Source of the DNA: Acidimicrobiia bacterium
GTDB taxonomy: Bacteria; Actinomycetota; Acidimicrobiia; Spongiisociales; ZC4RG35
DNA length: 64,000 nt
Reading direction: 5' to 3'
NCBI GenBank assembly: GCA_050742015.1
Contig: JBOGEV010000281.1
Span: 6,141 to 70,140 of the forward strand
Shown: positions 1 through 64,000 of the stretch, piece by piece
How positions within the stretch are numbered: position 1 is the first letter of the stretch
How the letters are laid out: each line of letters begins with the position of its first letter
Position numbers and translations under genes: made by a program
Notes under the pieces: generated by a model
Database searches by the model: none
What the model was told of the DNA's origin: nothing
The model's input: only the letters and a program-made list of their open reading frames with translations

Positions 1-1473
1 CCAGTTGATCGTGGTGGTCTGGCGGCGCATGTACCCCTTCCAGGCGTCGGAACCGGCCTCCCGCCCGCCGCCGGTCTCCTTCTCCCCACCGAAGGCGCCC
101 CCGATCTCGGCCCCGGATGTGCCGATGTTCACATTTGCGATGCCGCAGTCCGATCCGACGGCGCTGAGGAACTTCTCCGCATTCCGGATCGACTCGGTGA
201 ATATCGCCGAGGAGAGACCCTGGGTCACCCCGTTCTGAATCTCGATCGCCTCCTCCAGGGTGTCGAATTCGATCATCCAGAGGATGGGGGCGAATGTCTC
301 CTGTTGCGTGATCGACGCCTCTTTGGGAACCACGGCGATGGTGGGCTCGACGAAGAAGCCGGGCCGGTCGAGACGGTTGCCACCGGTGACGATCCTGGCC
401 CCCTGCTCCCGGGCCGTGTCGAGGGCGCTCATCATCTGTTCAACGGCCCGCTCCCCGGTCAAGGGGCCCATCAGGGTCCCGGTCTCGAGGGGGTCGCCGA
501 TGTTGACCTGCTTGTAGGCCTCGGTGAGACGACTCACCAGCTTGTCGGCGACGGCGCGGTGGACGAGGAGGCGGCGGAGGCTCGTGCATCTCTGCCCGGC
601 GGTGCCCACTGCCGAGAACAGAGTCGCCCGTATCGCCAAATCGAGGTCGGCGTCGTCCATGACGATGACCGCGTTGTTGCCGCCGAGCTCGAGGATGGTT
701 CGGCCCATGCGGGCGGCGACCGCCGGGCCGACGATGCGACCCATGTCGCACGAGCCGGTGGCCGAGATCAACGGGAGCCTGTTGTCCTGGTTCATTCGGG
801 CCCCGACGGTCGTCCCGTCACCGACCGCGAGGTTGAACAGGCCCTCGAAACCGGAGCCTTGCATCACCTCGTTGGCGATGCGGGTGACCGCGATGGCGCT
901 CAGAGGAGTCCGCTCCGATGGCTTCCACAACACAGTGTCGCCGCATACGGCGGCCAGGGCCGAGTTCCACGACCAAACGGCGACAGGGAAGTTGAAGGCC
1001 GAGATCACGCCTACCGGGCCGAGCGGGTGCCAATGCTCGTACATGCGGTGGTTGGGCCGCTCCGAGGCCATCGTGTTTCCGTAGAGCTGGCGGGATAGTC
1101 CGACGGCGAAGTCGCAGATGTCGACCATCTCCTGCACCTCGCCGATGCCTTCAGGGAGGATCTTTCCCATCTCCAACGTGACCAGGGCGCCCAACGGCTC
1201 GATGTTCTCCCGGAGTGCGTCGCCGAGCCGGCGGACATACTGCCCCCGCACCGGCGCCGGCAGTAGTCGCCACCGCTCGAAGGTCTCCACCGAGCTATCG
1301 GCGACCCGGTCGTAGTCGTCCCCGGATGCCATTCCGACCGTGGCCAGGGTCTCCCCGGTGGTCGGGTTGACGACATCGACCTGCTCGCCGGTCGGGTCCA
1401 GCCACTCGCCGGCGAAGACACCGCTGTTGTGCTCGCTCAGATGAAGCGCGTCGAAGATGTCTGCCTTGTTCAT
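1..1473 (-). CDS. Aldehyde dehydrogenase, ALDH7 / piperideine-6-carboxylate (alpha-aminoadipic semialdehyde) dehydrogenase-like; 3' end cut by the window edge
   Basis: Absent from the ORF track because the frame runs off the left edge. My minus-strand translation from ATG (complement of 1471-1473) reads MNKADIFDALHLSEHNSGVFAGEW...ELGGNNA...GTAGQRCTS...GAFGGEKETGGGREAGSDAWKGYMRRQTTTINW. This carries the ALDH Glu/Cys catalytic motifs and the ALDH7-type C-terminal signature. The + ORF 304..1098 is its antisense shadow. Confidence 0.85.
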   Translation of the reverse strand, partial: MNKADIFDALHLSEHNSGVFAGEWLDPTGEQVDVVNPTTGETLATVGMASGDDYDRVADSSVETFERWRLLPAPVRGQYVRRLGDALRENIEPLGALVTLEMGKILPEGIGEVQEMVDICDFAVGLSRQLYGNTMASERPNHRMYEHWHPLGPVGVISAFNFPVAVWSWNSALAAVCGDTVLWKPSERTPLSAIAVTRIANEVMQGSGFEGLFNLAVGDGTTVGARMNQDNRLPLISATGSCDMGRIVGPAVAARMGRTILELGGNNAVIVMDDADLDLAIRATLFSAVGTAGQRCTSLRRLLVHRAVADKLVSRLTEAYKQVNIGDPLETGTLMGPLTGERAVEQMMSALDTAREQGARIVTGGNRLDRPGFFVEPTIAVVPKEASITQQETFAPILWMIEFDTLEEAIEIQNGVTQGLSSAIFTESIRNAEKFLSAVGSDCGIANVNIGTSGAEIGGAFGGEKETGGGREAGSDAWKGYMRRQTTTINW

Positions 1474-1850
1474 CGCGCCGCCACCACTTCGATCTCAACG
1501 AGAAAGCCCCCGGGGAGCGCGCCCGCCTGGATCGCGGAGCGGGCGGGCGGCTCGGTGCCGAAATACGAGGCGTAGACCTCGTTCACCTTGGGATAGTCGC
1601 CCATGTCGGCGAGGAAGATCGTCGTCTTGGCGATGTCGCCATAGCTCAGCCCGAGGTCCCCGAGGATGGACCCGATGTTGTCCATCACCTGCCGGGCCTG
1701 GATCTCGATGTCGTCCGGCCGGCGCTCTCCGCTAGCCGGGTCGAGGGCGACCTGGCCACTGAGGAACACCAATCCTCCGGCCTCCGTGGCGAAGGAATAA
1801 GGACCCATTGCATTGGGCGCGGATGGGGTCGCGGGCACGGTCTTGGGCAA
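1470..1850 (-). CDS. RidA (YjgF/YER057c/UK114) family reactive-intermediate deaminase
   Basis: ORF 1470..1901. The sequence APNAMGPYSFATEAGGLVFLSGQVALDP...TTIFLADMGDYPKVNEVYASYF...PARSAIQAGALPGGFLVEIEVVA is full-length RidA-like. I placed the start at TTG 1850 (MPKTVPATPSAP) by family length. Its stop overlaps the ALDH start (ATGA). Confidence 0.8.
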   Translation of the reverse strand: MPKTVPATPSAPNAMGPYSFATEAGGLVFLSGQVALDPASGERRPDDIEIQARQVMDNIGSILGDLGLSYGDIAKTTIFLADMGDYPKVNEVYASYFGTEPPARSAIQAGALPGGFLVEIEVVAAR

Positions 1851-1924
1851 TTCAAGGACTCCTGGTTGTACCGGGCGGAGGCTACCCCGGGGGCAGCCCA
1901 ACCCTTACTCGAGGAGATGGCGCC

Positions 1925-1995
1925 CGTTTCTCTCCGAGCGAGCCAAGCGAGCGTTGGTGGGAGTTCCCCGGGAGACGGGAGGAGGGGTTCTTCTC
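1925..1995 (+). repeat. Copy A of a dispersed intergenic hairpin repeat (REP-like)
   Basis: CGTTTCTCTCC..GGTGGGAGTTCCCCGGGAGACGGGAGGAGGGGTTCTTCTC aligns with 30131-30189 and 47625-47665. It lies between the HesB and RidA genes. Confidence 0.5.
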
Positions 1996-2004
1996 TATCG
2001 GCCC

Positions 2005-2038
2005 AGCGCCATATATGGCGCTACGTACCTCAGGTACG
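2005..2038 (-). terminator. Two adjacent palindromic hairpins just after the HesB/IscA stop codon
   Basis: AGCGCCATATATGGCGCT (2005-2022, perfect 18-bp palindrome) and CGTACCTCAGGTACG (2024-2038). They start 3 nt downstream of the minus-strand stop at 2041-2043. There is no U-tract. Confidence 0.4.
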
Positions 2039-2040
2039 CG

Positions 2041-2403
2041 TTAGGAGAACGAGTTGCCGCACCCGCAGGTGCGGCTGACGTTGGGGTTGTTGATGGAGAA
2101 GCCGGCGCCCATCAAGCCGTCCTTGTAGTCGAGGGTCGAGCCCTTGACCATCTCGGCGCTCTGCGGATCGACCACGACCCGGACCTCGCCGAACTCCTCG
2201 ACGATGTCGGTGTCGTCTATCTGACTGTCGAAGTACATCTCGTACGAGAACCCGCTGCACCCGCCTGGGCGGACCGCCATGCGAAGGGCGAGATCGGCCT
2301 CGCCTTCGGCCGCGATCAACTCGCCGATCTTCTCGACGGCGAAGTCGGTCACCTCGACCGTCTTCTCGGGCTTGTTCGACTTGATGCTGAGAATCTGCGT
2401 CAT
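2041..2403 (-). CDS. HesB/IscA-type (A-type) iron-sulfur cluster carrier
   Basis: ORF of 120 aa. RMAVRPGGCSGFSYEMYFD ... GAGFSINNPNVSRTCGCGNSFS shows the Cys...Cys-Gly-Cys triad of A-type carriers. Confidence 0.9.
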   Translation of the reverse strand: MTQILSIKSNKPEKTVEVTDFAVEKIGELIAAEGEADLALRMAVRPGGCSGFSYEMYFDSQIDDTDIVEEFGEVRVVVDPQSAEMVKGSTLDYKDGLMGAGFSINNPNVSRTCGCGNSFS

Positions 2404-2499
2404 TCCTGAACCTGGTTGCCTACCACGTCAATGATAACCGGCTGACACCCTACGACCATTCCCACTACATGAATAGGGGAAATTACCATTGGAAGGGCA

Positions 2500-3639
2500 A
2501 TGGTCACCCGTGATGACGTTCTCAAGACGCTGGAAGGTGTCCGCGACCCTGAGCTGGGCGGCAACATCGTCGAGCTGGGAATGGTCACCGACGTCGACGT
2601 CCTCGATGCTTCGGTAGAGGTCGGGATCGCCCTGACCATCGCCGAGTGCCCCTTGCGCAACCAGATCGAGAACGACACCCGTCGCCGGGTCGCGGCCATG
2701 GTCGGAGTGGAGCGGGTCGAGGTTCGGACCACGGCGATGACGAAGAAGCAACGAGCGGGTCTCATGTCGATCGCCCGGGCCAAGGCACGGGAGGGAGCCG
2801 AACCCACTCAGGTCTCCCCCACCACGAGGGTCATCGCCGTCGGGTCGGGCAAGGGGGGAGTCGGCAAGTCCTCGATAGCGGTGAACATCGCCGTGGCCAT
2901 GGCCGGAGCCGGGTTCCGGGTTGGCCTGCTCGATGCCGACATCTGGGGCTTCTCGACGCCACGGATGCTCGGGGTCGAGGATCGCCTCGAGGCAGACGAA
3001 GCCACCAAGTTGATTGTCCCGGTCGAGGCACGCGGCGTGAAGCTGGTCTCCACGGGCTTGATCATCGAAACCGAGGAGACCGCGCTCATGTGGCGCGGGC
3101 TGATGCTCTCCAAGGCACTCGAGCAGTTCCTGAAGCAGGTGGAGTGGGGAGACCTCGACTACCTGATCATCGATCTGCCCCCGGGTACCGGCGACATACA
3201 GATGGCCCTGACCCGCATGCTCCCTCAGGCGGAGATGGTTGTGGTTACCACCCCACAACGGGCCGCGCAGAAGGTCGCGATCCGCGTGGCCGACATGGCG
3301 CGCCGGTCACACATGCCCGTCGTTGGAGTGGTCGAGAACATGGCCGGGCTTGCTTGCTCCTGCGGCCGGGTCCACGACGTGTTCGGGCAGGGTGGCGGCC
3401 TCGAGTTGGCCGATGACCTGGGCGTCCCTCTGATCGCCTCAATCCCACTCGACCCCGAAGTCGTGCCAGGAGGTGACCACGGGATGCCCGTCGTGCTCAC
3501 AGACACCGACTCCCCGGCGGGCACAGCCCTGCGGGAAGCGGCCGAGCGCCTGGTTCAGCTGGTGCCCCCGGCGGACCTCGAGACCTGCACGGGTCGCATC
3601 GCAAAGATCCTGACCGAGTTGGAGGAGTTGCCGGCCTAG
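2500..3639 (+). CDS. apbC: Mrp/ApbC/NBP35-family Fe-S cluster carrier ATPase with an N-terminal DUF59-like domain
   Basis: ORF of 379 aa. The N-terminus VLKTLEGVRDPELGGNIVELGMV is MIP18/DUF59-like. It has the deviant Walker A VGSGKGGVGKSS and a CSCG motif. It is divergent from the A-type carrier gene. Confidence 0.9.
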   Translation: MVTRDDVLKTLEGVRDPELGGNIVELGMVTDVDVLDASVEVGIALTIAECPLRNQIENDTRRRVAAMVGVERVEVRTTAMTKKQRAGLMSIARAKAREGAEPTQVSPTTRVIAVGSGKGGVGKSSIAVNIAVAMAGAGFRVGLLDADIWGFSTPRMLGVEDRLEADEATKLIVPVEARGVKLVSTGLIIETEETALMWRGLMLSKALEQFLKQVEWGDLDYLIIDLPPGTGDIQMALTRMLPQAEMVVVTTPQRAAQKVAIRVADMARRSHMPVVGVVENMAGLACSCGRVHDVFGQGGGLELADDLGVPLIASIPLDPEVVPGGDHGMPVVLTDTDSPAGTALREAAERLVQLVPPADLETCTGRIAKILTELEELPA

Positions 3640-3649
3640 TGGCCCGTCG

Positions 3650-4234
3650 CTAGCTCTTCTTGCCGCCGCCGAGCAGACCTCCCAACAGATCGCCCAACGG
3701 GTCCGAAGCGCCGGCGGAGCCTCCGCCACCACCGAGGAGCCCGCCGAGCAGGTCGCCGAGCCCGCCCGTACCGCCAGTCGCGCCGCCGAGGAGGTCGCCG
3801 AGGTCACCACCCCCACCGGCCGGAGCGGCACTCGTCTGACCCTGCCCGAAGAACTTTCCGGCAAGCCAGGACATGACCAGAGGGGCGAGGATCGGGAGCA
3901 GCTTGGACATGATCCCGGCACCGCCACTCTGGCCGCCGAGTTTGTTGATCACCTGGTCCGTGTTGTCACCGAAGACATTGCCCACGATGGCCTCGCCGTC
4001 AGCGGTGTCCACCGCGCCCAGGTCGAGGCCTTCGAGCGACATCCCGGTGTGCTGGCTGAGCGCGTTCGTCAGCGATGCCGCGCCCCCGGAATCCTGGGCG
4101 TTTGCCTGCAAACCCCCGAGCAGGGCGGGGACGGCCTGACGGGCGGCCTGCTCCGCGCTGGCCTCGTCCGTCCCGAGCTGTTCCGCCAGTTGTCCCATCG
4201 GTATCTGGGACAGAATTTCCTCTATCGGGTCCAT
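3650..4234 (-). CDS. DUF937-like protein with a Gly/Leu-rich C-terminal tail
   Basis: ORF 3650..4270. I moved the start to ATG 4234 (MDPIEEILSQIPMGQLAEQLG), which is preceded by GGAAGGAG. The DUF937 resemblance is recalled from memory. The C-terminus has repeated GDLLGGLLGG. Confidence 0.6.
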   Translation of the reverse strand: MDPIEEILSQIPMGQLAEQLGTDEASAEQAARQAVPALLGGLQANAQDSGGAASLTNALSQHTGMSLEGLDLGAVDTADGEAIVGNVFGDNTDQVINKLGGQSGGAGIMSKLLPILAPLVMSWLAGKFFGQGQTSAAPAGGGGDLGDLLGGATGGTGGLGDLLGGLLGGGGGSAGASDPLGDLLGGLLGGGKKS

Positions 4235-4294
4235 GTCCGAACTCCTTCCGCCGCGGTCGATCGGCGGCACGGCCCGGAACCTACGCCGATGTGA

Positions 4295-4771
4295 TCAGGT
4301 CTTGGGCGGGAGCCAGAGATCGAAGGTGAGCGGCTTTCTCTCCACCCCTTCGACCACATAGGTGCTCATCACCTTGTCGGCGATGGTCTGCCGCTTGGCA
4401 TCGACGAGGGGAAGGAGCCAGCCCAGGCCGCAGATGATCGAGTCCAGGATGTGAGCGAACTTGCGACCGATCCCGGGCCCGGTCCCGATCACGTCGCCTG
4501 AGACGTTCACCACCCGGGTTCCCATAATGGCCTTGCCCGGGGTCTGCCCGGTGAGACCATCGAGATACCCCATGTATGCGGTGTAGGCCAGTCCGGCCAA
4601 CCCGGCCAGGCCACTGAGGAAGAAGCTTCGGTTCCAGCCGAAGATCAGGCCCAGGATCAAACCGGGGGCGATGTCGATCAGATAGCCCAGGGCGCGGGTT
4701 CCCCACGAGGCGAGATTGGCCGGGCTGGCGACCGGCTGTTCCGTCGGGAACTCGGGTGGGGGGGTGGTCAC
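4295..4771 (-). CDS. RDD family membrane protein
   Basis: ORF 4295..4897. WGTRALGYLIDIAPGLILGL...GQTPGKAIMGTRVV...RQTIADKVMSTYVV is the RDD pattern. I placed the start at GTG 4771, preceded by AGGAGA. Confidence 0.7.
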   Translation of the reverse strand: MTTPPPEFPTEQPVASPANLASWGTRALGYLIDIAPGLILGLIFGWNRSFFLSGLAGLAGLAYTAYMGYLDGLTGQTPGKAIMGTRVVNVSGDVIGTGPGIGRKFAHILDSIICGLGWLLPLVDAKRQTIADKVMSTYVVEGVERKPLTFDLWLPPKT

Positions 4772-4968
4772 TTCGTCTCCTCTCGCGGTCCAGGGCCGTC
4801 GCATTGAAGCAGCAGGGATGGCCCGATGTCGGCCGAACCGGTCCCGGCAGGAGCCGGGTGCGGCGCGCCGATATGCTTGGCCCATGGACCCCGCCACCAG
4901 ATGCTCAGGCGGGCCCGAAGCGGACGGCGCCTCCGCATGTCCCGATCCCCGGTGAGCTCCGGACCGTC

Positions 4969-7900
4969 ATGAGCAGCCTCGATCTGCACCACTCCCTGTA
5001 TTTGCCGCGCTACCTCATCGAGTGGCAGATGCGAGCCGGCGCCTCCGATCATGAGCTGGTGGAGGGGACCCTGCTCTTCGCCGACATATCCGGATTCACG
5101 ACGCTCTCGGAACAGCTGGCGACCCGGGGACGGATTGGGTCGGAGCACATCACGGACGTGCTCAACGGCGCCTTCTCCGAGCTCCTCGATGTCGCGGCCC
5201 TGGACGGCGGCGACCTCCTCTCCTTCGGTGGCGACGCGCTGCTCGTCTTGTTCCACGGGAACCAGCACGCCGAGCGTGCGGCTCACTCGGCGTTCGAGAT
5301 GCGCGCCGCGCTCGACGAGTATCAGAAGACATCGAGCCCGGTGCCCCTGGCCATCTCTATCGGGGTCGCCTCCGGCATGATCGCCCTCCTCCTGGCCGGT
5401 TCGACCAGCCGAGAGTTGATAATCGTCGGCCCGGTGGTCGACGACCTGGTCGAGATCGAGAGCCTGGCCGATGCCGGCGAGATTCTGCTGGCGCCATCAA
5501 CTGCGGCGCTGCTCGACGACGAGGTGGTCGGAGCGACCAAGGGCCACGGGGTGGTCCTCGACAACGCGCCCGAGGCCGACGAGCACGAGCACGAGCCGCC
5601 CGAAGAAGCCCACATTGACCCAGCCGTCGCCTTCGATGGCTACTTGCCGGCACCGCTTCGCAAGCACCTGACTCTCACCTTCAACGAGGGTGAGCATCGC
5701 CTGGCCAACGTCGCGTTCGTCGTGTTGGCCGGCCTGGGCGCCATCACCGAGAGCCGTGGACTCGGCGGCGCCGCCCAGGATCTCGATCGCGTCGTGGGGG
5801 CGGTGCAGGACATCGCAGATCGGTTCGGTGTGAGTTTCCTGGCCAGTGATGTCGCCGCCGACGGCGTGAAGTTGATCCTGGCCACAGGTGTGCCCGAGCG
5901 CACGGACGCCGAAGAGGATCGGATCCTGCGGGCCGTGGGTGAGATCTCCCAACTCGAGACCTCGTGCGTGGTCACGGCGGGAGTGGCCCGAGGCAACGTC
6001 TTTGCCGGGGACCTCGGCTCCCGCACCCGACGGGTCTACACGATCATCGGAGACACGGTGAATCTGGCAGCGCGGCTGGCAACGGCAGCAAGCCCGGGAG
6101 ATGCCCTGGTGACCGAATCGATCCTCGACCGGGCCAAGAGCCTTTTCGACGTCACCCGACTTCCGCCAATGACCCTCAAGGGGATCAGCAAGCCGCTGGC
6201 CCCGTACCGCCTGGGTGCGATGATCGGCTCCGGAGCCGGGCGAGCCGCCCCCCGCTATCCCCTCATTGGTCGTGACGCAGAGCTGAGCGTTCTGATCCAG
6301 GCGTCCGACGATGCCGTGAGGAGCCAGGGCTCGGTGATCGATCTGATCGGACCGGCGGGTATCGGAAAGACCCGATTGCTTCAGGAGATGATCGACCGGG
6401 TCGACCTTCGGTTGGTCTACGCGGCCGGCGAGCCATATGAGACGGCAACCGCCTTCCATGTCGCCGGCCAGATCCTTCGCGGCGCCCTGGATCTCCCAGA
6501 ACACAAGGACTCCGACGAGCTTGGCGGATTGCTGCTCGATGCGATCGGGCAGATGGCGCCGCAGCTCATCCCTTGGGCTCCTCTGCTTGCCCGTGTCGCC
6601 GGGGCCCGGGTGGCGATGACAGCCGAGGTCGCAGACTTGGGAGATTCGTTCCAGACCCAGAAGGCCAACGAAGTCGTCGAGGGCTTGCTGGGGACCGTGC
6701 TTACCGAGCCAACCCTCATCATCGTCGACTCCGCCGAATGGGCCGATGCCGCTTCGCTCGACACAATCGAACATCTCCTGGGAGATGTCTCATCGCGGCC
6801 TTGGCTGACGATCATCAGCCGTCGCCCGGGCGACACCTGGCCCGCGATCCCCGACGCGATCTCCCTGGAGCTCGGGGGACTTGCCCCCAACGACATCCGA
6901 AGCCTCCTGGCCCACGCCGTTGGCGAGGCCGAGCTGGCCGTCCCCGTCCTCGACAAGATCGCCCTGCGGTCCGGTGGCACCCCCTTCTTTCTGCTGGCCC
7001 TGGCCCGAGCCGCCATGGACGGCGACGACACGCTTCCCGAGAGCATCGAGGCCGCCGCGGCGGCGCGCGTCGACCGCCTCGATCTCAAAGACCGGCGGAT
7101 GCTGCGTTACGCCGCCGCCCTCGGACGCCAATTCAACGTCGACATGCTCGCCGATTCCGCCGGCGAGCTGGCGCCGATGCTGGACGACCGAGCGGTGTGG
7201 GACCGACTCGGCGAGTTCCTGGAGGTCACGACGACGGGGACCGTGCGCTTTCGCCAGCCCATCATGCGGGATGTCGCCTACTCGGGTCTTCCCTACGGGA
7301 GACGCATCGAGCTTCACGCTGTCATCGGCGAAGCTCTGGAGCGACGGGCCCGCCAACGGCCCGAGCGATACGCCGAGTTGCTCTCCCTGCACTTCGCAGA
7401 AGCACAGGACGATGCCAAGACCTGGACCTATGCGGTCATGGCGGCAGAGCGGGCCAGTCGAAAGCATGCACCGGTGGTGGCCGTTGAGCACTATCGAAGA
7501 GCGCTCGCCGCGGCACGAAAGCAGCCCGATGTGGTGCCGGCCGCCGAGGTCGCCGACGCCGCCGAGGCCCTGGGTGACGTCGCAGACCGGGCGGGGCTCC
7601 TCGACGAAGCGTGGGCGGCATATGAGGAAGCGGACGCCCTTGCCGGGCATGAACCGATTCGAAAGGGACGACTGCTCCGGAAACAGGCCATGGTCAAGGA
7701 GAAGCTCGGAGATTACGGGACTGCGCTCGAGTTGCTCGACGAGGGCCTCGAGCTCCTGAATGGCACCGAGCCCTCCTCCGAGGTGCAGCAAGAGCGATTG
7801 GACGCCCAATTGCTCTATGCCGGTGTACTCAACCGCAAGGGAGAGAACGAGCAGAGTGTCGAGTGGTGTCTGCTGGCGCTCGAGGACGCCGAGCGGGCCG

Positions 7901-8778
7901 GATACGAAGCCGGAGTGGCTCATGCCTCCAACCTGCTCGAAACCAACTACACCGATTTGAACCATCCGGAGCGCGGCTCAGCCTATGGGAGAGCGCTCGA
8001 GATCTACCGGGGCCTCGGCGACCTGGTTGGTGAGGCCAAAGTCCTCAACAACCTCGGCTACAACGACTACTTCCTCGGTGACTGGTCGGCAGCGGCCGAG
8101 CATTGGGAAGCGAGCGCGACCGCCTCCTCACGCGCGGGCGACATCGTCACTGCGGCCATGGTGATGAACAACCTTGCAGAGATCGACATCGACCGAGGGC
8201 TGCTCGAAGATGCCACCCCACGACTCGAGGAAGCCATGCGCATCTGGCGGGGGGCGCGATTCCCGCTGGGTGTCGCCTTCGTGCACGCCAATCTGGGGCG
8301 GGTCGACGGGCGGGCCCACCGCCCGGACCGCGCCGCGGAGCATCTCGACGCCGCCGAGCGGACCTTCTCCGAGGTCGGCAGCACACACGGTGTCCTCGAT
8401 GTCCGGATGCGGCGCATCGAGGCCTGGCTGGTGGAGGGTGATTGGCCACGGGCCCTCCCCGCCATCGACGAGGCCCTGAACGAAGCCGAATCGCTGGACG
8501 GATCGACGGTGCTCCGCGCCGGGATGCACCGTCTGCGCGGGCTCGGGCTCCTCCAGGCATCCCGCCCGGTCCCGGCACGAGAGGCGCTGGAGACCTCGCT
8601 GGCGCTCGCCGTCGAGGCACAAGCGAGGTTCGAGGAAGGGCTCACACTCCACGCCCTCTCGGTGTGGGCGGCCACCACGGGCGCGGAGGATCTCTGGGCC
8701 GAGGCGGGCCGGGCCATCCTCGACGACCTCGGAGTGGTCAGCCCCCCTCCGATCCCGGCCACCGCTCAGCATCGCTAG
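4969..8778 (+). CDS. Tandem class III nucleotidyl cyclase domains + P-loop NTPase + TPR region (STAND-type signalling protein, no HTH)
   Basis: ORF 4756..8778; I placed the start at ATG 4969 (MSSLDLHH). Cyclase domain 1 has LLFADISGFTTLSE...FGGDALLVLFHG. Domain 2 has GVKLILATG...YTIIGDTVNLAARLATAA. Walker A is LIGPAGIGKTRLL. The C-terminal half is helical and TPR-like. Confidence 0.85.
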   Translation: MSSLDLHHSLYLPRYLIEWQMRAGASDHELVEGTLLFADISGFTTLSEQLATRGRIGSEHITDVLNGAFSELLDVAALDGGDLLSFGGDALLVLFHGNQHAERAAHSAFEMRAALDEYQKTSSPVPLAISIGVASGMIALLLAGSTSRELIIVGPVVDDLVEIESLADAGEILLAPSTAALLDDEVVGATKGHGVVLDNAPEADEHEHEPPEEAHIDPAVAFDGYLPAPLRKHLTLTFNEGEHRLANVAFVVLAGLGAITESRGLGGAAQDLDRVVGAVQDIADRFGVSFLASDVAADGVKLILATGVPERTDAEEDRILRAVGEISQLETSCVVTAGVARGNVFAGDLGSRTRRVYTIIGDTVNLAARLATAASPGDALVTESILDRAKSLFDVTRLPPMTLKGISKPLAPYRLGAMIGSGAGRAAPRYPLIGRDAELSVLIQASDDAVRSQGSVIDLIGPAGIGKTRLLQEMIDRVDLRLVYAAGEPYETATAFHVAGQILRGALDLPEHKDSDELGGLLLDAIGQMAPQLIPWAPLLARVAGARVAMTAEVADLGDSFQTQKANEVVEGLLGTVLTEPTLIIVDSAEWADAASLDTIEHLLGDVSSRPWLTIISRRPGDTWPAIPDAISLELGGLAPNDIRSLLAHAVGEAELAVPVLDKIALRSGGTPFFLLALARAAMDGDDTLPESIEAAAAARVDRLDLKDRRMLRYAAALGRQFNVDMLADSAGELAPMLDDRAVWDRLGEFLEVTTTGTVRFRQPIMRDVAYSGLPYGRRIELHAVIGEALERRARQRPERYAELLSLHFAEAQDDAKTWTYAVMAAERASRKHAPVVAVEHYRRALAAARKQPDVVPAAEVADAAEALGDVADRAGLLDEAWAAYEEADALAGHEPIRKGRLLRKQAMVKEKLGDYGTALELLDEGLELLNGTEPSSEVQQERLDAQLLYAGVLNRKGENEQSVEWCLLALEDAERAGYEAGVAHASNLLETNYTDLNHPERGSAYGRALEIYRGLGDLVGEAKVLNNLGYNDYFLGDWSAAAEHWEASATASSRAGDIVTAAMVMNNLAEIDIDRGLLEDATPRLEEAMRIWRGARFPLGVAFVHANLGRVDGRAHRPDRAAEHLDAAERTFSEVGSTHGVLDVRMRRIEAWLVEGDWPRALPAIDEALNEAESLDGSTVLRAGMHRLRGLGLLQASRPVPAREALETSLALAVEAQARFEEGLTLHALSVWAATTGAEDLWAEAGRAILDDLGVVSPPPIPATAQHR

Positions 8779-8792
8779 GGTCCCGGCACGTT

Positions 8793-8806
8793 CTCTTCGG
8801 GAAGAG
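8793..8806 (+). terminator. Short hairpin after the cyclase/STAND gene
   Basis: CTCTTcgggAAGAG lies 15 nt after the stop at 8778 and is nested inside CCCGGC...GCCGGG. It is weak and has no U-tract. Confidence 0.3.
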
Positions 8807-8887
8807 GGCGCACCGCCGGGTGGGCAGGCGGCCGCTGGGGACGTGGCCACCGAGCACTCCCGCGCGAATACGAGGGAGTGGGCATTC

Positions 8888-11800
8888 ATGGGAGCTTCTG
8901 CGACGACGAGCCGGATGACGTCGCTGATGACGGCGCTGGCGGTCGTGGTCGGTGTCGTGTTCATCGCTCCGGCGCCGACCGCGGCGGCGGCGACCGATTG
9001 GACGGTAGGCCCGAGTGGTGACTTCCCGTCCCTGAGCGACGCCCTGGCCAGCGGCTCGGTCATCTCAGGAGACCGGCTCCTCGTCGCCCCGGGCACCTAC
9101 CCGGGTTCGTTGGTCATCGATCGAAACCTCGCCATCGAGGCTGACGGCGGGCAATTCACCATCCAGGGAACCGGTGGAAGTGTCGTGACCGTCCAGCCCG
9201 GAGTCGGTGTGGCCATCACCGGGGCCGAGATCGTGGGCGGCACCGGGACCGCGGAGCTCGTGCCCGACTGTGGCGGGCCCGGAGGGCCCGATTGCACCCG
9301 GGCCAAGGGTGGCGGGATCCTCAACTTCGGGACCCTCAACCTGACCGGCACCCTGGTCGCCGACAACGTCGTCGATCTCCCGGGCGACTTCGTGCCCAAC
9401 AATGGCGCCGGCATCTACAACGAGGCCGGGGCCAACCTGACCATCGACGGTTCGTCCGTGATCGAGGGCAACACCGCGGCGTACCAAGGCGGGGGGATCT
9501 TCAACAACGGCGGGGTGGTCGTGATCGATGCCTCGACCATCGAGGGGAACGGGGTGATCTACGCCGGGTCGCTCTTCGAGAATCGTGGTGGGGGCATCTT
9601 CTCCGAAGCCGGCACGGTGACCATCACCAACACCGGGTTCTACGAGAACGTCGCTGAGCGAGACGGGGGGGCATTGGCGGTGTCGGGAGGCACGGTGAGC
9701 GTCACCGACTCCGAGTTCGGCCGGAGCGACCTGACCGGTGGGAACTCGACGCTGGCCACCAATCTCGGTCTTGGGGCGGTGTTGTTCACCGAAGGCGGCA
9801 CCGTCACCTTCGAGCGGGTGACTGCCACGGGCAACGACGCCGGGTTCGGCGGGGTCGCCTCCCTCAACGGCGGCACGTTCAACGTCCTCAACAGCACCTT
9901 CAGCGGGAACCACGCCCGCCAGACCGGTGGTGCGATCTCGTCACTCACCTCGAACCTCAACGTGGTCAACAGCACCATCAGCTCCAACACCTCGGGCGGC
10001 AACAGCGGTGCGATCTTCAGCGCCAGCGGCTCTGCGGTCACCTTGCGCAACGCCACGATCTACGGCAATTCAGCAGTGGAATTCCCGGGCGGCATCCGCA
10101 GCAACGGCGGCACCACGGAGCTCTACAACACGATCCTCGCCGGGAACGTCTCCGACGCCTCGGGCACCCCGACACCCGACGATTGCGACGACGACGGCGC
10201 TGGTCTGATCTTCTCGTCGGGCGGGCACAACGTCTTCGGTGACATCTCCGGCTGTGTGCTGACAACGACGACCGGGGATCAGACCGGTGTCAACGACCCT
10301 GAGCTGGGACCACTGTTCGGCAATGGCGGGGCGACACCGACCCACCATCCGCTGCCGGGGAGCCCGGTCATCGATGCCGGGAACTCGGCTGTGCCGGGGA
10401 GCGGTGGCGGAGCCTGTGAGCCCTTCGACCAGCGCGGAGTGGAGCGACCGGTAGGCGAGCAGTGCGATGTCGGGTCGGTGGAGTCCGTTGCCCCGATCCA
10501 GGCGGCAATCGACGCCGCCCCGGCCGGGGGCACGGTTTTGGTGCCCGCCGGGACCTACCCGGAGAACCTGGTCATCGGAAAGGACCTCGACCTGGTAGCG
10601 GACGGCGCGGTGACCGTGGACGGCGGCGCGGCCGGCCCGGTGGTGAGTGTCGCCGGTGCCACCGTCCTCATCGACGGCTTGACCCTCACCAATGGGCTGA
10701 GCGACAGCGGTGGCGGGATCAGCAGCGGCAGCGGCAGCTCACTGACACTCGTCGACGTGCAGGTGACGGGGAACGTGGCTACGACCACGGGAGGCGGTCT
10801 CCATCACGTCGGCAACGAGCTCAGCATCACCGGTGCCACCTTCTCGACCAACCAGGGCACGGGCAACGGCGGGGCGATCTTCACCGACAGCGCTTCGCTG
10901 ACCTCGATCACCGACAGCACTATCTCGGACAACGAGTCCTTCGATCACGGTGGCGGGATCTACGCGACCGGGGCCCTTCTCGTCGAGAACACCATCGTCG
11001 AGCTCAACCGGTCGGGTGACTTCGGTGGTGGGATCCATGCCGGCTCGTCGGCATTCATCACGGGATCGCTGATCGAGAGGAACGCGTCGAGCAGCCGTGG
11101 CGGCGGGCTCTACGCAACCGGAAGCTTCGAGCTGTCGCAGAGCACTGTCGAGGCGAACGTGTCATTCCTGGGCGGAGGGGTCGCCGACTTCGGGGCCGGG
11201 CCGTCTTTCATGCACGACACCACGATCAGCGGCAACCTCGGAGCCGATGAGGGCGGCGGGCTCTACAAGGGGGTGGACGGCAACCTCACCCTGGTCAACG
11301 TCACCATCGCCGACAACGACGCCGCGGAAGGGACCGCGATCGGAGGCGGGATCGCGATGGCGCCCGTCGCCAACGGGTCGATCCTGCTGCGTAGCTCACT
11401 GGTCGCAGGAAACACCGCGACCACGTTCCCCGACTGCGAAGGTGAGGTCGGCGGCAGCTTCAACCTGCTCGGCGCCGGCGACACCACCGGAACCGGATTC
11501 CCGGTCGAAGGCTGCGGGTTGACCGACGGTGTCGACGGCAACCAGGTCGGCTATCTCGACTCTCCGATCGATCCCCTCATCGGCCCCCTCGCCGACAACG
11601 GGGGAAGCCAACTCACTCACGCCCTCCTCCCCGGCAGCCCCCCAATCGACGCCGGCGATCCGGTCGCGCCCGGCAGCAGCGAGGTGGGCTGCACAGTCCT
11701 CTCCCAGAACGGCGTCGATCGTGCCGCGGGCGGTCCCGGGAGCTGTGACATCGGTGCGTTCGAGCTTGCGGCCGGGGACCTGGTCTCGGTTTCCTTCGTC

Positions 11801-14800
11801 GTCGACAACCCGACGCCCGCCGCCGGCGTCTCATCGATCCCGACCGCCGATGTCCCCGCTTCCGCCCTGACTGCGGGCGGCGCGGTCAATCAGGGATCGG
11901 TGATCGCCAACACCGGGATCGGGACCATCGTCGACTCGCCGATCAACTCCATCCCGATCAACTCCATCCCGATCAACTCGATCTACCCCCAGGGAACCCC
12001 GATCAACTCGATCCTGCTGGTCGGTGCGCCGATCAACTCCATCCCGATCAACTCCATCGACCTTGCGGCCAGCCCGATCAACTCGATCCCGATCAACTCG
12101 ATCCCGATCAACTCCATCGGCGAGATCATCGATTGCGGCGTCTTCGACTGCGCCGCTCCCGGTCTGACTTTCGGCCAGGTGCCACCGGAGGCCTACATCG
12201 GGACCTTCGGACAGCTGATGCACCTGCTCATCAACGAGACGGACGAGCTGGACGGGGCGACCCTCGCCGACATCGTCGCCGGCCTCCCCCCGGCCACCTC
12301 CCTCGCCGACCTCCTCGGCCTTCTCATGCCGCCCGAGGAGTACCCATGGCAGCGGATGGACCTGGACGCCTCGCGTCTGGCGAGCTTCTCGACGACGCCG
12401 GGCACCGTCCGGTACACCGCCTCCCTGGACCTCTCGACCGGCGCCCCCCTCAACGACCTGGAGGTCGCGGTGACCCTGGCGCCGGGGTTCAACTACGTGC
12501 CGGGATCGACCACCTACCTGCCGGCGCCCCCGCCGGGCGCCCCCGGCGATCCCGTGATCGATGGCTCCGTGCTGACGTGGTCGATACCCGGCGTCGCCGA
12601 CCTCTCCACACTCGACCTCTCCTTCGCCGCCACCACCGGTCTTCGTCTTGGCCCGGTCGCCACCGGTCTCGACGCGGCGGTTCCGGCGTCCGGTGGCGTC
12701 GCCTCGGCATCGGCAACCACGTCGATCGTGGAAGCGTTCGAGCCAAACGACACGGTGGCCCAGGCCACTGTCGCGTCGGTCGACAACATCTACGTCACCC
12801 ACATCTCCTCCGGCACCGACCTCGACTTCTACCGGCTGGAGAACGTGACCTCCGGCTCGGTGATATCGGCCGAGTTGGCCAGCCTCCCGGCCGACTACGA
12901 CCTGGTGATCTACGGGCCGGCCCAGCCACCGCTGCGGGGGGAGCCGGAGCGGACCGTGATCGGAGTCGAGGACGGCCCCATCGACCTCCTCTCTCCCGAT
13001 GAGAGCCAACCCGAGGTCATCGAAGACATAGTGCTCGCCGACCTGCCGGTGGTGGCTCTGTCCACGAATCGGGGCGACTCCAACGAGCAGGTGAAAACCT
13101 CGCCCGTGGCGAGAAGCGGCGACTACGTCATCCAGGTGAGCGGCTACAACGGAGCAACCAGCACCGATCCCTACACCCTTCGTCTCTCGGTCGATCCCGG
13201 GACAGGTGGCGACGCATGCACCGCACTCCCCCCAACCGGAGGCACCCCAGGCTCACTGCCTGGATCCCTTCCCTCAGGGGTCAACACGCTGTTCCTGGTC
13301 AACCAGCAGCGCTACGAGGCGACTCATGGCGTGGCTGCGCTCGCCGACCTTCTCGGGGCCCTGGGCTCGGTGGCTGATCAGCCGGACCTCGGTGTGATCG
13401 GCGCCGTGATCCCGGTCGAAGGCGATGCGGCCGTGGCCGCCGTCTATTCGTCCCTGGACGCCGAGCCCTGCTCGGTCGAGGCCGCCAACAACGTGGCCTC
13501 GGCGATCGCCGGGCTGGTCGACGGGTATCGAGATTCCAATCCCGACATCCAATATGTGGTCATCGTCGGTGGTGACGACCAGGTGCCCCAGTTCCGGCTG
13601 CCTGACGAGACGCGAATCGCCAACGAGACCGGCTACGCCTCGGCTCTTCGGGGGGCAGTCACGCCGCAGACCGCGGCCCTGGCCGCCGGGACCTTCCTCA
13701 GCGACGACCCCTACGGCGACGCCCACCCGCTCCTCGCCAACGGACGTGAGATCTTCGTTCCGGAGATCGCCCTGGGCCGACTGGTGGAGACCCCGGGTGA
13801 GATCGTCGGCACCCTGGAGCGATTCCTCACCTTCAACGGGCTTCTCGACCCGACCACGACTACCAGCGCCTTCGTCAGCGGTTACGACTTCCTCACCGAC
13901 GGCGCCGAGGCGGTGGCCTCCGAGCTCGTCGACGCCGGGCGCCCCATCACATCGCTGGTCTCTGAGGTCTGGGATCGTGACGGGCTGATCGCCGGCTGGC
14001 TCGACGGGTCACACACTGTCACCTCGGTAAACGCCCACTTCGACCACAACCGCGCCCAACCGGCCGCCCTGTCATCGGGGTTCGTGACCACGGGTGATGT
14101 CACCGGCTCGGGGTCCGACACCCTGGAGCGGGCCATCGTCTTCTCGATGGGATGTCACTCCGGACTCAGCTTCCCCGACGTCCAGATCGGTGGCGACCCC
14201 CTCGCCGCCGACTGGGCCCAGACGCTGTCCGCCCAGGGAGCCAGCTTCATCGGGAACACCGGGTACGGGTACGGCGAGACCGACACGGTCGCCCTCTCCG
14301 AGGACCTGCTGCGACGCTTCGCCGGGAATCTCGACGGCGGGCTCACCGTCGGCCAGGCGCTACAGATCGCCAAGCAGACCTACGCCGGCTCGTCGCTGGT
14401 CTACGGGGCATATGACGACAAGGTGCTGATGATCTCCACCTTCTACGGGCTGCCCTTCTATCGGGTAGGTGGCGGGGGCGGCCCGGTGCCGGCGCCGGCG
14501 GCGCCGGCGCTCGGGTTCGACTCGGTGGTCGGGCTTCCGACCGCGACTATCGACACGGTGCTCGACCTCGGGACCAGCCTGGTGATCGACACCGGGGACC
14601 GTGGCTCTTTCTATGCCCACGTCGGGGAGGGCGGTCTTCCCTCCGCCCAGGTGACCCCGTTCCGGCCGATCCAGCCCAAGATCGAGATCGATGTCACCCA
14701 GGGCGGCGGACTGGTTGCCCACGGGGCGCTCATCACCGGCCTCCAGTCCACGGACGTCACCCCGTTCGACCCGGTCGTCGCTCGCCCGGTGGTCGATCTC

Positions 14801-16906
14801 GGAGCCAACGAGCCGGAGCCCATCGCGCCCGGCGTCTTCCCTTCCGCCCTGCAGACCGTGAACCGGTTCACCACCGCGGTCGGTGATCGCGACCAGCTGG
14901 TCCTGGTCCCCGGCCAGTTCCGGAGCACCACCGCGACCACGGGGATCCAGCGGTTGTTCACCACCATCGGCACCACCGTGTTCTACGGACCGGGAACCGG
15001 TGACTTCACCCCTCCGGTGATCATCAGCTCGACCGCCATCGAAGGAGCAGGGGCCGTGACATTCACGGTCGACGTAGAAGACACCGACGGTGAGGTGCGC
15101 AAGGTGACCGTGCTCTTCTCGGATGTCGCTGCGGGCGGGACATGGACCGAGGTCGTGTTGGTCCAGGGCACCGATGGGTCCTGGAGCGGGGCGGCGCCGG
15201 CGGCCCCCGGGGAGAAGGAGTTCTTCGTCCAGGCAGTCGATGACTCGGGCAATGTGGCCGTCAGCTCGAACAAGGGGGAGCTGTTCCTGTCCCGGCTCGC
15301 GGCCGCCCCCTCCGGCGGCCTGGTCGCTCTCGCCGGCGACCTCGTCGACGGGTGGTACGCGGGGACTGCCACCGTGACTCTCACCGCGCCTCCCGGCGGT
15401 GTCGTCGCCTACGAACTCGACGGCGCGGCTCTCGTCCCATATGCGGGCCCGTTCGACGTGACCGGGGAGGGAGTGCACACGCTCATCGCCTACTCATCGA
15501 CCGGTGACTCGGAGACGATCACCATCCCGATCGACGCCGAAGCGCCTGTCGTCACCTCCCCGATCCAGGGTGCGGTCTTCACCACAGGTCAGGTCGTCAC
15601 CGTTGACTTCGCATGCAGCGATGCGGCCTCCGGGGTAGTCAGCTGTGAGAGCACCCTCCCGCTCGGCTCCGCCCTCCCCACCGCCGGGTCCGGGTCGTTC
15701 CAGGTCACCGCGGTCGACGCCACCGGCAAGTCGACGACCGAGACCATCGCCTACACCGTGGTCAGCGCCCCCGTCGCCAATATCGTGGGAGACCCGGGAA
15801 CCGTGAACGAGGGAACCGCGGTGTCCTTCAGCTCGGGGACATCGGGAGCAACAGCGTGGGCCTGGACCGCTACCCGGGACGGTGGGGTCGTCGCCAGCGG
15901 AGCCGGGGAAACCTTCGATTTCGTCGCAGAGGACGATGGCGACTATCTGGTGACCCTGACCGTCACGGTGGGCTCGGCGATGAGCGCTCCGGCAACCGTC
16001 GGGTTCACAGCCAACAACGTCGCCCCCACCATCGAGGTCGACGGTGCGGGCACGGTCGACACAGGAACGTCTTACACGATCTTCCTCGGCCCCGTTACAG
16101 ACCCCGGCACCGACAATGCCTTCAGCTTCGACCTGGATTGGGGTGACGGGACGGTGGAGACCGTGGACCGACTGGGCCCGTTCTCCCACACCTTCACCGC
16201 GCCGGGCACGCTGCAGGTCTCCGTTGGCGTGACCGACGAGGACGGCACCTTTGCCGACGCGGGCGCGCTCGACTTGGTCGTCACCGAGCCGGGACCTCCG
16301 ATGTGCCGGGGTCGACTCGCCACCATCGTGGGGACACCCGGCGACGACGTCCTCAACGGGACGAGCCCCAATGACGTCATCGTCGGCCGCGGCGGCAACG
16401 ACATCATCAACGGGGGAAGCGGCAACGACGTCATCTGCTCCGGCGACGGCAACGACACGATCGACGGCGGATCCGGGAACGACACCATCGACGCCGGCAG
16501 CGGCAACAACCACATCGACGGCGGGTCCGGAAACGAGGCCATCTTCTCCGGAGCCGGAGACGACATCATCGACGGCGGGAGCGGCACCGATGTCGTCAGC
16601 TCCGGCGATGGTGCCGACCGTATCGAGGGCGGGTCGGGCAACGACACGCTCTCGGGCGGGGAGGGCGACGACGAAGTCGATGGTGGCGCCGGAAACGACG
16701 AGGTTCAGGGTGGCGGCGGGGCCGACACGATCCGTGGTGGGTCCGGCAACGACCGTCTGTTCGGCGGGGCCGGCACCGACTTCATCGAAGGCGGGGCCGG
16801 CAACGACCATCTGGACGGTGGTCCCGGAGTCGACGTCCTCGATGGGGCGTCGGGCCGGGACAGGTGTCTCAGCGGTGACGTACTGCTCTCCTGCGAGCTC
16901 CCTTGA
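8888..16906 (+). CDS. Giant secreted multidomain protein (2672 aa): 2x right-handed beta-helix modules, PINSI repeats, DUF11-like and PPC domains, C25/gingipain-like module, Ig/PKD domains, C-terminal RTX Ca-binding repeats
   Basis: ORF 8843..16906. The start is ATG 8888, after GAGGGAG. Signal peptide: MGASATTSRMTSLMTALAVVVGVVFIAPAPTAAAA. Two modules of GGGI/GGAI beta-helix turns each end in LGPLxxNGGxTxTHxLLPGSPxIDAG...CDxGxxE. The PPC domain reads EPNDTVAQAT..LDFYRL..DYDLVIYG..YTLRLS. The peptidase-like part has YVVIVGGDDQVPQF, SVNAHFDH and IVFSMGCHSG. PKD-like part: DLDWGDGT...HTFTAPG. There are about 20 GGxGxD nonapeptides. Confidence 0.9.
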   Translation: MGASATTSRMTSLMTALAVVVGVVFIAPAPTAAAATDWTVGPSGDFPSLSDALASGSVISGDRLLVAPGTYPGSLVIDRNLAIEADGGQFTIQGTGGSVVTVQPGVGVAITGAEIVGGTGTAELVPDCGGPGGPDCTRAKGGGILNFGTLNLTGTLVADNVVDLPGDFVPNNGAGIYNEAGANLTIDGSSVIEGNTAAYQGGGIFNNGGVVVIDASTIEGNGVIYAGSLFENRGGGIFSEAGTVTITNTGFYENVAERDGGALAVSGGTVSVTDSEFGRSDLTGGNSTLATNLGLGAVLFTEGGTVTFERVTATGNDAGFGGVASLNGGTFNVLNSTFSGNHARQTGGAISSLTSNLNVVNSTISSNTSGGNSGAIFSASGSAVTLRNATIYGNSAVEFPGGIRSNGGTTELYNTILAGNVSDASGTPTPDDCDDDGAGLIFSSGGHNVFGDISGCVLTTTTGDQTGVNDPELGPLFGNGGATPTHHPLPGSPVIDAGNSAVPGSGGGACEPFDQRGVERPVGEQCDVGSVESVAPIQAAIDAAPAGGTVLVPAGTYPENLVIGKDLDLVADGAVTVDGGAAGPVVSVAGATVLIDGLTLTNGLSDSGGGISSGSGSSLTLVDVQVTGNVATTTGGGLHHVGNELSITGATFSTNQGTGNGGAIFTDSASLTSITDSTISDNESFDHGGGIYATGALLVENTIVELNRSGDFGGGIHAGSSAFITGSLIERNASSSRGGGLYATGSFELSQSTVEANVSFLGGGVADFGAGPSFMHDTTISGNLGADEGGGLYKGVDGNLTLVNVTIADNDAAEGTAIGGGIAMAPVANGSILLRSSLVAGNTATTFPDCEGEVGGSFNLLGAGDTTGTGFPVEGCGLTDGVDGNQVGYLDSPIDPLIGPLADNGGSQLTHALLPGSPPIDAGDPVAPGSSEVGCTVLSQNGVDRAAGGPGSCDIGAFELAAGDLVSVSFVVDNPTPAAGVSSIPTADVPASALTAGGAVNQGSVIANTGIGTIVDSPINSIPINSIPINSIYPQGTPINSILLVGAPINSIPINSIDLAASPINSIPINSIPINSIGEIIDCGVFDCAAPGLTFGQVPPEAYIGTFGQLMHLLINETDELDGATLADIVAGLPPATSLADLLGLLMPPEEYPWQRMDLDASRLASFSTTPGTVRYTASLDLSTGAPLNDLEVAVTLAPGFNYVPGSTTYLPAPPPGAPGDPVIDGSVLTWSIPGVADLSTLDLSFAATTGLRLGPVATGLDAAVPASGGVASASATTSIVEAFEPNDTVAQATVASVDNIYVTHISSGTDLDFYRLENVTSGSVISAELASLPADYDLVIYGPAQPPLRGEPERTVIGVEDGPIDLLSPDESQPEVIEDIVLADLPVVALSTNRGDSNEQVKTSPVARSGDYVIQVSGYNGATSTDPYTLRLSVDPGTGGDACTALPPTGGTPGSLPGSLPSGVNTLFLVNQQRYEATHGVAALADLLGALGSVADQPDLGVIGAVIPVEGDAAVAAVYSSLDAEPCSVEAANNVASAIAGLVDGYRDSNPDIQYVVIVGGDDQVPQFRLPDETRIANETGYASALRGAVTPQTAALAAGTFLSDDPYGDAHPLLANGREIFVPEIALGRLVETPGEIVGTLERFLTFNGLLDPTTTTSAFVSGYDFLTDGAEAVASELVDAGRPITSLVSEVWDRDGLIAGWLDGSHTVTSVNAHFDHNRAQPAALSSGFVTTGDVTGSGSDTLERAIVFSMGCHSGLSFPDVQIGGDPLAADWAQTLSAQGASFIGNTGYGYGETDTVALSEDLLRRFAGNLDGGLTVGQALQIAKQTYAGSSLVYGAYDDKVLMISTFYGLPFYRVGGGGGPVPAPAAPALGFDSVVGLPTATIDTVLDLGTSLVIDTGDRGSFYAHVGEGGLPSAQVTPFRPIQPKIEIDVTQGGGLVAHGALITGLQSTDVTPFDPVVARPVVDLGANEPEPIAPGVFPSALQTVNRFTTAVGDRDQLVLVPGQFRSTTATTGIQRLFTTIGTTVFYGPGTGDFTPPVIISSTAIEGAGAVTFTVDVEDTDGEVRKVTVLFSDVAAGGTWTEVVLVQGTDGSWSGAAPAAPGEKEFFVQAVDDSGNVAVSSNKGELFLSRLAAAPSGGLVALAGDLVDGWYAGTATVTLTAPPGGVVAYELDGAALVPYAGPFDVTGEGVHTLIAYSSTGDSETITIPIDAEAPVVTSPIQGAVFTTGQVVTVDFACSDAASGVVSCESTLPLGSALPTAGSGSFQVTAVDATGKSTTETIAYTVVSAPVANIVGDPGTVNEGTAVSFSSGTSGATAWAWTATRDGGVVASGAGETFDFVAEDDGDYLVTLTVTVGSAMSAPATVGFTANNVAPTIEVDGAGTVDTGTSYTIFLGPVTDPGTDNAFSFDLDWGDGTVETVDRLGPFSHTFTAPGTLQVSVGVTDEDGTFADAGALDLVVTEPGPPMCRGRLATIVGTPGDDVLNGTSPNDVIVGRGGNDIINGGSGNDVICSGDGNDTIDGGSGNDTIDAGSGNNHIDGGSGNEAIFSGAGDDIIDGGSGTDVVSSGDGADRIEGGSGNDTLSGGEGDDEVDGGAGNDEVQGGGGADTIRGGSGNDRLFGGAGTDFIEGGAGNDHLDGGPGVDVLDGASGRDRCLSGDVLLSCELP
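11939..12117 (+). repeat. In-frame 15-bp repeat CCGATCAACTC(C/G)ATC x9, encoding the pentapeptide PINSI
   Basis: Units start at 11939, 11954, 11969, 11999, 12029, 12044, 12073, 12088 and 12103, in clusters of 3+1+2+3. Protein: SPINSIPINSIPINSIYPQGTPINSILLVGAPINSIPINSIDLAASPINSIPINSIPINSIGE. Confidence 0.9.
16331..16862 (+). repeat. RTX / hemolysin-type calcium-binding nonapeptide repeat block (coding)
   Basis: GTPGDDVLNG..GRGGNDIINGGSGNDVICSGDGNDTIDGGSGNDTIDAGSGNNHIDGGSGNE...GGAGNDHLDGGPGVDVLDG. Confidence 0.9.
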
Positions 16907-16909
16907 CCA

Positions 16910-19015
16910 TTACAGCAAAGAGCGAATGGTGCGGTTGGCTGCCGTGAGCTTCTCGGCGAGACGGGCTGCGATCAGTCGTTGCAGGGCGAGAGCCTGAACC
17001 GGGTCGCGCTCGCAGAACTCGACGAACCATTCCTCTGTGAAATGGCGCACGACACATTCGGTGTCGCACACCACGGTGGAGTTTGCCGGCTGGCCGGTGA
17101 GATGGCTCAACTCCCCGATCACAGAGCCGGGGAGGAGAACGGCCCGTCGATAGGCCATATCGTCATTGGCCGGGACCACGGAGGCCCGGCCCGACTCGAG
17201 GTAGAAGACACCGGCGCTCTGCTCCCCTTCGGTGATCATGAGGTCCCCTGCCGCCATCTCGATGGCGGGACAGGCTTCCCATTGCGAGTCGACGGCCGAT
17301 TCCGCGGTCAGGGCGAGTGGCTTCGCCCTGGATCCGAGGACCTCCTCCTCATATGTCTCCAGGGCGTGGTCGAGGTCGACTTCGTAGCGGATGAACCCAT
17401 GGTCGAGTGTGGGCTGGAGAGTGGCCTTCATCTCAGGGTCGGCACCACAGAAGGTCACCTCCAGTTGATGCTCCTCCGCCATGCGGCCGAGACGGTCGAA
17501 GGATGCCGCCACCGAGGAGTCCATCCCGGTGACCCGTCGAAAGTCGAGGATCACCACGGCAATGTGGGGCTCGAGCCGCAAACCCTCCCGAACCGATTTC
17601 ACGAGCTGTTCTGCGCTGCCAAAGAACAGGAACCCCTGGAGCTCCATGACGACCGCGCGATCGCCCCGTTCGACGAGGGTGGCTTCGTCGGCGGCGTTGC
17701 GCTGGACGTTGCTGCGCCGCACCCGTGCCGTGGTCACCGCCCTCACCGCCGGCGTCTTGCTGTAGCGGAACACGAAGAGGACGGTGGCGGCAACGACCCC
17801 GAGACCGACTCCCTGGATGAAACCGAACACCGCCACCGCGGCGACGATCCCGATGATCACCGCGTGTTCCACAAGACCAACCCGATGGCGGATGTCCCAG
17901 ACCCAGGAGAGAAGGAAGTCGAGGCCGATGCCGAGGAGCAGCCCACCCGGGATGAAGACCGGCAGCAAGCTGACCACGTCGGCTCCCACCGCGAGCACGA
18001 CAGCTCCGATGACTGCGGCGATGAGGGGAGGAATCCGGCTGGCGCCACCGATCCGACGCCCGATCACAGTGTCGCCGAGGATCACATAGCCGGGCAGTCC
18101 CGCGAACGGCGCAGCCAACATCAGGCCGGCCCCGGTCGACAAGAGCTCACGGTCCACGTCGATGTCGACCTTGAACGTGTGCTCGAGGGCCCCGGTGTTC
18201 AGGAGTAGGCCCAATGGGACCAGCATCGCCATCACGACGACGGCGGGAAGCTGTCCGAAGACCGCCCCCCAGTCCGCCGACCACAACTCGGCTATGACGC
18301 CCAGGTCCGCCAGGCTGCCGGTCGGGAACGGCCCGAGGAGCAAACTCCGGGCCATGCCCTCGACCCGGTCGATGCCGGCGATGGCGGCCGCGACGTGGTA
18401 GCCGACGAAGCCGACGGCGAGGACAACCACCGAAGCCAGCGACGACCGACCGCCTCGACCGAGTGCGACCAGGAGCAAGGCGACCAGCAAGCCGGGCACC
18501 GTCCGGAGGCCCAGCTCTGCAGCCCCTCCACCGGCATCGATCAGGATGTCGGCGCCGGCGATTGTCAGCACGACACCGGTGCCCCCGAGAAAGCCCGCGA
18601 CCACTGGGAAGGGCACGTAGCGAACCAATCCCCCCAATCGGAAGTGGCCCATGACCAGCAGAAGGGCGCCGGTGAACGCAGTGGTGAGGATGATGAACGC
18701 CGCCAGCGTCGCCATGGGCTCCTCGGCCGTGGCGACCAGACCGACCGCAGCAGCTCCGATGATCACAGTCGGGGCATCCTGAACACCGGCGGCCAGCCCG
18801 CGGAATGAGCTGGTGAGCGCGGTGACAGCGGCAAGGACTACGAAGCTGGCCAGGGCCCACCCGGCGCCACGCCCCAACTCCGGCGCCAGGTCTCCATAGA
18901 ACACGAGAGTGGCGAAGGAGAGCGCCAGCGACACCCCCATCGCCCCCAGCACGAGCCCGGCAGCGAGTCGACGCGGGAAGGCAGCCCGGAACGAAACCCC
19001 TGCTCCTGTGGTCAT
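16910..19015 (-). CDS. SulP/SLC26-family anion transporter with C-terminal STAS and cyclic-nucleotide-binding-like domains
   Basis: ORF 16910..19087; I tentatively placed the start at ATG 19015 (MTTGAGVSF). It has a polytopic core, a STAS-like region (VVILDFRRVTGMDSSVAASFDRL) and a CNB-like region (MITEGEQSAGVFYLESGRASV...VIGELSHLTGQPANSTVV). Confidence 0.85.
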   Translation of the reverse strand: MTTGAGVSFRAAFPRRLAAGLVLGAMGVSLALSFATLVFYGDLAPELGRGAGWALASFVVLAAVTALTSSFRGLAAGVQDAPTVIIGAAAVGLVATAEEPMATLAAFIILTTAFTGALLLVMGHFRLGGLVRYVPFPVVAGFLGGTGVVLTIAGADILIDAGGGAAELGLRTVPGLLVALLLVALGRGGRSSLASVVVLAVGFVGYHVAAAIAGIDRVEGMARSLLLGPFPTGSLADLGVIAELWSADWGAVFGQLPAVVVMAMLVPLGLLLNTGALEHTFKVDIDVDRELLSTGAGLMLAAPFAGLPGYVILGDTVIGRRIGGASRIPPLIAAVIGAVVLAVGADVVSLLPVFIPGGLLLGIGLDFLLSWVWDIRHRVGLVEHAVIIGIVAAVAVFGFIQGVGLGVVAATVLFVFRYSKTPAVRAVTTARVRRSNVQRNAADEATLVERGDRAVVMELQGFLFFGSAEQLVKSVREGLRLEPHIAVVILDFRRVTGMDSSVAASFDRLGRMAEEHQLEVTFCGADPEMKATLQPTLDHGFIRYEVDLDHALETYEEEVLGSRAKPLALTAESAVDSQWEACPAIEMAAGDLMITEGEQSAGVFYLESGRASVVPANDDMAYRRAVLLPGSVIGELSHLTGQPANSTVVCDTECVVRHFTEEWFVEFCERDPVQALALQRLIAARLAEKLTAANRTIRSLL

Positions 19016-19230
19016 CGGGGCAACAGTATCCCGAGCGGTCGGCGACCCCGGGCCGCACCGTCTTTGGCGAGCCGGGGCCGGTGCCATCCGTCACCGGTCC
19101 GGTCATCAGGGACTAGTCATAACGAGCGTGTCTCCAAAGGGTCCTTTAACCATCGCTGACTGTGCCCGAAGATATCGCTCAGAACGTGCCTCGGTGCGTG
19201 GGGTTGGGGGCAGCAGGGAGGCCAGATCGG

Positions 19231-19254
19231 AAGAGGACCCGAAAGGGTCCTCTT
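19231..19254 (-). terminator. Perfect 10-bp stem / tetraloop hairpin downstream of the M23 peptidase operon
   Basis: AAGAGGACCCgaaaGGGTCCTCTT lies 38 nt beyond the minus-strand stop (19292-19294). There is no U-tail. Confidence 0.5.
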
Positions 19255-19291
19255 TCGGCGTCTCAGGGGACCTTTGCGTTTCGCCGGTCGG

Positions 19292-20455
19292 TCAGCAGAT
19301 GGAGCGCACCAGCGGATAAGGGTTGACCGCTCCACCACCCCCCGGGTGGTACTCGAAGTGGAGATGGGGAAGGAAATCGGGGGCATTCCCCGAAGACCCG
19401 TTGTACCCGATGACCTCGCCCTCGGCCACGCTCTGCCCGGCGCTGATCTCGGCGTAACTCTCCAGGTGGGCGTAGAAGAATGTGTCGCCGTTGTCCGAGC
19501 GGAGCCAGATGGCGAGACCACTCAGGTTGCCACTGCTCAGACGCTGGATCGTGCCGGAGTAGATCGCAACCAGCGGCGTGTTCCTTGCCGCGATCATGTC
19601 GACCCCCTGGTGGGCCCGGCCCCCAGACCTCGAGTCACCCCACGAGTCGGAGAAGGACACCGCACCGGCGACCGGGCAGGTCCCGCCGCCGCCTCCCGGA
19701 GGTGGAGGCGGTGCAGGTGGGGCGGTTGTGGCGGACCCTTCGGGAGCGGTCGTCGTGGTGGCATCGTCCGAGCCGCCATCGGTTGTTGTCGCGGTAGCGG
19801 GAGCCGTGGTGGTCGTTGCGTTGCGCGCCGCCTCCTCCGCCGCTCGACGACGAGCCTCCTCCTCGGCCCGTCTCCGGGCCTCCTCCTCGGCAGCCCTCCT
19901 TGCAACCAGCCCGTCGTATACGGCCTGGGCTTCGACCAGACGGCCCTGGAGCTCGGCGGCCTGATCCTCCAACTGCGCAGTCAGGACCTCTTGCTCGGCC
20001 GAGGCCTCGGCGAGGCGGACGGTTTGACGGTCCAGTTCGGTGCGAAACGAGCGAAGCTGGTTGACGACGTCGGCGTCGACCCCGGTCACGTTCCTGAGAT
20101 ACTCACGGCCCGCCCCATAGCTCTCCTCACTGGCCGAGAACAGCACTCGCATCGAGCTCGCCGTAGACGAGCCCATATACAGCTCGACCGCCACGTCCTC
20201 CAGTTTCTTCTCGGTTTCGGCGATCTGGACCCGGGCCAGTTCGATGGAGGCACCGAGGTCGGAGATCTCCTTGTCCAATGCGAACTGGCGGGCCCAGGCT
20301 GCCTGGACTTCGTCCCCCAGGGCCTGGGAATCGGCCATCACCTGGTTCACCTCTCGTCGGGCGCGGTCGATGTCCTCGTCGGTGACCTGGGCCAGGGCCG
20401 GAACGGCCAGAGCCATGACGAGTAGGGCCAACAGAGTCCTGGCGAAGCGTGTCAC
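19292..20455 (-). CDS. Secreted M23 family metallopeptidase (peptidoglycan endopeptidase-like) with an N-terminal coiled coil and Thr/Pro linker
   Basis: ORF of 387 aa. Signal peptide: [22 protein letters not shown]. It has a heptad-like Glu/Ala/Arg-rich region. The HQGVD and HLHFE motifs form the M23 HxxxD/HxH zinc site. Confidence 0.9.
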
Positions 20456-21225
20456 GGGGAGTTGGAGGGCAGTATGACGAAGTCGCGCCCGTTAGAGGCT
20501 ATTCGCCCCTGTTCGATCAACAATGTCACGTGCGCCGTCACCGATCGGGCGGCGAGGGGGTGGAGGGCCCGGTCGACATCGCGATAGACGATCTCGACGA
20601 TGTCTTCGGTCGTGCCGGCTCCGGCCCGTATCGCGTCGACGATCTCCTCATGACGTTGCAGACGATGGGCCAGGTACCAATCGATCACCTGATCAGGATG
20701 GTCCATTTCCTCCCCGTGCCCGGGGTGAAGCCGGGTCAACCCGATCCCCCGGAGCTTGGTCAGAGAGTCGAGGTATCTGCCCATGTCCTCCACCATCACC
20801 GAGGATCCGCCCATGATGTGGTCGCCGGTGAAGAGCACGTCGCCGACCCGGAAACAAAGATGGTCGTCGGCATGGCCCGGAGTGTGGATCACCTGGAGCC
20901 GGGCTCCTCCGATTCCCAGGGCCGACTCCTGGCGAAGCTCGAGGTCGGGCTCGAAGTCCGGCCCCGGGGCGTAGCCGAAGGCGGGGACCCCGAGGTCCCG
21001 GGCCAGCGGGTTGGCCAAAGGGGCATGATCGGGGTGGGTGTGGGTGACCAGGACCCCCACCGGGATCTTCCCCGCGACCACCTCCAAGATCCGGTCCTCG
21101 TGAGCCTGGTCCACGGGACCGGGATCGATCACGACCACCGCGTCGTCCTGCTCGACGAGCCAGGTGTTGGTCCCGGGCCCGGTGAACGGGCCCGGGTTGT
21201 TGGCCAGGATGCGCTGGATCTTCAT
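20452..21225 (-). CDS. MBL-fold metallo-hydrolase
   Basis: ORF 20452..21438. I placed the start at ATG 21225 ([24 protein letters not shown]), which overlaps the NUDIX stop (ATGA). It has the [13 protein letters not shown] HxHxDH motif. Its stop overlaps the M23 start. Confidence 0.85.
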
Positions 21226-21920
21226 CAGATGTCCGAGGGGAGATGGATCGGCATCAGGCTCCCGTCGCCCATGCGTCTGGGCTGGACGAGCGAGCGCCCG
21301 TCGGCACCCTGGGCGGCGGAAATGGCCTCGGCCGTGTCGACACGGCGGTCGAGCCAACGGAGGTGGGAGATGGTGGGGAGGAACATCTCGAGGTCCCCGG
21401 CGGCTTGCATGCCCAATGCCGCCGCCGGAGTAGTCCACATGTGGTCCACGAGCTCGTCCTGGTCGAGACGGATCTCGGGCGTCTCCGTGGGCACGCCGGC
21501 CATGTAGAAACGGGTGTCGAAGCGGGTCGGAGCTCCCTCCGGTGTCACCCAGCGGGAGACGAAGGTCAGACCCGACCCATTCAGCTGGTCGCCCGACGCG
21601 GCGAGGGAGTGGAGCAAATCGGCGCCCCGGCCGACAGGTGCCGGTGCCACACCGTCGACGGTCAGGGCGAGACCCGTCTCCTCGGCCAGCTCCCGGAGAG
21701 CAGCGGCCCGGTACTCCCGGTCCGGACCGTCACCGACAACGACCGAGGCGGCCAGGTCGGACCCGTCAACGGGGTCGACTGCCCCACCGGGGAACACGGT
21801 GAGGCCACCAAAGAAGCCACGGGCATGGCGGCGCACGGTCAGCACCTCCAACCCTTCGTTGCCGTCCCGGATGAGCATCACGGTGGCGGCGGGGCGGGCC
21901 TCCGCTTCGGGTGCCTTCAT
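21225..21920 (-). CDS. NUDIX hydrolase
   Basis: ORF of 231 aa. GGAVDP...REYRAAALRELAEETGL is a Nudix box (REx2EExGU). Confidence 0.8.
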   Translation of the reverse strand: MKAPEAEARPAATVMLIRDGNEGLEVLTVRRHARGFFGGLTVFPGGAVDPVDGSDLAASVVVGDGPDREYRAAALRELAEETGLALTVDGVAPAPVGRGADLLHSLAASGDQLNGSGLTFVSRWVTPEGAPTRFDTRFYMAGVPTETPEIRLDQDELVDHMWTTPAAALGMQAAGDLEMFLPTISHLRWLDRRVDTAEAISAAQGADGRSLVQPRRMGDGSLMPIHLPSDI

Positions 21921-22015
21921 CCCGGCATCCTACGAAAGCGGGTCAAGTCCCACCATGTCCGTCGGGCCGCCCACTCGGTTGGCTGCACCCAGGCATGACC
22001 TGGCAGACTTGACCG

Positions 22016-23359
22016 GTGGCCGAGACCACCAACCCATACCGTGATCTGCCTCCGGTCGACACTCTCGTCGCCTCCCTGGAAGAGGCGGGAGTCCCCCGTC
22101 CCCTGCTCATCCAGAGCGCCCGATCGGCATTGGACCTGGCACGGGCGGAGATCGCCGGCGGCGGCATTCCCGACGTAGCGCAGATCTTCTCCGACCTGGT
22201 CCGCGGCCTGCAAAGCTCCGCCAGCCACAAGGTGATAAACGCCACCGGGGTGCTGCTCCACACCAATCTCGGCCGGGCCCCTCTATCGGCGGGCGCGGCG
22301 GAAGCTGCGCGCCAGGCGGCCCTTGCCTACACCAATCTCGAGCTCGAGGCCGAGGGTGGGCGCGGGGGCCGGGGTCGGTACGTGCGGGAGCTCCTGCGGG
22401 CTCTGACCGGGGCGGAGGATGCCCTGGTGGTGAACAACAACGCTGCAGCCGTTCTCCTCGCCCTGGCCGCCACGTCGGCGGGAAAAGCGGTACCGGTGGC
22501 CCGTGGCGAGTTGATCGAGATCGGCGGCTCCTACAGGCTCCCCCTGGTCATGGAGGCCGGTGGGGCCAGGTTGGTAGAGGTGGGCACCACCAATCGCACC
22601 CGCGGAGGGGACTTCGTCACCGCCTTGCAGATCCACGACTGCGGAGCGGTGCTCAAAGTTCATCCCTCGAACTTCCGGGTGGAAGGATTCGTCGCCGAGG
22701 TCCAGGTCGGGGAGCTGGCGACCCTGGCCCACGAGCATGGGGTTCCACTCATCCACGACCTCGGCTCGGGCCTGATCGACGCCGAAGCCTCCTGGCTCGG
22801 GACCGAGCCGCCAGGCTGGCTCTCCGGCGAGCCGGGTGCCCGTCAGTCGGTCGAGGCCGGCGCCGACCTGGTGATGTTCAGTGGTGACAAGCTGCTCGGC
22901 GGCCCGCAGGCCGGGATCGTCGTCGGAAAGACCGAGGCGGTGGATCGTCTCCGTGCACATCCTCTGGCCCGGGCGTTGCGGGTCGACGCCATGACCGACG
23001 CCGCCCTGGGCGCCACCCTGGAGGAGTACGCCGACGGTGACGCGCGCCGGATTCCCTTCTGGCGCATGGCGACCGCCGGAGAGGACGAGTTGCGGCCTCG
23101 GGTAGAGGACCTCGCTCGACGGATCGGGGGAGCGGTCCGCTCCGGCGAGTCGGTGCTTGGCGCCGGGAGCTTGCCCGGAGTGGGCATCCCGACACCGCAG
23201 ATCACGCTCGAGGGTGAGGATCATCTCTTTGGCCGGCTCATCTCGGCCCTGCACCCGGTCCTGGCCCGGCGCCTGGACAAGGACCTGCTCATCGACCTGC
23301 GAGCAGTCGCCGAGGAGGACGACGACCTGATCGCCGACATGGTGGCCAGTTGCCGCTGA
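22016..23359 (+). CDS. selA: L-seryl-tRNA(Sec) selenium transferase
   Basis: ORF of 447 aa. INATGVLLHTNLGRAPLS ... FSGDKLLGGPQAGIVVGK (PLP-Lys motif) matches the SelA pattern. It overlaps selB by 10 nt. Confidence 0.9.
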   Translation: MAETTNPYRDLPPVDTLVASLEEAGVPRPLLIQSARSALDLARAEIAGGGIPDVAQIFSDLVRGLQSSASHKVINATGVLLHTNLGRAPLSAGAAEAARQAALAYTNLELEAEGGRGGRGRYVRELLRALTGAEDALVVNNNAAAVLLALAATSAGKAVPVARGELIEIGGSYRLPLVMEAGGARLVEVGTTNRTRGGDFVTALQIHDCGAVLKVHPSNFRVEGFVAEVQVGELATLAHEHGVPLIHDLGSGLIDAEASWLGTEPPGWLSGEPGARQSVEAGADLVMFSGDKLLGGPQAGIVVGKTEAVDRLRAHPLARALRVDAMTDAALGATLEEYADGDARRIPFWRMATAGEDELRPRVEDLARRIGGAVRSGESVLGAGSLPGVGIPTPQITLEGEDHLFGRLISALHPVLARRLDKDLLIDLRAVAEEDDDLIADMVASCR

Positions 23360-25104
23360 TCGGGACCGCCGGTCACGTCGATCATGGGAAGTCGGCGTTG
23401 GTGGCGGCGCTCACCGGCCGCGATCCGGACCGATGGGCGGAAGAGAAGCGTCGTGGCCTGACCATCGATCTCGGATTCGCCTGGACCACCCTCGATCCGG
23501 GCATCGAGGTCTCTTTCGTCGACGTTCCCGGTCACGAGCGGTATCTCAAGAACATGCTGGCCGGGATCGAGGCCATCGACGTCGCCTTGTTCGTGGTCGC
23601 GGCTGACGAGGGGTGGATGCCCCAGTCGGAAGAGCACCTCGCCGTCTTGGATCTCCTGGCCATCCACACCGGGGTGGTGGCACTGACCAAGATCGATCTC
23701 GTCGACGGGGAGATGGCCGACCTGGTCGGGGCCGACATCGCAGATCGTCTCGCCGGGACGAGCTTGCACACGGCGTTGATCGTCCCCGTCTCCTCGACCA
23801 CCGGCGAGGGCATCGACCAACTTCGGGCAACCCTCGCCTCTCTGGTCGCGGGGATCGACCATCCCGGCGAACGACCCCGTCTCTGGGTCGACAGGGCCTT
23901 CTCCGTCACCGGGGCCGGCACCGTCGTCACCGGGAGCCTGACCGAAGGCCCGATCGATGTCGGTGACACGCTCGAACTGTTCCCCGGGGGCAAGAAAGCC
24001 CGAGTAAGGGGGATGCAGAGCCATGAGACCGACCTGGAGCGTGCCGGGCCCGGGCGACGACTGGCCCTGAACCTGAGCGGCGTGGATCGGGCCGATCTGC
24101 CCCGGGGGACCATGCTGGGCCGACCGGGACAATGGCTGGCGACCCGCCGATTCAGCGCGCATCTGAAACTCGCCCGATACGTGGATGAGATGAGCACCCG
24201 TGGGGCCTTTCACATCCATGTCGGGAGTGGGGCCCATCAAGCGGCGATCAAGCGGCTGGAGGGCGGACGGGCACTCATCGAGACGCCGACTCCCCTTCCC
24301 CTCCGGAGTGGCGACCGGTTCATCATCCGCGAGACCGGGCGCCGTCAGGTGGTGGCCGGCGGGGTCGTTGTCGACCCTGCACCCGGGTCGGCGGCTCGAG
24401 CCATGGCTTCGGCCAAGGGGATCCACCCCGAGGCGGGGAGCAACGCAGTGGCGGCCGCCCTACTCGAGGAGCGCGGAATGGACAGCCTGATGCGGCTCGC
24501 CGCGCAGACCGGGGGCGGGAGACCGGCGGACGCCTTTGTCGTCGGCGACATCGCCGTGACCCGGACGAAATTCGACGAGCTCATGGCGTCGGCCGTGGAC
24601 GAAGTCGCCCGCCACCACACCGAGCACCCTCTCCGCCCCGGTATGTCCCTGGCCACCCTGGCAACCACGCTCGATATCCCGGCCGAGCTGGCCGAGAGCC
24701 TGATCGAGCGGAACGATCGGCTCCTACGTGTCGGCCCTGACGTGGCCAGCGCGGGCCACCGTCTGGAGCTGGGGACCGAGGGCCGGGAGAGGTGGGAAGC
24801 CGCGGAAGCGATCCTCGAGGAGAGCCTCCTCGTCCCCACGGTGGGCGAGCTCGGCCTCGATCAAGAGCTGGTCCATCTCTTGGTGCGCACCGGGGAGTTG
24901 GTGCGGGTCTCGGACGACCTGGTCTTCCTGCCGGAGCAAATCGCCCAGATCACACTCATGCTCGGCGAATTGGCCGCCCCGTTCACGGTGGCCGACTTCC
25001 GCGATCACACCGGGTTGACCCGGAAGTATGCGGTTCCGCTGCTGGAGTGGGCGGATAGAGAAGGGCTCACCATCCGGCAGGGCGATCATCGCCGCCTTCG
25101 GTGA
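23350..25104 (+). CDS. selB: Selenocysteine-specific translation elongation factor
   Basis: ORF of 584 aa, TTG start. The G domain has IGTAGHVDHGKSALV, DVPGHERY and LTKIDL. The long C-terminal winged-helix region ends in YAVPLLEWADREGLTIRQGDHR, typical of the SECIS-binding part of SelB. Confidence 0.9.
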   Translation: MPLIGTAGHVDHGKSALVAALTGRDPDRWAEEKRRGLTIDLGFAWTTLDPGIEVSFVDVPGHERYLKNMLAGIEAIDVALFVVAADEGWMPQSEEHLAVLDLLAIHTGVVALTKIDLVDGEMADLVGADIADRLAGTSLHTALIVPVSSTTGEGIDQLRATLASLVAGIDHPGERPRLWVDRAFSVTGAGTVVTGSLTEGPIDVGDTLELFPGGKKARVRGMQSHETDLERAGPGRRLALNLSGVDRADLPRGTMLGRPGQWLATRRFSAHLKLARYVDEMSTRGAFHIHVGSGAHQAAIKRLEGGRALIETPTPLPLRSGDRFIIRETGRRQVVAGGVVVDPAPGSAARAMASAKGIHPEAGSNAVAAALLEERGMDSLMRLAAQTGGGRPADAFVVGDIAVTRTKFDELMASAVDEVARHHTEHPLRPGMSLATLATTLDIPAELAESLIERNDRLLRVGPDVASAGHRLELGTEGRERWEAAEAILEESLLVPTVGELGLDQELVHLLVRTGELVRVSDDLVFLPEQIAQITLMLGELAAPFTVADFRDHTGLTRKYAVPLLEWADREGLTIRQGDHRRLR

Positions 25105-25128
25105 GCCCGTTTCCGGCATTGCCGATGG

Positions 25129-25377
25129 TCAGCCGACCAAGGGCATGCTCCTTCTCTCCATTTCGGTGAGACCTCCCCAGATACCGAAAGGCTCCCTGAT
25201 CTGAAGGGCATGTGTGGTGCATGGCACCCGCACAGGACACACCCCGCAGATCGCTTTGGCCTTCATCTCCCTGCGCTCCCGCTCGTCCTTGCGCTCGAAC
25301 GTCGAAGGCGGAAAGAAGAGGTAGGCATGGCTCCCCCGACACAGCGCGTCGAGCTGCCAATCGTCCATGCTGGACAA
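25129..25377 (-). CDS. WhiB-family [4Fe-4S] transcription factor
   Basis: ORF of 82 aa. It has four Cys (C13...CGVCPVRVPC) and GIWGG followed by a basic tail. Confidence 0.9.
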   Translation of the reverse strand: MSSMDDWQLDALCRGSHAYLFFPPSTFERKDERERREMKAKAICGVCPVRVPCTTHALQIREPFGIWGGLTEMERRSMPLVG

Positions 25378-25457
25378 ACTGACTCCTCCCTGTCTAGCGA
25401 CAACCGGGAGCGAACCTACTCAGGGCAATCGCCGGCGGCAAGGAAGAAAGTGGCAAT

Positions 25458-26687
25458 TCAGTGATCAGTTTTCGCGGGGCTGGGTACCGGCTCCACCTCG
25501 AGGAACATGCCGTCCACTCCCGAGACGAGGACTTCCGACCCCGCGACCAGGCCCGCCTCACGGTGAGCGGTCGCCCGCCACCGAGCGCCCTTGACCTCGA
25601 CCACCCCGTCAGGGTCGAACGGGCCGATCGCCACTCCGTGCTCGCCGATCAGCCCGTCGCGGCCGATGGTCCGGGTCGAGAAGCGGGCCCGCTGCACGGT
25701 GGGCATCGCCAACAGGAAGAAGAAGAGAACCGCCAGCACCGAAGGGAGCACCAGATACCAGCGAGGGTCGATCTGTCCCGATCCGTCGACGAAGAAGGTC
25801 CCGGCCACTTGGAGCATCACCGCCCCGAGCGCCGTCAGGGCGAGCACCCCGCCCTTCTGGTAGGCGGCGGTGAGCAGAGCCCAACCGAGGACCGCGAGTC
25901 CCAACGCCCAGGGTTTGACCGGGAGATTGACCACCCCCCACCCGGCGAGGAGCAGAGAGAGCGCGGCGACCGCGGCGGCGACCCCGGGACCGATGGCGAA
26001 GAACTCGAATGAGGCGATGCTCAGACCGACCACCAGGAAGAAGAAGGCGGCCTCCGGTGCCGCCGCCAGCCTGAAGAAACGGGTACCCAGCCCGGGCTGG
26101 CGGAACGTGACAGGTTTGAGCGTGAGGCCGTCCTCGAAGGGCCGCAATGTCTCCACCGTCACAGCGCCTTCCGACGTGGTGAAGGCTTGCCCGTTCAGAT
26201 CCATGAGGTACTGACGAATCGTCGGCTGGAGCTCGAGACCCGTCTCCTCGGCCGGGATCGGCTCCCCGATGACAATCGCTCCATCGTGGTCTCCGGCGAT
26301 CGTCGGGCCCGCGATCCCAAGTTGCGACCCTGGAGAGATCGCCTGATGCTCGGCCAGCAGCACCATCTGCGCCGCACCGCCATTGGCCACCGCCGGCGCG
26401 GGCCCGACCCAGACGGCTAGAGGCAGCGGGGGGCTCTCGATCACTTCCATGAGGCGGGCCAGCGCCTCTCCATCGAGTACTGCCCGGGAGTTGACCTGGA
26501 GTACCGCCAGCTCCTCACCGGCCGCCGCCGCATCTTCGATCGATTCGGTCATGAAGTCGAGGGCCGAGGCGTCGAGGGGGCCGCTGACGTCGATGACATC
26601 GATGCCTTCGATGCCTTCGTCCTCCTCTGCTGCAGAGACGGCAAGCGGCACCAGACAGAGAGCCAGGGCGAACAAGACGCGACGCAC
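25458..26687 (-). CDS. NfeD-family membrane protein (ClpP-class N-domain, TM region, C-terminal OB fold)
   Basis: ORF of 409 aa. It has a signal-like N-terminus and several TM helices. The C-terminus is GVVEVKGARWRATAHREAGLVAGSEVLVSGVDGMFLEVEP. Confidence 0.75.
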   Translation of the reverse strand: MRRVLFALALCLVPLAVSAAEEDEGIEGIDVIDVSGPLDASALDFMTESIEDAAAAGEELAVLQVNSRAVLDGEALARLMEVIESPPLPLAVWVGPAPAVANGGAAQMVLLAEHQAISPGSQLGIAGPTIAGDHDGAIVIGEPIPAEETGLELQPTIRQYLMDLNGQAFTTSEGAVTVETLRPFEDGLTLKPVTFRQPGLGTRFFRLAAAPEAAFFFLVVGLSIASFEFFAIGPGVAAAVAALSLLLAGWGVVNLPVKPWALGLAVLGWALLTAAYQKGGVLALTALGAVMLQVAGTFFVDGSGQIDPRWYLVLPSVLAVLFFFLLAMPTVQRARFSTRTIGRDGLIGEHGVAIGPFDPDGVVEVKGARWRATAHREAGLVAGSEVLVSGVDGMFLEVEPVPSPAKTDH

Positions 26688-26755
26688 AGGGCGAGGTTAG
26701 AGGTCGATCCTGGACTAGAAATCGGCCCGTCTACCGGCCGCTATCGTCATCGGGC

Positions 26756-27118
26756 ATGCCAATGGCCCTGCTCGTCGCCGATTCGGATTGGGTGGTCAGC
26801 GATGTCCTGTCCTCCCTGACCGCAGGCGACTGGGAGATCGAAGTGCTCGAGAATCCCGGCCAGGCGGCGGCCAAGGTCGGCGAGGCCGATCCCGACGTGG
26901 TCATCGTCGACCTCCAGGTCAAGAACATGGGAGGCATGGCCGTCGTGCGGGACATCAGGGCCACCGTGGCCGCCGATGAGACGCCCCGGCTGGTGATGCT
27001 GCTCGACCGGGACGCCGACGGTTTTCTGGCGAAGCGGGCCGGTGCCGATGCCTGGGTGGTCAAGCCGTTTCAGGCCCACGAGCTGCGTCTGGCACTGAGT
27101 CTGACCCCGGCCGTCTGA
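26756..27118 (+). CDS. Single-domain (CheY-like) response regulator
   Basis: ORF of 120 aa. It has LLVADSD, VVIVDLQV (phospho-Asp) and WVVKPF (Lys). Confidence 0.8.
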   Translation: MPMALLVADSDWVVSDVLSSLTAGDWEIEVLENPGQAAAKVGEADPDVVIVDLQVKNMGGMAVVRDIRATVAADETPRLVMLLDRDADGFLAKRAGADAWVVKPFQAHELRLALSLTPAV

Positions 27119-27148
27119 GACCCAACCCGGTGTTGCCACCGGACCTGG

Positions 27149-28540
27149 TCAGACGATGGCGCCTACCGACGCGGGGGCCACCGAAGTAGGGGGGATCGCG
27201 TCGGCAGAGGGGAGCTGCAGCGTGAAGGTGCTCCAACCGGCCCGGTGGGCGTAGCCGAGGCAACCTCCCATCATCTCGGCGAGCTGACGGGACACGGTGA
27301 GGCCGAGACCCACTGACGACGGTTGTGAGCCCGGGTCGTGGGCGCTGAAGTAGGGCTGGAAGATCCTCTCCTGCTCCGATGCCGGGATCTCCTCGCCGTT
27401 GTCCCGGACCGTGAGGACCACTTCACCTCCGACTTCCTCGAACTCGACGTGGATGTCGGTCCCCCCGTAGCGGATGGCGTTGGTGACCAGGTTCCTGATG
27501 ATCTGCCGTACCCGGACCGGATCGGCAACCGCCCGCACCCGACGTGGCCCCTCCGTCACCCGGATCCTCGTCCGGTCCGACTCGGGAAGGACCTCGATCA
27601 CCTGCGCGCAGTTGGCGCTCAGATCGACGACGACGTGGCTGATGTGGACCGAATCGATCTCGGCCCGGGCCGCGACCAGTAGGTCCTCGACGATCCCCGC
27701 CAGGTCGTAGGCCTCCTGGGCGATGGTCGATGTCAGCTCACGACGGTCCTCGTCGGAGAGGTCGGCATGATCGTCGCGCAGGATCTCGGCGAAACCCATC
27801 ACTGCCGCCAGAGGGGTGCGCAGCTCATGACTGACCGAGGCCACGAACTCGTCCTTCGAGCGGACCAGGTGCTCGAGACGCTCGGTCTCGATCTGATGCT
27901 TCTGAGCCTCGACATCCCGGCGCAGCGCCTCCTCCCGGGCCAGGGCGCCCTCCAGGGTCTCCGAGAACCGCCAGTAGGCGATGATGACGGTGGTCAAGGC
28001 CATCACGTAGACACCGTGTAGGAGAGCCCATTCCACAGGGTTGGCCAACGCGGCCGGATGATTGAACACATCACCCGGGGAGATCACGCCGACGATCGAG
28101 TGATGGGCGACTACGAAGACCAGCCCGAATGCCAGCGGTCTCCAGTCGCGGTACAGGCTGACGAGAGGGATCACGACGAAGAAGTGGAAATGTGACTCGA
28201 TCAGCCCGTGGGTGAGATGGACGAGCAAGGCAGAGCAGGTGACGAGGGCGAGAGCGGTCAAGACCGCCTTGTAGGACGTCGTCTCCACGACGTAGGCCCC
28301 GACGATGAGGACCAGGATCAGCGAGAGCTCGGTCACGAGATGCACCGGATCGATTCCCGACCTGAGGCCGATGATGACGAGAAACGGGATATTGGCCCAG
28401 GCCACGCCGATGAGCAGCCTGTGCCGTGCCTCCCAACTCGATCCGGGAAGACGCGTGCCCTTGGGCAGCCAATGTACGAAGGCATCCACCTGCTCCCTCG
28501 GGGTCAGGCGCGCCATCGCAGATCTGGCCGTTGTGGTCAT
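27149..28540 (-). CDS. Membrane sensor histidine kinase
   Basis: ORF 27149..28762; I placed the start at ATG 28540 (MTTTARSAMARL). It has about 5-6 TM helices, H-box FVASVSHELRTPL, N-box IIRNLVTNAIRYG, and G-boxes RDNGEEIP / GLGLTVSRQLAEMMGG. Confidence 0.85.
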   Translation of the reverse strand: MTTTARSAMARLTPREQVDAFVHWLPKGTRLPGSSWEARHRLLIGVAWANIPFLVIIGLRSGIDPVHLVTELSLILVLIVGAYVVETTSYKAVLTALALVTCSALLVHLTHGLIESHFHFFVVIPLVSLYRDWRPLAFGLVFVVAHHSIVGVISPGDVFNHPAALANPVEWALLHGVYVMALTTVIIAYWRFSETLEGALAREEALRRDVEAQKHQIETERLEHLVRSKDEFVASVSHELRTPLAAVMGFAEILRDDHADLSDEDRRELTSTIAQEAYDLAGIVEDLLVAARAEIDSVHISHVVVDLSANCAQVIEVLPESDRTRIRVTEGPRRVRAVADPVRVRQIIRNLVTNAIRYGGTDIHVEFEEVGGEVVLTVRDNGEEIPASEQERIFQPYFSAHDPGSQPSSVGLGLTVSRQLAEMMGGCLGYAHRAGWSTFTLQLPSADAIPPTSVAPASVGAIV

Positions 28541-28680
28541 CGGGAGATCATCGGCGGCCGAGCGGGTCCCTTTAAGGCGCCCGATCGATCCCGCCTGCGT
28601 CGCGAGGACGACGCTGCTAGGTTCGAATTCGACCGGTGACCGGGGACACGTTCGGACTGTCTCTGCGAGAGGAGGAAATC

Positions 28681-30123
28681 TTGCTACCTCGCAAGCTCCC
28701 CTACGGCATGACCCGTCGGGAGTTTCTCTACCTATCCGGTGCAACGTTGTTGGCCGCGGCATGTGGCAACGGCGGATCCGGGACCACCACCACCACCGCG
28801 GCCGGGACGACGACGAGCGCGGCTGGAGCCGGCGAAGCGCCGGCGGAGACGTTCGTCGAGCCCCGGGAAGCGCTCAGTGGTGAGCTGAAGATCCTGCTCT
28901 GGAGCCATTTCGTCCCCGCTCACGACACCTGGTTCGATCCGTTCGTCCAGGCGTGGGGGGAGCAAGTCGGTGTCGACGTCACAGTGGACCACATCGCAGT
29001 CGCCGACGTACCGGCGGCAATCGCCGCCGAGATCCAGTCCGGGCAGCCCGAGCACGACTTGATGCAGTACATCTCCGTGCTCAGCCAGCACGAGCCATCG
29101 GTGGTCGACATGGCCGACCTGGTGGCCGAGGCGGAGAGCCGCTACGGGACGATGCTCGACCTGACCCGGCGCTCATCTCTCAACCCGACCACCGGCAAGT
29201 ACTACGCCTACGCCCCCTCGTGGGTGCCTGACCCCGGTAACTACCGCTTCTCCCTGTGGGATGCGGTGGGCATGCCCGACGGCCCTCGAAGCTATGACGA
29301 CCTGCTCCAGGGAGGCTCGGAGATCTTCTCCTCGGAAGGCGTCCAGCTGGGGATCGGGATGTCCCAGGAAATCGACTCCAACATGGCCCTGCGCGGGTTG
29401 ATGTGGTCGTTCGGCGCCGGGATCCAAGATGAGAACGAGAGCGTCGTGATCAACTCCGATGCGACAATCGCCTCCATCGAGTACATGAACGAGTTGTTCG
29501 CCAATGCGATGACTCCGGAAGTGTTCGCTTGGAACGCCGCTTCCAACAACCAGGGCATCAATGCCGGTGAGCTGAGTTATGTGCTCAACTCGATCTCCGC
29601 CTATCGAACCGCTCAGGACGAGGGCTTGGAAGTCGCCGACGACATCCTGTTCACCCCGGCCCTGGAAGGCCCGGAGGCGGCCGTGGTCGCCTCGCACGTG
29701 ATGTACAACTGGATCGTCCCCGACGCACCCGACGTGAATGTCGCTGCGGCCCAGGAGTTCCTGCTGCACTACACGGAGAACCTGGCCCCGGTCGCATGGC
29801 ACTCGAAGTTGTACGACTTCCCGGCATTCCCCGATCGGGTCCCGGATCTCGACGGGTGGGTGCAGACCGACCCGTTCGGCTCCAACCCGGCGGACAAGCT
29901 GTCGGTGCTGAGCACCTCACTCGACTGGGCGACCAACATCGGGCATCCCGGGCCGGCCAACCCGGCCATCGGCCAGATCTTCGGAGAGTCGATCATCCCG
30001 GTGATGTTCGCCGAGGCAGCTCAGGGGAACAAGACCCCCGCGGAGGCAGTGGCCGATGCCGAGGCCCAGATCAACGCCATCTTCGACGACTGGCGGGGAC
30101 GTGGCCTGATCGGTGGCGGGTGA
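28681..30123 (+). CDS. ABC transporter substrate-binding lipoprotein (sugar-type, family 1)
   Basis: ORF 28636..30123. I placed the start at TTG 28681, 5 nt after GGAGG (28671-28675). It has a TRREFL twin-Arg-like motif and lipobox LLAAAC. ATG 28708 is an alternative start. Confidence 0.8.
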   Translation: MLPRKLPYGMTRREFLYLSGATLLAAACGNGGSGTTTTTAAGTTTSAAGAGEAPAETFVEPREALSGELKILLWSHFVPAHDTWFDPFVQAWGEQVGVDVTVDHIAVADVPAAIAAEIQSGQPEHDLMQYISVLSQHEPSVVDMADLVAEAESRYGTMLDLTRRSSLNPTTGKYYAYAPSWVPDPGNYRFSLWDAVGMPDGPRSYDDLLQGGSEIFSSEGVQLGIGMSQEIDSNMALRGLMWSFGAGIQDENESVVINSDATIASIEYMNELFANAMTPEVFAWNAASNNQGINAGELSYVLNSISAYRTAQDEGLEVADDILFTPALEGPEAAVVASHVMYNWIVPDAPDVNVAAAQEFLLHYTENLAPVAWHSKLYDFPAFPDRVPDLDGWVQTDPFGSNPADKLSVLSTSLDWATNIGHPGPANPAIGQIFGESIIPVMFAEAAQGNKTPAEAVADAEAQINAIFDDWRGRGLIGGG

Positions 30124-30130
30124 CCGAAGA

Positions 30131-30189
30131 CCGTTTTCTCCCCCAGAAGGTGGGAGTACCGCCGAAAGCGGGGAGGAGGGTTCTTGGGG
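30131..30189 (+). repeat. Copy B of the dispersed hairpin repeat, within a highly structured SBP-ATPase intercistronic spacer
   Basis: CGTTTTCTCCCCCagaaGGTGGGAGTACCGCcgaaaGCGGGGAGGAGGGTTCTTGGGG. It is followed by GGGAGG..CCCTCCC and the 10-bp palindrome GGGGATCCCC (to about 30215). Confidence 0.55.
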
Positions 30190-30242
30190 CTCCCTCCCGC
30201 GCGGGGGATCCCCGGGCCGGCCTTGGTCCTAGGGTCAGGTAG

Positions 30243-31271
30243 ATGGCGGTAGTCGAGGTCCGCGACCTGTCCAAGCACTTCGGCGACGTCGTCGCCGTCG
30301 ACGCCATCGACCTACTGTCCGAGGAGGGCGAGTTCCTCGTCCTCCTCGGTCCGTCCGGATGCGGGAAGACCACACTCCTGCGAATGATCGCCGGCCTCGA
30401 ACAGCCGACGGAAGGTCAGATCCTCCTCGGAGGAGAAGACGTGAGCGGTTTGCCGCCGAGGGCGCGGCGGGTGGCCATGGTCTTTCAGTCGTATGCCCTC
30501 TACCCCCACATGACGGTGTCGAACAACATCGCCTTTCCCCTCAAGGCGCAAGGGGTGGAGACTGGCGAGCGAGAGAGGCGAGTGAAATGGGCCGCCGGCC
30601 TCTTCGGCATCGATCACCTGCTCCATCGTCGCCCCCGCCAACTGTCGGGTGGGGAGAGACAACGGGTCGCGCTCGCCCGTGCCCTGGTTCGGGAGCCCAC
30701 CGTGTTCCTCCTCGATGAGCCGTTGTCCAACCTCGACGCCAAGCTCAGGGCGGCCGCCCGCGACGACCTGATGGAGTTCCAGCGCCAGATCGGGATCACC
30801 ACCATCTATGTGACCCACGATCAAGTCGAGGCCATGGGGATGGGTGATCGCATCGCCGTGATGGACCACGGCAAGATTCGCCAACTGGGGACCCCCGAGG
30901 AGGTCTATCACCACCCGGCAGACGTGTTCGTCGCCACCTTCCTCGGGTCGCCCCCGATGAACCTGCTCGAGGCAACCGGCTTTCTCCTCGGCTTCAGACC
31001 CGAGCAGCTCCTCCCCGAGGGCATTGTCCATGACGACAACGACCGGGTCCCGTTCACCTTCCATGTCAACCGGGTCGAGTACCTGGGATCGGAGCGCTAC
31101 CTCTACGGGCACATCCGCGAGTACGACGAGACCAAGATCATCGCCATGCTCCCCGCCACGGTCTCGTTGCCCATCGAGGCGGACCGGGATCACAACTTCT
31201 CGGTGTCGCGGCGCCAGATCCGGTTCTTCGACCGGGAGACCGGCGTCAAGCTCCCTCCCCAGGCATTTTGA
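30243..31271 (+). CDS. ABC transporter ATP-binding protein (MalK/UgpC type with C-terminal regulatory domain)
   Basis: ORF of 342 aa. It has [26 protein letters not shown] and LLDEPLSNLD. Confidence 0.9.
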   Translation: MAVVEVRDLSKHFGDVVAVDAIDLLSEEGEFLVLLGPSGCGKTTLLRMIAGLEQPTEGQILLGGEDVSGLPPRARRVAMVFQSYALYPHMTVSNNIAFPLKAQGVETGERERRVKWAAGLFGIDHLLHRRPRQLSGGERQRVALARALVREPTVFLLDEPLSNLDAKLRAAARDDLMEFQRQIGITTIYVTHDQVEAMGMGDRIAVMDHGKIRQLGTPEEVYHHPADVFVATFLGSPPMNLLEATGFLLGFRPEQLLPEGIVHDDNDRVPFTFHVNRVEYLGSERYLYGHIREYDETKIIAMLPATVSLPIEADRDHNFSVSRRQIRFFDRETGVKLPPQAF

Positions 31272-32182
31272 TGTCATCGGCCACCGAGACCCGGCCCCCT
31301 CGTTACCTCTCCGACAACCCAGGGTTCCTGGCCGGTCTGTTCATGTCGCCGGCGGTGCTCTACATCCTGGCCCTGGTCGGGTTCCCCTTCATCCTCGCCA
31401 TCGTCTACTCCTTCACCGACATCAGCACGGGCAACCCGGAGCTCGATTTCGTCGGGCTGGACACCTTCCGCGCCGTCCTGGCCGACCCCGTCTTTCGCCA
31501 GGCATTGTGGAACACGTTCTGGTTCGCCATCGTCGCCAACCTGCTGGTCGTGGTGTTCGCCACGGGCCTGTCCGAGGTGCTGATAAGGGATTTCAAAGGG
31601 AAGTGGCTGGTCAGGTTCCTGGTCCTCCTGCCCTGGGTGGCCCCGGTCTCGCTGGCCGCGGTCACCTGGCTGTGGACCTTGGACTCGATCTTCTCTCCCA
31701 TCGACTGGGTCCTGCGCGAGTTGGGCCTGATCACCGAGAACATGTATTGGCTGGGGAGACCCGGCCTGGCCCGTCTCTCGGTGGTCGCAGTACAGGCCTG
31801 GCGGGTGATCCCCCTGGCGGCGGTGATCATCATGGCGGGCCGCATGGCCATCCCGGGCGAGATCGACGACGCGGTTGCAGTCGACGGCGCGGGCACGTGG
31901 CGAAGGATGTTCCAGGTCACGATCCCGCTGCTGGCCCCGATCATCGCCGTGGCCGTCCTGTTCGGCGTGATCCTCACCATCTCCGACATGAGCGTCGTTT
32001 ATGTCTTGACCAGGGGCGGGCCCACCAACTCCACCCAGGTCTTGTCCACCTGGGCCTTCATCAAGGGGATCGAGGGTGGTGCCCTGGGTCAGGGGGCCGC
32101 GGTGGCCTTGTTCCTGCTCCCCGTCCTGATCGCGATCACCGCGGTCGTGTTGCGCCTGGCCCGGCGCCGCGAGGTGTTGTGA
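31268..32182 (+). CDS. ABC transporter permease (MalF/UgpA-like)
   Basis: ORF of 304 aa with 6 predicted TM segments and an EAA-like loop (IDDAVAVDGAGTWRRMFQVTIPLL). It overlaps the ATPase stop by 4 nt. Confidence 0.85.
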   Translation: MMSSATETRPPRYLSDNPGFLAGLFMSPAVLYILALVGFPFILAIVYSFTDISTGNPELDFVGLDTFRAVLADPVFRQALWNTFWFAIVANLLVVVFATGLSEVLIRDFKGKWLVRFLVLLPWVAPVSLAAVTWLWTLDSIFSPIDWVLRELGLITENMYWLGRPGLARLSVVAVQAWRVIPLAAVIIMAGRMAIPGEIDDAVAVDGAGTWRRMFQVTIPLLAPIIAVAVLFGVILTISDMSVVYVLTRGGPTNSTQVLSTWAFIKGIEGGALGQGAAVALFLLPVLIAITAVVLRLARRREVL

Positions 32183-32442
32183 TGAACGAGAACACGCGAA
32201 TCTCGCTCGACGCGACCAGCGCCACTGACCGCCCCAACCTCCCGGCAGGGAAACCCAGGACGCGAATCTCGCTCGACGCGACCAGCGCCACTGACCGCCC
32301 CAATCTCCCGGCAGGGAAACCAAGGACGCGAATCTCGCTCGACGCGACCAGCGCCACTGACCGCCCCAATCTCCTGGCACCCTGGCGGCGAAGCGAGCGG
32401 GGGTCTGGGGGTCGCCCCCCAGAAGTGACCGTCTTCTCATGA
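32182..32442 (+). CDS. Hypothetical 86-codon ORF composed mostly of the 22-codon tandem repeat; translationally coupled at both ends
   Basis: ATG 32182 shares one nucleotide with the upstream TGA (TGATG). Its own TGA (32440-32442) overlaps the downstream ATG 32439 (ATGA). Peptide: MNENTRISLDATSATDRPNLPAGKPR x about 3 ...RPPEVTVFS. Third-codon positions are mostly G/C. Whether it is translated is unknown. Confidence 0.3.
   Translation: MNENTRISLDATSATDRPNLPAGKPRTRISLDATSATDRPNLPAGKPRTRISLDATSATDRPNLLAPWRRSERGSGGRPPEVTVFS
32194..32385 (+). repeat. 66-bp direct tandem repeat, about 2.9 copies (MIRU-like intercistronic VNTR)
   Basis: Units start at 32194, 32260 and 32326 (period 66). Unit: ACGCGAATCTCGCTCGACGCGACCAGCGCCACTGACCGCCCCAA(C/T)CTCCCGGCAGGGAAACC(C/A)AGG. 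Copies 1 and 2 differ at 2 positions. Copy 3 diverges near its end. Confidence 0.95.
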
Positions 32443-33323
32443 CCTGGGCCGACACCGACGTTCAGGCGCTGCATCGCAAGGCGGACCGTCGACGCCGGCT
32501 CGGGAGATTCGGGCTATACGTCTCTGCGATCCTCTTCGCCTTCGTTGCCGTGTTCCCCTTCAGCTGGGCCCTGATCAGCATGTTCAAGCAGTCGAGCGAC
32601 CTCTACGTCAAGGACAACAACCCGTTCTGGTTCAACGAGCCCCCGACGCTCGAGCACATCGAGCTCCTCTTCAACGGGACCAACTACCTGACATTCCTCA
32701 GGAACACCATCATCGTCGGGCTCACGGTCACTGCCATCACCCTGCTCCTGGCGCTGCCGGCCGCCTACGCCTTGGCCCGCCTCCATCTCCTTTGGGGGGA
32801 GCGGATGGGGATCGCCATCTTCCTCGTCTACCTGATCCCGGCCACCCTGCTCTTCATCCCGATGACCCGGGTGATCACCAACCTCGGGCTCCAGGAGAGC
32901 CTCTGGTCATTGATCGTGGTCTACCCCACCATCACCATCCCGATCTCGGCGTGGTTGCTCATGGGCTTCTTCAAGGGCATTCCCATGGACATCGAGGAGC
33001 AGGCGATGGTCGACGGCCACAGCCGGATCGGCGCCATCACCCGGGTGGTCCTGCCCCTGATGTTCCCCGGGATCGTGGCCGTGGTCGTCTTCGCTTTCAC
33101 CCTCTCCGCCCACGAGTTCATCTACGCCCTGTCGTTCAACAAGTCTTCGGCGGTGAAGACGATCGCCACCGGAGTCCCCACCGAGCTGATACGCGGCGAT
33201 GTCTTCTTCTGGCAGTCGCTGCAGGCTGCAGTGATCATCTTCGCCGTGCCGATCGCCCTGGTGTTCAACGCCTTCCTCGACCGGTTCATCACCGGGTTCA
33301 CCATGGGGGCGGTCAAGGGCTGA
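32439..33323 (+). CDS. ABC transporter permease (MalG/UgpE-like)
   Basis: ORF of 294 aa with 6 TM segments and an EAA loop (IEEQAMVDGHSRIGAITRVVLPLM). Confidence 0.85.
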   Translation: MTWADTDVQALHRKADRRRRLGRFGLYVSAILFAFVAVFPFSWALISMFKQSSDLYVKDNNPFWFNEPPTLEHIELLFNGTNYLTFLRNTIIVGLTVTAITLLLALPAAYALARLHLLWGERMGIAIFLVYLIPATLLFIPMTRVITNLGLQESLWSLIVVYPTITIPISAWLLMGFFKGIPMDIEEQAMVDGHSRIGAITRVVLPLMFPGIVAVVVFAFTLSAHEFIYALSFNKSSAVKTIATGVPTELIRGDVFFWQSLQAAVIIFAVPIALVFNAFLDRFITGFTMGAVKG

Positions 33324-33339
33324 GGACGAACCCCGCCGG

Positions 33340-34275
33340 TCAGTCCAGGCCGTCGCCTACGTCGCGTCCCTCCGGCTCCAGCTCGCGTCCCGATGCCTTG
33401 GCCTCCTTGGTCAGGAGCGAGGCGAAGTCCTGGTCGCCATAACCCTGCCCGATCCCATCAACCACGATCTGGTGGACCAGGGCCGCGGTGGGCAGTGGCA
33501 CGTCGAGATCGCGCCCGCTGGCCAGACCGAGCTCGAAGTCCTTGCGAAGAAGGTGCCAGGTGAAGCTGGGGGTGTAGTCCAGGTTGACCAGGGCCGGTGT
33601 CTTGTATCTGGTGAAGGTCGAGCCCATGACGCTGTCGTTGAGGAACTCGAGGAAGTCGGCCCGGGTCACTCCCGCCGCTTCGGCCAGGACCGTGATCTCG
33701 GCCAGTGTCTCGGCCACTATGCCCAGCATCAGGTTGTGGCAGATCTTCACCAGCCTCGCCTCGTCGCCCTCCCCCACATAGGTCACCTTGCGCCCGAACA
33801 AGTCCAGATAGGGGCGGGCCACGTCGAATGCCGCCTTGGGCCCGGAGACCACCGCGGTCAGTCTCCCTGACTTGACGACATTGGGGTTGCCCGAGACCGG
33901 GGCGGCGAGGATGTCGACCCCGAGCTCGGCGGCCCGGGTCTCCAGCACCTGGGAGGTTGCAGGGTCGATGGTGGTGGCATCGACCACCATCCGTGGACGA
34001 GCGTCACTCCTCGTGAGCACACCGCCTTCGCCAATCGTCACCGCGAGGACATCGGCCGGACCGCCGACCATGGTGAAAACGATGTCACGCTCCGCCAGAT
34101 CGGCCGGGGAGTCGACGATCTTGGCCCCCTTCTCGACAAGGGGCTCCGCCTTGGACCGGGTTCGGTTGTAGGCCCACAGGTCGACACCCGCATCGAGCAT
34201 GCGGGCGGCGATGGCACTACCCATCCGTCCGGTTCCGATCCATCCGACGGTGAGTCGGAGATCTCCTTCGACCAC
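33340..34275 (-). CDS. NAD(P)-dependent oxidoreductase, 3-hydroxyisobutyrate/6-phosphogluconate dehydrogenase-like
   Basis: ORF 33340..34377. I placed the start at GTG 34275, after AGGAGAACAGCC. It has the VGWIGTGRMGSAIAARM Rossmann motif. Confidence 0.8.
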   Translation of the reverse strand: MVEGDLRLTVGWIGTGRMGSAIAARMLDAGVDLWAYNRTRSKAEPLVEKGAKIVDSPADLAERDIVFTMVGGPADVLAVTIGEGGVLTRSDARPRMVVDATTIDPATSQVLETRAAELGVDILAAPVSGNPNVVKSGRLTAVVSGPKAAFDVARPYLDLFGRKVTYVGEGDEARLVKICHNLMLGIVAETLAEITVLAEAAGVTRADFLEFLNDSVMGSTFTRYKTPALVNLDYTPSFTWHLLRKDFELGLASGRDLDVPLPTAALVHQIVVDGIGQGYGDQDFASLLTKEAKASGRELEPEGRDVGDGLD

Positions 34276-34335
34276 GGCTGTTCTCCTCTCTCGTCGGCCA
34301 GATCGCAGCCTTTCAGAATCCGCCGATCGAGCCCA

Positions 34336-34347
34336 GCAAACGATTGT
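34336..34347. promoter_or_regulatory. LacI-type operator candidate GCAAACGATTGT
   Basis: Palindromic half-sites around a central CG, in the divergent gap between the 34275 (-) and 34432 (+) gene starts. One of 8 related sites. Confidence 0.55.
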
Positions 34348-34431
34348 ATTCTCCCGTCGCCTGCCTTCCACTGTCAAGCCGACCTGATCGCCCCCCGGGG
34401 TGAAGGCCCCGGAAATGCCAGGTCGGTACCA

Positions 34432-35475
34432 TTGCCAGACCTCGTGTCACCGCGAACCACGCTCAAGGATGTCGCCCGCGAAGCGGGAGTGCACGTTTCC
34501 ACCGCGTCGCGCGCTCTCAACCCGAGGACGGCATCCGTGGTCAACGCCGAGACCGTGGAACGGGTGACGGCGGTGGCCCGGCGGCTGGATTACCGACCGC
34601 ATCCCCTGGCTCGGGGGCTGCGCACCAACCGGACGATGTCGGTGGGGATGGCGATCCCGGACGTCGAGAACCCGCTGTTCGGCCCGATCATCGCCGGCGC
34701 CGAATCGGTGCTGGCCGCGCACAGCTACTCGGTGCTGATCGGCAACGCAGACCAGGGCGAGTTAGATGCCGAAGAGGTCGTATCCAATCTCCTCGAGCAC
34801 CACGTGGACGGCCTCCTCCTGGCCACGGCCACGCGCAGCGATGACTGGATCGCCGAGATGGTGGCCGGCGGCGTGGCGGTGGTCCTGGTCAACAGGTCGT
34901 CGGACGACGGAGTGGTACCCGCGATAGTGGGCGACGATCATGCCGGTATCGGTCTCGCCGTCCGTCATCTGGCAGACCTGGGTCACCAGCACATCGGTCA
35001 TATCGCCGGGCCTTCACAACTGTCCACCGGCCTGCAGCGACAACAGGCGTTCTCTTCCTGGGTGCAGCTCCTCGACCTCGACCCGCAGCCGGAGAAGGTC
35101 GAAGAGGCCACCTGGTTCCAGGTCGAACCGGGATACAAGGCTGCCCTCGACCTTCTCAGTCGCCGCCCCGACATCACGGCCATCGTCGCCGCCAACGATC
35201 TCATCGCCCTGGGTTGCTACCGGGCAGTTCGTTCCCTGGGACTCGAGGTGCCCGGGGACGTATCGGTGACCGGGTACAACGACATCCCTCTCCTCGATCT
35301 CATGCAGCCCGCGGTGACGTCCGTCCGTGTCCCCTATCGTCAGATGGGGACCCAGGGGGCTTCTGCTCTGATTGCCCGGATGCAGGGCGACAGCGACGAG
35401 GCTCCGGCTTCGATCAAGCTGACCCCGACCCTTATGATCCGATCCTCGACGGCGCCACCCCGCACCCTGCGCTGA
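34432..35475 (+). CDS. LacI family transcriptional regulator (LacI-1)
   Basis: ORF of 347 aa. HTH: TLKDVAREAGVHVSTASRALN. The rest is a periplasmic-binding-protein-like sugar-binding fold. GTG 34444 is an alternative start. Confidence 0.9.
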   Translation: MPDLVSPRTTLKDVAREAGVHVSTASRALNPRTASVVNAETVERVTAVARRLDYRPHPLARGLRTNRTMSVGMAIPDVENPLFGPIIAGAESVLAAHSYSVLIGNADQGELDAEEVVSNLLEHHVDGLLLATATRSDDWIAEMVAGGVAVVLVNRSSDDGVVPAIVGDDHAGIGLAVRHLADLGHQHIGHIAGPSQLSTGLQRQQAFSSWVQLLDLDPQPEKVEEATWFQVEPGYKAALDLLSRRPDITAIVAANDLIALGCYRAVRSLGLEVPGDVSVTGYNDIPLLDLMQPAVTSVRVPYRQMGTQGASALIARMQGDSDEAPASIKLTPTLMIRSSTAPPRTLR

Positions 35476-35519
35476 TCCGGGCGGATATCGTCGGCAGCAC
35501 CGATCACGAAGGAGTTGAG

Positions 35520-36428
35520 ATGACGCTCGAGACCGACCAAGTGACCATCACCGAGCCGGTGCCGGGCTCGGAGATCCCGGTCCAGCTCATGTACGTCGAG
35601 ACCTGGGACGGCCTCTACGCCCCTATCGGCCTCAGGATGCCGCCCGGGGACGGGCCCCACCCGCTGGTGCTGCTCGCTTCGGGGAACGGCGGGGGTGGCA
35701 TGCCCTGGATTCGGAAGGCCGTGGCCGAGCGCGGATACATCATGGAACGTCTCCTCGCAGCGGGCTATGCCTGTGCCTGGATTCGCTACCGGAGCGAAGT
35801 CGAGCTGGGCTACGACCTGGGCGGCCCCCTGGTCCGGGACATACGCCAGGGGCGGGACCTGTTCAATCGCTCCCCACTCGAGTACGAGGACGAGATAGCC
35901 GTCATCGATTTTCTGAAGACCCGACCCGAGATCGACCCCGATCGGTTGGGTCTGATCGGGATGAGCCACGGCGGCGAGATGGTCCTCAAGATCACCTCGG
36001 ACTACGACGGCGCTGCCGTGGCCGTGGCAAGCGAACCGGCCTCTCATGAGTTCCTCGCCTTGACGCCGGACGACACCGCTTTCGTCGACCCCGATACCGG
36101 CCTGCGCAACATCGAGGAGATGCAGATGACCGGGACGGAGAAGGTGCGGGCTCGCATAGACCAGACGAAGGCGATGGAGCGGATCGGATCGATCAACACC
36201 CCCATCCTGGTCATGGGTCGAGAGGACGACCACCTGCAGGGCATCTTTCGCACCACGTATGAATTGTTGGCCGAGGCGGGCAAGGACGTGGAATGGGTCT
36301 CATGGGACCATCCGCTGCATGGCTACATCTACCCGGAGCGAGGGGCGGACGGGGACTATCAAGTCGACGACGTCCAGGATGCCGCCATCGACGGAATCAT
36401 CGAGTACCTGGACCGCCATCTGAAGTAG
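35520..36428 (+). CDS. Alpha/beta hydrolase (dienelactone hydrolase / S9 prolyl-oligopeptidase-like)
   Basis: ORF 35214..36428. I placed the start at ATG 35520, after GAAGGAG. It has the nucleophile elbow GMSHGG and the late motifs ...DDHLQ and ...HPLHGY. Confidence 0.75.
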   Translation: MTLETDQVTITEPVPGSEIPVQLMYVETWDGLYAPIGLRMPPGDGPHPLVLLASGNGGGGMPWIRKAVAERGYIMERLLAAGYACAWIRYRSEVELGYDLGGPLVRDIRQGRDLFNRSPLEYEDEIAVIDFLKTRPEIDPDRLGLIGMSHGGEMVLKITSDYDGAAVAVASEPASHEFLALTPDDTAFVDPDTGLRNIEEMQMTGTEKVRARIDQTKAMERIGSINTPILVMGREDDHLQGIFRTTYELLAEAGKDVEWVSWDHPLHGYIYPERGADGDYQVDDVQDAAIDGIIEYLDRHLK

Positions 36429-38694
36429 ACGCTGCAGCTTGGAGGGCGGCCCACACCGTGGCTGGGCGCAGGGGCATGTCGAGGTGACTCACACCGTGGG
36501 GGGCGAGGGCATCGAGGACCGCGTTGACGATGGCCGGCGGAGCGCCGATACAACCTGCCTCCCCGGTGCCCTTGGCCCCGAGCGGATTCGACGGGGCCGG
36601 GTGCACCAGTCGGCCGGTGGCGATCGGAGGGATGTCCCCGGCCCGGGGCAACTCATAGTCCATGAGGGTCGCGGTGCGAAGCTGACCGTCGTCCGAGTAC
36701 TCGATTTTCTCGTACAACGCCTGTCCGATCCCCTGGACCAGCGAGCCGTGGATCTGTCCCTCCACCAACATCGGGTTGAGGACATTTCCGCAATCGTCGA
36801 CAGCCACCAGCTTTCGGAGCCGAACCTCTCCGGTCTCGAGCTCCACCTCGACGACGGCGGCATGGACGCCGTAGGGAAAGGTCTGTGCCCCGGGGACGTA
36901 CCACTCGTCCGCTGCCAGATCGACCCCGCTCTCCCGGGCAGCGGCGGCGACCTCGGGCCAGGTGAGCCCCGAATCTGGAACTCCGGCGACGGAGAACACG
37001 CCGTCTTCGAGGACGATGTCGTGGACCGAGGCCTCGAGAGCCTCGGCCGCCACTTCCAACGCTCGCTCCCTGACCTCATGGGCGGTGCGCCAGATGGCGG
37101 CCGCCCCGATCTGTGTGGAACGACTGGCCGAGGTCCCGGTCCCGCGCTCGACTAGGTCGGTGTCGCCCGCGACGAAGACGATGTCGGCGATGGGCACAGC
37201 CAGTGCCTCCGCCGCCACCTGGGCCCACACCGTCTCGTGACCCTGTCCCGCCGAGGTGGAACCGGTTCGAACCGTGACCCGTCCTTCCGCGTCGACCTCC
37301 ACCCGCCCGTACTCACCGGTGTCCACCCCGCCCCCGGCCCGCTCGATGAAAGCGCCGAAGCCGACTCCGATCGGGTTCCCGCTCGCAGCCAGTCGCTCCT
37401 GCTGCTCGGCGCGCACCTCATCCACCCCGACCAGTTCGACAGCCAGACGCAGCGCCGACGCATAGTCGCCCGAGTCGTAGAGGGCCCCGGTGGGAGTGCG
37501 GAATGGAAAGACGTCCGAAGGTATGAAGTTGGCCAGTCGTACCTGATTCGATTCGAGTCCGGCTGCCCGGGCATAGGCATCGATCGCCCGTTCCAGCCCG
37601 TATGCCGCCTCGGGTCGCCCGGCGCCGCGGTAGGAGCCGGTCGGGGCCCGATTGCTCACCACCGACGTGCTGGTGACCCAGAGATCGGCGATGTCATAGG
37701 GACCGGTGGCGAGATAGCGGGAGAACGAAGGGACGGCAGTCCCGTTGTGGGGGTAGGCCCCGACGTTGGCGACGATGTGGACCTCGGCCCGCTCGATCCG
37801 CCCGTCGGCCCGGCCGGCAAGCCGGACCCGATGGGTCGAGCCCCTCCCATGGGTACCACCGCTCATGTGCTCCCGACGACGTTCCACCCAGATGATCGGT
37901 CTGTCCAGCTCGAGGGCCAGGGCAGCCACCACCGTGTGCTCGGGATAGGTCATACCCTTCATCCCGAAGGCACCCCCGACGTCGGGCACGACCACTCTCA
38001 ACTTGCCTTGGTCGATATCGAGCAGCCGGGTCAGCTTGGCCCTCAGCTCGTGCGGCCGCTGATGGCCGATGTGAACGGTGAGACGGCCGTCGTCGCCGGG
38101 CTCGGCCAGGATCGCAAGAGGCTCGATGGCAGTCGGGGCCAGCCGCTGGTTCTCGACCTCGACCTCCACCGAGACCTCGTGCTCGGCCATGTCCAACGGG
38201 TCGCCGAGTTCCCATCTCTCCACGACATTGGTGCCTGCCATCTCGTGGATGACTGTCGTCCCGTCCAGAGCGTCCTCGGCATCGATCACTACCGGCAGAG
38301 GCTCGTATTCGACCCAAACGCGCTCCGCGGCATCGGCCGCCAACTCCACCGAATCGGCGAGCACCACGGCGATCGGCTCGCCCATGTAACGGACCCGGTC
38401 GACAGCCAGATGCGGACGGGGGAAGTCGGGCGCCTTCACCGCAATGCCGTCGCCTGGTATGTCGGGAAGACCCAGGTCGGCGCCGGTGAAGACACCGACC
38501 ACCCCGGGCGATTCCCTTGCCTCGGAGACATCGATGCCGCCGATGTAGGCGTGAGCCTCGATGCTGCGGACGAACACCGCATGCAGCGCGTCCTCTGGGG
38601 CGAGGTCGGCAACGTACCGCCCTGTGCCGGTCACAAATCGGCGATCCTCCACCCGATGGCGGGACTGCGGCGGGAACGGTTCCAGGTCGGTCAT
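36397..38694 (-). CDS. Xanthine dehydrogenase/aldehyde oxidase family molybdopterin-binding large subunit (CoxL form-II-like)
   Basis: ORF of 765 aa. It has RVEDRRFVTGTGRYVADL, the GSYRGAGRPEA motif and GAKGTGEAGCIGAPPAI. Its 3' end overlaps the convergent hydrolase gene by 32 nt. Confidence 0.9.
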   Translation of the reverse strand: MTDLEPFPPQSRHRVEDRRFVTGTGRYVADLAPEDALHAVFVRSIEAHAYIGGIDVSEARESPGVVGVFTGADLGLPDIPGDGIAVKAPDFPRPHLAVDRVRYMGEPIAVVLADSVELAADAAERVWVEYEPLPVVIDAEDALDGTTVIHEMAGTNVVERWELGDPLDMAEHEVSVEVEVENQRLAPTAIEPLAILAEPGDDGRLTVHIGHQRPHELRAKLTRLLDIDQGKLRVVVPDVGGAFGMKGMTYPEHTVVAALALELDRPIIWVERRREHMSGGTHGRGSTHRVRLAGRADGRIERAEVHIVANVGAYPHNGTAVPSFSRYLATGPYDIADLWVTSTSVVSNRAPTGSYRGAGRPEAAYGLERAIDAYARAAGLESNQVRLANFIPSDVFPFRTPTGALYDSGDYASALRLAVELVGVDEVRAEQQERLAASGNPIGVGFGAFIERAGGGVDTGEYGRVEVDAEGRVTVRTGSTSAGQGHETVWAQVAAEALAVPIADIVFVAGDTDLVERGTGTSASRSTQIGAAAIWRTAHEVRERALEVAAEALEASVHDIVLEDGVFSVAGVPDSGLTWPEVAAAARESGVDLAADEWYVPGAQTFPYGVHAAVVEVELETGEVRLRKLVAVDDCGNVLNPMLVEGQIHGSLVQGIGQALYEKIEYSDDGQLRTATLMDYELPRAGDIPPIATGRLVHPAPSNPLGAKGTGEAGCIGAPPAIVNAVLDALAPHGVSHLDMPLRPATVWAALQAAASTSDGGPGTR

Positions 38695-38740
38695 CGGGGG
38701 GGCATGGTTGCAGTGCGGGGTTGGTAGGGCGTATTGCTCC

Positions 38741-38752
38741 GCAAACGATTGC
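38741..38752. promoter_or_regulatory. LacI-type operator candidate GCAAACGATTGC
   Basis: Lies in the 78-bp divergent gap between the Mo-hydroxylase gene (start 38694, -) and the operon starting at 38773 (+). Confidence 0.6.
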
Positions 38753-38772
38753 CACCCTAGACTCCGCCGACG

Positions 38773-39759
38773 GTGGACACACGGCAGTCACGGCCCACTC
38801 TGGCGGTCCTCGGCACCCGCTTCGACGACTTCGAAGTCGAGCGTCGGGTGATCGGGGATGTCGACATCGTGTCCGGTCCGGGCCGGGACCAGGCCGAAGT
38901 GCTGCAGATCGCCTCCGGCTGCGATGTGATCCTGGCCGGGGCCGTCCCGATATTCGACACCATCACCCTCGAGCAGCTCGGTTGCCGGGGGATCGTCCGC
39001 CTCGGCGTCGGGGTGGAGACCATCGACCTCGACGCTGCGGAGCGGCTAGGGATGTGGGTGTGTCACGTCCCGGACTACGGAACGGAAGCGGTGGCCATCC
39101 ATACCGTGAGCCTGGTCCTCGCCTCGATACGACGGATCCCTATGTCGGACCGCCGCATTCGCACCGCCACCTGGGGATTGGGCGGGCTCCGTCCGCTCCA
39201 TCTCCCGGGAAGCCTGACGGTGGGTTTGGTCGGGTATGGCCGCATCGGCCGAAGGGTGGGGCAACTGCTGAGCGGCCTCGGCTTCGGCCCGATCCTGGTC
39301 GCCGACCCATTTCTCGGCCCCGAGGCCGACCTGGAGCCGGGTTGTGAGCTGGTTGGGCTCGAGCCGCTTCTGGCCGCCTCCGATATTGTCTCCCTGCACA
39401 CCCCGCCTGCCGGCGACGGGCCTTTGATCGGAGCCGCACAGTTGTCGCTGATGAAACCCGGCGCCGTCCTGATCAACACCGCCCGGGGGGCCCTGGTCGA
39501 CACCGGTGCACTCATCGACGCCCTGGCCGGCGGCGCCCCTGCGGTGGCGGCACTCGATGTCTTCCAACCCGAGCCACCCGACATGGCCGTCTTCGAAACG
39601 GTTTCCGATTCGGTGATCCTGACCCCGCACATGGCCTGGTACACCGAGGAGTCCGAGCTCGAGCTGCGGCAGAAGGGAGCAGCGGAGGCGAAGCGGATCA
39701 TCGAAGGCAGCACCCCTCTCCATCCGGTCGCCTCCCCCCGCCTGGAGCCGACCCGGTGA
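38773..39759 (+). CDS. D-isomer-specific 2-hydroxyacid dehydrogenase family protein
   Basis: ORF of 328 aa, GTG start. It has GLVGYGRIGRRVG (NAD binding), INTARGALVD and TPHMAWYT. Confidence 0.85.
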   Translation: MDTRQSRPTLAVLGTRFDDFEVERRVIGDVDIVSGPGRDQAEVLQIASGCDVILAGAVPIFDTITLEQLGCRGIVRLGVGVETIDLDAAERLGMWVCHVPDYGTEAVAIHTVSLVLASIRRIPMSDRRIRTATWGLGGLRPLHLPGSLTVGLVGYGRIGRRVGQLLSGLGFGPILVADPFLGPEADLEPGCELVGLEPLLAASDIVSLHTPPAGDGPLIGAAQLSLMKPGAVLINTARGALVDTGALIDALAGGAPAVAALDVFQPEPPDMAVFETVSDSVILTPHMAWYTEESELELRQKGAAEAKRIIEGSTPLHPVASPRLEPTR

Positions 39760-40514
39760 GCCGATCCATCTCCGACCTCACCGCCCCCGATGTCGCCGAG
39801 ATGATCTCTGAACGCGGGGTTGTGGTGATGCCTTTCGGGAGCATCGAGCAACACGGGCCCCATCTGCCATGCGGGACCGACATCATGGCCGCAGACCTGG
39901 TCACCATGGCCCTGGCCGACCGGCTGGCCGCCCTGATCGCGCCGGCCGGCCCTTACGGGGTCACACCCATCCACGCCGGGCACCCGGGAACGATCTCCCT
40001 GTCACGGGAGGTCTTCGAGGCATACGTGTCCAATGTGTGCGACGAGCTGGTCGGGCAGGGAGTGCGGGCCTTTGTGTTCGTCAACTGGCACGAGGGCAAC
40101 ATCGCCTCCCTCGATGCCGTCGCCACCGACGTCCAGAATCGCCATGGCGTGGTCGTGATCACCGCTCAGGCCTGTTACACCGCCCAACGGATCTATGCCG
40201 ACAAGGGCGGGGAATTGACCCATGGCGGAGGGATCGAGACACTCGCCGTGCTCGCCTCCGACCCGTCCCTGGCCCGCCTCGACCGGGTGACCGAGCCGAC
40301 CCGCCCCGAAGGGGCCGATGAGCTCGACGCCATGCGGCGATCGCGCGAGGTGTATGGCTACATCACCGATGTCACCGAGATCGCCGACGACGGCTGGTAC
40401 GGCAACCCCGGTTGGGCGAGCCAGGAGGAGGCAGACACTTTCGCCGAGCTTGTCGCCCAAGAGATCGAATATGCCGTCGAATCGATCCTGGCCATACGAA
40501 GGAGGGAACCTTGA
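39756..40514 (+). CDS. Creatininase-family amidohydrolase (paralogue 1)
   Basis: ORF of 252 aa. It has PFGSIEQHGPHLPCGTD and FVNWHEGN. It overlaps the upstream gene by 4 nt. Confidence 0.85.
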   Translation: MSRSISDLTAPDVAEMISERGVVVMPFGSIEQHGPHLPCGTDIMAADLVTMALADRLAALIAPAGPYGVTPIHAGHPGTISLSREVFEAYVSNVCDELVGQGVRAFVFVNWHEGNIASLDAVATDVQNRHGVVVITAQACYTAQRIYADKGGELTHGGGIETLAVLASDPSLARLDRVTEPTRPEGADELDAMRRSREVYGYITDVTEIADDGWYGNPGWASQEEADTFAELVAQEIEYAVESILAIRRREP

Positions 40515-40900
40515 CCGTGGTCCACGGTGATGAAATCGTCTATCAGGACCGTCCCACCCGACGTTCCGCCGACCCGTTCGCGGCGCCGGGACCGGGCGCA
40601 GCCAGCGCCCGTCAGGTGTTGCTGGACTACGTCCCGCGGCGGACCGCCCATATCCACCCTCACAGCGAGGAGGTCTACTACGTGATCCGGGGACACGGCG
40701 AGATTTGGGTCGATGGGGCGCGGCATCGGGTCCAAGCCGGAACGTGGGTTCGAATCCCGGCCCGGGCTCCACACGCCACCATGGCGGCCCCCGGTGAGCA
40801 GATGGAGCTCATCTGCTTTTTCCCTCACCCCGACCTCGAGGAGAACATCGAAGAACTGGACCTCGCCCTCGACGCACCTGGGGAGACCGAAGATGAATGA
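40511..40900 (+). CDS. Cupin domain protein
   Basis: ORF 40412..40900. I placed the start at TTG 40511, after GGAGGGA. It has HIHPHSEEVYYVIRGHGEIWVDG....IPARAPH cupin motifs. Confidence 0.75.
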   Translation: MTVVHGDEIVYQDRPTRRSADPFAAPGPGAASARQVLLDYVPRRTAHIHPHSEEVYYVIRGHGEIWVDGARHRVQAGTWVRIPARAPHATMAAPGEQMELICFFPHPDLEENIEELDLALDAPGETEDE

Positions 40901-41951
40901 TGTCGTCCGTTTGGCACCTATCGGGCTCGGTCGCTGGGCCCGGGTCCTTGCCCGCGGCGCCGGTCGGGGCACGCTCATCGAGCTGACGAGCTGCTTCTCC
41001 AGGTCCGCCGACTCCCGATCGGCCTTCCAGGAGGAATTCGGCATTGCCAGGTCGGCGAGCTCTCTCGACGAACTGCTCGCCGACCCCGAGATCGAAGGCG
41101 TCCTGGTCACGACCCCGAACGACACCCACAAGCAGGTGATCCTCGAGTGCCTGGACGCAGGTAAGGCGGTGTACACCGACAAGCCGATCGCCCACACGAT
41201 GGAGGATGCCGGAGAGATTGCCCGGGCCGCTGCCACGGCCGGGGTCCCCTTCGCCGTGGGTCACAGCGCACGGCGTCTCGGGGGTCATCGCGCAATGAGG
41301 GCTTGGCTCGACGAGGGGCGGATCGGCTCGGTGTCACTGGCAGAGGCCAATTTCTCCAACGAGAGGGGTCTCGAGCTCACCACCGACACCTGGAGGTTCT
41401 TCGCCGACAAGAGCCCGGGAGGGGCGCTGATCCAACTCGGCGTCCACCATGCCGACAATCTCCAGTACCTGCTCGGCCCGGTGGCCTCGGTCACCAGCCA
41501 TGCCCGCAAGCTCTACACCAACGCCGAGGTACCGGATGCGATCATGTCGATCCTCGAGTTCGAGTCCGGCCCGCTGGGCTACCTGGGCACGGGTTGGGCT
41601 TCGCCCGGGGTCTATCAGCTTCGTCTCCAGGGCACCGAGGCCAACCTGTTCTACGACCTGGACTTCAACAACTGGGACCAATCCCATCTGGTCGACGCGA
41701 AGAGCAGCCTGGTCAGCCAGGCCTACCGGCAGTCGGTGAGATCCCCGGTGGAGATCCCGAAGACTGACATGTTCCGGGAGCAGCTCGACGAGTTCGCACG
41801 TGCCATCAGGGGCCAGGATGAGATCGAAGTGGGGGCCGAAGAAGCGATACGAGCCCTGGCCGTGGTCCACGCCGCCCTCGAGTCGTCACGCCGCGGGGGT
41901 GCCGCCGTCGAACTGGCGCCGATGCTCGAAATGGCCGGGGCGCTCGGATGA
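40893..41951 (+). CDS. Gfo/Idh/MocA family oxidoreductase
   Basis: ORF 40713..41951; the start is ATG 40893 (MNDVVRLAPIGLGRWA). It has VLVTTPNDTHKQV and VYTDKPIA. Confidence 0.85.
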   Translation: MNDVVRLAPIGLGRWARVLARGAGRGTLIELTSCFSRSADSRSAFQEEFGIARSASSLDELLADPEIEGVLVTTPNDTHKQVILECLDAGKAVYTDKPIAHTMEDAGEIARAAATAGVPFAVGHSARRLGGHRAMRAWLDEGRIGSVSLAEANFSNERGLELTTDTWRFFADKSPGGALIQLGVHHADNLQYLLGPVASVTSHARKLYTNAEVPDAIMSILEFESGPLGYLGTGWASPGVYQLRLQGTEANLFYDLDFNNWDQSHLVDAKSSLVSQAYRQSVRSPVEIPKTDMFREQLDEFARAIRGQDEIEVGAEEAIRALAVVHAALESSRRGGAAVELAPMLEMAGALG

Positions 41952-43051
41952 GGGTCGACCCGGAAACGACCCGGACCCTGCACCACGCCGACCCCGAGGT
42001 CCAGGAGGTGCTCGACATCTGGATGGCCCGTTTTCTGGGCAGCCAGATCCCGTTGGGCGACATCACATCCACCCTCGACCGGATTGGCACCTGGCCCGAA
42101 TGGGGCCAGGAGTGGATGGCCACCGCCGCGGTCCACGAGGGGCTGGCCGAGGCGGCGTGGGACGAGGGGCGGCGGCTGTCGGCCGTGCCGGCGTTCCTGA
42201 CGGCCGCCCGTTGCTACCACATGGCCTACTTCCTCACCGTCCACGACGAGGACCTGCACCGCCGTGGCCTCGCCAAGATGGTCGAATGCCACGACCGCGT
42301 GCTGGAGCACCAAGAGCCCCCGGTGGAGAAGATCACGGTCCCTTTCCCCGACGGTGACCTGGCCGGGCTCCTCAGTGTCCCCAAGACCGAGACGCCGCCC
42401 CCTGTGGTGATCCTCCTTCCCGGGCTCGACTCGACGAAGGAGACCCGCCACGGTGGTCGGGGCTCCCTGATGAAGCGGGGCATGGCGGTTCTCAGCCTCG
42501 ATGGCCCGGGACAAGGCGAGGTCAGCCTTCGCTTGCCCATCCGCCACGACTACGAGGTGGTGATCGCCGCCGCAATCGACGAGCTCGAGCGACGGGCCGA
42601 CGTCGACGCCACCCGGGTGGGGCTGATCGGAGCCAGTCTCGGCGGGTACTACGCCTGCCGGGCTGCCGCATTCGAGCCCCGGGTGAGAGCTGCGGTGGCC
42701 AACTGCGGGCCGTACGAGTGGGGTGAGATCTATGACGAGCTACCCGGAGTCACCCGCGGGGCCTTTCGTCACTACTCGTGGTCGAAGAGTGAGGAGGAGG
42801 CCAGGGAACGCGCCGCCCTGCTCGATCTGACCGGTGTGGCGGAACGGATAACCGCGCCCCTGGTGGTGGTGCACGGGATGCTCGATCCACTGATCCCGGT
42901 CGACCATGCCCGGCGTATCGCCGCCGAGGCGGCAGACGCCACCCTCATCGAAATCGAGGACGGGACCCACGGTGGCGGCAACCTGTCATACACCTTCGAG
43001 CCGTGGGTGGAGGACTGGATGGCGCAGCACCTCGGGGGAAGGGTCGCCTGA
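41948..43051 (+). CDS. Alpha/beta hydrolase, FrsA / 2,6-dihydroxypseudooxynicotine-hydrolase-like (paralogue 1)
   Basis: ORF of 367 aa. It has a helical N-terminal cap (WGQEWMATAAVHEGLAEAAWDEG...YHMAYF), the nucleophile elbow GASLGG, and HGMLDP...DGTHG. Confidence 0.75.
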   Translation: MRVDPETTRTLHHADPEVQEVLDIWMARFLGSQIPLGDITSTLDRIGTWPEWGQEWMATAAVHEGLAEAAWDEGRRLSAVPAFLTAARCYHMAYFLTVHDEDLHRRGLAKMVECHDRVLEHQEPPVEKITVPFPDGDLAGLLSVPKTETPPPVVILLPGLDSTKETRHGGRGSLMKRGMAVLSLDGPGQGEVSLRLPIRHDYEVVIAAAIDELERRADVDATRVGLIGASLGGYYACRAAAFEPRVRAAVANCGPYEWGEIYDELPGVTRGAFRHYSWSKSEEEARERAALLDLTGVAERITAPLVVVHGMLDPLIPVDHARRIAAEAADATLIEIEDGTHGGGNLSYTFEPWVEDWMAQHLGGRVA

Positions 43052-44820
43052 TGGAGACCGTTTCGATGAATCGAGACGAGCACACATTCACCCGCAACAC
43101 CGATGCGATGACCGTGGACTATCAGGTGCCGGTCGAGATGAGCGACGGCACGGTGCTGCGGGCGGACGTGTTCTCCCCTCTCGAGGAGGGCGAGTACCCG
43201 GTAATCCTCAGCCACGGCGTCTACGCCAAGGGACTGGCGTTCAGCGGGCCGATCTACCGGATGCAATGGGAGAAGCTCCTGGCCAAGGACCCCACCGTGC
43301 TGGAGGGCTCCACCAACCGCTATCAGGCGTGGGAGGTGACCGACCCCGAGCGCTGGGTCCCCAACGGCTATCTGGTCGCACGCATCGACTCCCGTGGCGC
43401 CGGCTGGTCCCCCGGTGTCCTCTGGCCCCGCAACCCGCTCGAGTATGAGGACATGGCTGAGTCGGTGGAGTGGGCGGCGTCCCTGCCCTGGAGCAATGGC
43501 AAGGTCGGAATCATGGGCATTTCCTACTACGCGGTGATGGGATGGGCTGCGGCCGAGCGCCAGCCGGAGCATCTGGCCGCGCTCATTGCCTGGGAGGGCT
43601 TCACCGACCCCTACCGCGACGCCTATTTCCACGGGGGGATCCTCAGCGAGTTCACCAAGAAGTGGCAGGAGCGTCAGATCAACCCGATTCAGCACGGCCA
43701 GGGAGAACGGGCTCCCGTCGATCCCAATACCGGTCAATCGGTGGCCGGGCCGGTCACCCTGTCCGAGGAGGAGCTGGCCGAGAATCGGATCGAGTCGTTC
43801 CCGGAGATCAAGGCCCACCCTCTCTACGACCAATGGCATCGAGAGCGGGGAATCGACCTGGCCAAGGTCGAGGTGCCTCTCCTCTCCGCCGCCAACTGGG
43901 GCGGCCAAGGAATCCACCCCCGGGGCAACTTCAACGGCTTCGTCCACTCGTCGTCGGAGCACAAGTGGCTCGAAGCCCACGGTGACACCCACTGGACCCA
44001 TTTCTACTCCGGGTACGGGCGCGATCTGCAGAAGCGCTTCTTCGATCACTTCCTCAAGGGCGAGGACAACGGATTCGACCGGACTCCGAGGGTGCAGCTC
44101 AACATCCGCCGACCCGGGGAGCAGTTCGAGTGGCGGGGCGAGGAGGAGTGGCCTCTGGCCCGCACCCAGTGGACCGAATACCACCTGAGCCCGACCTCCA
44201 CCCTCGACACCACGCCCCCGACAGTGGCGGGCACCCTGAGCTATGAGGCGCTGGGCGAAGGTCTGTCCTTCTCCACTGCCCCCTTCCCCGAAGACGTCGA
44301 GATCACCGGGCCGATGGCCGCCAGGATCTTCGTCTCGTCGACGACCACCGACGCCGACCTGTTCCTCATCCTCCAACTCTTCGACCCCGACGGGTTGGAG
44401 GTCACCTTCGAAGGCTCGACCGATCCCAACACTCCCATCGCCAACGGCTGGCTGCGGGCCTCTCATCGGGCCCTGGACCCGGAGCGGAGCCGACCCTGGC
44501 AGCCCTACCACCCCCATGACCGAGTCGATCCGCTCGTGCCCGGCGAGATCTACCCCCTGGACATCGAGATCGTCCCCTCCTGCGTGGTGGTCCCCGCCGG
44601 ATACCGGCTGGCGCTTTGGGTTCGGGGCAAGGACTACGAGTACCGCGGTCCCTTGGACGAATACGGCAAGGACTTCTACTACGCCACCCGGGGGACCGGG
44701 GGAATGACCCACACCGATCCCGACGACCGGCCCGCCGAGGTCTTCGGCGGCGAGGTGACGGTCCATCTCGGCCCCGATCACCCTTCCCACCTCCTGCTCC
44801 CTGTCATACCCCCTCGATGA
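43051..44820 (+). CDS. CocE/NonD family hydrolase (S15 X-Pro dipeptidyl-peptidase fold)
   Basis: ORF 43003..44820. ATG 43051 overlaps the previous TGA by 1 nt. It has VEMSDGTVLRADVFSP, DSRGAGWSPG, GISYYA and a C-terminal jelly-roll domain. Confidence 0.85.
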   Translation: METVSMNRDEHTFTRNTDAMTVDYQVPVEMSDGTVLRADVFSPLEEGEYPVILSHGVYAKGLAFSGPIYRMQWEKLLAKDPTVLEGSTNRYQAWEVTDPERWVPNGYLVARIDSRGAGWSPGVLWPRNPLEYEDMAESVEWAASLPWSNGKVGIMGISYYAVMGWAAAERQPEHLAALIAWEGFTDPYRDAYFHGGILSEFTKKWQERQINPIQHGQGERAPVDPNTGQSVAGPVTLSEEELAENRIESFPEIKAHPLYDQWHRERGIDLAKVEVPLLSAANWGGQGIHPRGNFNGFVHSSSEHKWLEAHGDTHWTHFYSGYGRDLQKRFFDHFLKGEDNGFDRTPRVQLNIRRPGEQFEWRGEEEWPLARTQWTEYHLSPTSTLDTTPPTVAGTLSYEALGEGLSFSTAPFPEDVEITGPMAARIFVSSTTTDADLFLILQLFDPDGLEVTFEGSTDPNTPIANGWLRASHRALDPERSRPWQPYHPHDRVDPLVPGEIYPLDIEIVPSCVVVPAGYRLALWVRGKDYEYRGPLDEYGKDFYYATRGTGGMTHTDPDDRPAEVFGGEVTVHLGPDHPSHLLLPVIPPR

Positions 44821-44833
44821 GAAAGGACCTGAC

Positions 44834-46423
44834 ATGACCCAGACCGCCGACTTCGTGGTGGCCGGCGCCGGTCACAACAGTCTCATCACCGCTGCCTACC
44901 TGGCCCGTGCCGGATACGAGGTGATCGTGCTCGACGCCCGCGCCGAGGCGGGCGGGGGCGCCGCCACCGAGGAGCTGTTGCTGCCGGGGTATCACCACGA
45001 CAGCTGCTCGACGGGCCACACCCTCATCCTGGTCAACCCGGTCCTGAGCCGGGACGAGCTCGGCCTGATCTCCGATTACGGGCTGACCTACATCGATCCC
45101 GACCCGGTCGCCAACCTCACCTTCCCCGACGGCGAGAACCTCACCATGTGGCTCGACCTGGATCGGACCCTGGATGAGATCCGCAGGTTCTCCCCTACCG
45201 ACGCCGAGACCTACCGGCGGATGCTCGACGAGTTCGAGGACGTGAAGGGGATCTACGGGGCCAACCGGTTCGTACCCCTCGGCTACGGGCCCTCCCTCGA
45301 TGAGGCCCTGGCCGAGCATCCCCGCGGCTCCACCTGGCGGCGACGCAACGTGTTGTCGGCCTGGGACGTGATCAGACGGGAGTTCGAGAGCCGACACATC
45401 CAGGCCTTCATGTCCTGGATGGCAATCCAGACTCTCCAGCCCATCGACTCGCCCGGGTCGGGCTACCTTGCCTATTCGCTCGTGGGCGGTCGGCAGAGAC
45501 GAAGCTGGTCGATGCCACGCGGCGGCTCGGGAGAGCTGGCCAAGGCTCTCGTCGCTGCGATCGAGGCCCAGAACGGGACCGTTGTCACGAACACCCTGGT
45601 CACCTCCCTCATCACCGAGAACGGGCGGTGTGTCGGAGTGGAGACCGAATCTGGCGAGCAGTACCGCGCCCGCACCGGGGTGGTGTCCACGATTCACGTC
45701 AAGAGCCTGGTCGACATGGCGCCGCCCGACCTGTGGGGAGAGGACTTCCTCTACGGGATCGACACCTACGACGAAGGTATCTCGTGCTTCGCCTCCTTCT
45801 ACTGCACCACCGAGCCCCCGGTGTACAACGGGACCGAGGCGGTCAGCGTGGTCTCGGCGGGCTCCGCTCCCTGGCCGGAAGACCTGATCGAGTTCACTGA
45901 TGGAGTGCGTCGGGGTCGGCTCCACCGGCCCGGGACCTTCCTCCTCTTCGCCACCCCGAGCGTGGCCGACCCGACCCGTGCCCCGGAAGGTGGTCACACG
46001 CTGAAGATCCTGAGCATGGCCCCATATCAGCCCCCGGACGGGCACACCGACTGGGACGAGTTCAAGGATGAACTCGCCGCCGAGCACTTCGCCGCATTGC
46101 AGAGATGCGCCCCGAACATGACCGACGCCAAGGTGCTCGACCGGCTCGCTCGCAGCCCGGTCGACATCGAGCGGGCCAACCCCCATATGTGGCACGGGAC
46201 GATGCATGGGGGGGACCGGGGGCTTGCATTTGGCGGCGCCCAGAGACCGGTTCCGGGTTGGGCCCAGCACCGGATGCCCATTCCCGGGCTGTATCAGACC
46301 GGGGCAACCACCCATCCCGGAGGGTCGATCACCGGGGCGCCGGGGCGCAATGCTGCCATCGTCATCCTCGACGATCTCGGGATGAAGCTGGATGAGGTGG
46401 TCCGGGTCGGCGCTGCCGTCTGA
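44834..46423 (+). CDS. NAD(P)/FAD-dependent oxidoreductase, phytoene-desaturase (CrtI) family
   Basis: ORF of 529 aa. It has the FVVAGAGHNSLITAAYLARAGYEVIVLDA dinucleotide-binding motif and the C-terminal LYQTGATTHPGGSITGAPG. Confidence 0.85.
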   Translation: MTQTADFVVAGAGHNSLITAAYLARAGYEVIVLDARAEAGGGAATEELLLPGYHHDSCSTGHTLILVNPVLSRDELGLISDYGLTYIDPDPVANLTFPDGENLTMWLDLDRTLDEIRRFSPTDAETYRRMLDEFEDVKGIYGANRFVPLGYGPSLDEALAEHPRGSTWRRRNVLSAWDVIRREFESRHIQAFMSWMAIQTLQPIDSPGSGYLAYSLVGGRQRRSWSMPRGGSGELAKALVAAIEAQNGTVVTNTLVTSLITENGRCVGVETESGEQYRARTGVVSTIHVKSLVDMAPPDLWGEDFLYGIDTYDEGISCFASFYCTTEPPVYNGTEAVSVVSAGSAPWPEDLIEFTDGVRRGRLHRPGTFLLFATPSVADPTRAPEGGHTLKILSMAPYQPPDGHTDWDEFKDELAAEHFAALQRCAPNMTDAKVLDRLARSPVDIERANPHMWHGTMHGGDRGLAFGGAQRPVPGWAQHRMPIPGLYQTGATTHPGGSITGAPGRNAAIVILDDLGMKLDEVVRVGAAV

Positions 46424-46438
46424 ACGGCTGGGCGGCTT

Positions 46439-46450
46439 GCAATCGATTTC
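46439..46450. promoter_or_regulatory. LacI-type operator candidate GCAATCGATTTC
   Basis: Lies in the 64-bp gap upstream of 46488. It differs at one position from the perfect palindrome at 55320-55331. Confidence 0.5.
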
Positions 46451-46487
46451 GCTATCGTCGGCATCACCCGGCCGATGAGGTGACCGA

Positions 46488-47621
46488 ATGACCCTGGATC
46501 TTGCTTTCGCCCCCAACGAGGACCCGTTCGTCGTGGCCCACGGCGGCTTCTACCGTCGCTGGTTCTCCATGATCGACGATGTCGCCGAGTTGGAGGACAC
46601 CGTCGCCAAGTTGCAGGGAACAACTCAGGACCTGTGGGTGCCGGTTTGGCATGAGGTGGGGAAACGTCACGAGGACGAGGGCGACAAGCTGGAGGCAGGG
46701 GGTGACTTCGAGGGGTCACGTCGGGCCTTTCTCCAGGCCAAGACCTACTACGCCATCGGCCGCTTCCCCGGCGAGGTGAGCCCTGTCAAGCGTCAGATCA
46801 GCGACGACTGCGCACGCGCCTATCGCAAGGCCTGTGCCCATCTCGACCCCCCCGTCGAGATCGTGGACTTCGAGCATCAGGGTAAGACGATCCGTGCCCA
46901 TTTCCGGTCGCCGGTCTCGGACACGCCGGTTGCGGCGGTGCTCGTCATGTGCGGGGCCGACGTGTTCAAAGAGGACCGGGGCTGGGCCCAGGAACTGTGC
47001 ATCGACAATGGCATGGCCTCCCTGGTGATGGACGGGCCGGCGTCGGGAGAGAACCCGTTCCCCTGGTCTCCGGAATCGGTGTCGGCCTGGGAGGCGGCAG
47101 TCGACTATCTGGCGGGCCGCCCTGAGGTGGACGGACAGCGTGTCGGCGCCTTCGGGATCAGCCGGGGCGGGTACTCGGTGATGCAGCTTGCCGGGGTTGC
47201 CCCCGAGAAGCTCAAGGCGGTGGTGGCCAACGCCGGTCACCCGTTCGGATATGTGATGCCCGATGACGAGTTGGCGGAGTTCGTCAGGGTGCGCAACGAA
47301 CGGGCCACATGGCGGTTCGGAGCGCCCGATGACCCGCCTTCGTTCGAGGGCACGAGCGTGGAGAAGGAGAGGGCCGACTTCAAGGCCTGGGCACTGTCCG
47401 AGCAGGGCATCCTCGACAACATCACGATGCCGGTGCTGATGATCAACGGCAAACTCGACCATCTGGCCCCGATCGGCAACATCTACTTCATGCTCGAGAC
47501 CGGGCCTGCCACCGGCAAGGAGGCCCGGGTCTATGCCGACGCCGGGCACTGCGCCTTCAAGTACTACGACCATTGGGCCCCCTCCAGCTTCACCTGGTTG
47601 GCGGAGAAGCTCGGCGCCTGA
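46488..47621 (+). CDS. Alpha/beta hydrolase, FrsA-like (paralogue 2)
   Basis: ORF of 377 aa. Its architecture matches 41948..43051: a helical cap (WHEVGKRHEDEGDKLEAGG...YYAIGRF), GISRGG, and NGKLDH...DAGHC. Confidence 0.75.
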   Translation: MTLDLAFAPNEDPFVVAHGGFYRRWFSMIDDVAELEDTVAKLQGTTQDLWVPVWHEVGKRHEDEGDKLEAGGDFEGSRRAFLQAKTYYAIGRFPGEVSPVKRQISDDCARAYRKACAHLDPPVEIVDFEHQGKTIRAHFRSPVSDTPVAAVLVMCGADVFKEDRGWAQELCIDNGMASLVMDGPASGENPFPWSPESVSAWEAAVDYLAGRPEVDGQRVGAFGISRGGYSVMQLAGVAPEKLKAVVANAGHPFGYVMPDDELAEFVRVRNERATWRFGAPDDPPSFEGTSVEKERADFKAWALSEQGILDNITMPVLMINGKLDHLAPIGNIYFMLETGPATGKEARVYADAGHCAFKYYDHWAPSSFTWLAEKLGA

Positions 47622-47624
47622 GAT

Positions 47625-47665
47625 CGTTTCTCCCCCGGAAGGGGGAGTACCGGGGAGGGGGGAAG
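47625..47665 (+). repeat. Copy C of the dispersed hairpin repeat (between convergent genes)
   Basis: CGTTTCTCCCCCggaaGGGGGAGTACCGGGGAGGGGGGAAG, with a perfect 7-bp stem CTCCCCC/GGGGGAG. Confidence 0.55.
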
Positions 47666-47675
47666 CAGTGCCGGC

Positions 47676-48686
47676 TCAGCCGATCGCGGCGAGGATGCGG
47701 GCGACGTTGCCCCCGATGATCATGGCCCGTTGCTCGTCGGTGAGACCGGGGATGGAGCCGACTGTCGCCACCGGCTCCGGGTCGCCCATCTCGAAGGGGT
47801 AGTCGCTGCCCAAGACCACCTGCTCCACACCTGCCCACTCAACCAGGTACTCGAGGGCCCGTGGGGAGTGGAGGACGGTGTCGTAGTAGAGCCGCCGGGC
47901 CAAATCTTCTGGCGGGATCGTGATGTGCTCCGCCGTCATGTGGGGCACCGCGTCGAACCCGCGCTGCATCCGGCCGACCTGATAGGGGATGAAGCCACCG
48001 CCGTGCACCACACAGACGACCAGATCCGGGTGACGCTCGATGACCCCGCTGAAGAGCAGGTGAGCCACGGCGATGGTGCTCTCGGTGGGCCGCCCGACCA
48101 TGTTGTCGAGGAAGTTGCGCTTCAGGTCGACCCCGGGCAAGGGGTTGCATGGGTGGATCAGGACCAGGCAGTGCAGGGCGGCAGCCGCCTCCCAGAACGG
48201 GTCCAGACCGGCCTGGTCCAGGTCGACGCCATCGACGGTGGTGGCGATCTCGACTCCGACCAACCCGAGCTCCTCGACGGCGAAACCCAGCTCCTCGGCA
48301 GCCAGGTCGGGGCTTTGCAGGGGGACGGTCCCGAGACCGAGTAGGCGGCCGGGGTGCCGGGACGTCTCTTCGGCGATGATCTGGTTGAACCGCCGGGAGT
48401 AGGACGCACCCATCTCCGGCTGCAGGGCGTACGCGGTGAGATCGACCCAGCTCGAGATGATCTGGGTGTCCACGCCCGTGGCGTCCATCGCGGCCAGCCT
48501 GGCGTCCATGTCGCCCAGGATCGCCCGGAAAGGAGGCAGCCGCACCCGGCCGTCGAGGAGTGCCGACTCACCTTTCTCGTCCGTGATCACCTCGATGCCG
48601 AAGCGGTGCCCGTCGGCCCGCAGCAGATCGATCAACGCCTCCGGGATGAAATGGGCATGCACGTCATAGGTGGGAGTGGAGCTCAC
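47676..48686 (-). CDS. Amidohydrolase-2 family protein (ACMSD-like metal-dependent hydrolase/decarboxylase)
   Basis: ORF 47676..48833. GTG 48686 overlaps the upstream stop (GTGA). It has YDVHAHFIPE (HxH), VLIHP and VVHGGG...DYPFE. Confidence 0.8.
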   Translation of the reverse strand: MSSTPTYDVHAHFIPEALIDLLRADGHRFGIEVITDEKGESALLDGRVRLPPFRAILGDMDARLAAMDATGVDTQIISSWVDLTAYALQPEMGASYSRRFNQIIAEETSRHPGRLLGLGTVPLQSPDLAAEELGFAVEELGLVGVEIATTVDGVDLDQAGLDPFWEAAAALHCLVLIHPCNPLPGVDLKRNFLDNMVGRPTESTIAVAHLLFSGVIERHPDLVVCVVHGGGFIPYQVGRMQRGFDAVPHMTAEHITIPPEDLARRLYYDTVLHSPRALEYLVEWAGVEQVVLGSDYPFEMGDPEPVATVGSIPGLTDEQRAMIIGGNVARILAAIG

Positions 48687-49849
48687 CAGGCAGCCCTCGT
48701 CATCCGGGTGTCCAGCTCGGGCTCCGCAACCAGGATGTAGACCCCACCGTTGATCCTGTCGGTGACGTAGACGGTGTGGTCCTCGGCGACGAAGACGTCG
48801 TTGATCTGACAGGCGACCTGGCCGGGCGGGCATTCCGGTATCCAGTAGGCGATCTCGACGGGTTGATCTGGGTCGGCCAGATCGAAGACCCGCAGCCCGG
48901 CATTGAAGTAGGTGACGAACATGATCTCCTGGCTGCGGTAGCTCTTCGGGCGGTTCTCGTGCAGGCAGTGCGATCCGAAGCGGAGCCCCCGGTCGCAGAA
49001 GTCCCCCTCGGGGACGGGGCAGATGGAGCGCACGAAGGGTGAGGTCTCATCCGAGATGTCGACCACGCGCATCATGTGGGCCGGGCCGTCGCAGCCGTCG
49101 GTGAGCGCCTCGTCGGTGACCACGACCAGATTGCGGTCGGGTAGGGGCAGACAGGTATGGGTATGACCGCCGATCTCCCAGCCGAGCCGTGAGATCGTGG
49201 TCGGGTTGGACAGGTCGGAGATGTCGAGGATCGCCATGCCGCTATCCCACAGGCCCAGATAGGCGCGGTCCCCGTGGACCATCGCATGATGCACCAGGCG
49301 GTCCTCGCCCGGGTCCCAGTCCGGTGTCTCCCCACCGCCCACCCACATCCCAGGCCACCACCAGCGGCCCACTTCGACGGGGTCGCTCGGGTCGGAGAGG
49401 TCGACGATGAGCCAGATCCGGCCGGTGAAGCCCTCAGGCGTCGCCGAGACATAGGCATAACGCCCCCCTTCGTACACGATCCGGTGAACGCCCCTCCCTC
49501 CGGTGTCGAAGAACCCGATCCGCCGGGGCTCGAAGGGATCGGACAACTCGTAGATGGCCACCCCGACCGGGGCCGGCCCATCGCTGCGAAAGAGCTCGTG
49601 ATTGACCAGGAGCAGGCCGTCGGCGATCTGCACCTTGTGGGTGTGGGAGCCCGGCGGAGCCTCCCACTGCCGCACGATCTTCGGCGAGGTCGGATCGGAT
49701 ATGTCGAGGATCGAGGTTCCCATCCCACTCGGGCCGAAGTGGCCGACGTAGAGGACCTCGCCGAACGGCATCACCTGCATCCCGTCGCCAAAACCGCCCA
49801 GATCGGAGTGCCCGATCAGGGTGAAACCACTGGAATCTTCGGGGTGCAA
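48683..49849 (-). CDS. LVIVD-repeat beta-propeller protein
   Basis: ORF 48683..49930. It has repeated motifs of the type ILDISDPTSP, IYELSDPFEP, IVDLSDPSDP, ILDISDLSNP, VVDISDETSP and VFDLADPDQP. I tentatively placed the start at TTG 49849, after GGAGGG. The maximal ORF would run into the operator at 49927. Confidence 0.7.
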   Translation of the reverse strand: MHPEDSSGFTLIGHSDLGGFGDGMQVMPFGEVLYVGHFGPSGMGTSILDISDPTSPKIVRQWEAPPGSHTHKVQIADGLLLVNHELFRSDGPAPVGVAIYELSDPFEPRRIGFFDTGGRGVHRIVYEGGRYAYVSATPEGFTGRIWLIVDLSDPSDPVEVGRWWWPGMWVGGGETPDWDPGEDRLVHHAMVHGDRAYLGLWDSGMAILDISDLSNPTTISRLGWEIGGHTHTCLPLPDRNLVVVTDEALTDGCDGPAHMMRVVDISDETSPFVRSICPVPEGDFCDRGLRFGSHCLHENRPKSYRSQEIMFVTYFNAGLRVFDLADPDQPVEIAYWIPECPPGQVACQINDVFVAEDHTVYVTDRINGGVYILVAEPELDTRMTRAAW

Positions 49850-49926
49850 CGTCCCTCCGCTACCTACAGGGCCGGTCTCGCCGTGGGGGAGACATGGCCG
49901 GCCATTGAGCCGAATCGATGGTTGGC

Positions 49927-49938
49927 ACAATCGTTTGT
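49927..49938. promoter_or_regulatory. LacI-type operator candidate ACAATCGTTTGT
   Basis: Lies 3 nt before the MFS ATG 49942, in the divergent gap with the LVIVD/amidohydrolase pair. Confidence 0.6.
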
Positions 49939-49941
49939 AGC

Positions 49942-51156
49942 ATGCCGCCGACCATCATGCGAGATTACCTCGAGCGCCTGCGCGCCACCGGGGGCCTGCT
50001 CGAGCCGGGTGTGTTGGGGATGGCGGTCCTGATCATCACCTCATTGGGGTTCTTCAGAGTGGCCCTGCTCCCTGAGTTCGGGCGCGAGTTGTCGATGTCC
50101 ACCTTTCAACTCGGTGCCGTCACCACCGTGTTCGCGGTCGGCCGGCTGACGGCGGACCTGCCGGGAGGCCATCTGGCAGACAGGTTCCCGGCGCGAGCGA
50201 TCATGGCCGTGACCGCGGCGACCGTGGCGGTCTCCAGCCTCCTCTTCGGGCTCTCGGTGGCCCTGGCCACCCTGTACGCGGCGGCGCTTCTGGCGGGTCT
50301 GGCCTCGGCGACGACCAACGCCACCGGTATGACCTATTTCTCCCACATCGGCGGCACCACCTCGAGGGGCACGTCGATGGCGGTCTTCTCCGCCGCCCTT
50401 CTCGGAGGCCAGGCCCTCGGGCCGGCGGTCGCCGGTCTGCTGGCATCGGCCTGGGACTGGCGGGTCGCCATGTTCATCGCCGCCGTGGTGGCCGCCGCAC
50501 TCTCCGTCTCGTTGGCCTTGACGACCGCCGGCAAGCCGTCCTCGAACCGGATGAGGGAAGCTCCTGCCAGCACCCGTATCGACGGCTTCGGGACAAGGGT
50601 GGGATCGATGGTCGTGTTGCAGAGTGTCTCGTTCGCGATGTTCCTCACCCTCGGCGCAGTGCCCCAGACCCTGGTACCCATCGTCGGGTCCGAGGAGCTC
50701 GGCCTGGGTGCCGCGGCCATCGGTCTCGCCCTCGGGTTGGGCGGGATCTCCCGCTTCGTCGGGACGCTGGTGGGTGGCCGAATGTCGGACTTGCGGTCGC
50801 GGAAGTCGGCCCTCGTCCCGGGCCTTCTGGTCCAGGCGTTGGGCGTGTCGCTCCTCGCCTTCCCGCCGTCCTTGGCCCTCTGGCTGGCCGCGATCGTGAT
50901 CATGTCGGTGGGAAGCTTCGCGGTGCCGGTTGCAGCCACCATCGTCGGCGACCTGTCCGACCCGGCCCGGGTCGGCCGCCAACTCGGCCGGTTCCGCTTC
51001 GTCGGGGACATCGGCCTGATCGTTGGTCCGATCACGGTCGGCGCCCTATATGACGGCGTGGGACGGGAAGCCGCCTTCCTCTCGGTTGCCGGGTTGCTCA
51101 CGATCGTCGGCCTGGTCGCTCTGCGTCTCCTCCCCGAGACCCGAGCCGGTGCGTGA
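49942..51156 (+). CDS. MFS transporter
   Basis: ORF 49918..51156; I placed the start at ATG 49942 (MPPTIMRDYL). It has 12 TM-like segments and the loop motif GRLTADLPGGHLADRF. Confidence 0.8.
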   Translation: MPPTIMRDYLERLRATGGLLEPGVLGMAVLIITSLGFFRVALLPEFGRELSMSTFQLGAVTTVFAVGRLTADLPGGHLADRFPARAIMAVTAATVAVSSLLFGLSVALATLYAAALLAGLASATTNATGMTYFSHIGGTTSRGTSMAVFSAALLGGQALGPAVAGLLASAWDWRVAMFIAAVVAAALSVSLALTTAGKPSSNRMREAPASTRIDGFGTRVGSMVVLQSVSFAMFLTLGAVPQTLVPIVGSEELGLGAAAIGLALGLGGISRFVGTLVGGRMSDLRSRKSALVPGLLVQALGVSLLAFPPSLALWLAAIVIMSVGSFAVPVAATIVGDLSDPARVGRQLGRFRFVGDIGLIVGPITVGALYDGVGREAAFLSVAGLLTIVGLVALRLLPETRAGA

Positions 51157-51316
51157 CCGGCCGCGAGCGATCTCGGCTGGATTCGATCCACAGCTGAGCG
51201 AGGAGGCTCACACAATGGCCGGACTGATGATGCCGATCAGTGCCGCTGAAGCGATGATCCTCGAGGGGCGGTCTGTTGGTAAGACGGGGCCGGGTACCCT
51301 CCGCCAACCCATCAGC

Positions 51317-51328
51317 TCAAACGACTGC
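51317..51328. promoter_or_regulatory. LacI-type operator candidate TCAAACGACTGC (weaker)
   Basis: Lies 14 nt before ATG 51343. It has two deviations from the consensus. Confidence 0.4.
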
Positions 51329-51342
51329 AGGATCACCGCCCC

Positions 51343-52500
51343 ATGACCGCTGAATCGATCTACCTCAGGTTCTCCGACCTCGAGCACGAGCGCCGACGGA
51401 GTGCAGTGCGGTCGATGATGTCGGAGCAGGGTCTCGACGCCCTGGTGGTGTTCGGGTGGTCGGCCATGGGTCGGGCGGTGCAGGCCGACGTCCACTACCT
51501 GTCGGGCTATCTGGGCATGCGAGACAACTACGTCGTGTTCCCCGCCGATGGCGAGCCGGTGCTCTTCGCCCAGAGCTACAACCACGTCCCCAACGCCTCG
51601 ATGGTGTCGGTCATCGAGACCAGGTGGGGCGGGACCGACCCTGGCGCGACCATCGCCGACGAGCTGCGACGGTCCGGCGCCCGCTCGGTGGGAGTGGTGG
51701 GGATGATGCCCTATCAGCATCACGACTCGATGCGGGCCGCCCACCCCGACGCCGCGTTCCGCGACGTCACGCGTGCCTTTCGCATGTTGCGGGTGAGCAA
51801 GAGTGCCGAGGAGTTGGAGTGGCTGCGACTCGGCGCCGAGCACACCGACCGTGCCCTCGTTGCACTCGAGCACGAGGTGAAGCCCGGAATGCGGGAATAC
51901 GAGCTGGCGGAGATCATCGAGCACTCGTATCTTGGGCAGGGCGGGCTGACGGGCTTCTACTACCTGGCGACCACACCCATGGCCGACCCCGAGCGATGTG
52001 TTCCGGCCCAGGTGTTGTCGAATCGGTTGATCGAGCCCGGCGACGTGCTCACCACCGAAATCAGCATCTCACACGGGGGGTATGCCGGCCAGGGACTTCG
52101 CACCTACACGGTGGCCTCCGATCCCGACACAAGGATCGCCGAAATGGGGGCCGTCGCGATAGAGGTCTACCACCGGGTGGCGGCTGCCATCCGACCCGGT
52201 GCCACCCATGAGGCGGTTTGGGAGGCCTCGGATCTCATCGCCACCAGTGGCTTCACGATCCGGGACGGCCTGGTCCACGGGTTCGGGATCGGTCTCCTGC
52301 CGCCCTCGCTGCGAACCCGAGAGGCGACCCACGACGTGGACGAATGGGTGTTCGAGGAGAACCAGACCCTGGTGATCCAACCCAACGTCATCACGCTCGA
52401 CGAGAAGGTCGGGGTCCAGGTGGGCGACCTCTGTGTCGTGACCGCGGAAGGCGCCCGGTCGTTGCACAGTCTGCCGATAGAACTGGTGCGGGCGGGCTGA
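51343..52500 (+). CDS. M24-fold creatinase / Xaa-Pro peptidase-like protein lacking the acidic metal ligands (paralogue 1)
   Basis: ORF of 385 aa with a creatinase-type N-domain plus a pita-bread domain. It reads GDVLTTEISISHGGYAGQGLRT (Glu and Gln where M24 peptidases have Asp/Asp), VHGFGIG (His kept), VIQPNV and VQVGD. Confidence 0.8.
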   Translation: MTAESIYLRFSDLEHERRRSAVRSMMSEQGLDALVVFGWSAMGRAVQADVHYLSGYLGMRDNYVVFPADGEPVLFAQSYNHVPNASMVSVIETRWGGTDPGATIADELRRSGARSVGVVGMMPYQHHDSMRAAHPDAAFRDVTRAFRMLRVSKSAEELEWLRLGAEHTDRALVALEHEVKPGMREYELAEIIEHSYLGQGGLTGFYYLATTPMADPERCVPAQVLSNRLIEPGDVLTTEISISHGGYAGQGLRTYTVASDPDTRIAEMGAVAIEVYHRVAAAIRPGATHEAVWEASDLIATSGFTIRDGLVHGFGIGLLPPSLRTREATHDVDEWVFEENQTLVIQPNVITLDEKVGVQVGDLCVVTAEGARSLHSLPIELVRAG

Positions 52501-52527
52501 ACCGAATTCGGACCGACAGGTCGCGAC

Positions 52528-53679
52528 TCATCCGATCCGGAGCAACCCCCGTGGGGCGTGATGCAACGATTCGTACCCGTCCTCGGTCACAACGATAAGT
52601 TGGCCGGTTTGGACCCCCGCCTTCTCATCAAGGGTGATGACGTTGGGCTGGACCACGAGAGCCATCCCGGTCTCGAGGGAGAGGTCAGGGATCTCGCGGT
52701 GGGCTCGTGAGGCACTCCCGAGCACGGGCGGCAAATACCCGCCCCCATAACCGTGAACGAGGTCGTCGAAAATGGTGAAGCCCATCTCCTCGATGACCGA
52801 TGAGGCCTCGACCAACTCACGGGCGTGGGCACCGGGCCGGACCACCGAGACGATCGCGTCGAACGCAGCGTCGGCAGCCTGGTGGAGTCGGGCGATGAGC
52901 GGGCTGGGCTCGTCGGCGATGGCGAACGTGCGCAGCACCTGGCCGGCGTAGCCCCAGAAGTTGGCACTGATCTCACAGAACATGACGTCTCCCGGCTCGA
53001 TCATCCTGGTCGACTGGAATTGAGCCGGCACGCAGATCTCGGGAGCCGCCATCGGGGTCGTTGCGAAGTAGTGGATGTGGTTGGTGCCGCCCTCGGCCAG
53101 GTAGGCGTTCTCGACGATGGCGGCCAGGCCACGCTCGTCCATGCCCGGCTGCACCTGGTCGGCGAGGGCGAGCACCGCCCGGTCCGACATGTCGGCAGCC
53201 ACCCGCAGCCTGTCGATCTCCTCGTCCGACTTGACCAGCCGCAACCCGGTGTAGGCGTCGTCGAGGGACACCAATTCCCCGATCGATTCGGCCAGGCGGC
53301 GATAGGCCCGTTGCCCGATCGGGCCAATGATCCCGACACGCTGCCCTTCGCCGAGACGCTCCCGGATCAGTTCGGCCAGGGTCGTCATGGTGGAAGGACC
53401 GCCCCAGCGGACATCGGCCTCGGAGGCGATGAGCCGGGCATTGGGCAGGTGGTTGTAATGCTGGACCAGGAGGACGTCGCGCTCGTCGGGGGTGTGGAGC
53501 AGTGCGGCCTCGGTGGTGACCGGCCACTGGGTGAGCCAGGGCACTCCCGATCCTGATCGCTCGGACCCGTAGACCACGAGATGGTCGACACCGCCCGCGC
53601 CCATGATCTCGAGGATGACCTGGCGGCGTCGACCCATCTCCGCCTCACTGAATCTGGGGTAACCGTCGTTTGTGCTCAT
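52528..53679 (-). CDS. M24-fold creatinase-like protein lacking the acidic metal ligands (paralogue 2)
   Basis: ORF of 383 aa. It reads GDVMFCEISANFWGYAGQVLRT, VHGYGGG, VVQPNV and VQTGQ. It is convergent with paralogue 1. Confidence 0.8.
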   Translation of the reverse strand: MSTNDGYPRFSEAEMGRRRQVILEIMGAGGVDHLVVYGSERSGSGVPWLTQWPVTTEAALLHTPDERDVLLVQHYNHLPNARLIASEADVRWGGPSTMTTLAELIRERLGEGQRVGIIGPIGQRAYRRLAESIGELVSLDDAYTGLRLVKSDEEIDRLRVAADMSDRAVLALADQVQPGMDERGLAAIVENAYLAEGGTNHIHYFATTPMAAPEICVPAQFQSTRMIEPGDVMFCEISANFWGYAGQVLRTFAIADEPSPLIARLHQAADAAFDAIVSVVRPGAHARELVEASSVIEEMGFTIFDDLVHGYGGGYLPPVLGSASRAHREIPDLSLETGMALVVQPNVITLDEKAGVQTGQLIVVTEDGYESLHHAPRGLLRIG

Positions 53680-53692
53680 CCGGGCCGAGCCT

Positions 53693-53704
53693 ACAAACGT
53701 TTGC
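53693..53704. promoter_or_regulatory. LacI-type operator candidate ACAAACGTTTGC
   Basis: The core CAAACGTTTG is a perfect 10-bp palindrome. It lies in the 76-bp divergent gap between 53679 (-) and 53756 (+). Confidence 0.6.
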
Positions 53705-53755
53705 GCCCCTCAGGGCGGGGACGGTTAGCCTGACTCCCCCGACCGGAGGCTGTCC

Positions 53756-54604
53756 TTGGCCCGTTTTGCCGTCAAGACCCCGACCCAGCACACCACATGG
53801 GACAACATGTTGGAGATCTGGACCGCCGCCGACCGGCACGAGGTGTTCGAGTCGGCCTGGAACTTCGATCACTTCTATCCGCTGCGCGGCGACATCACGG
53901 GGCCCTGTCTCGAGGCGTGGGTCACTCTCTCGGCGCTGGCACAGGCAACCAGCCGCATCCGGGTGGGCTCGATGGTGAATGGGATGCACTTTCGTCATCC
54001 GGCCGTGCTGGCATCGATGGCGTCCTCGCTGGACATCGTCTCCGGGGGGAGACTCGAGCTGGGCCTGGGCGCCGGCTGGTACGAGACGGAGACCGAGGCC
54101 TACGGGATGGAACTGGGGACTGTCGGAGAGCGCATGACCCGGTTCGAGGAGGGCACCGAGGTCATCGACCTCCTTCTCACCCAGGAGACGACCGACTTCG
54201 AAGGCAAGTTCTTCACACTGCGCGAGGCGCGCAACGAGCCCAAGCCGCTCCAGGCGCCACGGCCGCCGATTGTCATCGGGGGCCGCGGCCCGAAGCGAAC
54301 CCTGCGGCTCGTCGCCCGTTACGCGTCGATGTGGGATGCGATGTTCGCCGAGGACGAGCCCGAAGAGTGGCTGAGGTTGCGGGACGTGATGATCGGACAC
54401 TGCCACGACGTCGGTCGAGACCCGGCCGAGGTGTCCTGCTCAACTCACCTCAGAGTGGACCCCAACCCGGACCCCGGTCAGGTGGCTGAGCGAAGCGCTC
54501 GCATGTTCGAGCACGGCATCGACGTGGTGATCCTCGGCCTCAACGCGGCCCACGACGGAGCCACGGTGGATGCCCTTGCGGCGGCTCTGGCCGAGGTTGA
54601 CTGA
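53756..54604 (+). CDS. LLM-class (luciferase-like) F420-dependent oxidoreductase
   Basis: ORF of 282 aa. The start is TTG, 6 nt after GGAGG. MARFAVKTPTQHTTWDNMLEIWTAADRHEVFESAWNFDHFYPL is an N-terminus typical of the F420 LLM subfamily (recalled). Confidence 0.8.
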   Translation: MARFAVKTPTQHTTWDNMLEIWTAADRHEVFESAWNFDHFYPLRGDITGPCLEAWVTLSALAQATSRIRVGSMVNGMHFRHPAVLASMASSLDIVSGGRLELGLGAGWYETETEAYGMELGTVGERMTRFEEGTEVIDLLLTQETTDFEGKFFTLREARNEPKPLQAPRPPIVIGGRGPKRTLRLVARYASMWDAMFAEDEPEEWLRLRDVMIGHCHDVGRDPAEVSCSTHLRVDPNPDPGQVAERSARMFEHGIDVVILGLNAAHDGATVDALAAALAEVD

Positions 54605-54692
54605 AACCACCCTGCCTCCTCGATCACGATGCAGACCGGGTGGGAGTCGACACACCTAGCCTCCACTGGGTCGCTGATCCAGGAGGATTTTG

Positions 54693-55226
54693 ATGGAGTT
54701 CGATCCGATTGAAATGCTCGTCGGGGATTTCTCGTGGGCGTTCACGCTGGAGATCGTGTTGCGCACCACGATCATGTACCTGTACACGCTGATGGTGGTC
54801 CGGTTCCTGGGGAAACGAGGCCTCGGTCACCTTTCGCCCTTCGAATTGGTCATCATCGTCGCCCTCGGGTCCGCGGTCGGCGACCCCATGTTCTACGCCG
54901 ACGTCCCGCTGTTCCACGGGATCGTGGTCATCACCGCCGTAGTCGCCCTGCAGCGGTTGCTCCAGGAGATCACTGAACGATCCTCACGGGTGGAGACGCT
55001 GCTCGAGAGCAAGGCGACACGTCTGGTGACGGCTGGTGTCCTCGACGAGAGGGCGCTGGATCAGGAGGAGTTGACCGAGAAGGAGTTGTTCTCCGCACTG
55101 CGGGAGAAAGAGGTGGAAAACCTGGGGCAGGTCAGGTTGGCCTATATCGAGCCTTCCGGAGTGATCACCGTGTTCAAGATGGAGCGGGACCTGTCGAACC
55201 CGGGCCGCTCGGTGCTCCCTGATTGA
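54693..55226 (+). CDS. DUF421 (YetF-like) membrane protein
   Basis: ORF 54690..55226. ATG 54693 lies 6 nt after AGGAGG. It reads LRTTIMYLYTLMVVRFLGKRGLGHLSPFELVIIVALGSAVGD. Confidence 0.75.
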   Translation: MEFDPIEMLVGDFSWAFTLEIVLRTTIMYLYTLMVVRFLGKRGLGHLSPFELVIIVALGSAVGDPMFYADVPLFHGIVVITAVVALQRLLQEITERSSRVETLLESKATRLVTAGVLDERALDQEELTEKELFSALREKEVENLGQVRLAYIEPSGVITVFKMERDLSNPGRSVLPD

Positions 55227-55317
55227 TCCGCCCTCACCGCCCGAGAATCGAATCGGAGCATCCGGTGCCCCTTCTGTTGCGCCCCTGGTACCGTCGATAT
55301 ATCGTGCGGTATCGGCT

Positions 55318-55333
55318 CAGCAATCGATTGCTG
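55318..55333. promoter_or_regulatory. Perfect 16-bp palindrome CAGCAATCGATTGCTG, the best LacI-type operator candidate
   Basis: Lies about 92 nt upstream of the Dpp/Opp-type ATPase genes (ATG 55426), in a 199-bp gap. Confidence 0.65.
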
Positions 55334-55425
55334 GACCGTCGAGGAGAACGGGGCGAATCGACCCGGCACTCGAGCAGGGGAGGAGTTGGCACCTTCGCGG
55401 CTCGGCGGTCGGCGACGGAAAGCAG

Positions 55426-56631
55426 ATGACAACTACGGCAGACACCACCCGGAAACGAGCGACTACTCCCCTCGTCGCATCGGTACGGGACCTCCAGGTC
55501 TATTTCGAGACCAAGGCCGGGGTGGTCCATGCCGTCGACGGCGTCACTTTCGAGATCCGCGACGGTGAGACGCTCGGTTTGGTGGGCGAAACGGGCTGTG
55601 GCAAGAGCGTCACCGCCCGCTCGTTCATCAGGCTCGTGCCGAGTCCACCAGGCATCTATGCAGGCGGGAAGATCGACTTCTGGTCGACCGAGGCGCGCCA
55701 CATCCAGGAAGGTCCGATCGACCTCCTCAAGGTCTCGAAGGAAGAGATGCTGGCCATCCGCGGTGATCGCATCGCCATGATCTTCCAGGACCCGGGCAAG
55801 GCGCTCAACCCGGCGCTGTCCATTCGAAGCCAGATCGCCGAGGTCTTCTACCAGCACAGGTCCCAGGAGATCCTCGAGGTTCTGGGACCGAACGTGCCAC
55901 GGATCCTCCGACGTGCGGCGAGACAGGAGAACAGCGCCGTCGAACGACTCCTGTTGAAGATCCCCCCGCTGCGCGCGAAGGCAGACAAGCTGAGGGAGAG
56001 GGTTGACGACCTCGTCGCCGATGCGCTGACCGAGACCCAGATCGCCAATCCCCGCAAGATAATGGCCAGCTACCCGCACGAGCTGTCCGGTGGAATGAAG
56101 CAGCGGGTTCTCATCGCTCAGGCACTGGCGTGCAACCCGGACCTATTGATCGCTGACGAGCCAACGACGGCACTCGACGTCACCATCCAGGCCAGGATCC
56201 TCGAGCTGATAGCCGAGCTGCAGGCCCGCCTCGAGACATCCGTCCTCTACATAAGCCATGACCTCTCCCTGGTCAAGGAGATATGCGATCGAGTGGCGGT
56301 GATGTATGCGGGGAGGATCGTGGAAACCGGGACGACGAAGCAGATCTTCAGCAACCCACTCCACCCATACACCCGCGGGCTGATGGCCGCTGTCCCGTCG
56401 GCAAATCACCGACGCGGCCAGCTGGCCGCGATCGACGGCACGGTCCCCGAGCTGGTCGACCCTCCGCCGTCGTGCCATTTCCACACCCGCTGCCCGTACG
56501 CGGTCGAAATCTGCCGGACGGTCGATCCACGCATGGTGAGCGACGAAGATGGGCACGCCGTGGCCTGCTTCGCCTACGAGTCCGATGACATGGGCGCCGT
56601 GCTCCCCACTCTCGAGGAACCGGCCCGGTGA
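55426..56631 (+). CDS. ABC transporter ATP-binding protein, DppD/OppD type, with a roughly 50-70 aa insertion
   Basis: ORF of 401 aa. It has [35 protein letters not shown], the oligopeptide C-terminal motif HPYTRGL and CHFHTRCP. An extra segment (...[45 protein letters not shown]...) sits between the Q-loop region and the signature motif. Confidence 0.85.
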
Positions 56632-57986
56632 CGACCTTGAGCACCGAGCACGGAGCCCTGGACACCGCGACGTCGAAACGCGCCGTGATCTCGCTGCGCG
56701 GAGTCGAGAAGCATTTCCCGATCAAGGAAGGCACCCTGCAGCGGGTCTCCGGCCATGTCAGGGCGGTGGACGGCGTGTCGTTCGAGATCCGTCCCGGGGA
56801 GACCGTCGGCCTTGTCGGCGAGTCCGGATGCGGCAAGACGACACTCGGGCGGTGCATCAGCGGACTGGCGCCGCCGACCGGGGGCAAGATCTATTTCAGA
56901 CTGTCGGACGACGACGCCGGCAGGCTCGATGCGATCGAGGCCACGCCTGAAAGCGATCGAACCAAGGAGCAGCTGAAGGAAGTCGACAGGATCGACACCC
57001 ATCATCGCATCGATCAGCTCTCAGGTAAGGCGTGGCGTTCCTTTCGTCGGAACTGCCAGATCGTGTTCCAGGACTCGTTCAGCTCGCTCAACCCGAGACA
57101 GCTGGTCAAGGACGCCGTGGGTCGCCCGCTCCGGGTGTGGAAAGAGGCGTCGGGCACGGACCTGACCGAACGGGTCGTGTCATTGTTGGAGAGCGTCGGC
57201 CTCGGCCGCCAACACCTGTACCGGTACCCACACCAGTTCTCCGGCGGGCAGAGACAGCGAATTTCGATCGCGCGGGCCTTGGCCCTCGACCCCGAGTTCA
57301 TCGTGCTCGACGAGCCGACGAGTGCCCTCGACGTCTCCGTCCAGGCGCAGATCCTCAACCTGCTCCACGATCTCCAGAGGGAGCGAGGTCTCACCTACCT
57401 CTTCATCAGCCATGACCTCGGGGTGGTGAGGTTGATGAGCGATCGCATCGCCGTCATGTACCTGGGCAAGGTCGCCGAGCAGGGCACGGCCATGGAGCTG
57501 TTCGAGGATCCGCGTCACCCCTACACCGAGGCGCTGTTGGCCGCCAATCCCGACATCAAATCCGAGACCTCCGAGATGAGAGGGTTGCGCGGAACCCTGC
57601 CCGACCCGGCCAACCCACCCGAGGGGTGCCGGTTCCATACCCGCTGTCCGGTGGCCACTCCGGTCTGCGGATGGGAGATCGACGACGCGGTGGCATGGCT
57701 GCAGACCAAGGACTTGCTGCTGGGCGGTCTCGCCGACGTGCAACGCAGGTCCAGCTTCGACGCCACTCTCGTGTTCCACGACGAGGCGGCGGCGGCCGCC
57801 GCCGGCGACGCGATCCAGAACGGCGACGTCCCCCCTTCGATGAGGGCTGCCCTCGAGATGTTCTCGACAGAGGGCGGGAAGATGAGCATGAAGTTCTCGC
57901 CGGTCGAGCCGGTGGCGCTGGAGGACATCGGCGATGGACACCTCACCGCCTGCCTGCTCCACAACTCCCAGCGGGACCGTCTCTGA
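56628..57986 (+). CDS. ABC transporter ATP-binding protein, DppF/OppF type, with internal and C-terminal insertions
   Basis: ORF of 452 aa. It has [41 protein letters not shown] and CRFHTRCP. About 90 extra residues precede the final HLTACLL. Confidence 0.85.
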
Positions 57987-58008
57987 TCGTTGCGGTGCCG
58001 GCCGCCGG

Positions 58009-58749
58009 TCAGCTCAGCGCCGAGAGGACCAGCCGCACCGCGGCGAAACCGAGCAGACCGAGGACCACGTACTCGAAGGCCTTCTGGTCGAGACGTCTCC
58101 CCAGCCTGATTCCGAGGAAAGTCACTATGGCCACGGGCACGATGGCCCACAGTGCCTGTGTCGTCCGTTCCGGCGTGAACGACCCGAGAAAGACCAGAGT
58201 CGCCAGTTGGATCAGCCCGAAGATCTGGAACGTGATGGTCATCATGAAGACCAAAGAGGATCGGTTCATCCGGAGACTGTGTAGATAGGTGGCGATGAGC
58301 GGACCCGCGGTTCCGGTTGCCCCCAACAGCCCGCCCCCGACCAGACCCATCGGAGCGGCGATGCGACGGGCGGTATCGTGCCGAAGCCCGAATTGCGGGT
58401 TGGCCAGGTAGCGCCAGATGTACCCGACGATCACGACGGCGATGACCACCGAGAGGATCCGGTCATCCAGCTCGGTGAGGAGCCAGGTACCTGCGATGGT
58501 GGCGACAGTCCCCACGGTCAGGAACGGGATCAACACGAAACCGGTGCCTCGGGCCCCCGACTGGTGCTCCCAGAGCAGCCACCCGTTCGACGCCATGTTC
58601 GCCAGCGAGAGAACGACGACCGCGTGCTCGACACTGGTGACGCTGGCGATGACAGGTACGGCGAGCAGCGGGCCGCCCATCCCGGCCACACCCTTGACCA
58701 GATAGGCGACCGCGATCGCCAGGAGGATGATCCCGAATTCGCCCGTCAT
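58009..58749 (-). CDS. TauE/SafE family sulfite/anion exporter
   Basis: ORF of 246 aa with 7-8 TM segments and GVAGMGGPLLAVPV- and GTAGPLI-type motifs. Confidence 0.8.
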   Translation of the reverse strand: MTGEFGIILLAIAVAYLVKGVAGMGGPLLAVPVIASVTSVEHAVVVLSLANMASNGWLLWEHQSGARGTGFVLIPFLTVGTVATIAGTWLLTELDDRILSVVIAVVIVGYIWRYLANPQFGLRHDTARRIAAPMGLVGGGLLGATGTAGPLIATYLHSLRMNRSSLVFMMTITFQIFGLIQLATLVFLGSFTPERTTQALWAIVPVAIVTFLGIRLGRRLDQKAFEYVVLGLLGFAAVRLVLSALS

Positions 58750-58795
58750 CGGGGCGACGCGACAGGTGAAAGGTGCGGAGTCGTGGCCGCCAGAC

Positions 58796-59272
58796 CTACT
58801 CCGAGCCCGTCGTCAGGTCCGGCGGGTTGAGCCCGAGGGCGCGGAGCATGCCCAACTCGTCCCCGAAGTACCAGGCCTCGGCGATCAGCCCGTCCTCGAT
58901 ACGCCACAGTCCGACCTCGACCACGTCGACGTGACGACCGGTCGCCGGTATGCCGTACAGCGACCCGGTATGGGTGCCGACGACCCGGAAGATCCCCCAG
59001 ACCTTGTCATTCTTCGCCGTCAACTCGAGGAGGATGTTCTGACGGTCGTTCATCGAATTGTCGTCCATCCCACCGGGCCCGTCGTGCTCCCAGAGGTCCC
59101 CGATGTGGGTGAACCCGGCGCGATGACGTTTGAAGTTCGGCGCCATGAAGGGTCGTCGCTCCGAGACCTTCGCCACCCGATATGCCGCCACCACGGCCAG
59201 GGCCTCGGCCTCTTGATCGGTGCAGGTGCATTCCTTGGAGCCGAACAGGGAGATGTGGGGGTGCTCGACCAT
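58796..59272 (-). CDS. SnoaL-like / predicted ester cyclase
   Basis: ORF of 158 aa. GTHTGSLYGIPATGRHVDVVEVGLWRIEDGLIAEAWYFGDELGMLRALG is typical of the ester-cyclase (NTF2-like) family. Confidence 0.7.
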   Translation of the reverse strand: MVEHPHISLFGSKECTCTDQEAEALAVVAAYRVAKVSERRPFMAPNFKRHRAGFTHIGDLWEHDGPGGMDDNSMNDRQNILLELTAKNDKVWGIFRVVGTHTGSLYGIPATGRHVDVVEVGLWRIEDGLIAEAWYFGDELGMLRALGLNPPDLTTGSE

Positions 59273-59276
59273 GGAT

Positions 59277-60329
59277 TCAGAGCTCGACGATAGGTCGGAC
59301 GGCGATACGTGATTCGAGAGCGGCCAGGGCCTCTCCGACGGAGTCGAGCGGATACACGTGGGTGACGAGAGGGCTCAAGTCGACCTTGCCCGAGCGCATG
59401 AGAGCGATCATGGCCGGATAGGCATTGGGACTGGACCTGATTCCCATCACGTCGACTTCGTCGAGGGTGAGCAGGTCGATGTCGATCGGGGAGAGCTTGC
59501 CCCCGGTCAGGCCGAGCAGCGCCACCCTGCCGCCCCGGCGGACCGCACCGATGGCCTGGGCCGGGACGTCGGGATTACCCGTACAGTCGAGCACATAGTC
59601 GACTCCCCGCCCCCTGGTGCGGGACCGAACCCCTTCAACCGGGTCCTCCACCTCATAGTCGACGACTTCGTCACAACCCATCTTCCCCGCCAGGTCGAGT
59701 CTGCTTCCCCGCCCGACCATGATTATCTGCGCCGCGCCGGATGCCGAGGCCACCGCCGCAGCGAGCAGGCCGAGCAGACCCGGGCCGAAGACGGCGACAC
59801 TGGAGCCCGACTGGAACTCGACCCGGCGCAGAGCGTGCACCGTGAGCGATCCCTGATTGACCAGGGCGCCCTCGAGGGGGCTGACCGAGTCGGGCAACTT
59901 GTGGAGCATCTGCGCGGGCCGGACCGCGAACTCGGCCAGGGCCCCAGGTGCGGTGTGCCCGTAGAGCTTGTATCCCGGAGTGCCCGCCTTCTCACACAGG
60001 TTGTAACGGCCGCGACGGCACATCGGGCACCGGCCACACCCGATGTGGTTCTCGGCCACCACCTTGTCGCCGGGCGCCAGTCCCAAGTCGTCGAGACCCT
60101 CGCCGAGGGCGACCACCTCGCCGGACCATTCGTGGCCCATCACGAAGGGCAACGACGGGGGCCAGCCCCGTTTCTCGAAGGCGCCATGGACCATCTTCAG
60201 ATCGGTGCCGCACAAACCGCACGCCCTCACCCGGACCAGCACCTCCCCGGCTGCGGGCTCGGGGACTTCGACCTCCTCGACCGCGAGGTCGTTCCAGCCT
60301 CGCAACACCGCGGCTCGCATCGTGGTCAT
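59277..60329 (-). CDS. Zinc-dependent medium-chain alcohol/polyol dehydrogenase (MDR)
   Basis: ORF of 350 aa. It has CGLCGTDL, GHEWSGEV, GCGRCPMCRRGRYNLCE (structural Zn) and VAVFGPGLLGL. Confidence 0.9.
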   Translation of the reverse strand: MTTMRAAVLRGWNDLAVEEVEVPEPAAGEVLVRVRACGLCGTDLKMVHGAFEKRGWPPSLPFVMGHEWSGEVVALGEGLDDLGLAPGDKVVAENHIGCGRCPMCRRGRYNLCEKAGTPGYKLYGHTAPGALAEFAVRPAQMLHKLPDSVSPLEGALVNQGSLTVHALRRVEFQSGSSVAVFGPGLLGLLAAAVASASGAAQIIMVGRGSRLDLAGKMGCDEVVDYEVEDPVEGVRSRTRGRGVDYVLDCTGNPDVPAQAIGAVRRGGRVALLGLTGGKLSPIDIDLLTLDEVDVMGIRSSPNAYPAMIALMRSGKVDLSPLVTHVYPLDSVGEALAALESRIAVRPIVEL

Positions 60330-61114
60330 CGCTGCGTCCGGTCGCCCGGCTCGGGGGCACGCTCGCCAAGGCTCTTCGAGACATCCTCGACGGCGGCGGC
60401 GATGTGGTCGGCTACCGCGTCGATGATCTCGCGAGCGCGTTCTTCGGTGACCGAATCGGGATTGCCGTACCAGCCGGTGGCGGCCACCTCCCTGAAATCC
60501 CGCATCACCGGGAAGACGTCGCGACGCCGGAACAGGGCATGTCCGTCCATGCCCCGGTCGACCGAGTCACCTTCGACCAGCTCGTCCAGCCTGACCAGAG
60601 AAGGGTCATAGGCGAGGATGGCGGCTGTTTCCATCGACCCGGCATGGGTGAACTCCATCTCATCGGGGAAGAGGCCGCTGGTGATGATGTGGGATTCGGC
60701 CACGATCACACGCAGGGGGAGCTTCGCCTGCACCTGGTCTGCGCCGAGTCGAATCGCGGTCGAATTGCCCTCGTGCCAGTTCACCACGATGACTCTCTCC
60801 ACTCCGGCACTCGAGAGGCTCTCACATACGTCGAGCATCAAGGAGGCCAGAGTGGCGGGGCGAATGGTCAGCGACCCGGGCCAGGGCAGGTGATACGGGG
60901 CCACGCCCACCGGTGACAGCGGGAGAACCGGTGCGTCCAACCGCTCGGCGACCCTGAGGGCGATGGTGAGGGCGGCGAAAGCGTCTGTGCCCAGCGGCAG
61001 ATGGCCGCCGTGTTGCTCGATGCTCCCGGTCACCAGCACGACCGTGCCCCGGCCCAGAGCCGCTTCGGCCTGAGGCTGGGTCATGTTGGCGAGAAGCAAG
61101 TGATCGGCACTCAT
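60326..61114 (-). CDS. Creatininase-family amidohydrolase (paralogue 2)
   Basis: ORF of 262 aa. It has TGSIEQHGGHLPLGTD and VVNWHEGN. It overlaps the ADH start by 4 nt. Confidence 0.85.
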   Translation of the reverse strand: MSADHLLLANMTQPQAEAALGRGTVVLVTGSIEQHGGHLPLGTDAFAALTIALRVAERLDAPVLPLSPVGVAPYHLPWPGSLTIRPATLASLMLDVCESLSSAGVERVIVVNWHEGNSTAIRLGADQVQAKLPLRVIVAESHIITSGLFPDEMEFTHAGSMETAAILAYDPSLVRLDELVEGDSVDRGMDGHALFRRRDVFPVMRDFREVAATGWYGNPDSVTEERAREIIDAVADHIAAAVEDVSKSLGERAPEPGDRTQR

Positions 61115-61181
61115 TCACCGGTCTCCAGTCCTGAGCGGCATGTTCGCGGCGAACATTCGAATCCCGCGGAAAAGCTGGCGC

Positions 61182-61193
61182 GCAAACGGTTGT
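61182..61193. promoter_or_regulatory. LacI-type operator candidate GCAAACGGTTGT
   Basis: Lies about 67 nt upstream of the creatininase-2 start (61114, minus strand), in the 118-bp gap after lacI-2. Confidence 0.5.
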
Positions 61194-61232
61194 CCAATGA
61201 TATTCGGAGCGTAACTCTCCCCGCCCCGGCTG

Positions 61233-62282
61233 TCAGATCCGGGCCGGGGCCGTCGAACCTCTGATCACGAGTTGCGGCACCGCGAGCTGAGTCTCGGGAG
61301 GTCTCGCCGGGTCGGCGATGGTGGCGAGCAGGAGCCGCGCCGCCATGGCTCCCAACTCGTATTGAGAGATGTGGATCGTGGTCAGAGGCGGAGAGAACCG
61401 TTCGCTGTACGGCATGTCATTGAACCCGACCACGGAGACGTCCTCCGGGCACGACCGATCGCTGGCACGGATGGCGTCTATCGCACCCAGGGCGAGACGA
61501 TCGTTGGCGGCCAGAACCGCGGTGGTGTCGGGTCGCTCATCCAACAACTCACGGGTCACCCGATACCCCTCTTCCTCGGTGTGACGCCGGGCCAGACGGT
61601 GGGTCCCGGTCAGACCGGCCAGCTCCAGGGTCTCTTCGAAAGCCACGAGCCGGTTCACGGTCGACGAGACGGCTTCGGGGCCACCGACGTGCACCACCCT
61701 CCGATGCCCCAACGAGAGCAGGTGCTCCACCGCCAATCTGGTTCCGGTGAGATCGTCGGGAAGGACCGCGCTCACCCCGGTGATTTCGGTGGCGCGGTTG
61801 AACAGGACGACGGGAATCCCCTCGTCGACGATCCCGACGAGCACGGCATCGTCCTCCCGGGCCACTCCGTACAGAAGTCCCTCGACTTGCACCCCGAGCA
61901 TGGCCGAGACTTGAGACCTCGCTTGGTCAGGGTCATCGTCTGTGCTGGAGAGGAGCAACGAGTAACCGTCGGAATAGAGGACGTCACCGGCCCCCCGGGT
62001 GATCCCTGCCTGGTAGAGATTGCCGACGTCGGGCACGATCATCCCGACCACCAGCGTCCGCCCGGTGCGTAGGGCGCGTGCGATCGTGTTGCGGCGGTAC
62101 CCGAGCCTTCGGGCGACTTCGCGAATCCGATCCTCGGTGTCCTGGGTGATCCGGCCTGCCGCCGCCTGCCCGTTGAGGACCCGCGACACCGTGGATACGT
62201 GCACGCCGGCCTCCCGGGCCACGTCGCGGAGGGTGACCGACTTGCCGGCTCCACTCCCGGTGTCGCCCTTCGGGGCGATCAC
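61233..62282 (-). CDS. LacI family transcriptional regulator (LacI-2)
   Basis: ORF of 349 aa. HTH: TLRDVAREAGVHVSTVSRVLNG. The rest is a PBP-like effector domain. Confidence 0.9.
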   Translation of the reverse strand: MIAPKGDTGSGAGKSVTLRDVAREAGVHVSTVSRVLNGQAAAGRITQDTEDRIREVARRLGYRRNTIARALRTGRTLVVGMIVPDVGNLYQAGITRGAGDVLYSDGYSLLLSSTDDDPDQARSQVSAMLGVQVEGLLYGVAREDDAVLVGIVDEGIPVVLFNRATEITGVSAVLPDDLTGTRLAVEHLLSLGHRRVVHVGGPEAVSSTVNRLVAFEETLELAGLTGTHRLARRHTEEEGYRVTRELLDERPDTTAVLAANDRLALGAIDAIRASDRSCPEDVSVVGFNDMPYSERFSPPLTTIHISQYELGAMAARLLLATIADPARPPETQLAVPQLVIRGSTAPARI

Positions 62283-62297
62283 GCCGGAGGCAGCAGG

Positions 62298-63230
62298 TCA
62301 GCGTCCCTCGGTGCGCGGATCGAGCACATCGCGCAATCCGTCCCCCACCAGGTTGAATGAGAGGGCCCAGAGGAAAACCATCAGGCCGGGGAAGGTAGAC
62401 GTCCACCATCGCCCGGCGATGATGTCGGCCTGGCCCTCACTGACCAGGGTGCCCCACTCCGCCTGACCGGCCACTGCCAACCCGATGAATGCGAGGGTGG
62501 CCCCCAGGAGGACGGCGTGGCCCATGTCGAGCGTGCCCTGAACCGCCACCGGGGTGAAAGAGTTGGGGAGGATGTCGCGGCGAATGATCCCAAACCTCGA
62601 GTCACCGATTGCCTTGGCCGCATCGACATAGTCCTCCTCTCGAACCTGGAGGATCTGACTTCGGATGATGCGGGCGTAGCGCGCCCACATGATCGCCACC
62701 AATGCGACCACGATGTTGGTGAACGATGGGCCGAGGACGGCGGCGATCGCCAACGGGAAGACCAATGTCGGGATGGAGAGGAAGACGTCGACCACTCTCA
62801 TCAACATGGCATCGACCTTCCCTCCGACGATCCCGGCGATGCTGCCAACGACGAGACCGATCATTGCGGCTCCCGCCACCACGTAGATAGAGAGCTGAAG
62901 GGAGAGCCGGGCGCCCCAGACGATGCCGTACAGGACATCGCCGCCCAGACGAGTCGTGCCCAAAGGGTGGCCCTCGGTTCCCGGCGGAGCGGCCACGGCG
63001 CTCAGGTCGCGCGGCATCTGAAAAGCCCCGCGCGGGTTCTCGGGGACGATGAGCGGGGCGAAGATCGCCATCGCCAGTAGGAGAAGGATCACGATCGCGC
63101 CGAAGGCGGTGCTGCCCCGGCTGAACACCTCCTTGGTGGTCCCCATGAGACGCCGGGTCTTCACCCGCAGCGGGCTATCGGTGACCACGACAGGGGCCCT
63201 CTCGGCGCGCACAGTCAGAGAACGGGCCAC
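62298..63230 (-). CDS. ABC transporter permease, DppC/OppC type
   Basis: ORF of 310 aa. It has AIFAPLIVPENP and the EAA-like region EDYVDAAKAIGDSRFGIIRRDILPN. Confidence 0.85.
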   Translation of the reverse strand: MARSLTVRAERAPVVVTDSPLRVKTRRLMGTTKEVFSRGSTAFGAIVILLLLAMAIFAPLIVPENPRGAFQMPRDLSAVAAPPGTEGHPLGTTRLGGDVLYGIVWGARLSLQLSIYVVAGAAMIGLVVGSIAGIVGGKVDAMLMRVVDVFLSIPTLVFPLAIAAVLGPSFTNIVVALVAIMWARYARIIRSQILQVREEDYVDAAKAIGDSRFGIIRRDILPNSFTPVAVQGTLDMGHAVLLGATLAFIGLAVAGQAEWGTLVSEGQADIIAGRWWTSTFPGLMVFLWALSFNLVGDGLRDVLDPRTEGR

Positions 63231-64000
63231 TAGGTCTTCCTCAAGACGACACGTCGGTCGAGATACCCGTACAGGACATCCACGGCCATGTTGATGGTCA
63301 CGAAGAGGATGCTGGTGAAGATGACGAAGGCGAGCGTTGTGCCCTGATCCCCGCTGAGCACTGAGTCAGCCATCCAGTTGCCTAGACCCGGCCAGCCGAA
63401 GATGGTCTCCACCACCACGGTGCCTTCGAACATGATCCCGATCGAGAGCCCGATGACGGTGAGGGTCGGGATGAAGGCATTGCGACGGGCATGACGACGC
63501 ACCACGAGATTCTCCGGCAGGCCGCGTGCCCGGGCCGCGTCGACATAGTCCTTCCCCATTTCCTCGAGGAGGGAGGAGCGCATCATCCTGGTGACGATGC
63601 CGACGGCGGCGTAGCCGAGGGTCAGGGCGGGTAGGACCAGGTGCCACAACGCGTCCCTGAGTGCGTTGAGGTTCCCCGCGAGAATTGCGTCGATGGTGTA
63701 GAAGTTGGTCGGGTGGGGGATGCTGTTCCAGATCGCCGCGTCGGATCTGCCGTGGGGGAACCAGCCCAAATACGACCAGAAGATGATGAGCAGAATGATC
63801 CCGAGCCAGAAGGTAGGCATGCTGGCCCCACCGACGGCGACGACTCCCGCGAATTGGTCTCCCATGCGATTGCGGCGACGCGCTGCAAAGGTGCCCAGGC
63901 CGATGCCGAGGGTCACCGCCCAGAGAGCTGCGAACGCTCCCAGTTCGAAGGATGCCGGGATCCTCGCCTTGAAGACGTCAACCACTGGCGCCGCGGAGAC
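63230..64000 (-). CDS. ABC transporter permease, DppB/OppB type; 5' end beyond the window
   Basis: The track ORF 63230..63985 starts at an internal Met. The frame stays open to 64000. It has KDYVDAARARGLPENLVVRRHARRNAFIP. Its stop shares one nucleotide with the DppC-type start. Confidence 0.8.
   Translation of the reverse strand, partial: VSAAPVVDVFKARIPASFELGAFAALWAVTLGIGLGTFAARRRNRMGDQFAGVVAVGGASMPTFWLGIILLIIFWSYLGWFPHGRSDAAIWNSIPHPTNFYTIDAILAGNLNALRDALWHLVLPALTLGYAAVGIVTRMMRSSLLEEMGKDYVDAARARGLPENLVVRRHARRNAFIPTLTVIGLSIGIMFEGTVVVETIFGWPGLGNWMADSVLSGDQGTTLAFVIFTSILFVTINMAVDVLYGYLDRRVVLRKT

Follow-up and report, generated by a model that had tools for sequence, protein, structure and literature searches.

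A 2672-aa protein encoded in a 64,000-nt stretch of DNA from an Acidimicrobiia bacterium (hereafter the window) is, on balance, probably a Sec-exported extracellular protein that joins binding modules, a gingipain-like core and a calcium-binding tail, and that serves as a protease/adhesin in the manner of a gingipain polyprotein. The preliminary description of this DNA regarded the architecture as a new mosaic, a view that we have abandoned: the central 1400 aa are the hallmark of a very large family, with at least 1556 sequence clusters at E ≤ 1e-30 in Actinomycetota and Chloroflexota. To our knowledge, proteases of gingipain type have been described almost exclusively in Bacteroidota, where they serve as virulence factors and depend on the type IX secretion system. 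The family represents a much larger, unstudied gingipain-like branch in soil and aquatic Actinomycetota and Chloroflexota. Its plan differs: the pentapeptide array has a unit specific to each lineage, and a cyclase-STAND-TPR gene is an almost obligatory neighbor, and in the searchable literature we found neither feature described.

Gene and domain organization

The gene is an uninterrupted plus-strand open reading frame (GTG 8843 or ATG 8888 to the stop codon at 16904-16906). From ATG 8888, which has GGGAG 9 nt upstream, it encodes 2672 aa (265 kDa, very acidic, pI ~4), and this start is shared with the NCBI-derived homolog P0002 and with P0003. The host is actinobacterial: the window carries a WhiB gene at 25129-25377, and the closest relatives of the giant protein are found in Acidimicrobiia metagenome-assembled genomes (MAGs). 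Acidimicrobiia, which belong to the Actinomycetota, are Gram-positive, single-membrane bacteria. There are no tRNA genes in the window. The protein comprises the following features.

8888-8992, + strand: signal peptide of Sec type, aa 1-35, predicted to be cleaved after AAA
8993-10486, + strand: parallel beta-helix module 1 with choice-of-anchor-Q domain 1 (aa 470-533) at its end; NF041518, Chlam_PMP
10487-11782, + strand: parallel beta-helix module 2 (NosD-like, PMP repeats) with choice-of-anchor-Q domain 2 (~aa 895-960)
11939-12118, + strand: PINSI pentapeptide array (aa 1018-1077), 12 in-register pentads, 9 of them exact PINSI
11951-11968, no strand: deletion junction, at which 534 nt (178 aa) of the L001/P0002 gene are missing in frame
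12119-12403, + strand: Cys pair C1083/C1088 and helical linker; family motif LADLLxLLxPPEEYPW, conserved in the alignment
12404-12730, + strand: Ig-like beta-sandwich (the "DUF11-like" segment, aa ~1173-1281), AlphaFold2 pLDDT 85-94
12731-13198, + strand: PPC-fold/collagen-binding-domain-like beta-sandwich (aa ~1282-1437), beginning EPND; Foldseek
13199-14497, + strand: gingipain-like (C25, clan CD) peptidase domain; PF01364, Foldseek, conserved His/Cys
14036-14038 and 14153-14155, + strand: His1717 and Cys1756, putative catalytic pair
14498-15007, + strand: Ig-like beta-sandwich after the catalytic domain, as in gingipains (model core residues 596-756, all-beta)
15008-15757, + strand: further Ig-like domains (aa 2041-2290); weak sub-threshold matches to Big_13, Big_7, CHB_HEX_C_1 and OmpL47
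15758-16297, + strand: two PKD domains (aa 2291-2470); PKD_4 50.9 bits, PKD 35.2 bits
16304-16903, + strand: Cys-capped RTX beta-roll module (PF00353), N-cap C2473...C2517, C-terminal loop C2660-x8-C2669-ELP

Nearly all that the preliminary description had listed was recovered: an intact gene in an actinobacterial genome, a Sec-type signal peptide, two beta-helix modules with an anchor motif, the PINSI block, PPC, C25-like and Ig/PKD domains, and about 20 RTX nonapeptides on the same chain as the N-terminal signal. Read by eye rather than by a predictor, the N-terminus (MGASATTSRMTSLMTALAVVVGVVFIAPAPTAAA, then ATD) is organized into n, h and c regions like a Sec/SPI signal peptide, and neither an RR motif nor a lipobox is present in it; most full-length relatives likewise begin with a basic and then a hydrophobic stretch. 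The NCBIfam choice_anch_Q model (NF041518) matches the two following modules with 124.5 bits against a cut-off of 25, in two stretches at aa 470-533 and ~aa 898, where the motif IGPLADNGG begins. A NosD-like match (TIGR04247) spans aa 537-793, and Chlam_PMP repeats occur in module 1 and, at 29.7 bits (cut-off 20.6), in module 2. No PDB relative of the beta-helix part was found by sequence. Homologs of the N-terminal part carry PF13229 (Beta_helix), and hundreds of large beta-helix proteins share these modules. Toward the other end of the chain, the PKD matches (PF18911/PF00801) lie above the Pfam cut-off, with PKD_4 matching in two stretches.

Between the pentapeptide array and the peptidase domain, AlphaFold2 modeled the linker as short helices with low to moderate confidence. 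The segment that follows had been called DUF11-like. It is a confidently modeled beta-sandwich, but the DUF11 name was not confirmed: neither DUF11 (PF01345) nor any other Pfam family matched aa 966-1280 even at E ≤ 10; no significant PDB fold match to this sandwich was found either. The PPC assignment stands by fold: Foldseek matched the next domain to collagen-binding domains of ColH (3jqw, E 1e-5, TM 0.74) and ColG (2o8o, 1nqd) and to a PPC domain (5sv5, E 4e-4). In the protein itself, aa 1271-1440 gave no Pfam match to PPC (PF04151) at E ≤ 10, and 15 of 41 relatives do match this family (best 9.3e-6).

The gingipain-like domain and its family

The C25-like module is upheld by a Pfam match, by fold and by a conserved His/Cys pair. 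On the segment aa 1431-1870, PF01364 scored 27.7 bits (cut-off 23, E 2e-6), a weak similarity to C25 that covers only profile positions 264-349 of 374 and went unreported in a scan of the whole 2672-aa protein; the same family matches 29 of 41 relatives, with a best E-value of 2.8e-13. With the AlphaFold2 core model (pLDDT 87.6, pTM 0.91) as query, the top five Foldseek matches were the gingipains RgpB and Kgp (E 7e-11 to 1e-9, target TM 0.50-0.54, identity only 10-13 %), and the alignments to their catalytic plus Ig chains ran to 609-628 columns. Caspases and separase matched more weakly. PDB sequence searches with the core profile and with the catalytic-domain profile returned no gingipain, even at E ≤ 10; therefore, the link to gingipains rests on Pfam and fold. 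Across 41 sequences, His1717 and Gly1755 never vary and at least 90 % retain Cys1756 and His1757, and in a 14-sequence set both His1717 and Cys1756 are invariant. Each of the two comes after a beta-strand in the model. Judged by conservation and strand position, they are the putative counterpart of the gingipain dyad (His211/Cys244 in RgpB), and the domain may well have protease activity. Pfam and NCBIfam scans revealed no type IX secretion C-terminal domain, the RTX module being there instead.

It is also conceivable that the protein is purely a structural adhesin or matrix protein that does nothing but bind a surface or polymer, its C25-like domain being a non-catalytic scaffold (a pseudo-peptidase). 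Binding-type modules (beta-helices, Ig, PKD and RTX) do make up most of its mass, its sequence similarity to active C25 enzymes is weak, and giant RTX adhesins that contain numerous Ig-like domains are a well-known class. However, invariance of His1717 and retention of a G-C-H motif around Cys1756 among relatives at 35-55 % identity, in two phyla, would not be expected of a dead enzyme, and we consider such a role unlikely.

There is a small chance that the C25-like domain is a transpeptidase, sortase-type like PorU or similar to GPI transamidase, that cuts the polyprotein and links part of it covalently to a cell-envelope polymer. Clan CD includes such enzymes, namely PorU (a C25 member of the type IX secretion system), the legumain-type ligases and GPI transamidase. 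We saw no cell-wall anchor (LPXTG, SLH or transmembrane segment) in the 2672-aa protein, which weighs against our preferred reading and which covalent attachment by a transpeptidase would explain. An LPXTG-like end occurs in only 1 of 139 family members, and the protein ends are swapped among lineages while the core stays constant, both of which would suit a transpeptidase. However, direct evidence is lacking, no conserved cleavage or acceptor motif was identified, and the best structural matches are hydrolytic gingipains.

Species-representative genomes contain at least 513 family loci, and the best 80 of these are nearly all from Actinomycetota or Chloroflexota. Most members are 1500-4000 aa long, and NCBI gives members the generic label "C25 family cysteine peptidase". 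Their core has the order pentapeptide arrays, linker with Ig-like sandwich, PPC-fold domain, C25-like domain with its His/Cys pair, and Ig-like domain; the modules on its N- and C-terminal sides are those that vary. The giant protein is a rare variant, with two beta-helix/choice-of-anchor-Q modules (a type of module present in only ~8 % of the C25-core family) at its N-terminus and two PKD domains plus the Cys-capped RTX block at its C-terminus. In the literature whose full text could be searched, including a paper on STAND-based conflict systems, we came across nothing on the family, the repeat or the gene pair described below.

The pentapeptide arrays and the neighboring genes

The PINSI block is the local form of a family-wide pentapeptide array. 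Among 199 family proteins, 182 carry such an array, with a unit that depends on the lineage; in these we counted 101 different units, all of them fitting P-h-x-x-h. Positions 1, 2 and 5 are constrained (proline, hydrophobic, hydrophobic) and positions 3 and 4 are free; units are identical within one protein and differ between lineages. Conserved cysteine-containing inserts interrupt the arrays. No Pfam family, including the pentapeptide-repeat family PF00805, matched the arrays of this protein or its relatives. In an AlphaFold2 model of aa 985-1290, built on a shallow alignment, the PINSI part was not folded (pLDDT <50), and Foldseek gave no significant match to this model. Relative to the 99.7 % identical L001/P0002 gene, the window allele is 178 aa shorter inside the repeat block, and the missing segment is kept in P0002, in P0003 and in the distant relatives P0004-P0006 and L002. 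Either the repeat block is unstable or its assembly is difficult, which matters for annotating such genes in MAGs.

Two genes flank the giant gene.

4969-8778, + strand: partner gene, with tandem class III nucleotidyl cyclase domains, an AAA_16/STAND ATPase and TPR (domain matches, conserved adjacency)
16910-19087, - strand: convergent gene for a SulP transporter with STAS and cyclic-nucleotide-binding domains, ending 3 nt from the stop codon of the giant gene

The partner encodes 1269 aa from ATG 4969, in a frame open from 4756. Of 40 well-flanked loci, 36 have a homolog close to the giant gene, 29 of them at a distance of up to 1 kb and the other 7 at up to 6 kb, and all four orientations occur. 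The catalytic cyclase residues are conserved in the alignment, and the two cyclase domains look like a pseudo-heterodimer; no DNA-binding or kinase domain was found in the partner. Its partial match to TIGR03903 (E 2.6e-41) reaches 141 bits, far below the cut-off of 706. In metagenomes, roughly half of the sampled genes of the partner family lack a C25-core gene in their vicinity, so the partner is not exclusive to this system.

On the other side of the giant gene, the SulP-STAS-cyclic-nucleotide-binding arrangement is syntenic in L001. A cluster of neighboring ORFs was seen in 11 other loci, and its scanned representative is a cyclic-nucleotide-binding LuxR-type regulator. The home-made model for such neighbors, which derived from a mixed cluster, was not clean, and its count was dropped. 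A second big cluster of apparently conserved neighbors was rejected, as it comprised just shadow ORFs that run antisense to the partner gene in GC-rich DNA.

Taken together, an array, a protease and a TPR protein could also be read as a signaling system. The arrays would be a precursor from which the protease domain frees the lineage-specific pentapeptide in many copies, to be sensed by the TPR of the partner in a manner similar to Phr/Rap signaling; in Firmicutes, recognition of short secreted peptides by TPR receptors is well established. The uniformity of the units within a protein and their divergence between lineages suit this idea, as do the position of the protease domain, always downstream of the arrays, the adjacency of a TPR-containing signaling protein and the partial similarity of the partner to cyclase fusion proteins of TOMM peptide gene clusters. 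However, constraint at positions 1, 2 and 5 with freedom at 3 and 4 is what a folded repeat with a buried core, rather than a free signal, would show, and the cysteine-containing inserts break the arrays. The active site is conserved, yet no conserved residue could provide a shared cleavage site. Also, L002, a relative at only 63 % identity, has the same unit, and the partner family occurs without the giant gene as well. We find a precursor role of the arrays very unlikely. The same holds for its fullest version, a far-fetched two-gene communication in which freed copies of PINSI, or of a rotated form, would return into the cell and be bound by the partner TPR, whereupon the partner would make a cyclic nucleotide; if true, peptide signaling with a cyclic-nucleotide output would be a new route in Actinomycetota and Chloroflexota.

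The RTX tail and the route of export

The block at the extreme C-terminus consists of exactly 20 RTX nonapeptides in unbroken register (aa 2482-2661, nt 16331-16870), with a PF00353 match at E 1e-37. It is closest to CyaA (E 1e-47 against the CyaA RTX block), lipases and serralysins. After the last nonapeptide only 11 residues remain, and these form a conserved Cys-x8-Cys-Glu loop. The cysteine caps are conserved in RTX-bearing relatives and also occur in 14 of 120 small RTX proteins, from a search that returned only short RTX proteins and is useful only for the recurrence of the cap; among the capped small proteins are ones with a signal peptide from Nonomuraea and Patescibacteria. The tail is a recurrent, cysteine-capped and Sec-associated subtype, and given these conserved caps it looks like a calcium-folded beta-roll exported by the Sec route rather than a type I secretion signal. 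The protein is a clear instance of an RTX beta-roll on a Sec-exported protein of a single-membrane bacterium, and its conserved cysteine caps should help to tell a calcium-folding role of RTX repeats from a role in type I secretion. That the protein is a classical RTX protein of the type I route whose N-terminal hydrophobic stretch is no signal peptide is hardly credible and was rejected, despite 20 canonical C-terminal nonapeptides of CyaA type, in view of the clear Sec-type N-terminus common to relatives, the Gram-positive lineage (WhiB), the 11-residue Cys loop in place of a 50-60-residue secretion signal, and the lack of type I secretion genes (ABC, membrane-fusion or TolC/outer-membrane channel) among the neighbors and large ORFs of the window and L001 scanned with Pfam.

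Of the Ca-dependent surface, S-layer-like or adhesin/protease role first suggested for this protein, a calcium-dependent extracellular adhesin/protease is the most reasonable reading, and nothing speaks for an S-layer-like function. As a Sec-exported protease/adhesin, the chain would leave the cell unfolded and would fold outside it, aided by calcium on the RTX roll and by the disulfide caps. The beta-helix, Ig and PKD modules may bind a polymer or surface, and the C25-like domain would act as a protease on external proteins or, by analogy with RgpA and Kgp, on the protein itself. The cytoplasmic double-cyclase/STAND/TPR partner would most likely be a dedicated cyclic-nucleotide regulator of the giant gene.

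Comparison with known systems

For parts of the system, relatives or candidate parallels can be named. Both N-terminal modules are a good match to choice-of-anchor-Q/polymorphic-membrane-protein-type beta-helix proteins (NF041518, PF02415, PF13229), most of which, unlike the giant protein, are without a C25 core. In the Rfr-type quadrilateral beta-helix (PF00805), the 2,3,2,3 hydrophobic spacing of PINSI-type arrays would suit the inward-facing i-2 and i positions, but their proline at i-1 would be atypical. The partner shares a class III cyclase, an AAA/STAND ATPase and helical repeats with the cyclase-ATPase regulators of Actinobacteria (Mycobacterium tuberculosis Rv0386-type) and with TOMM kinase/cyclase fusions (TIGR03903), and differs from them in its two cyclase domains and in having no recognized DNA-binding or kinase domain.

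Gram-negative RTX adhesins and enzymes (LapA, MpIBP, serralysins and CyaA) have in common with the giant protein a C-terminal GGxGxDxUx block forming a calcium-bound beta-roll and, in the giant RTX adhesins, a very long chain with many Ig-like domains. However, they lack a signal peptide and are exported by the type I route through a signal after the repeats, whereas the giant protein carries a signal for Sec, a roll capped by cysteines at either end and a tail of 11 residues. MARTX and large clostridial toxins are likewise giant secreted multi-module chains with an internal clan-CD peptidase, in their case a C80 enzyme that cuts the chain into its parts, and they may serve as a working analogy for self-processing of the giant protein. 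The C80 peptidase belongs to a different family and is activated by inositol hexakisphosphate inside host cells, and nothing in the giant protein points to toxin effector modules or a eukaryotic target.

The nearest comparison is with the gingipains RgpA, RgpB and Kgp of Porphyromonas gingivalis (MEROPS C25, clan CD), which share with the giant protein a signal peptide and export, a clan-CD domain with a His/Cys pair, an Ig-like domain directly after it, and flanking modules of adhesin type. Unlike gingipains, the giant protein lacks both a recognizable prodomain at its N-terminus and the C-terminal domain of type IX secretion, belongs to a single-membrane host, and has its catalytic domain midway along its 2672 aa, where pentapeptide arrays and a PPC-fold domain precede it.

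Module organization of the giant protein

The giant gene lies in a forward-strand reading frame that runs uninterrupted between 8843 and its stop codon at 16904-16906. Its start is likely the ATG at 8888, which is preceded 9 nt upstream by GGGAG and whose position is also used as the start in a near-identical database protein (P0002); the predicted product is a 2672-aa protein of 265 kDa with a pI of ~4.05 and just 11 lysines. Judged by eye from the sequence, the n-region of residues 1-35 is basic, the hydrophobic core is 15 residues long and the cleavage-type site reads AAA↓A, with neither a twin-arginine motif nor a lipobox, and this stretch would be a Sec signal, as had been proposed. Profile scans of the whole protein and of its segments gave the following matches.

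Profile matches in the giant protein
Choice-of-anchor-Q (NF041518), two stretches: 124.5 bits vs. a cut-off of 25 (whole-protein scan)
Chlam_PMP repeats, in both beta-helix modules (segment scan)
NosD-like beta-helix, aa 537-793 (whole-protein scan)
Peptidase_C25, aa ~1749-1835: 27.7 bits vs. a cut-off of 23 (segment scan)
PKD_4: present (whole-protein scan)
Two PKD domains: 50.9 bits (segment scan)
Ig-type: weak matches (segment scan)
RTX repeats (PF00353): E 1e-37 (whole-protein scan)

The two beta-helix modules and the roughly 20 RTX nonapeptides claimed in the preliminary description were borne out, and of its "Ig/PKD domains" the PKD part held while the Ig part found weak matches. Segment-by-segment scans yielded no match to PPC or DUF11. 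In an AlphaFold2 model of aa 985-1290, the stretch aa ~1173-1281, where a DUF11-like segment had been described, forms a beta-sandwich with high confidence (pLDDT 85-94), and the PINSI part has a pLDDT below 50 and no confident structure. Foldseek returned nothing significant for this model, which, with the lack of a DUF11 match, leaves the name DUF11 unproven.

Family and host

The earlier assignment to an actinobacterial genome is upheld by a WhiB gene (25129-25377, E 4.6e-22), which marks the host as a member of the Actinomycetota, and by the source of the closest proteins and loci, which are Acidimicrobiia MAGs. The locus syntenic with the window (L001) belongs to assembly GCA_973786695.1. 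Out of 1.84 billion, a search with the core of the giant protein (aa 1280-2040) retrieved 1556 cluster representatives at E ≤1e-30, a number that rises to 2497 at the looser E ≤1e-10. Most of them span 1500-4000 aa and carry the core midway along the protein or in its C-terminal half. A word-indexed protein search, by comparison, returned hits no longer than about 1.75-fold the query: the homologs P0001-P0006 are too long to appear in the word-indexed core search, a search with the RTX tail gave short proteins only, and both sets of counts are too low for the long relatives. In species-representative genomes the core is present at no fewer than 513 loci, and the best 80 of these at least 513 are nearly all from Acidimicrobiia, Thermoleophilia, Gaiellales, Nocardioidaceae and Chloroflexota, with the cultured Nocardioides marmorisolisilvae KIS18-7 among the Nocardioidaceae carriers. 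We found no literature on the C25-core family.

The alignment of the giant protein with distant relatives (P0004-P0006, identity about 30-35%) extends from aa ~919 to ~2360; these relatives differ from it in their N-terminal inserts (lectins) and C-termini. Among 139 further representatives, a C-terminal RTX block occurs in 10, the choice-of-anchor-Q motif in 11 and an LPXTG-like end in one. With the RTX block and the choice-of-anchor-Q motif this infrequent, the giant protein's combination of modules is a rare version of a plan that is itself common. In the closest species-representative genome (L002, 3046-13924, on the Acidimicrobiia chromosome OY970227; 63% identity), the core ORF begins within a choice-of-anchor-Q motif and partner-like pieces are spread over three ORFs upstream of it, which suggests frameshifts or sequencing errors.

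The C25-like and PPC domains

The C25-like module described earlier is supported by Pfam matches, conservation and structure. Peptidase_C25 is matched by 29 of 41 family members (best 2.8e-13, Pfam), and in an alignment of the core with 40 relatives (34-56% identity) His1717 and Gly1755 are invariant and Cys1756 and His1757 are each retained in at least 90% of sequences; when the catalytic domain was aligned by itself (14 sequences), the H, G and C showed no variation. AlphaFold2 gave a confident model on the core alignment (pLDDT 87.6, pTM 0.91), whose top Foldseek matches in the PDB (E 7e-11 to 1e-9, target TM 0.50-0.54) are to the catalytic and Ig-like domains of two gingipains, RgpB and Kgp, with caspases and separase as weaker matches. 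In the model, His and Cys each follow a beta-strand, as expected of clan CD. When PDB sequences were searched with two profiles, no characterized gingipain came up; the link to these enzymes is undetectable by sequence alone, which makes the C25-like domain a branch of clan CD/C25 that is both remote and distinct. The rival readings that bear on this domain are that the giant protein is a non-catalytic adhesin, against which stand the conserved His1717 and Cys1756, and that the domain is a PorU-like transpeptidase, against which stand the gingipain structural matches.

As for the PPC assignment, Foldseek matched the N-terminal sandwich of the core model to the collagen-binding domains of ColH and ColG (E 1e-5, TM 0.74 at best) and to the pre-peptidase C-terminal domain 5sv5, and PPC is matched by 15 of the 41 family members (Pfam), but not by the window protein itself.

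Pentapeptide arrays

The PINSI block (aa 1018-1077, nt 11939-12118) consists of 12 in-register pentads, of which nine are exact. In 182 of 199 family proteins, a five-residue word recurs six times or more (median 20, maximum 111), and 101 different units were counted among these arrays. Position 1 is P in 78%, position 2 is L/I/V/F/M in 96% and position 5 is I/V/L in 79% (the rest mostly S/T); positions 3 and 4 each admit 12 residue types. Since units are uniform inside one protein and differ from lineage to lineage, the pattern indicates concerted evolution. Conserved inserts with cysteine pairs break up the family's arrays. With its hydrophobic positions constrained (spacing 2,3,2,3) and positions 3 and 4 free to vary, the unit looks like a repeat that may fold around a buried core. 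These features lead us to favor a structural role over the alternative that the giant protein belongs to a signaling system in which the pentapeptide is released.

The window and L001 genes are 99.7% identical (22 substitutions in about 8035 nt) apart from one 534-nt in-frame gap inside the 15-nt PINSI-coding repeats (window ~11951-11968 vs. L001 ~13080-13620). The 178 aa absent from the window allele include an inter-array segment conserved in the homolog P0003, L002 and the distant relatives. Either the repeats have recombined here or the assembly has collapsed across them.

The RTX tail and the export route

In the RTX block (aa 2482-2661), 20 nonapeptides follow one another without a break in register; among solved structures, the block is nearest to the RTX domain of CyaA (E 1e-47) and to lipases and serralysins. 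RTX-bearing relatives share an N-cap, C-(T/R)-I-V-G-T...D-V-I-C, and a terminal C-x(6-14)-C-E-x(0-4) loop; the corresponding cysteines of the giant protein are C2473/C2517 and C2660/C2669, and its chain ends only 11 residues after the final repeat. In a length-limited search, 14 of 120 small RTX proteins had the same terminal loop, most of them with signal peptides. These are 280-360 aa long, end in ..D.C..GE....CE(L) (e.g., P0389, P0409, P0421 and P0453) and include proteins of Nonomuraea and Patescibacteria, which points to a putative RTX subtype of its own, Sec-associated and capped by cysteines. The neighbors and large ORFs scanned contained no type I secretion genes. From the shared caps, the short trailing sequence and this absence within the scanned set, we conclude that the tail is probably a Sec-route beta-roll stabilized by calcium and disulfides. 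The same evidence led us to reject the tail as a type I secretion signal, and with it classical type I export of the giant protein.

The partner gene and its neighborhood

Genes near the giant gene include the following.
4969-8778 (+): partner gene, directly upstream; 1269 aa, two class III cyclase domains, AAA_16/STAND ATPase, TPR repeats
16910-19087 (-): SulP transporter gene with STAS and cyclic-nucleotide-binding domains, convergent with the giant gene
19292-20455 (-): M23 peptidase gene, two genes downstream of the giant gene
22016-25104 (+): selA and selB, side by side
43003-44820 (+): X-Pro dipeptidyl peptidase (S15) gene

ARAGORN found no tRNA, including tRNA-Sec, in the 64-kb window. 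The partner protein has a partial, sub-threshold match to TOMM kinase/cyclase fusion proteins. Across the partner homologs, domain 1 keeps the metal-binding Asp residues and domain 2 the Asn/Arg pair, a pattern suggesting one pseudo-heterodimeric cyclase active site. We clustered the flanking ORFs of 80 genome loci and counted pairing over the 40 with at least 4 kb on both sides: a partner homolog lies <1 kb from the giant gene in 29 and 1-6 kb away in 7, and is absent in 4. The pairing (36/40) spans two phyla and all four relative orientations, with homologs in loci L009-L081 that are 29-39% identical to the window's partner. In the reverse test, a C25-core gene was near 7 of 13 metagenome partner homologs with at least 6 kb on both sides, so the partner family is broader than its pairing with the giant gene. 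One metagenome contig (L119, 1253-13422) carries three cyclase-AAA-TPR paralogs in tandem without a C25-core gene; expansion of the partner family thus occurs independently of the giant gene as well.

The ends of the SulP gene and the giant gene are 3 nt apart, leaving no room for a terminator. Near the gene pair of another locus (L023, 2897-3781, -) is a 294-aa regulator with cNMP-binding and LuxR-type (GerE) DNA-binding domains; it is the scanned representative of a neighbor-ORF cluster from 11 other loci and, as a candidate, could read out the signal made by the cyclase.

Taken together, the best-supported interpretation is that the giant protein is a Sec-exported, calcium-stabilized, multi-module protease/adhesin that would be under cyclic-nucleotide control and may act in the manner of a gingipain polyprotein.

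Follow-up and report, generated by a model that had tools for sequence, protein, structure and literature searches.

We found that a catabolic island of an uncultured Acidimicrobiia bacterium, comprising ~38 kb of transporter, hydrolase and oxidoreductase genes, carries a palindrome that repeats in its promoter gaps, and these sites most likely serve as LacI-type operators in a conserved regulon controlled by either or both of LacI-1 and LacI-2, two repressors predicted from the same DNA. The 64,000-nt stretch that was analysed is referred to as the window; in total, the sequence covered amounted to 72 kb of this genome and pieces of 10-21 kb from relatives. The operator consensus reads c-RCAA[W>S]CG[W>S]TTGY-g, spanning 12-16 bp with a central CG. 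The layout resembles a pair of conserved modules, each with its own LacI paralogue and both with a common operator code, more closely than it does the single pathway that a sequence-only reading of this DNA had suggested, and the regulon is most likely unusually large and otherwise ordinary.

Exact matches to CAAWCGWTTG numbered five in the window versus 0.12 expected, in line with that reading, which had put the chance expectation well below one per 64 kb, and a count of five was reached in none of 100 shuffles. Upon allowing up to one mismatch, we counted eight matches versus 2.97 expected in the window, so that the three weaker sites, judged by the 10-mer alone, do not exceed the chance level. 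For the 12-mer RCAAWCGWTTGY, there were five exact matches versus 0.025 expected and, across the whole window, two with exactly one mismatch (at 46439 and 61182) versus 0.585 expected; its five two-mismatch matches, among them 51317 and a half-site at 53662, compare with 9.2 expected and hence are background. All seven 12-mer matches with at most one mismatch were intergenic, as were all six exact matches obtained after relaxing both W positions to N, and both the 60 kb of coding DNA and the leftmost 34 kb of the window were free of 12-mer matches at this level. The predicted preference for intergenic over coding DNA was thus borne out: the intergenic part makes up 5.5% of the window (3,547 nt) and, at 65% G+C (66.5% for the window), is not markedly AT-rich, yet it holds all seven. 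The sequence-only reading had proposed a set of eight sites, whose letters and coordinates were all verified; seven of them stand with at most one mismatch, whereas in this genome the one at 51317 cannot be separated statistically from background. None of the eight coincides with an Rfam family or a tRNA, and their flanks have nothing in common beyond 12-16 nt, arguing against a repeat element. A frequency matrix of the operator was built from pattern-selected sites and is therefore circular. The gene labels of the earlier reading agree with Pfam, and its distances from site to start codon were correct.

No strand is assigned to any of the sites. O1 (34336..34347; GCAAACGATTGT, an exact match) occupies the divergent gap between lacI-1 (34432..35475, plus strand) and its candidate target, a gene for a HIBADH-like dehydrogenase (33340..34275, minus strand; Pfam NAD_binding_2/NAD_binding_11) whose start is an estimate from domain position and orthologue length. 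The distance from its centre is 66.5 nt to the start of the HIBADH-like gene and 90.5 nt to that of lacI-1, for which it is a putative autoregulatory site. Downstream of lacI-1 lies an alpha/beta hydrolase gene (35520..36428, plus strand; BAAT_C/DLH/S9-like by Pfam) that starts after a GAAGGAG ribosome site; its orthologue in the related locus L001 has its own motif-like site directly 5' (two mismatches, core CTATCGTTTG). O2 (38741..38752; GCAAACGATTGC, exact) separates a candidate target encoding a molybdenum hydroxylase large subunit (36397..38694, minus strand; Pfam MoCoBD_1/2 and Ald_Xan_dh_C), which scores below all NCBIfam equivalog cut-offs, from an eight-gene unit (38773..47621, plus strand), with 52.5 nt and 26.5 nt separating its centre from the flanking starts. 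By Pfam and NCBIfam, the first half of this unit encodes a 2-hydroxyacid dehydrogenase, creatininase-1, a cupin and a GFO/IDH/MocA oxidoreductase, and the second half an FrsA-like esterase, a CocE/NonD (S15) hydrolase, an FAD amine oxidase/CrtI-like protein and a second FrsA-like esterase; the claimed count of eight holds once the small cupin ORF at ~40520-40900 is included. O3 (46439..46450; GCAATCGATTTC, one mismatch, intergenic) stands 37 nt 5' of the second FrsA-like esterase gene and is a probable operator that would be internal, toward the end of the eight-gene operon.

Further right, O4 (49927..49938; ACAATCGTTTGT, exact) lies between two candidate targets, an LVIVD beta-propeller and Amidohydro_2 pair (47676..49849, minus strand, start approximate; Pfam) and an MFS transporter gene (49942..51156, plus strand; Pfam MFS_1), whose start 3 nt past O4 is fixed by a 404-aa orthologue in L008. 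O5 (51317..51328; TCAAACGACTGC, two mismatches), 14 nt 5' of the M24-1 gene (51343..52500, plus strand; Pfam Creatinase_N and Peptidase_M24), is a weak candidate, its sole support being the equivalent gap in L008, where GCAATCGTTTGG retains the exact 10-mer core between diverged flanks. M24-1 scores far under every NCBIfam equivalog cut-off. O6 (53693..53704; ACAAACGTTTGC, exact) is flanked by candidate targets on both sides: M24-2 (52528..53679, minus strand; Pfam), which has hundreds of Acidimicrobiia orthologues at ~68% identity, and an F420-dependent LLM oxidoreductase gene followed by one for a YetF/DUF421 membrane protein (53756..55226, plus strand; Pfam), the former scoring 262.7 bits against NCBIfam TIGR03560 (cut-off 231.4). 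The half-site at 53662-53673, said earlier to overlap the M24-2 start codon, sits in codons 3-6 and is absent from a 90% orthologue; with two mismatches it is at background level, and we discarded it as chance. O7 (55318..55333; CAGCAATCGATTGCTG, exact), checked as a perfect 16-bp palindrome, precedes its candidate target, two genes for Opp/Dpp-type ABC ATPases (55426..57986, plus strand; Pfam ABC_tran and oligo_HPY), by ~94 nt. O8 (61182..61193; GCAAACGGTTGT, one mismatch, intergenic) falls in the gap between lacI-2 (61233..62282, minus strand) and its candidate target, a string encoding creatininase-2, a Zn-ADH, a SnoaL-like protein and TauE (58009..61114, minus strand; Pfam). Upstream of lacI-2 are two Opp-type permease genes (62298..64000, minus strand; Pfam BPD_transp_1) in an operon that runs past the window end, an SBP-permease-permease-lacI-2 operon with lacI-2 as its last gene. 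Among the enzymes of the island, none reaches a curated functional cut-off.

Both regulators are full-length LacI/GalR-family repressors, of 347 aa (LacI-1; Pfam LacI HTH and Peripla_BP_1/3) and 349 aa (LacI-2; Pfam LacI HTH and PBP-type domains), and each matches the structures of RbsR, CcpA, PurR and LacI end to end. LacI-1 has the HTH TLKDVAREAGVHVSTASRALN and the hinge LARGLRT. At 40% identity overall, the two proteins have in common the recognition helix VHVSTxSRxLN and the hinge ARxLRT, and both paralogue groups carry this helix and the hinge Leu. As the sequence-only reading had predicted in linking the sites to LacI proteins, every motif-bearing locus other than L010 and L013, where the contig ends near the cluster, also contained an orthologue of lacI-1 or lacI-2. 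Judging from the sites 5' of them or their operon, lacI-1 and lacI-2 both appear autoregulated.

The motif is kept upstream of orthologous genes in relatives, as that reading had anticipated, at lacI-1 loci down to 60% and at lacI-2 loci down to 62% protein identity. Eight non-redundant loci totalling 141 kb contained 29 matches to the 12-mer with at most one mismatch, 27 of them intergenic and the remaining two 8 nt inside an SBP ORF. A site corresponding to O1 stands 5' of lacI-1 orthologues in five loci, namely L001 (74%), L003 (97%), L004 (90%) and L005/L006 (60-62%), and at 60% identity the surrounding flanks are unrelated; an exact match precedes the HIBADH gene of L010, and in L001 another (9131) lies in the divergent gap adjoining its Mo-hydroxylase/cupin unit. 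At lacI-2 orthologues of 62-90% identity, sites recur at the same promoter gaps (LVIVD, MFS, M24, LLM, Opp, SBP, DHDPS and creatininase). O4 is conserved in the LVIVD/MFS gap of L008 and L018 and in the LVIVD/lacI-2 gap of L012, and the LVIVD/Amidohydro_2 pair adjoins a site in L008, L012, L013 and L018. O6 and O7 are conserved in L008; in L013 a site with one mismatch separates DHDPS from the M24-2 orthologue, and in L016 the O7 core lies inside a 20-bp perfect palindrome 5' of a contiguous SBP-permease-ATPase operon. Across orthologues of 65-100% identity, no block of the lacI-2/creatininase gap other than the operator is invariant: the asymmetric CAACCG variant of O8 is retained in the window, L008, L012, L016 and L018, where it follows a conserved -10-like TAnnnT, and is present in L017 too. 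Membership of the regulon varies, since O5 is at background level, O3 is absent from the equivalent gap in L012 and L013, and M24-2 in L010 stands in a different context without a site; O3 is present in L008 but is uninformative there because the flanks are identical as well.

The linked block described earlier as ~30 kb stood as a block and proved larger, at ~38 kb and running ~8 kb beyond the window. Contig L014, 99.89% identical to the window over 51233-64000, shows the predicted regulon extending by these ~8 kb: it carries the upstream part of the SBP-permease-permease-lacI-2 operon with its operators, continues with SBP_bac_5, OCD, two DHDPS genes, M24 and S51, and adds 3-5 sites, located in the gaps at SBP and DHDPS.

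We propose that repressor dimers would sit on operators overlapping or directly after the promoters of ~14 transcription units, i.e., ~28 genes in the window and ~33 including the 8 kb beyond, with both repressor genes under the same operator. An effector, either the transported substrate or an intermediate, would bind the periplasmic-binding-protein-like domain and release the repressors, and the Opp-type ABC importer, the MFS transporter, the hydrolases and the oxidoreductases would then be switched on together. In other genomes, each paralogue is linked to a module of its own: LacI-1 to the HIBADH-like gene, Mo-hydroxylase and alpha/beta hydrolase, and LacI-2 to creatininase-ADH-SnoaL-TauE, the Opp system, M24 genes and LVIVD-Amidohydro_2. 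Given the common DNA-reading residues and the modules standing side by side in this genome, LacI-1 and LacI-2 may both read all operators as an isorepressor pair, much as GalR and GalS read the same operators, a reading that we hold with middling confidence; since the sites of the two proteins are indistinguishable, shared reading is argued from the identical residues only.

It is conceivable, if doubtful, that the two proteins instead run separate local regulons with the same operator type, LacI-1 governing a 33-47 kb module and LacI-2 the stretch from 47 to ~72 kb, in which case cross-talk would be slight and the inducers might differ. Within the sequence available, L001 has LacI-1 with its own module and motif and without LacI-2, and L012 and L016-L018 show the converse; the creatininase-2 string comes after lacI-2 in L008, L012, L016 and L018 and is divergent to it in L017. 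The effector domains have also diverged. However, recognition helices and hinges do not differ between the groups, the two site sets have indistinguishable half-sites, and the S15, amine-oxidase and FrsA genes, on the LacI-1 side here, adjoin the LacI-2 cluster in L012 and L013. Moreover, each relative is visible over 10-21 kb only, so the other paralogue may lie outside.

We consider it improbable that the sites serve a regulator encoded elsewhere, such as a global CcpA-like LacI-family protein, with the local LacIs using other operators. Among solved DNA-binding domains that of CcpA comes closest, AANCGNTT is a core generic to the family, and the regulon, with more than 15 genes in at least seven operons, has 'global' size as defined by Ravcheev et al. 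2014 (PMC4052901). Yet within 72 kb the motif is restricted to the island, with no occurrence in the 34 kb on its left, it moves with lacI-1 or lacI-2 orthologues across gene contexts, it stands directly 5' of both lacI genes or their operon, and no second conserved palindrome was found in the aligned gaps. Chance, an AT-richer intergenic composition, a dispersed repeat or a restriction-modification target is effectively refuted by the shuffles, the G+C content, the dissimilar flanks and the retention of sites at orthologous gaps despite diverged flanks, even though two-mismatch sites occur at the chance rate and the TAnnnT-like boxes close to the sites, taken one by one, do not reach significance.

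The proposed LacI-type operators resemble those compiled in PMC4052901, where 1173 of 1303 transcription factors had even palindromes with a central CG and 72% were autoregulated; the conserved core here, at 12-14 bp, falls short of the 16-22 bp usual in the LacI family. Sites in that compilation lay mostly at -140 to -30, and seven of the eight sites here fall inside this range for at least one flanking gene. Several have their centre only ~10-27 nt from the start codon of the nearer flanking gene, a spacing that would be unusual unless the transcripts were leaderless.

All eight sequences described in the sequence-only reading as one recurrent LacI-type palindrome were found where it had placed them, at sites named here by their window start coordinates (34336, 38741, 46439, 49927, 51317, 53693, 55318 and 61182; degenerate pattern for scans, RCAANCGNTTGY). 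Five match CAAWCGWTTG exactly against 0.12 expected, bearing out the claim of fewer than one chance hit, and none of 100 shuffles of the window reached that count. With up to one mismatch, this 10-mer yielded 8 matches versus 2.97 expected, so the three weaker sites are indefensible on that count alone. The 12-mer RCAAWCGWTTGY discriminates better than the 10-mer core: the five exact matches in the window compare with an expectation of 0.025, and sites 46439 and 61182, which each differ at one position, with an expectation of 0.585. The five matches with two mismatches do not exceed the 9.2 expected and are background; 51317 and a half-site at 53662-53673 within M24-2 belong to this class. On a gene map built from third-position G+C and Pfam matches, all seven matches with at most one mismatch fall in the 3,547 nt (5.5% of the window) that are intergenic, the outcome predicted for operators when motif density in coding and intergenic DNA was proposed as a check; by simple arithmetic, the chance of seven out of seven is 0.055^7, or about 2e-9. 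The left 34 kb of the window contains no match with up to one mismatch.

Simpler sources of such a motif found little support. An origin in AT-rich spacers fails because intergenic DNA is 65% G+C, close to the 66.5% of the whole window, a repeat element fails because the flanks of the sites are unrelated, and searches for riboswitches, tRNAs and known RNAs gave no match. The half-site at 53662-53673, earlier proposed as a weaker operator, is best attributed to chance, with two mismatches (the background rate) and no counterpart in the related locus L008. We regard sites 34336, 38741, 49927, 53693 and 55318 as strong from exact match and conservation, 61182 as strong from conservation, and 46439, intergenic with one mismatch and not retained in distant relatives, as probable, while 51317 is weak in the window, its one support being a better site in L008.

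At the level of sequence, these putative operators share with the LacI-family operators described in PMC4052901 a central-CG even palindrome, promoter position, probable autoregulation and conservation. Central CG and two-fold symmetry are found in all eight window sites and in 40 of 41 compiled sites. The conserved core measures 12-14 bp, information dropping beyond it in a frequency matrix that is circular, and longer palindromes occur at some sites only (a 16-mer at 55318, a 20-mer in the related locus L016). LacI-family operators are 16-22 nt long and lie mostly at -140 to -30 from the start codon (PMC4052901); seven of the eight sites fall within that interval for at least one flanking gene, and 51317 lies at -20.5 only. 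Candidate autoregulatory sites stand upstream of lacI-1 (34432-35475, +), among the operators of the lacI-2 operon (lacI-2, 61233-62282, -) in the near-identical contig L014, and directly before lacI-2 in L012 and L017.

Conservation upstream of orthologous genes, proposed earlier as a check, was observed both before lacI-1 and in the gaps of the lacI-2 locus. The sequence GCAAWCGATTGTA lies about 70-100 nt upstream of lacI-1 in all five orthologue loci (L003 at 97%, L004 at 90%, L001 at 74%, L005/L006 at 60-62% identity), and its flanks are unrelated at 60% protein identity. In L001, an exact site occupies the divergent gap beside the Mo-hydroxylase/cupin unit, and two further genes are preceded by motif-like sites, one for an ABC ATPase and one orthologous to the alpha/beta hydrolase gene that follows lacI-1 in the window; an exact site also precedes the HIBADH gene of L010. 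The contig search with LacI-1 returned L001 as sole true relative, plus L002; L002 (33%) and L007 (28%) are unrelated and carry no motif. L001 further encodes, at 9439-10551 after the cupin gene and downstream of the exact operator, a nitrile-hydratase-alpha-like protein, indicating that the LacI-1 module has variable cargo.

Loci at 62-90% identity were reached through M24-2 and LacI-2, whose orthologue clusters number well over 100 for each protein. The closest, L008 (90%), is syntenic with the window and keeps six sites, including one before M24-1, GCAATCGTTTGG, that has an exact core and is better than 51317. Gene orders are rearranged in L012, L013, L016, L017 and L018, and across these loci sites recur ahead of the SBP operon and of M24 genes and in three kinds of gap, LVIVD/MFS or LVIVD/lacI-2, DHDPS/DHDPS and lacI-2/creatininase; a reading of L013 as an LVIVD/lacI-2 pairing was discarded because the partial gene past the LVIVD gap is not a LacI. 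Over eight non-redundant related loci totaling 141 kb, 27 of 29 matches with at most one mismatch are intergenic, and the remaining two represent a second, operator-like site that starts 8 nt into the SBP reading frame. Copies of this inner site (L014 6070-6081, L012 11267-11278, L013 11283-11294) lie 68-85 nt past the main SBP operator; the DNA ATCGWTTGC is kept in them and the encoded residues vary (R/E/K, F/I), which suggests selection on the DNA.

In the gap between lacI-2 and creatininase, an unbiased alignment (A1) left the operator as the sole invariant block. The asymmetric CAACCG variant of site 61182 is identical in six lineages, implying that position +/-2 tolerates G/C; with these positions relaxed, the window has six exact matches, all six intergenic. 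Upstream of the operator in A1, about 7-20 nt from it, lies a conserved -10-like TAnnnT (window 61197-61213, -) in the forms TACGCT, TAACCT, TAGGCT and TAACGT, which suggests a putative internal promoter for the creatininase operon. TAnnnT boxes beside the window sites occur too often by chance to count as evidence, the A1 box being the notable one.

Both candidate repressors have full-length LacI-family architecture, with an N-terminal LacI-type HTH (PF00356; 48.2 and 53.1 bits for LacI-1 and LacI-2 versus a cut-off of 27) and a C-terminal Peripla_BP_1/3/4 effector domain, and they align end to end with RbsR, CcpA, PurR and LacI (E-values 1e-33 to 1e-43). They are 40% identical overall, and the recognition helix VHVSTxSRxLN and hinge ARxLRT are common to both proteins and to the orthologues of each. 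The closest solved DNA-binding domain is that of CcpA (48 bits; hinge AVARGLA versus PLARGLR), and the hinges LARGLRT and IARALRT align with CcpA AVARGLA, including the conserved Leu, which in the LacI family inserts at the central CpG of the operator. Dimers of these proteins would repress sterically at the operators until an effector relieves repression, a scheme in which we infer binding, repression and effector alike. As in GalR/GalS-type isorepressors, one genome carries a paralogue pair with identical DNA-reading residues. These identical residues, and the fact that elsewhere each paralogue accompanies a module of its own, lead us to favor a GalR/GalS-like arrangement in this genome in which both proteins would read the same operators. 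The alternative, two insulated regulons with one per LacI paralogue, seems to us less likely; sites linked to LacI-1 and sites linked to LacI-2 showed no distinguishing difference upon comparison.

The likeness to the E. coli gal system extends from the two paralogous LacI-family repressors to the operators, which in both cases are hyphenated dyads with a central CG located at several transport and catabolic promoters and at both regulator genes. GalS reportedly reads GalR operators, whereas in this island shared reading by both proteins is what we infer. The GalR consensus is GTGNAANC.GNTTNCAC (PMC5110547). The systems also differ in layout and effector: gal operators are scattered around the chromosome, some paired by HU looping, whereas here they lie in one island of about 38 kb, and the gal effector is a sugar whereas the gene content of the island is not carbohydrate-like.

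The pur box of Enterobacteria, approximately ACGCAAACGTTTGCGT, has nearly the same core sequence as the operators described here. A GCAAACGTTT-containing site lies near purR (PMC5110547), and PurR, itself of the LacI family, has a non-sugar ligand and many operons under its control (PMC4052901). Despite its end-to-end alignment with LacI-1 and LacI-2, PurR needs a corepressor and has scattered biosynthetic targets, and its recognition helix reads STTTVSH versus HVSTxSR in the two proteins, so shared residues do not account for the operator similarity, and orthology with PurR is not implied. The local LacI regulons of RegPrecise (Ravcheev et al. 2014, PMC4052901) rest on the same type of evidence (central-CG even palindromes, promoter-gap sites, autoregulation) and likewise co-locate regulator, transporter and enzymes, but mostly comprise one or two operons as opposed to about 14 units and 33 genes here. 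The Firmicutes cre operator of CcpA shares the AANCGNTT core; CcpA, however, is global, needs HPr-Ser-P, has genome-wide sites and is not encoded beside its targets. MocR and MocS of Agrobacterium are LacI-like. Together they serve as the two repressors of the Ti-plasmid mannityl-opine (moc) regulon, a catabolic island for conjugate compounds with transporters and oxidoreductases (PMC6341043), which resembles the present locus at the level of architecture only, as a catabolic island under two repressors.

The motif-linked gene block, put at about 30 kb in the sequence-only reading, stands as a block, but its extent is larger and spans about 38 kb. Contig L014 matches window 51233-64000 at 99.89% identity and runs on for another 8.09 kb, encoding S51, M24 and DHDPS on one strand and DHDPS, OCD and an SBP_bac_5-permease-permease-lacI-2 series on the opposite strand. 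Its DHDPS/DHDPS gap carries ACATACGTTTGT and GCAAAGGATTGT, and GCAATCGATTGG and weaker sites precede the SBP gene, so that lacI-2 closes a transporter operon under operator control. In the window, 12 units with about 28 genes bear the operator, and including L014 brings the set to about 14 units and about 33 genes, above the 'global' size of >15 target genes and at least seven operons used in PMC4052901. In that survey, 69% of LacI-TFs have one or two operons under their control and 93% have no more than 20 target genes (PMC4052901), which makes the present clustered regulon unusually large for its kind. In the window, the Opp-type ABC system comes in two parts, each with its own operator: the two ATPase genes (55426-57986, +) are convergent with the SBP/permease genes (62298-64000, -), and the creatininase-ADH-SnoaL-TauE unit lies between them; in L016 and L018, the five Opp-system genes are contiguous behind one operator region.

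The gene labels assigned earlier were confirmed by Pfam/NCBIfam, and the proposed eight-gene operon is correct once a cupin ORF (about 40520-40900, +) between creatininase-1 and the GFO/IDH/MocA gene is counted; the longest GFO ORF (from 40713) is over-extended and hides it, the true start being near 40893 (MNDVVRLAPIG...). Cupin genes also flank the Mo-hydroxylase gene in L001. The Mo-hydroxylase large-subunit gene (36397-38694, -) stands alone, with no adjacent 2Fe-2S or FAD subunit genes in the window or L001. Only two subfamily models, CocE/NonD and TIGR03560 F420-LLM, passed NCBIfam cut-offs. Assignment to creatinine or creatine degradation gains no support from creatininase scores (TIGR04448, 93-102 bits versus 235), and the M24 proteins gave no creatinase equivalog match; ectoine/hydroxyectoine degradation (EutD/DoeA 41-62 versus 575-613, EutC 102 versus 472) and a Thermotoga-type inositol pathway (IolN 49-51 versus 245, IolM 208 versus 450, IolG 110 versus 355) gain none either, and PepQ- and XdhA-type models likewise score far under their cut-offs. 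With its enzymes below equivalog cut-offs, the island is filed under no known pathway. For transport, it encodes an MFS carrier and an Opp-type importer. Its other products comprise three or four M24 proteins; S15, S51 and FrsA-like hydrolases; two creatininase-family hydrolases, each adjoining dehydrogenases; and DHDPS-family, OCD, FAD amine oxidase and Mo-hydroxylase enzymes, with PALP in relatives. The island genes scanned included no glycoside hydrolase or sugar kinase. As a family-level lead only, this content suggests a non-carbohydrate substrate that is amide- or ester-bonded, amino-acid-derived or of the cyclic imino-acid type. We offer more tentatively the fuller proposal that LacI-1 and LacI-2 might sense such a non-carbohydrate effector, taken up through Opp/MFS, and jointly control a LacI regulon that would rank among the largest known at one locus (about 14 units, about 33 genes), in a catabolic island widespread in uncultured Acidimicrobiia and acting on a substrate not previously linked to that class.

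The system is of a standard kind, a LacI-family catabolic regulon, and its unusual points are its large size, its lack of recognizable carbohydrate enzymes and its pair of paralogous repressors using a single operator code. Members of the Acidimicrobiia, most of them uncultured, abound in soils and waters; to our knowledge their regulation is essentially unstudied, they are not covered in the RegPrecise LacI survey, and we know of no LacI-family catabolic regulon described in this lineage. The regulatory biology is conventional, the GalR/GalS design of paralogues sharing operators appearing in a new phylum-level setting, and the upper size range of clustered LacI regulons is extended. The analysis yields a concrete operator code, two candidate repressors and a set of about 33 genes, putatively co-regulated and found again in many MAGs. 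For enzymes below functional cut-offs, the set is a ready hypothesis of pathway membership, and LacI-1 and LacI-2 could serve as bait for substrate discovery by ligand screening.

Other features of these loci were also recorded. Adjacent SelA and SelB genes lie at 22016-25104 (+), ARAGORN detected no tRNA-Sec or any other tRNA in the window, and in L012 a GRDB-like (selenoprotein B family) gene adjoins the FrsA-like gene of the cluster. Two large genes lack the motif: one for a 1,340-aa adenylate/guanylate cyclase-AAA-TPR signaling protein (4756-8778, +) and, following it, one for a 2,687-aa protein with RTX calcium-binding repeats and a PKD domain (8843-16906, +). Near the cyclase gene, a sulfate-permease-family transporter fused to STAS and cyclic-nucleotide-binding domains is encoded at 16910-19087 (-).

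What the first reader, a model, noticed from the sequence alone, without database searches (positions are those of the whole stretch)
38773..47621. Translationally coupled 8-gene operon with an unusual enzyme mix and no recognisable pathway
Seen directly. The consecutive + strand genes overlap by 4, 4, 8, 4 and 1 nt, followed by gaps of 13 and 64 nt. In order they are:
- D-2-hydroxyacid dehydrogenase
- creatininase-family amidohydrolase
- cupin
- Gfo/Idh/MocA oxidoreductase
- FrsA-like alpha/beta hydrolase
- CocE/NonD hydrolase
- CrtI-like FAD oxidoreductase
- a second FrsA-like hydrolase

The operon is flanked by a Mo-hydroxylase large subunit, an ACMSD-like amidohydrolase, an LVIVD propeller, an MFS transporter, two creatinase-like proteins and an F420 LLM oxidoreductase.

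Inference: this combination (ring or amide hydrolases, hydroxylase, dehydrogenases) looks like catabolism of an N-heterocyclic or cyclic-amide/ester compound. It does not match any pathway I can name, including the creatinine, nicotine, hydantoin or ectoine routes. It is a candidate undescribed catabolic system.
Basis: inference. Interest (0 to 1): 0.68.

Follow-up and report, generated by a model that had tools for sequence, protein, structure and literature searches.

The report
Conserved LacI-controlled catabolic gene island
The eight genes are real and are kept together in many soil actinobacteria, but they are only one part of a larger set of about 25 genes switched by one repressor-binding DNA motif, and these genes most likely break down a still-unidentified small ring-shaped compound.

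Summary
All eight + strand genes, their 4/4/8/4/1-nt overlaps, their 13- and 64-nt gaps and their family assignments are confirmed.

What the tools add:
- **Invariant core.** Across 79 related loci, from uncultured soil and cave Acidimicrobiia to cultured Nocardioides caldifontis and Mycolicibacterium agri, only four genes are always present: D-2-hydroxyacid dehydrogenase, creatininase-family metallohydrolase, 3His/1Glu cupin and Gfo/Idh/MocA dehydrogenase. The four downstream genes (three hydrolases and the CrtI-like flavoprotein, g5-g8) come and go.
- **Shared operator.** A 12-bp LacI-type operator, GCAA[A/T]CG[A/T]TTGC, lies in the -35/-10 spacer upstream of gene 1. It recurs at seven more intergenic sites between 34 and 61 kb, one of them in the 64-nt gap before gene 8. 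The unit is therefore 7 + 1 genes inside a regulon of about 25 genes with two LacI paralogues and a second creatininase module. The same operator precedes the orthologous genes in other genomes.
- **No known pathway.** No member reaches an NCBIfam equivalog cut-off, and no paper describing the cluster was found.

The substrate remains unknown. My best guess, at low-to-moderate confidence, is an oxidise-then-hydrolyse route for a cyclic polyol, lactone or lactam. In this route the DHPON-hydrolase/Ayg1-type C-C hydrolases and the ACMSD-like decarboxylase serve as accessory trimming enzymes.

The parts
33340..34275 (-). Beta-hydroxyacid dehydrogenase (HIBDH / tartronate-semialdehyde-reductase-like). 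Regulon member, divergent from LacI1.
   Evidence: Pfam NAD_binding_2 and NAD_binding_11. NCBIfam tartro_sem_red 158 bits, below cut-off. Start revised to GTG 34275, giving 311 aa as in relatives. The operator lies upstream in 19 of 20 loci.
34336..34347 (.). LacI operator O1, GCAAACGATTGT, between HIBDH and LacI1.
34432..35475 (+). LacI-family repressor LacI1.
   Evidence: Pfam LacI HTH plus Peripla_BP_3. Syntenic in close relatives.
35472..36428 (+). Alpha/beta hydrolase (S9 / DLH / BAAT_C-like), overlapping LacI1 by 4 nt.
   Evidence: Syntenic in 24 loci.
36397..38694 (-). Orphan molybdenum-hydroxylase large subunit carrying the form-II CoxL signature SYRGAGR. Divergent from gene 1 and sharing its operator.
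   Evidence: Pfam Ald_Xan_dh_C plus MoCoBD_1/2; NCBIfam glyceraldehyde dehydrogenase alpha 599 bits against cut-off 790. Motif seen. Operator upstream in 24 of 26 loci. No small or medium subunit was found among the window genes scanned.
38734..38763 (+). Promoter of the g1-g7 operon: -35 TTGCTC (38734-38739), LacI operator O2 GCAAACGATTGC (38741-38752) in the spacer, -10 TAGACT (38758-38763). The GTG start at 38773 makes the mRNA nearly leaderless.
   Evidence: The same -35/operator/-10 layout is seen in 16 of 17 related loci inspected. Operator present within -200..+30 of the g1 orthologue in 59 of 71 loci.
38773..39759 (+). g1, D-isomer-specific 2-hydroxyacid dehydrogenase (core).
   Evidence: GxGxxG, the catalytic Arg and the catalytic His are present.
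39756..40514 (+). g2, creatininase-family binuclear metallohydrolase (core). A new subfamily, not an orthologue of creatininase, MftE or IolN.
   Evidence: Pfam 183 bits. NCBIfam MftE 95/172, creatininase 93/235, IolN 51/245, score/cut-off. The residues I take to be the metal ligands and a catalytic-type His are invariant in 30 sequences. AF2 pLDDT 83.5; Foldseek top hit is creatininase, TM 0.75, 24% identity.
40511..40900 (+). g3, monocupin with a full 3His-1Glu metal site: H47, H49, E53, H88 (core).
   Evidence: Present in almost all loci; it follows Gfo in the Nocardioides-type order.
40893..41951 (+). g4, Gfo/Idh/MocA NAD(P) dehydrogenase (core). The most conserved gene: 82-87% identity in near loci, 63-74% in far loci.
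   Evidence: The best solved relatives are the uncharacterised 3db2 (277 bits) and then 1,5-anhydro-D-fructose reductase (122 bits).
41948..43051 (+). g5, FrsA-like serine hydrolase of the DHPON-hydrolase/AntI clade (accessory).
   Evidence: Best PDB hit 2JBW, 2,6-dihydroxypseudooxynicotine hydrolase, 129 bits. GxSxG, Asp and His are present. Absent from some loci.
43051..44820 (+). g6, CocE/NonD (S15) hydrolase (accessory).
   Evidence: TIGR00976 249 bits. PDB 3ib3 286 bits, cocaine esterase about 81 bits. Absent from several loci.
44834..46423 (+). g7, CrtI / amine-oxidase-type FAD oxidoreductase (accessory).
   Evidence: Missing in L002, L003, L036 and L038.
46439..46450 (.). LacI operator O3, GCAATCGATTTC, in the g7-g8 gap.
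   Evidence: The same site lies 46-65 nt upstream of Frs2 orthologues, including loci where Frs2 sits elsewhere on the other strand.
46488..47621 (+). g8, second FrsA-like hydrolase of the Ayg1p/DHPON-hydrolase clade, separately operator-controlled.
   Evidence: PDB Ayg1 74 bits, 2JBW 52 bits. 28% identical to g5.
47676..48686 (-). ACMSD-like Amidohydro_2 decarboxylase, translationally coupled to the LVIVD gene.
   Evidence: 198 bits to human ACMSD. Start revised. Recurs next to LVIVD with an operator in distant loci.
48683..49849 (-). Cytoplasmic LVIVD beta-propeller protein, possibly a metallohydrolase.
   Evidence: Pfam LVIVD. Weak hit to the haloalkylphosphorus hydrolase propeller. I saw no signal peptide by eye in the translation; no prediction tool was run.
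49927..49938 (.). LacI operator O4 between LVIVD and MFS.
49942..51156 (+). MFS transporter.
51317..51328 (.). LacI operator O5 upstream of M24a.
   Evidence: Orthologous sites in L009, L010, L016, L024, L030 and L034.
51343..52500 (+). Creatinase_N/M24 protein lacking the canonical M24 metal ligands (creatinase-like).
52528..53679 (-). Second M24 creatinase-like protein.
53693..53704 (.). LacI operator O6 between M24b and LLM.
53756..54604 (+). F420-dependent LLM oxidoreductase (TIGR03560 family).
   Evidence: 263 bits against a cut-off of 231. Adjacent to the core in 13 distant loci.
55320..55331 (.). LacI operator O7, the perfect palindrome GCAATCGATTGC.
55426..57986 (+). Two Dpp/Opp-type ABC ATPases.
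   Evidence: Syntenic in L085 and L086.
58009..61114 (-). Second module: creatininase paralogue (60326-61114, 38% identical to g2), Zn-ADH (59277-60329), SnoaL-like (58796-59272), TauE/SafE permease (58009-58749).
   Evidence: Conserved as a block in L085 and L086.
61182..61193 (.). LacI operator O8 upstream of the second creatininase.
61233..62282 (-). LacI2, 40% identical to LacI1 with a near-identical recognition helix.
62298..63985 (-). Dpp/Opp-type permeases. The binding-protein gene is expected beyond the window end.
   Evidence: SBP_bac_5 precedes them in L085 and L086.

Best explanation
**Shown**
- The eight genes belong to a conserved catabolic regulon of soil Actinomycetota that carries LacI-type operator sites.
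- In this window two LacI paralogues are encoded, and the operator GCAA[A/T]CG[A/T]TTGC occurs at eight intergenic sites between 34 and 61 kb.
- Upstream of gene 1 the site fills the -35/-10 spacer, so a bound repressor would block RNA polymerase.
- The invariant heart of the regulon is D-2-hydroxyacid dehydrogenase, creatininase-family metallohydrolase, 3His/1Glu cupin and Gfo/Idh/MocA dehydrogenase.
- Lineage-variable add-ons are g5-g8, the orphan Mo-hydroxylase, the ACMSD-like decarboxylase, the LVIVD propeller, the creatinase-like M24 proteins, the F420 LLM enzyme, and a second creatininase/Zn-ADH/SnoaL/TauE module.

**Inferred mechanism**
1. A small cyclic, oxygen-rich compound enters through the MFS or Dpp-type transporter and releases the repressors. 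The compound is most likely sugar- or cyclitol-derived and may carry ester or amide substituents.
2. A ring hydroxyl is oxidised to a ketone by Gfo/Idh/MocA. In the second module the Zn-ADH does this.
3. The creatininase-family enzyme opens the activated ring hydrolytically. Either it cuts the C-C bond of a cyclic 1,3-dione, as IolN does, or it cuts a lactam C-N bond, as creatininase does.
4. The cupin (or the SnoaL protein) isomerises the keto-acid.
5. The 2-hydroxyacid and beta-hydroxyacid dehydrogenases feed the products into central metabolism.
6. The DHPON-hydrolase/Ayg1-type serine hydrolases, the CocE/NonD hydrolase, the flavoprotein and the ACMSD-like decarboxylase remove or cleave side groups, such as beta-dicarbonyl, ester and carboxyl groups. 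This would widen the range of related substrates.
For: **Regulon**
- The window holds 8 operator sites at up to 2 mismatches (12 strand-hits). Shuffles give 2.8 +/- 1.6, with a maximum of 6.
- All eight sites are intergenic once gene starts are revised, although only about 4% of the region is intergenic.
- In 79 loci the site lies within -200..+30 of the orthologue start as follows:
  - g1: 59 of 71
  - Mo-hydroxylase: 24 of 26
  - HIBDH: 19 of 20
  - Frs2: 12 of 31
  - internal genes g4, g5, g6, g7: 0 of 72, 0 of 40, 0 of 21, 0 of 23
- The loci hold 187 sites in 1.33 Mb, against 3 after shuffling.
- The operator sits between -35 and -10 in Acidimicrobiia and in Nocardioides-type loci.
- LacI1 and LacI2 share the recognition helix.

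**Core versus accessory genes**
- The synteny tables separate the invariant core from the variable genes.
- Independent gene calls agree.

**Chemistry**
- The creatininase family includes the C-C hydrolase IolN (NCBIfam NF041098 matches g2 and the paralogue).
- g5 and g8 are closest to the C-C hydrolases DHPONH, AntI and Ayg1p.
- Distant loci add an LRA6-like 2,4-diketo-3-deoxy-acid hydrolase at 237 bits, a UxaA-type dehydratase and an Ldh_2 protein.
- g4 is closest to sugar and cyclitol dehydrogenases.
- The creatininase metal ligands (my mapping from the creatininase motifs; no structure-based alignment was made), the cupin metal ligands and the serine-hydrolase triads are intact.
Against: - No substrate, effector, transcript or enzyme activity has been observed. 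No RNA run holds the locus.
- g2 scores no closer to IolN (51 bits) than to creatininase or MftE (93-95 bits). Three of the four characterised family functions are C-N hydrolyses.
- Several regulon members point to a nitrogen-containing or aromatic intermediate rather than a plain polyol: the ACMSD-like decarboxylase at 198 bits, the creatinase-like M24 proteins, the Dpp-type importer, the amine-oxidase-type flavoprotein, the Mo-hydroxylase, and a GrdB-like selenoprotein in relatives.
- Sulfur-related neighbours are not explained: TauE, rhodanese, an NMT1-type ABC system and a YeiH-like exporter.
- Operator function is inferred from sequence only.
Confidence: 0.45

Rival explanations
1. One reading: catabolism of an N-heterocycle or cyclic amide with nicotine-like logic. 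The Mo-hydroxylase hydroxylates a ring, and the amine-oxidase-type flavoprotein opens a saturated N-ring. A DHPON-hydrolase-type enzyme then cuts the acyl side chain. The cupin dioxygenase and the creatininase-like deformylase/lactamase open the ring, and the ACMSD-like enzyme decarboxylates.
For: - g5 is most similar to 2,6-dihydroxypseudooxynicotine hydrolase, at 129 bits.
- The Mo-hydroxylase shares the gene-1 operator.
- g7 hits Amino_oxidase.
- The amidohydrolase gives 198 bits to ACMSD.
- Creatininase, ArfB and MftE are C-N hydrolases.
- The M24 proteins lack metal ligands, as creatinase does.
Against: - The Mo enzyme is a form-II CoxL-like orphan with no FeS or FAD subunits nearby.
- The Mo enzyme, g5 and g7 are absent from many loci that keep the core.
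- LacI regulators and Gfo/Idh/MocA enzymes are typical of carbohydrate-like substrates.
- No flavin monooxygenase, Rieske oxygenase or NicX-type dioxygenase is present.
- No equivalog of any known N-heterocycle pathway enzyme was hit.
Confidence: 0.2
2. Catabolism of sugar-amino-acid conjugates of the opine, Amadori or Maillard type, including their lactam and lactone forms. Peptide/opine-type ABC import is followed by lactam or lactone opening by the creatininase-like and propeller hydrolases. The polyol part is oxidised by Gfo or the Zn-ADH. The C-N bond is cleaved by the flavoprotein, and in relatives by the GrdB-like selenoprotein. Amide cleavage falls to the M24 and S15 enzymes.
For: - Dpp/Opp-type transporter genes carry the operator and flank the second module.
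- LacI repressors occur together with Gfo/Idh/MocA, two creatininase-like enzymes, three M24 and two S15 proteins.
- A GrdB-like Sec protein shares an operator with Frs2 in relatives.
- From my own knowledge: mannityl-opine catabolism in Agrobacterium uses LacI-type MocR/MocS, Opp-like transporters, an oxidoreductase and lactam/lactone hydrolases.
Against: - No amadoriase/DAO-type oxidase, fructosamine kinase or deglycase family was found.
- Nocardioides-type loci use an NMT1-type ABC system or an MFS transporter and lack the peptidase-like genes.
- The ACMSD-like and C-C hydrolase members are unexplained.
Confidence: 0.12
3. Degradation of plant, lichen or fungal polyphenols or polyketides such as flavonoid glycosides, depsides and acyl-phloroglucinols. 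Esterases and C-C hydrolases split depside or acyl bonds. The cupin acts as a quercetinase-type dioxygenase, and the ACMSD-like enzyme decarboxylates a hydroxybenzoate. A reduced ring (cyclic 1,3-dione) is then opened hydrolytically.
For: - The cupin's best solved relatives are quercetin 2,3-dioxygenases, though only weakly, with no matched stretch significant on its own.
- Ayg1p, AntI and DHPONH act on aryl-ketone polyketides.
- ACMSD-family members include hydroxybenzoate decarboxylases.
- A SnoaL-like protein is present.
- Gfo/Idh/MocA relatives include the C-glycoside 3-oxidase DgpA, at 70 bits.
Against: - There are no aromatic-ring hydroxylases, no intradiol or extradiol dioxygenases, and no beta-ketoadipate genes.
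- The known dihydrophloroglucinol ring hydrolase belongs to the 'cyclase' family, not the creatininase family (PMC10470551).
- The esterase and C-C hydrolase genes are not part of the invariant core.
Confidence: 0.1
4. Catabolism of an organosulfonate that passes through sulfolactate. The split UxaA-type enzyme would act as a SuyAB-like sulfo-lyase, Ldh_2 as a ComC-like sulfolactate dehydrogenase, and the LRA6-like hydrolase would release sulfolactate from a 6-sulfo-diketo acid. TauE or YeiH would export sulfite or sulfate.
For: - Nocardioides-type loci carry an NMT1-type ABC system, a split GD_AH (386 aa plus 103 aa), an Ldh_2 protein, an LRA6-like hydrolase and a YeiH-like exporter.
- The window has TauE in the second module.
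- Relatives have rhodanese and OsmC next to an operator.
Against: - No sulfoquinovosidase, Xsc, or known enzyme of the sulfo-ED, sulfo-EMP or sulfo-SMO routes was hit.
- The SuyAB assignment rests only on subunit sizes and on memory.
- These genes are absent from the window's own lineage.
- TauE and NMT1 are broad families.
Confidence: 0.07
5. The genes are neighbours by chance or by assembly error and share no function.
For: None found.
Against: - Order and overlaps are conserved in dozens of independently assembled genomes.
- A shared operator is conserved across classes.
Confidence: 0.01

Closest known systems
Thermotoga maritima oxidative inositol route (IolG Gfo/Idh/MocA dehydrogenase, IolM second dehydrogenase, IolN creatininase-family 3-dehydro-scyllo-inosose hydrolase, IolO epimerase)
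   Same: - It combines a Gfo/Idh/MocA dehydrogenase with a creatininase-family ring-opening hydrolase. From memory, it also includes a Zn-type alcohol dehydrogenase.
- It follows the same oxidise-then-hydrolyse logic.
- Its product is a keto-aldonate that needs an isomerase or epimerase, a reductase and an altronate-type dehydratase. Distant loci here carry a UxaA-type dehydratase. The IolO function is taken from PMC12632266.
   Different: - g2 and its paralogue score 51 and 49 bits against an IolN cut-off of 245.
- g4 scores 111 bits against an IolG cut-off of 355.
- There is no TIM-barrel IolO and no kinase.
- A cupin and a D-2-hydroxyacid dehydrogenase are present instead.
- The regulator is LacI-type rather than ROK-type (PMC3750489).
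- The primary paper could not be read.
Arthrobacter nicotinovorans nicotine (pyridine) pathway: Mo-hydroxylases NDH/KDH, 6-hydroxynicotine oxidase, 2,6-dihydroxypseudooxynicotine hydrolase
   Same: A Mo-hydroxylase large subunit, an amine-oxidase-superfamily flavoprotein and a DHPONH-like C-C hydrolase (129 bits to 2JBW) occur together.
   Different: - Only an orphan form-II CoxL-like large subunit is present.
- Identity to DHPONH is low.
- These three genes are dispensable in many loci that keep the core.
- No 2,6-dihydroxypyridine hydroxylase is present.
Creatinine degradation (creatininase CrnA, then creatinase, then sarcosine oxidase/reductase)
   Same: Creatininase-fold enzymes (Foldseek TM 0.75) are co-regulated with creatinase-like M24 proteins that lack metal ligands. 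Relatives add a GrdB-like selenoprotein.
   Different: - The creatininase equivalog cut-off is missed: 93 and 102 bits against 235.
- There is no sarcosine oxidase, urease or N-methylhydantoinase.
- The dehydrogenases and the cupin have no role in that pathway.
LacI/GalR-family catabolic regulons with a palindromic CG-centred operator (for example PurR, CcpA, GalR types)
   Same: - A repressor with a LacI HTH plus a periplasmic-binding-protein fold.
- A 12-bp palindrome with central CG, overlapping promoters of divergent catabolic and transport operons, and auto-adjacent to the regulator genes.
   Different: - The effector is unknown.
- There are two paralogous repressors that appear to share one operator type.
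- The regulated genes are mostly hydrolases and dehydrogenases of unknown specificity rather than a recognisable sugar pathway.
Non-phosphorylative 6-deoxyhexose route (L-rhamnose/L-fucose: dehydrogenase, lactonase, dehydratase, 4-dehydrogenase, LRA6 diketo-acid hydrolase)
   Same: Distant loci pair the core with an LRA6-like FAA-family hydrolase (237 bits), a sugar-acid dehydratase family enzyme and an Amidohydro_2 protein.
   Different: - The LRA6 cut-off (500 bits) is not reached.
- The Amidohydro_2 protein is ACMSD-like, not lactonase-like.
- These genes are absent from the window's own lineage.

Membership tests
Translationally coupled operon | Same-strand genes with overlapping or abutting stop and start codons. 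| tested here: met
   Overlaps of 4, 4, 8, 4 and 1 nt and a 13-nt gap for g1-g7. The same overlaps appear in the independent gene calls of L001-L003.
Translationally coupled operon | A single transcription unit covering all eight genes. | tested here: inconclusive
   A conserved operator sits in the 64-nt gap before g8, and Frs2 is relocated with it in other genomes. No RNA data exist. No convincing terminator was found.
LacI/GalR repressor regulon | A regulator with an N-terminal LacI HTH and a C-terminal periplasmic-binding-protein fold. | tested here: met
   LacI1 and LacI2 both show this architecture.
LacI/GalR repressor regulon | A palindromic operator with central CG, over-represented and located in promoter regions of the regulated genes. 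| tested here: met
   8 sites against 2.8 expected, all intergenic. The site lies in the -35/-10 spacer.
LacI/GalR repressor regulon | Operator conserved upstream of orthologous genes in other genomes. | tested here: met
   59 of 71 (g1), 24 of 26 (Mo-hydroxylase) and 19 of 20 (HIBDH), against 0 for internal genes.
LacI/GalR repressor regulon | Repressor binds the operator and is released by a small-molecule effector. | not testable with these tools
   Needs EMSA or thermal shift.
Creatinine pathway (creatininase CrnA) | The protein reaches the creatininase equivalog score. | tested here: not met
   TIGR04448: 93.3 bits (g2) and 101.9 bits (paralogue) against a cut-off of 235. The fold is shared.
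Creatinine pathway (creatininase CrnA) | Binuclear metal site residues are present. | tested here: met
   E31, H33, D42, H112, E113 and H156 are invariant in 30 sequences. Their identification as the creatininase metal-site residues is my reading of the conserved motifs, not a structural alignment.
Thermotoga-type inositol route | An IolN equivalog (3-dehydro-scyllo-inosose hydrolase). | tested here: not met
   NF041098: 50.8 and 48.7 bits against a cut-off of 245.
Thermotoga-type inositol route | An IolG equivalog. | tested here: not met
   TIGR04380: 111 bits against a cut-off of 355.
Thermotoga-type inositol route | An IolO-type TIM-barrel epimerase in the cluster. | tested here: not met
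   No such family appeared in any Pfam scan of the window or the loci.
Nicotine pyridine pathway | A three-subunit Mo-hydroxylase (large, FAD and 2Fe-2S subunits). | tested here: not met
   Only a large subunit is present. No Fer2_2 or CO_deh_flav family occurs in the window.
Nicotine pyridine pathway | A DHPON hydrolase orthologue. | tested here: inconclusive
   The best solved relative is DHPONH at 129 bits, but the similarity is low and no curated model exists to set a threshold.
Ectoine catabolism | A DoeA equivalog. | tested here: not met
   41-50 bits against cut-offs of 575-613.
Kynurenine / 2-nitrobenzoate route (ACMSD) | An ACMSD-like decarboxylase. | tested here: met
   198 bits to human ACMSD over 325 residues.
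Kynurenine / 2-nitrobenzoate route (ACMSD) | A 3-hydroxyanthranilate dioxygenase and an aminomuconate-semialdehyde dehydrogenase nearby. | tested here: not met
   The cupin does not hit the 3-HAO family, and there is no Aldedh in the window regulon.
F420-dependent LLM oxidoreductases (TIGR03560) | The protein reaches the subfamily cut-off. | tested here: met
   262.7 bits against 231.4.

The most novel reading that the evidence does not exclude
A widespread and sometimes duplicated regulon of uncultured soil Acidimicrobiia and other Actinomycetota encodes a so-far-undescribed pathway for an abundant but unrecognised soil metabolite. The metabolite could be, for example, a sugar- or cyclitol-derived lactam or a sugar-amino-acid conjugate. 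In this pathway a new creatininase subfamily would open the ring. DHPON-hydrolase/Ayg1-type enzymes would carry out catabolic retro-Claisen C-C cleavage. In some lineages a short GrdB-like UxxC selenoprotein would take part under aerobic conditions.
Probability: 0.2. Interest if true: 0.75.

Novelty: new variant of a known kind. Interest (0 to 1): 0.5.

Why it matters
- **Ecology.** Acidimicrobiia are abundant, almost uncultured soil bacteria whose carbon sources are poorly known. A deeply conserved and sometimes duplicated regulon marks a substrate that matters to them.
- **A practical handle.** The operator and the two LacI repressors allow effector screening. Two cultured carriers, Nocardioides caldifontis YIM 730233 and Mycolicibacterium agri CCUG 37673, make genetics possible.
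- **Enzymology.** Solving the pathway would assign functions to a new creatininase subfamily, to cytoplasmic LVIVD propellers, to orphan form-II CoxL enzymes and to bacterial DHPONH/Ayg1-type hydrolases. All of these are large families with few or no known reactions.
- **Caveat.** Uncharacterised catabolic clusters built from known superfamilies are common, so the finding is useful rather than startling.

Tried and rejected
- **Dihydrophloroglucinol cyclohydrolase as a creatininase-family precedent.** I recalled this wrongly. The paper places the enzyme in the 'cyclase' family (PMC10470551).
- **Literature.** Seven full-text searches used combinations of creatininase, cupin, MocA, LacI, 2-hydroxyacid dehydrogenase, LVIVD and IolN. 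None found a description of this cluster or a function for cytoplasmic LVIVD proteins. The primary Thermotoga IolN paper is not held.
- **Transcription evidence.** Only cave, soil and rhizosphere DNA runs hold the locus. No RNA run does.
- **Plasmid collection.** There was one distant hit, a Haloarcula plasmid with an M24, creatininase and aldehyde dehydrogenase neighbourhood. It was informative only for the M24-creatininase pairing.
- **Cupin structure.** The single-sequence AF2 model had pLDDT 54, so I did not use it for a fold search.
- **g2 structure.** The Foldseek search returned only creatininases and structural-genomics relatives, which adds nothing on substrate.
- **Promoter and terminator consensus scan.** The counts were at background level.
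- **ABC transporter at 28.6-33.3 kb and the adjacent histidine kinase and response regulator.** They are not part of the system: there is no operator even at 3 mismatches, and they are not syntenic.
- **Threonine-synthase-like gene that recurs near the island.** It passes the ThrC equivalog cut-off and is probably housekeeping.

Full report
**1. The observation**

The window is about 66% G+C, so codon-position GC separates real genes from shadow ORFs. Eight + strand ORFs between 38773 and 47621 are intact, and seven have GC3 of 0.82-0.86 (0.68 for the cupin frame).
- With the cupin starting at TTG 40511 (ribosome-binding site GAAGGAGGG) and the Gfo gene at ATG 40893, the junctions are overlaps of 4, 4, 8, 4 and 1 nt.
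- Catalytic or ligand motifs are present in all eight proteins:
  - the GxGxxG motif with the Arg and His of the 2-hydroxyacid dehydrogenase
  - what I read as the creatininase metal ligands (mapped from conserved motifs, not from a structural alignment)
  - the 3His-1Glu site of the cupin
  - the GxSxG nucleophile elbows of the three serine hydrolases
  - the FAD motif

**2. Is the adjacency meaningful?**

- The creatininase-like protein has more than 1,100 homologues at E <= 1e-20. The best 120 are 71-99% identical, and those carrying a source name are uncultured Acidimicrobiia or Actinomycetota.
- Gene calls on three long contigs show the same gene order with the same small overlaps.
- A scan of species-representative genomes gave 79 loci. 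A tblastn table of 23 window proteins against them, together with an all-against-all clustering of their ORFs, shows the following.
  - The four genes 2-hydroxyacid dehydrogenase, creatininase-like, cupin and Gfo/Idh/MocA are present in essentially every locus. This holds down to 58-60% identity in cultured Nocardioides caldifontis (L066) and Mycolicibacterium agri (L074), where the cupin follows the Gfo gene.
  - The rest of the '8-gene operon' is variable. All eight genes occur in about 15 loci of the closest relatives. The CrtI-like gene is missing in L002, L003, L036 and L038. CocE and CrtI are missing in L009 and L077. Everything after the first FrsA-like gene is missing in L010, L016, L024, L030 and L034. 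The first FrsA-like gene is missing in L006, L008 and L011.
  - In more distant Acidimicrobiia the second FrsA-like gene, the ACMSD-like gene, the LVIVD gene and the F420 LLM gene sit next to the core, but in other orders and orientations.
- So the adjacency is not fortuitous. The conserved unit is a 4-gene core with modular additions.

**3. A shared operator defines the real unit**

- Reading the 79-bp region between the Mo-hydroxylase gene and gene 1, I found GCAAACGATTGC, a CG-centred near-palindrome typical of LacI operators. Nearly the same sequence lies between the beta-hydroxyacid dehydrogenase and LacI genes.
- A search of the whole 64-kb window with up to 2 mismatches gives 12 strand-hits at 8 sites. 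Dinucleotide-preserving shuffles give 2.8 +/- 1.6, with a maximum of 6.
- Every site lies in an intergenic or divergent promoter region once four over-long ORF calls are trimmed to the lengths seen in relatives. Only about 4% of the region is intergenic.
- The eight sites are:

| Position | Location |
|---|---|
| 34336 | HIBDH / LacI1 |
| 38741 | Mo-hydroxylase / gene 1 |
| 46439 | the 64-nt gap before gene 8 |
| 49927 | LVIVD-ACMSD-like / MFS |
| 51317 | upstream of M24a |
| 53693 | M24b / F420 LLM |
| 55320 | upstream of the Dpp-type ATPases |
| 61182 | upstream of a second creatininase paralogue |

- The last site heads a second module of creatininase paralogue (38% identical to g2), Zn-ADH, SnoaL-like protein and TauE. 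This module lies next to a second LacI gene (40% identical to LacI1, near-identical recognition helix) and Dpp-type permeases.
- This second module is syntenic in two genomes. In one of them it lies about 4 kb from the first module on the same 2.9-Mb contig.
- Across the 79 loci the operator (up to 1 mismatch) lies within -200..+30 of the orthologue start at these rates:

| Gene | Loci with operator |
|---|---|
| gene 1 | 59 of 71 |
| Mo-hydroxylase | 24 of 26 |
| HIBDH | 19 of 20 |
| Frs2 | 12 of 31 |
| g4 (internal) | 0 of 72 |
| g5 (internal) | 0 of 40 |
| g6 (internal) | 0 of 21 |
| g7 (internal) | 0 of 23 |

- In total there are 187 sites in 1.33 Mb, against 3 after shuffling.
- The operator travels with Frs2, the ACMSD-like gene, the LVIVD gene, extra Gfo genes, M24 genes and transporter operons wherever these lie.
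- Aligned upstream regions show the operator exactly between a -35 element (TTGACx or TTGCTC) and a -10 element (TAnnnT). This holds in both Acidimicrobiia and Nocardioides-type loci.
- In the window the -10 TAGACT ends 9 nt before the GTG of gene 1, so the mRNA is nearly leaderless.
- This is the classic layout for repression by promoter occlusion. It is inferred from sequence, not measured.

**4. What the proteins are closest to**

None reaches an NCBIfam equivalog cut-off.
- **Creatininase-like g2.** It scores 95 bits (MftE), 93 (creatininase) and 51 (IolN) against cut-offs of 172, 235 and 245. Its AF2 model (pLDDT 83.5) matches creatininase structures at TM 0.75 and 24% identity. It is a new subfamily.
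- **FrsA-like proteins g5 and g8.** They are closest to C-C bond hydrolases: 2,6-dihydroxypseudooxynicotine hydrolase (129 bits) and AntI for g5, and Ayg1p (74 bits) for g8.
- **CocE/NonD protein.** It is closest to an uncharacterised family member, 3ib3.
- **Flavoprotein g7.** It is only distantly related to CrtI.
- **Gfo enzyme g4.** It is closest to the uncharacterised 3db2 and then to 1,5-anhydro-D-fructose reductase and glucose-fructose oxidoreductase.
- **Flank Amidohydro_2.** It is a convincing ACMSD relative at 198 bits.
- **LVIVD protein.** I saw no signal peptide by eye in its translation. It weakly resembles a propeller phosphotriesterase.
- **Mo-hydroxylase.** It carries the form-II CoxL signature SYRGAGR. 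It has no FeS or FAD partner among the window genes scanned.
- **M24 proteins.** They lack the canonical metal ligands, as creatinase does.
- **Nocardioides/Mycolicibacterium-type loci.** Here the operator also precedes an NMT1-type ABC operon that ends in an FAA-family hydrolase. That hydrolase is most similar to 2,4-didehydro-3-deoxy-L-rhamnonate hydrolase (237 bits). Next to the operon are a split UxaA-type dehydratase, sometimes an Ldh_2 dehydrogenase, and an FAD/ferredoxin/2-oxoacid:acceptor oxidoreductase set.

**5. How it most likely works**

Shown:
- This is a conserved catabolic regulon with LacI-type operator sites, a 4-gene core and modular accessory genes.

Inferred:
- The recurring theme is carbonyl-activated hydrolysis. 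Several NAD(P) and F420 dehydrogenases can turn ring hydroxyls into ketones: Gfo, Zn-ADH, 2-hydroxyacid dehydrogenase, beta-hydroxyacid dehydrogenase and LLM.
- An unusual number of members belong to families whose characterised representatives cut bonds next to carbonyls:
  - IolN in the creatininase family
  - DHPONH, AntI and Ayg1p
  - the LRA6-type diketo-acid hydrolase
  - the ACMSD-type decarboxylases of vinylogous beta-keto acids
- I therefore favour the following route.
  1. Uptake.
  2. Oxidation of a cyclic polyol-like compound.
  3. Metal-dependent ring opening by the creatininase-like enzyme.
  4. Isomerisation by the cupin or the SnoaL protein.
  5. Hydroxy-acid processing.
- The serine hydrolases, the flavoprotein and the decarboxylase would deal with substituted or conjugated forms.
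- I give the regulon description about 0.9, the chemical logic about 0.35, and the combined statement 0.45.

Points against:
- Three of the four known creatininase-family reactions are C-N hydrolyses.
- Many members have a 'nitrogen' flavour: the M24 proteins, the Dpp importer, the amine-oxidase-type flavoprotein, the ACMSD-like enzyme, the Mo-hydroxylase, and a GrdB-like selenoprotein in relatives.
- A set of sulfur-related neighbours has no explanation.
- The rival substrate classes are listed separately with their tests: N-heterocycle, sugar-amino-acid conjugate, polyphenol and sulfonate.

**6. Comparison with known systems, and novelty**

- The closest in logic is the Thermotoga IolG/IolM/IolN/IolO inositol route, but all its equivalog tests fail here.
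- The nicotine, creatinine, ectoine and kynurenine pathways each share one or two family-level members and fail their defining tests (see the membership table).
- As a kind of system, a LacI-controlled catabolic island, this is ordinary. Its composition and its presumed pathway are undescribed as far as curated models (NCBIfam, June 2026) and the searchable literature show.
- I rate it a new variant of a known kind, with interest 0.5.

**7. Limits**

- There is no expression or biochemical evidence.
- Gene neighbourhoods were limited to +/-10 kb.
- All profile-search and PDB-sequence-search quotas were used, so the two giant ORFs upstream and a few small ORFs remain unannotated.

Noticed in passing
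L002 17749-18525, L014 17719-18600, L021 17620-18420, L055 9328-10209, L067 17686-18558 (not in the window): Relatives carry a short GrdB-like gene (Pfam GRDB positions 211-344) with a conserved in-frame TGA in the motif VPG-U-PMCHRS, and conserved sequence continues after it. It is probably a UxxC selenoprotein of about 260-290 aa. It is divergent from the second FrsA-like gene, with the LacI operator between them.
   Followed up: partly
window 22016-25104: SelA (L-seryl-tRNA selenium transferase) and SelB are encoded here, so this Acidimicrobiia genome uses selenocysteine. No selenoprotein gene was identified in the window itself.
   Followed up: no
window 58009-62282: A second, paralogous module of LacI2, creatininase paralogue, Zn-ADH, SnoaL-like protein and TauE lies under the same operator type. 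It is flanked by a Dpp-type ABC importer split on both sides.
   Followed up: yes
window 36397-38694: This is an orphan form-II CoxL-type Mo-hydroxylase large subunit (SYRGAGR) with no 2Fe-2S or FAD subunit genes in the window. In L002 small ORFs of 122, 108 and 80 aa with no Pfam hit lie beside its orthologue.
   Followed up: partly
L025 (tandem), L029 and L039 (same MAG), L052 and L083 (same MAG): The cluster is duplicated in some genomes. L025 has a tandem repeat of HIBDH, hydrolase, Mo-hydroxylase and g1-g4. One MAG carries two full copies on different contigs.
   Followed up: no
window 51343-53679: Both Creatinase_N/M24 proteins have substitutions at the canonical M24 metal-ligand positions (D to E, D to Q, E to Q). 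This suggests creatinase-like chemistry that does not depend on metal.
   Followed up: partly
window 4756-8778 and 8843-16906: Two very large + strand ORFs (1340 and 2687 aa) with coding-type GC3 were not examined.
   Followed up: no
window 27149-33323: A histidine kinase, a nearby response regulator (26756-27118) and a CUT1-type ABC transporter (UgpC/MalK-like ATPase) lie next to the island. They have no operator and are not syntenic in relatives.
   Followed up: yes
L010, L016, L024, L025, L029, L031, L032, L037, L039: Several Microflora Danica (MFD) MAGs labelled 'uncultured Acidobacteriota bacterium' carry this island with 73-77% identity and the same synteny as Acidimicrobiia MAGs. The record labels may be wrong.
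   Followed up: no
L084 (Haloarcula ordinaria plasmid NZ_CP119790.1, 152990-156789): A 41%-identical creatininase-family gene sits next to an M24 metallopeptidase gene and an aldehyde dehydrogenase gene in a haloarchaeon. The creatininase-like/M24 pairing therefore recurs across domains.
   Followed up: no
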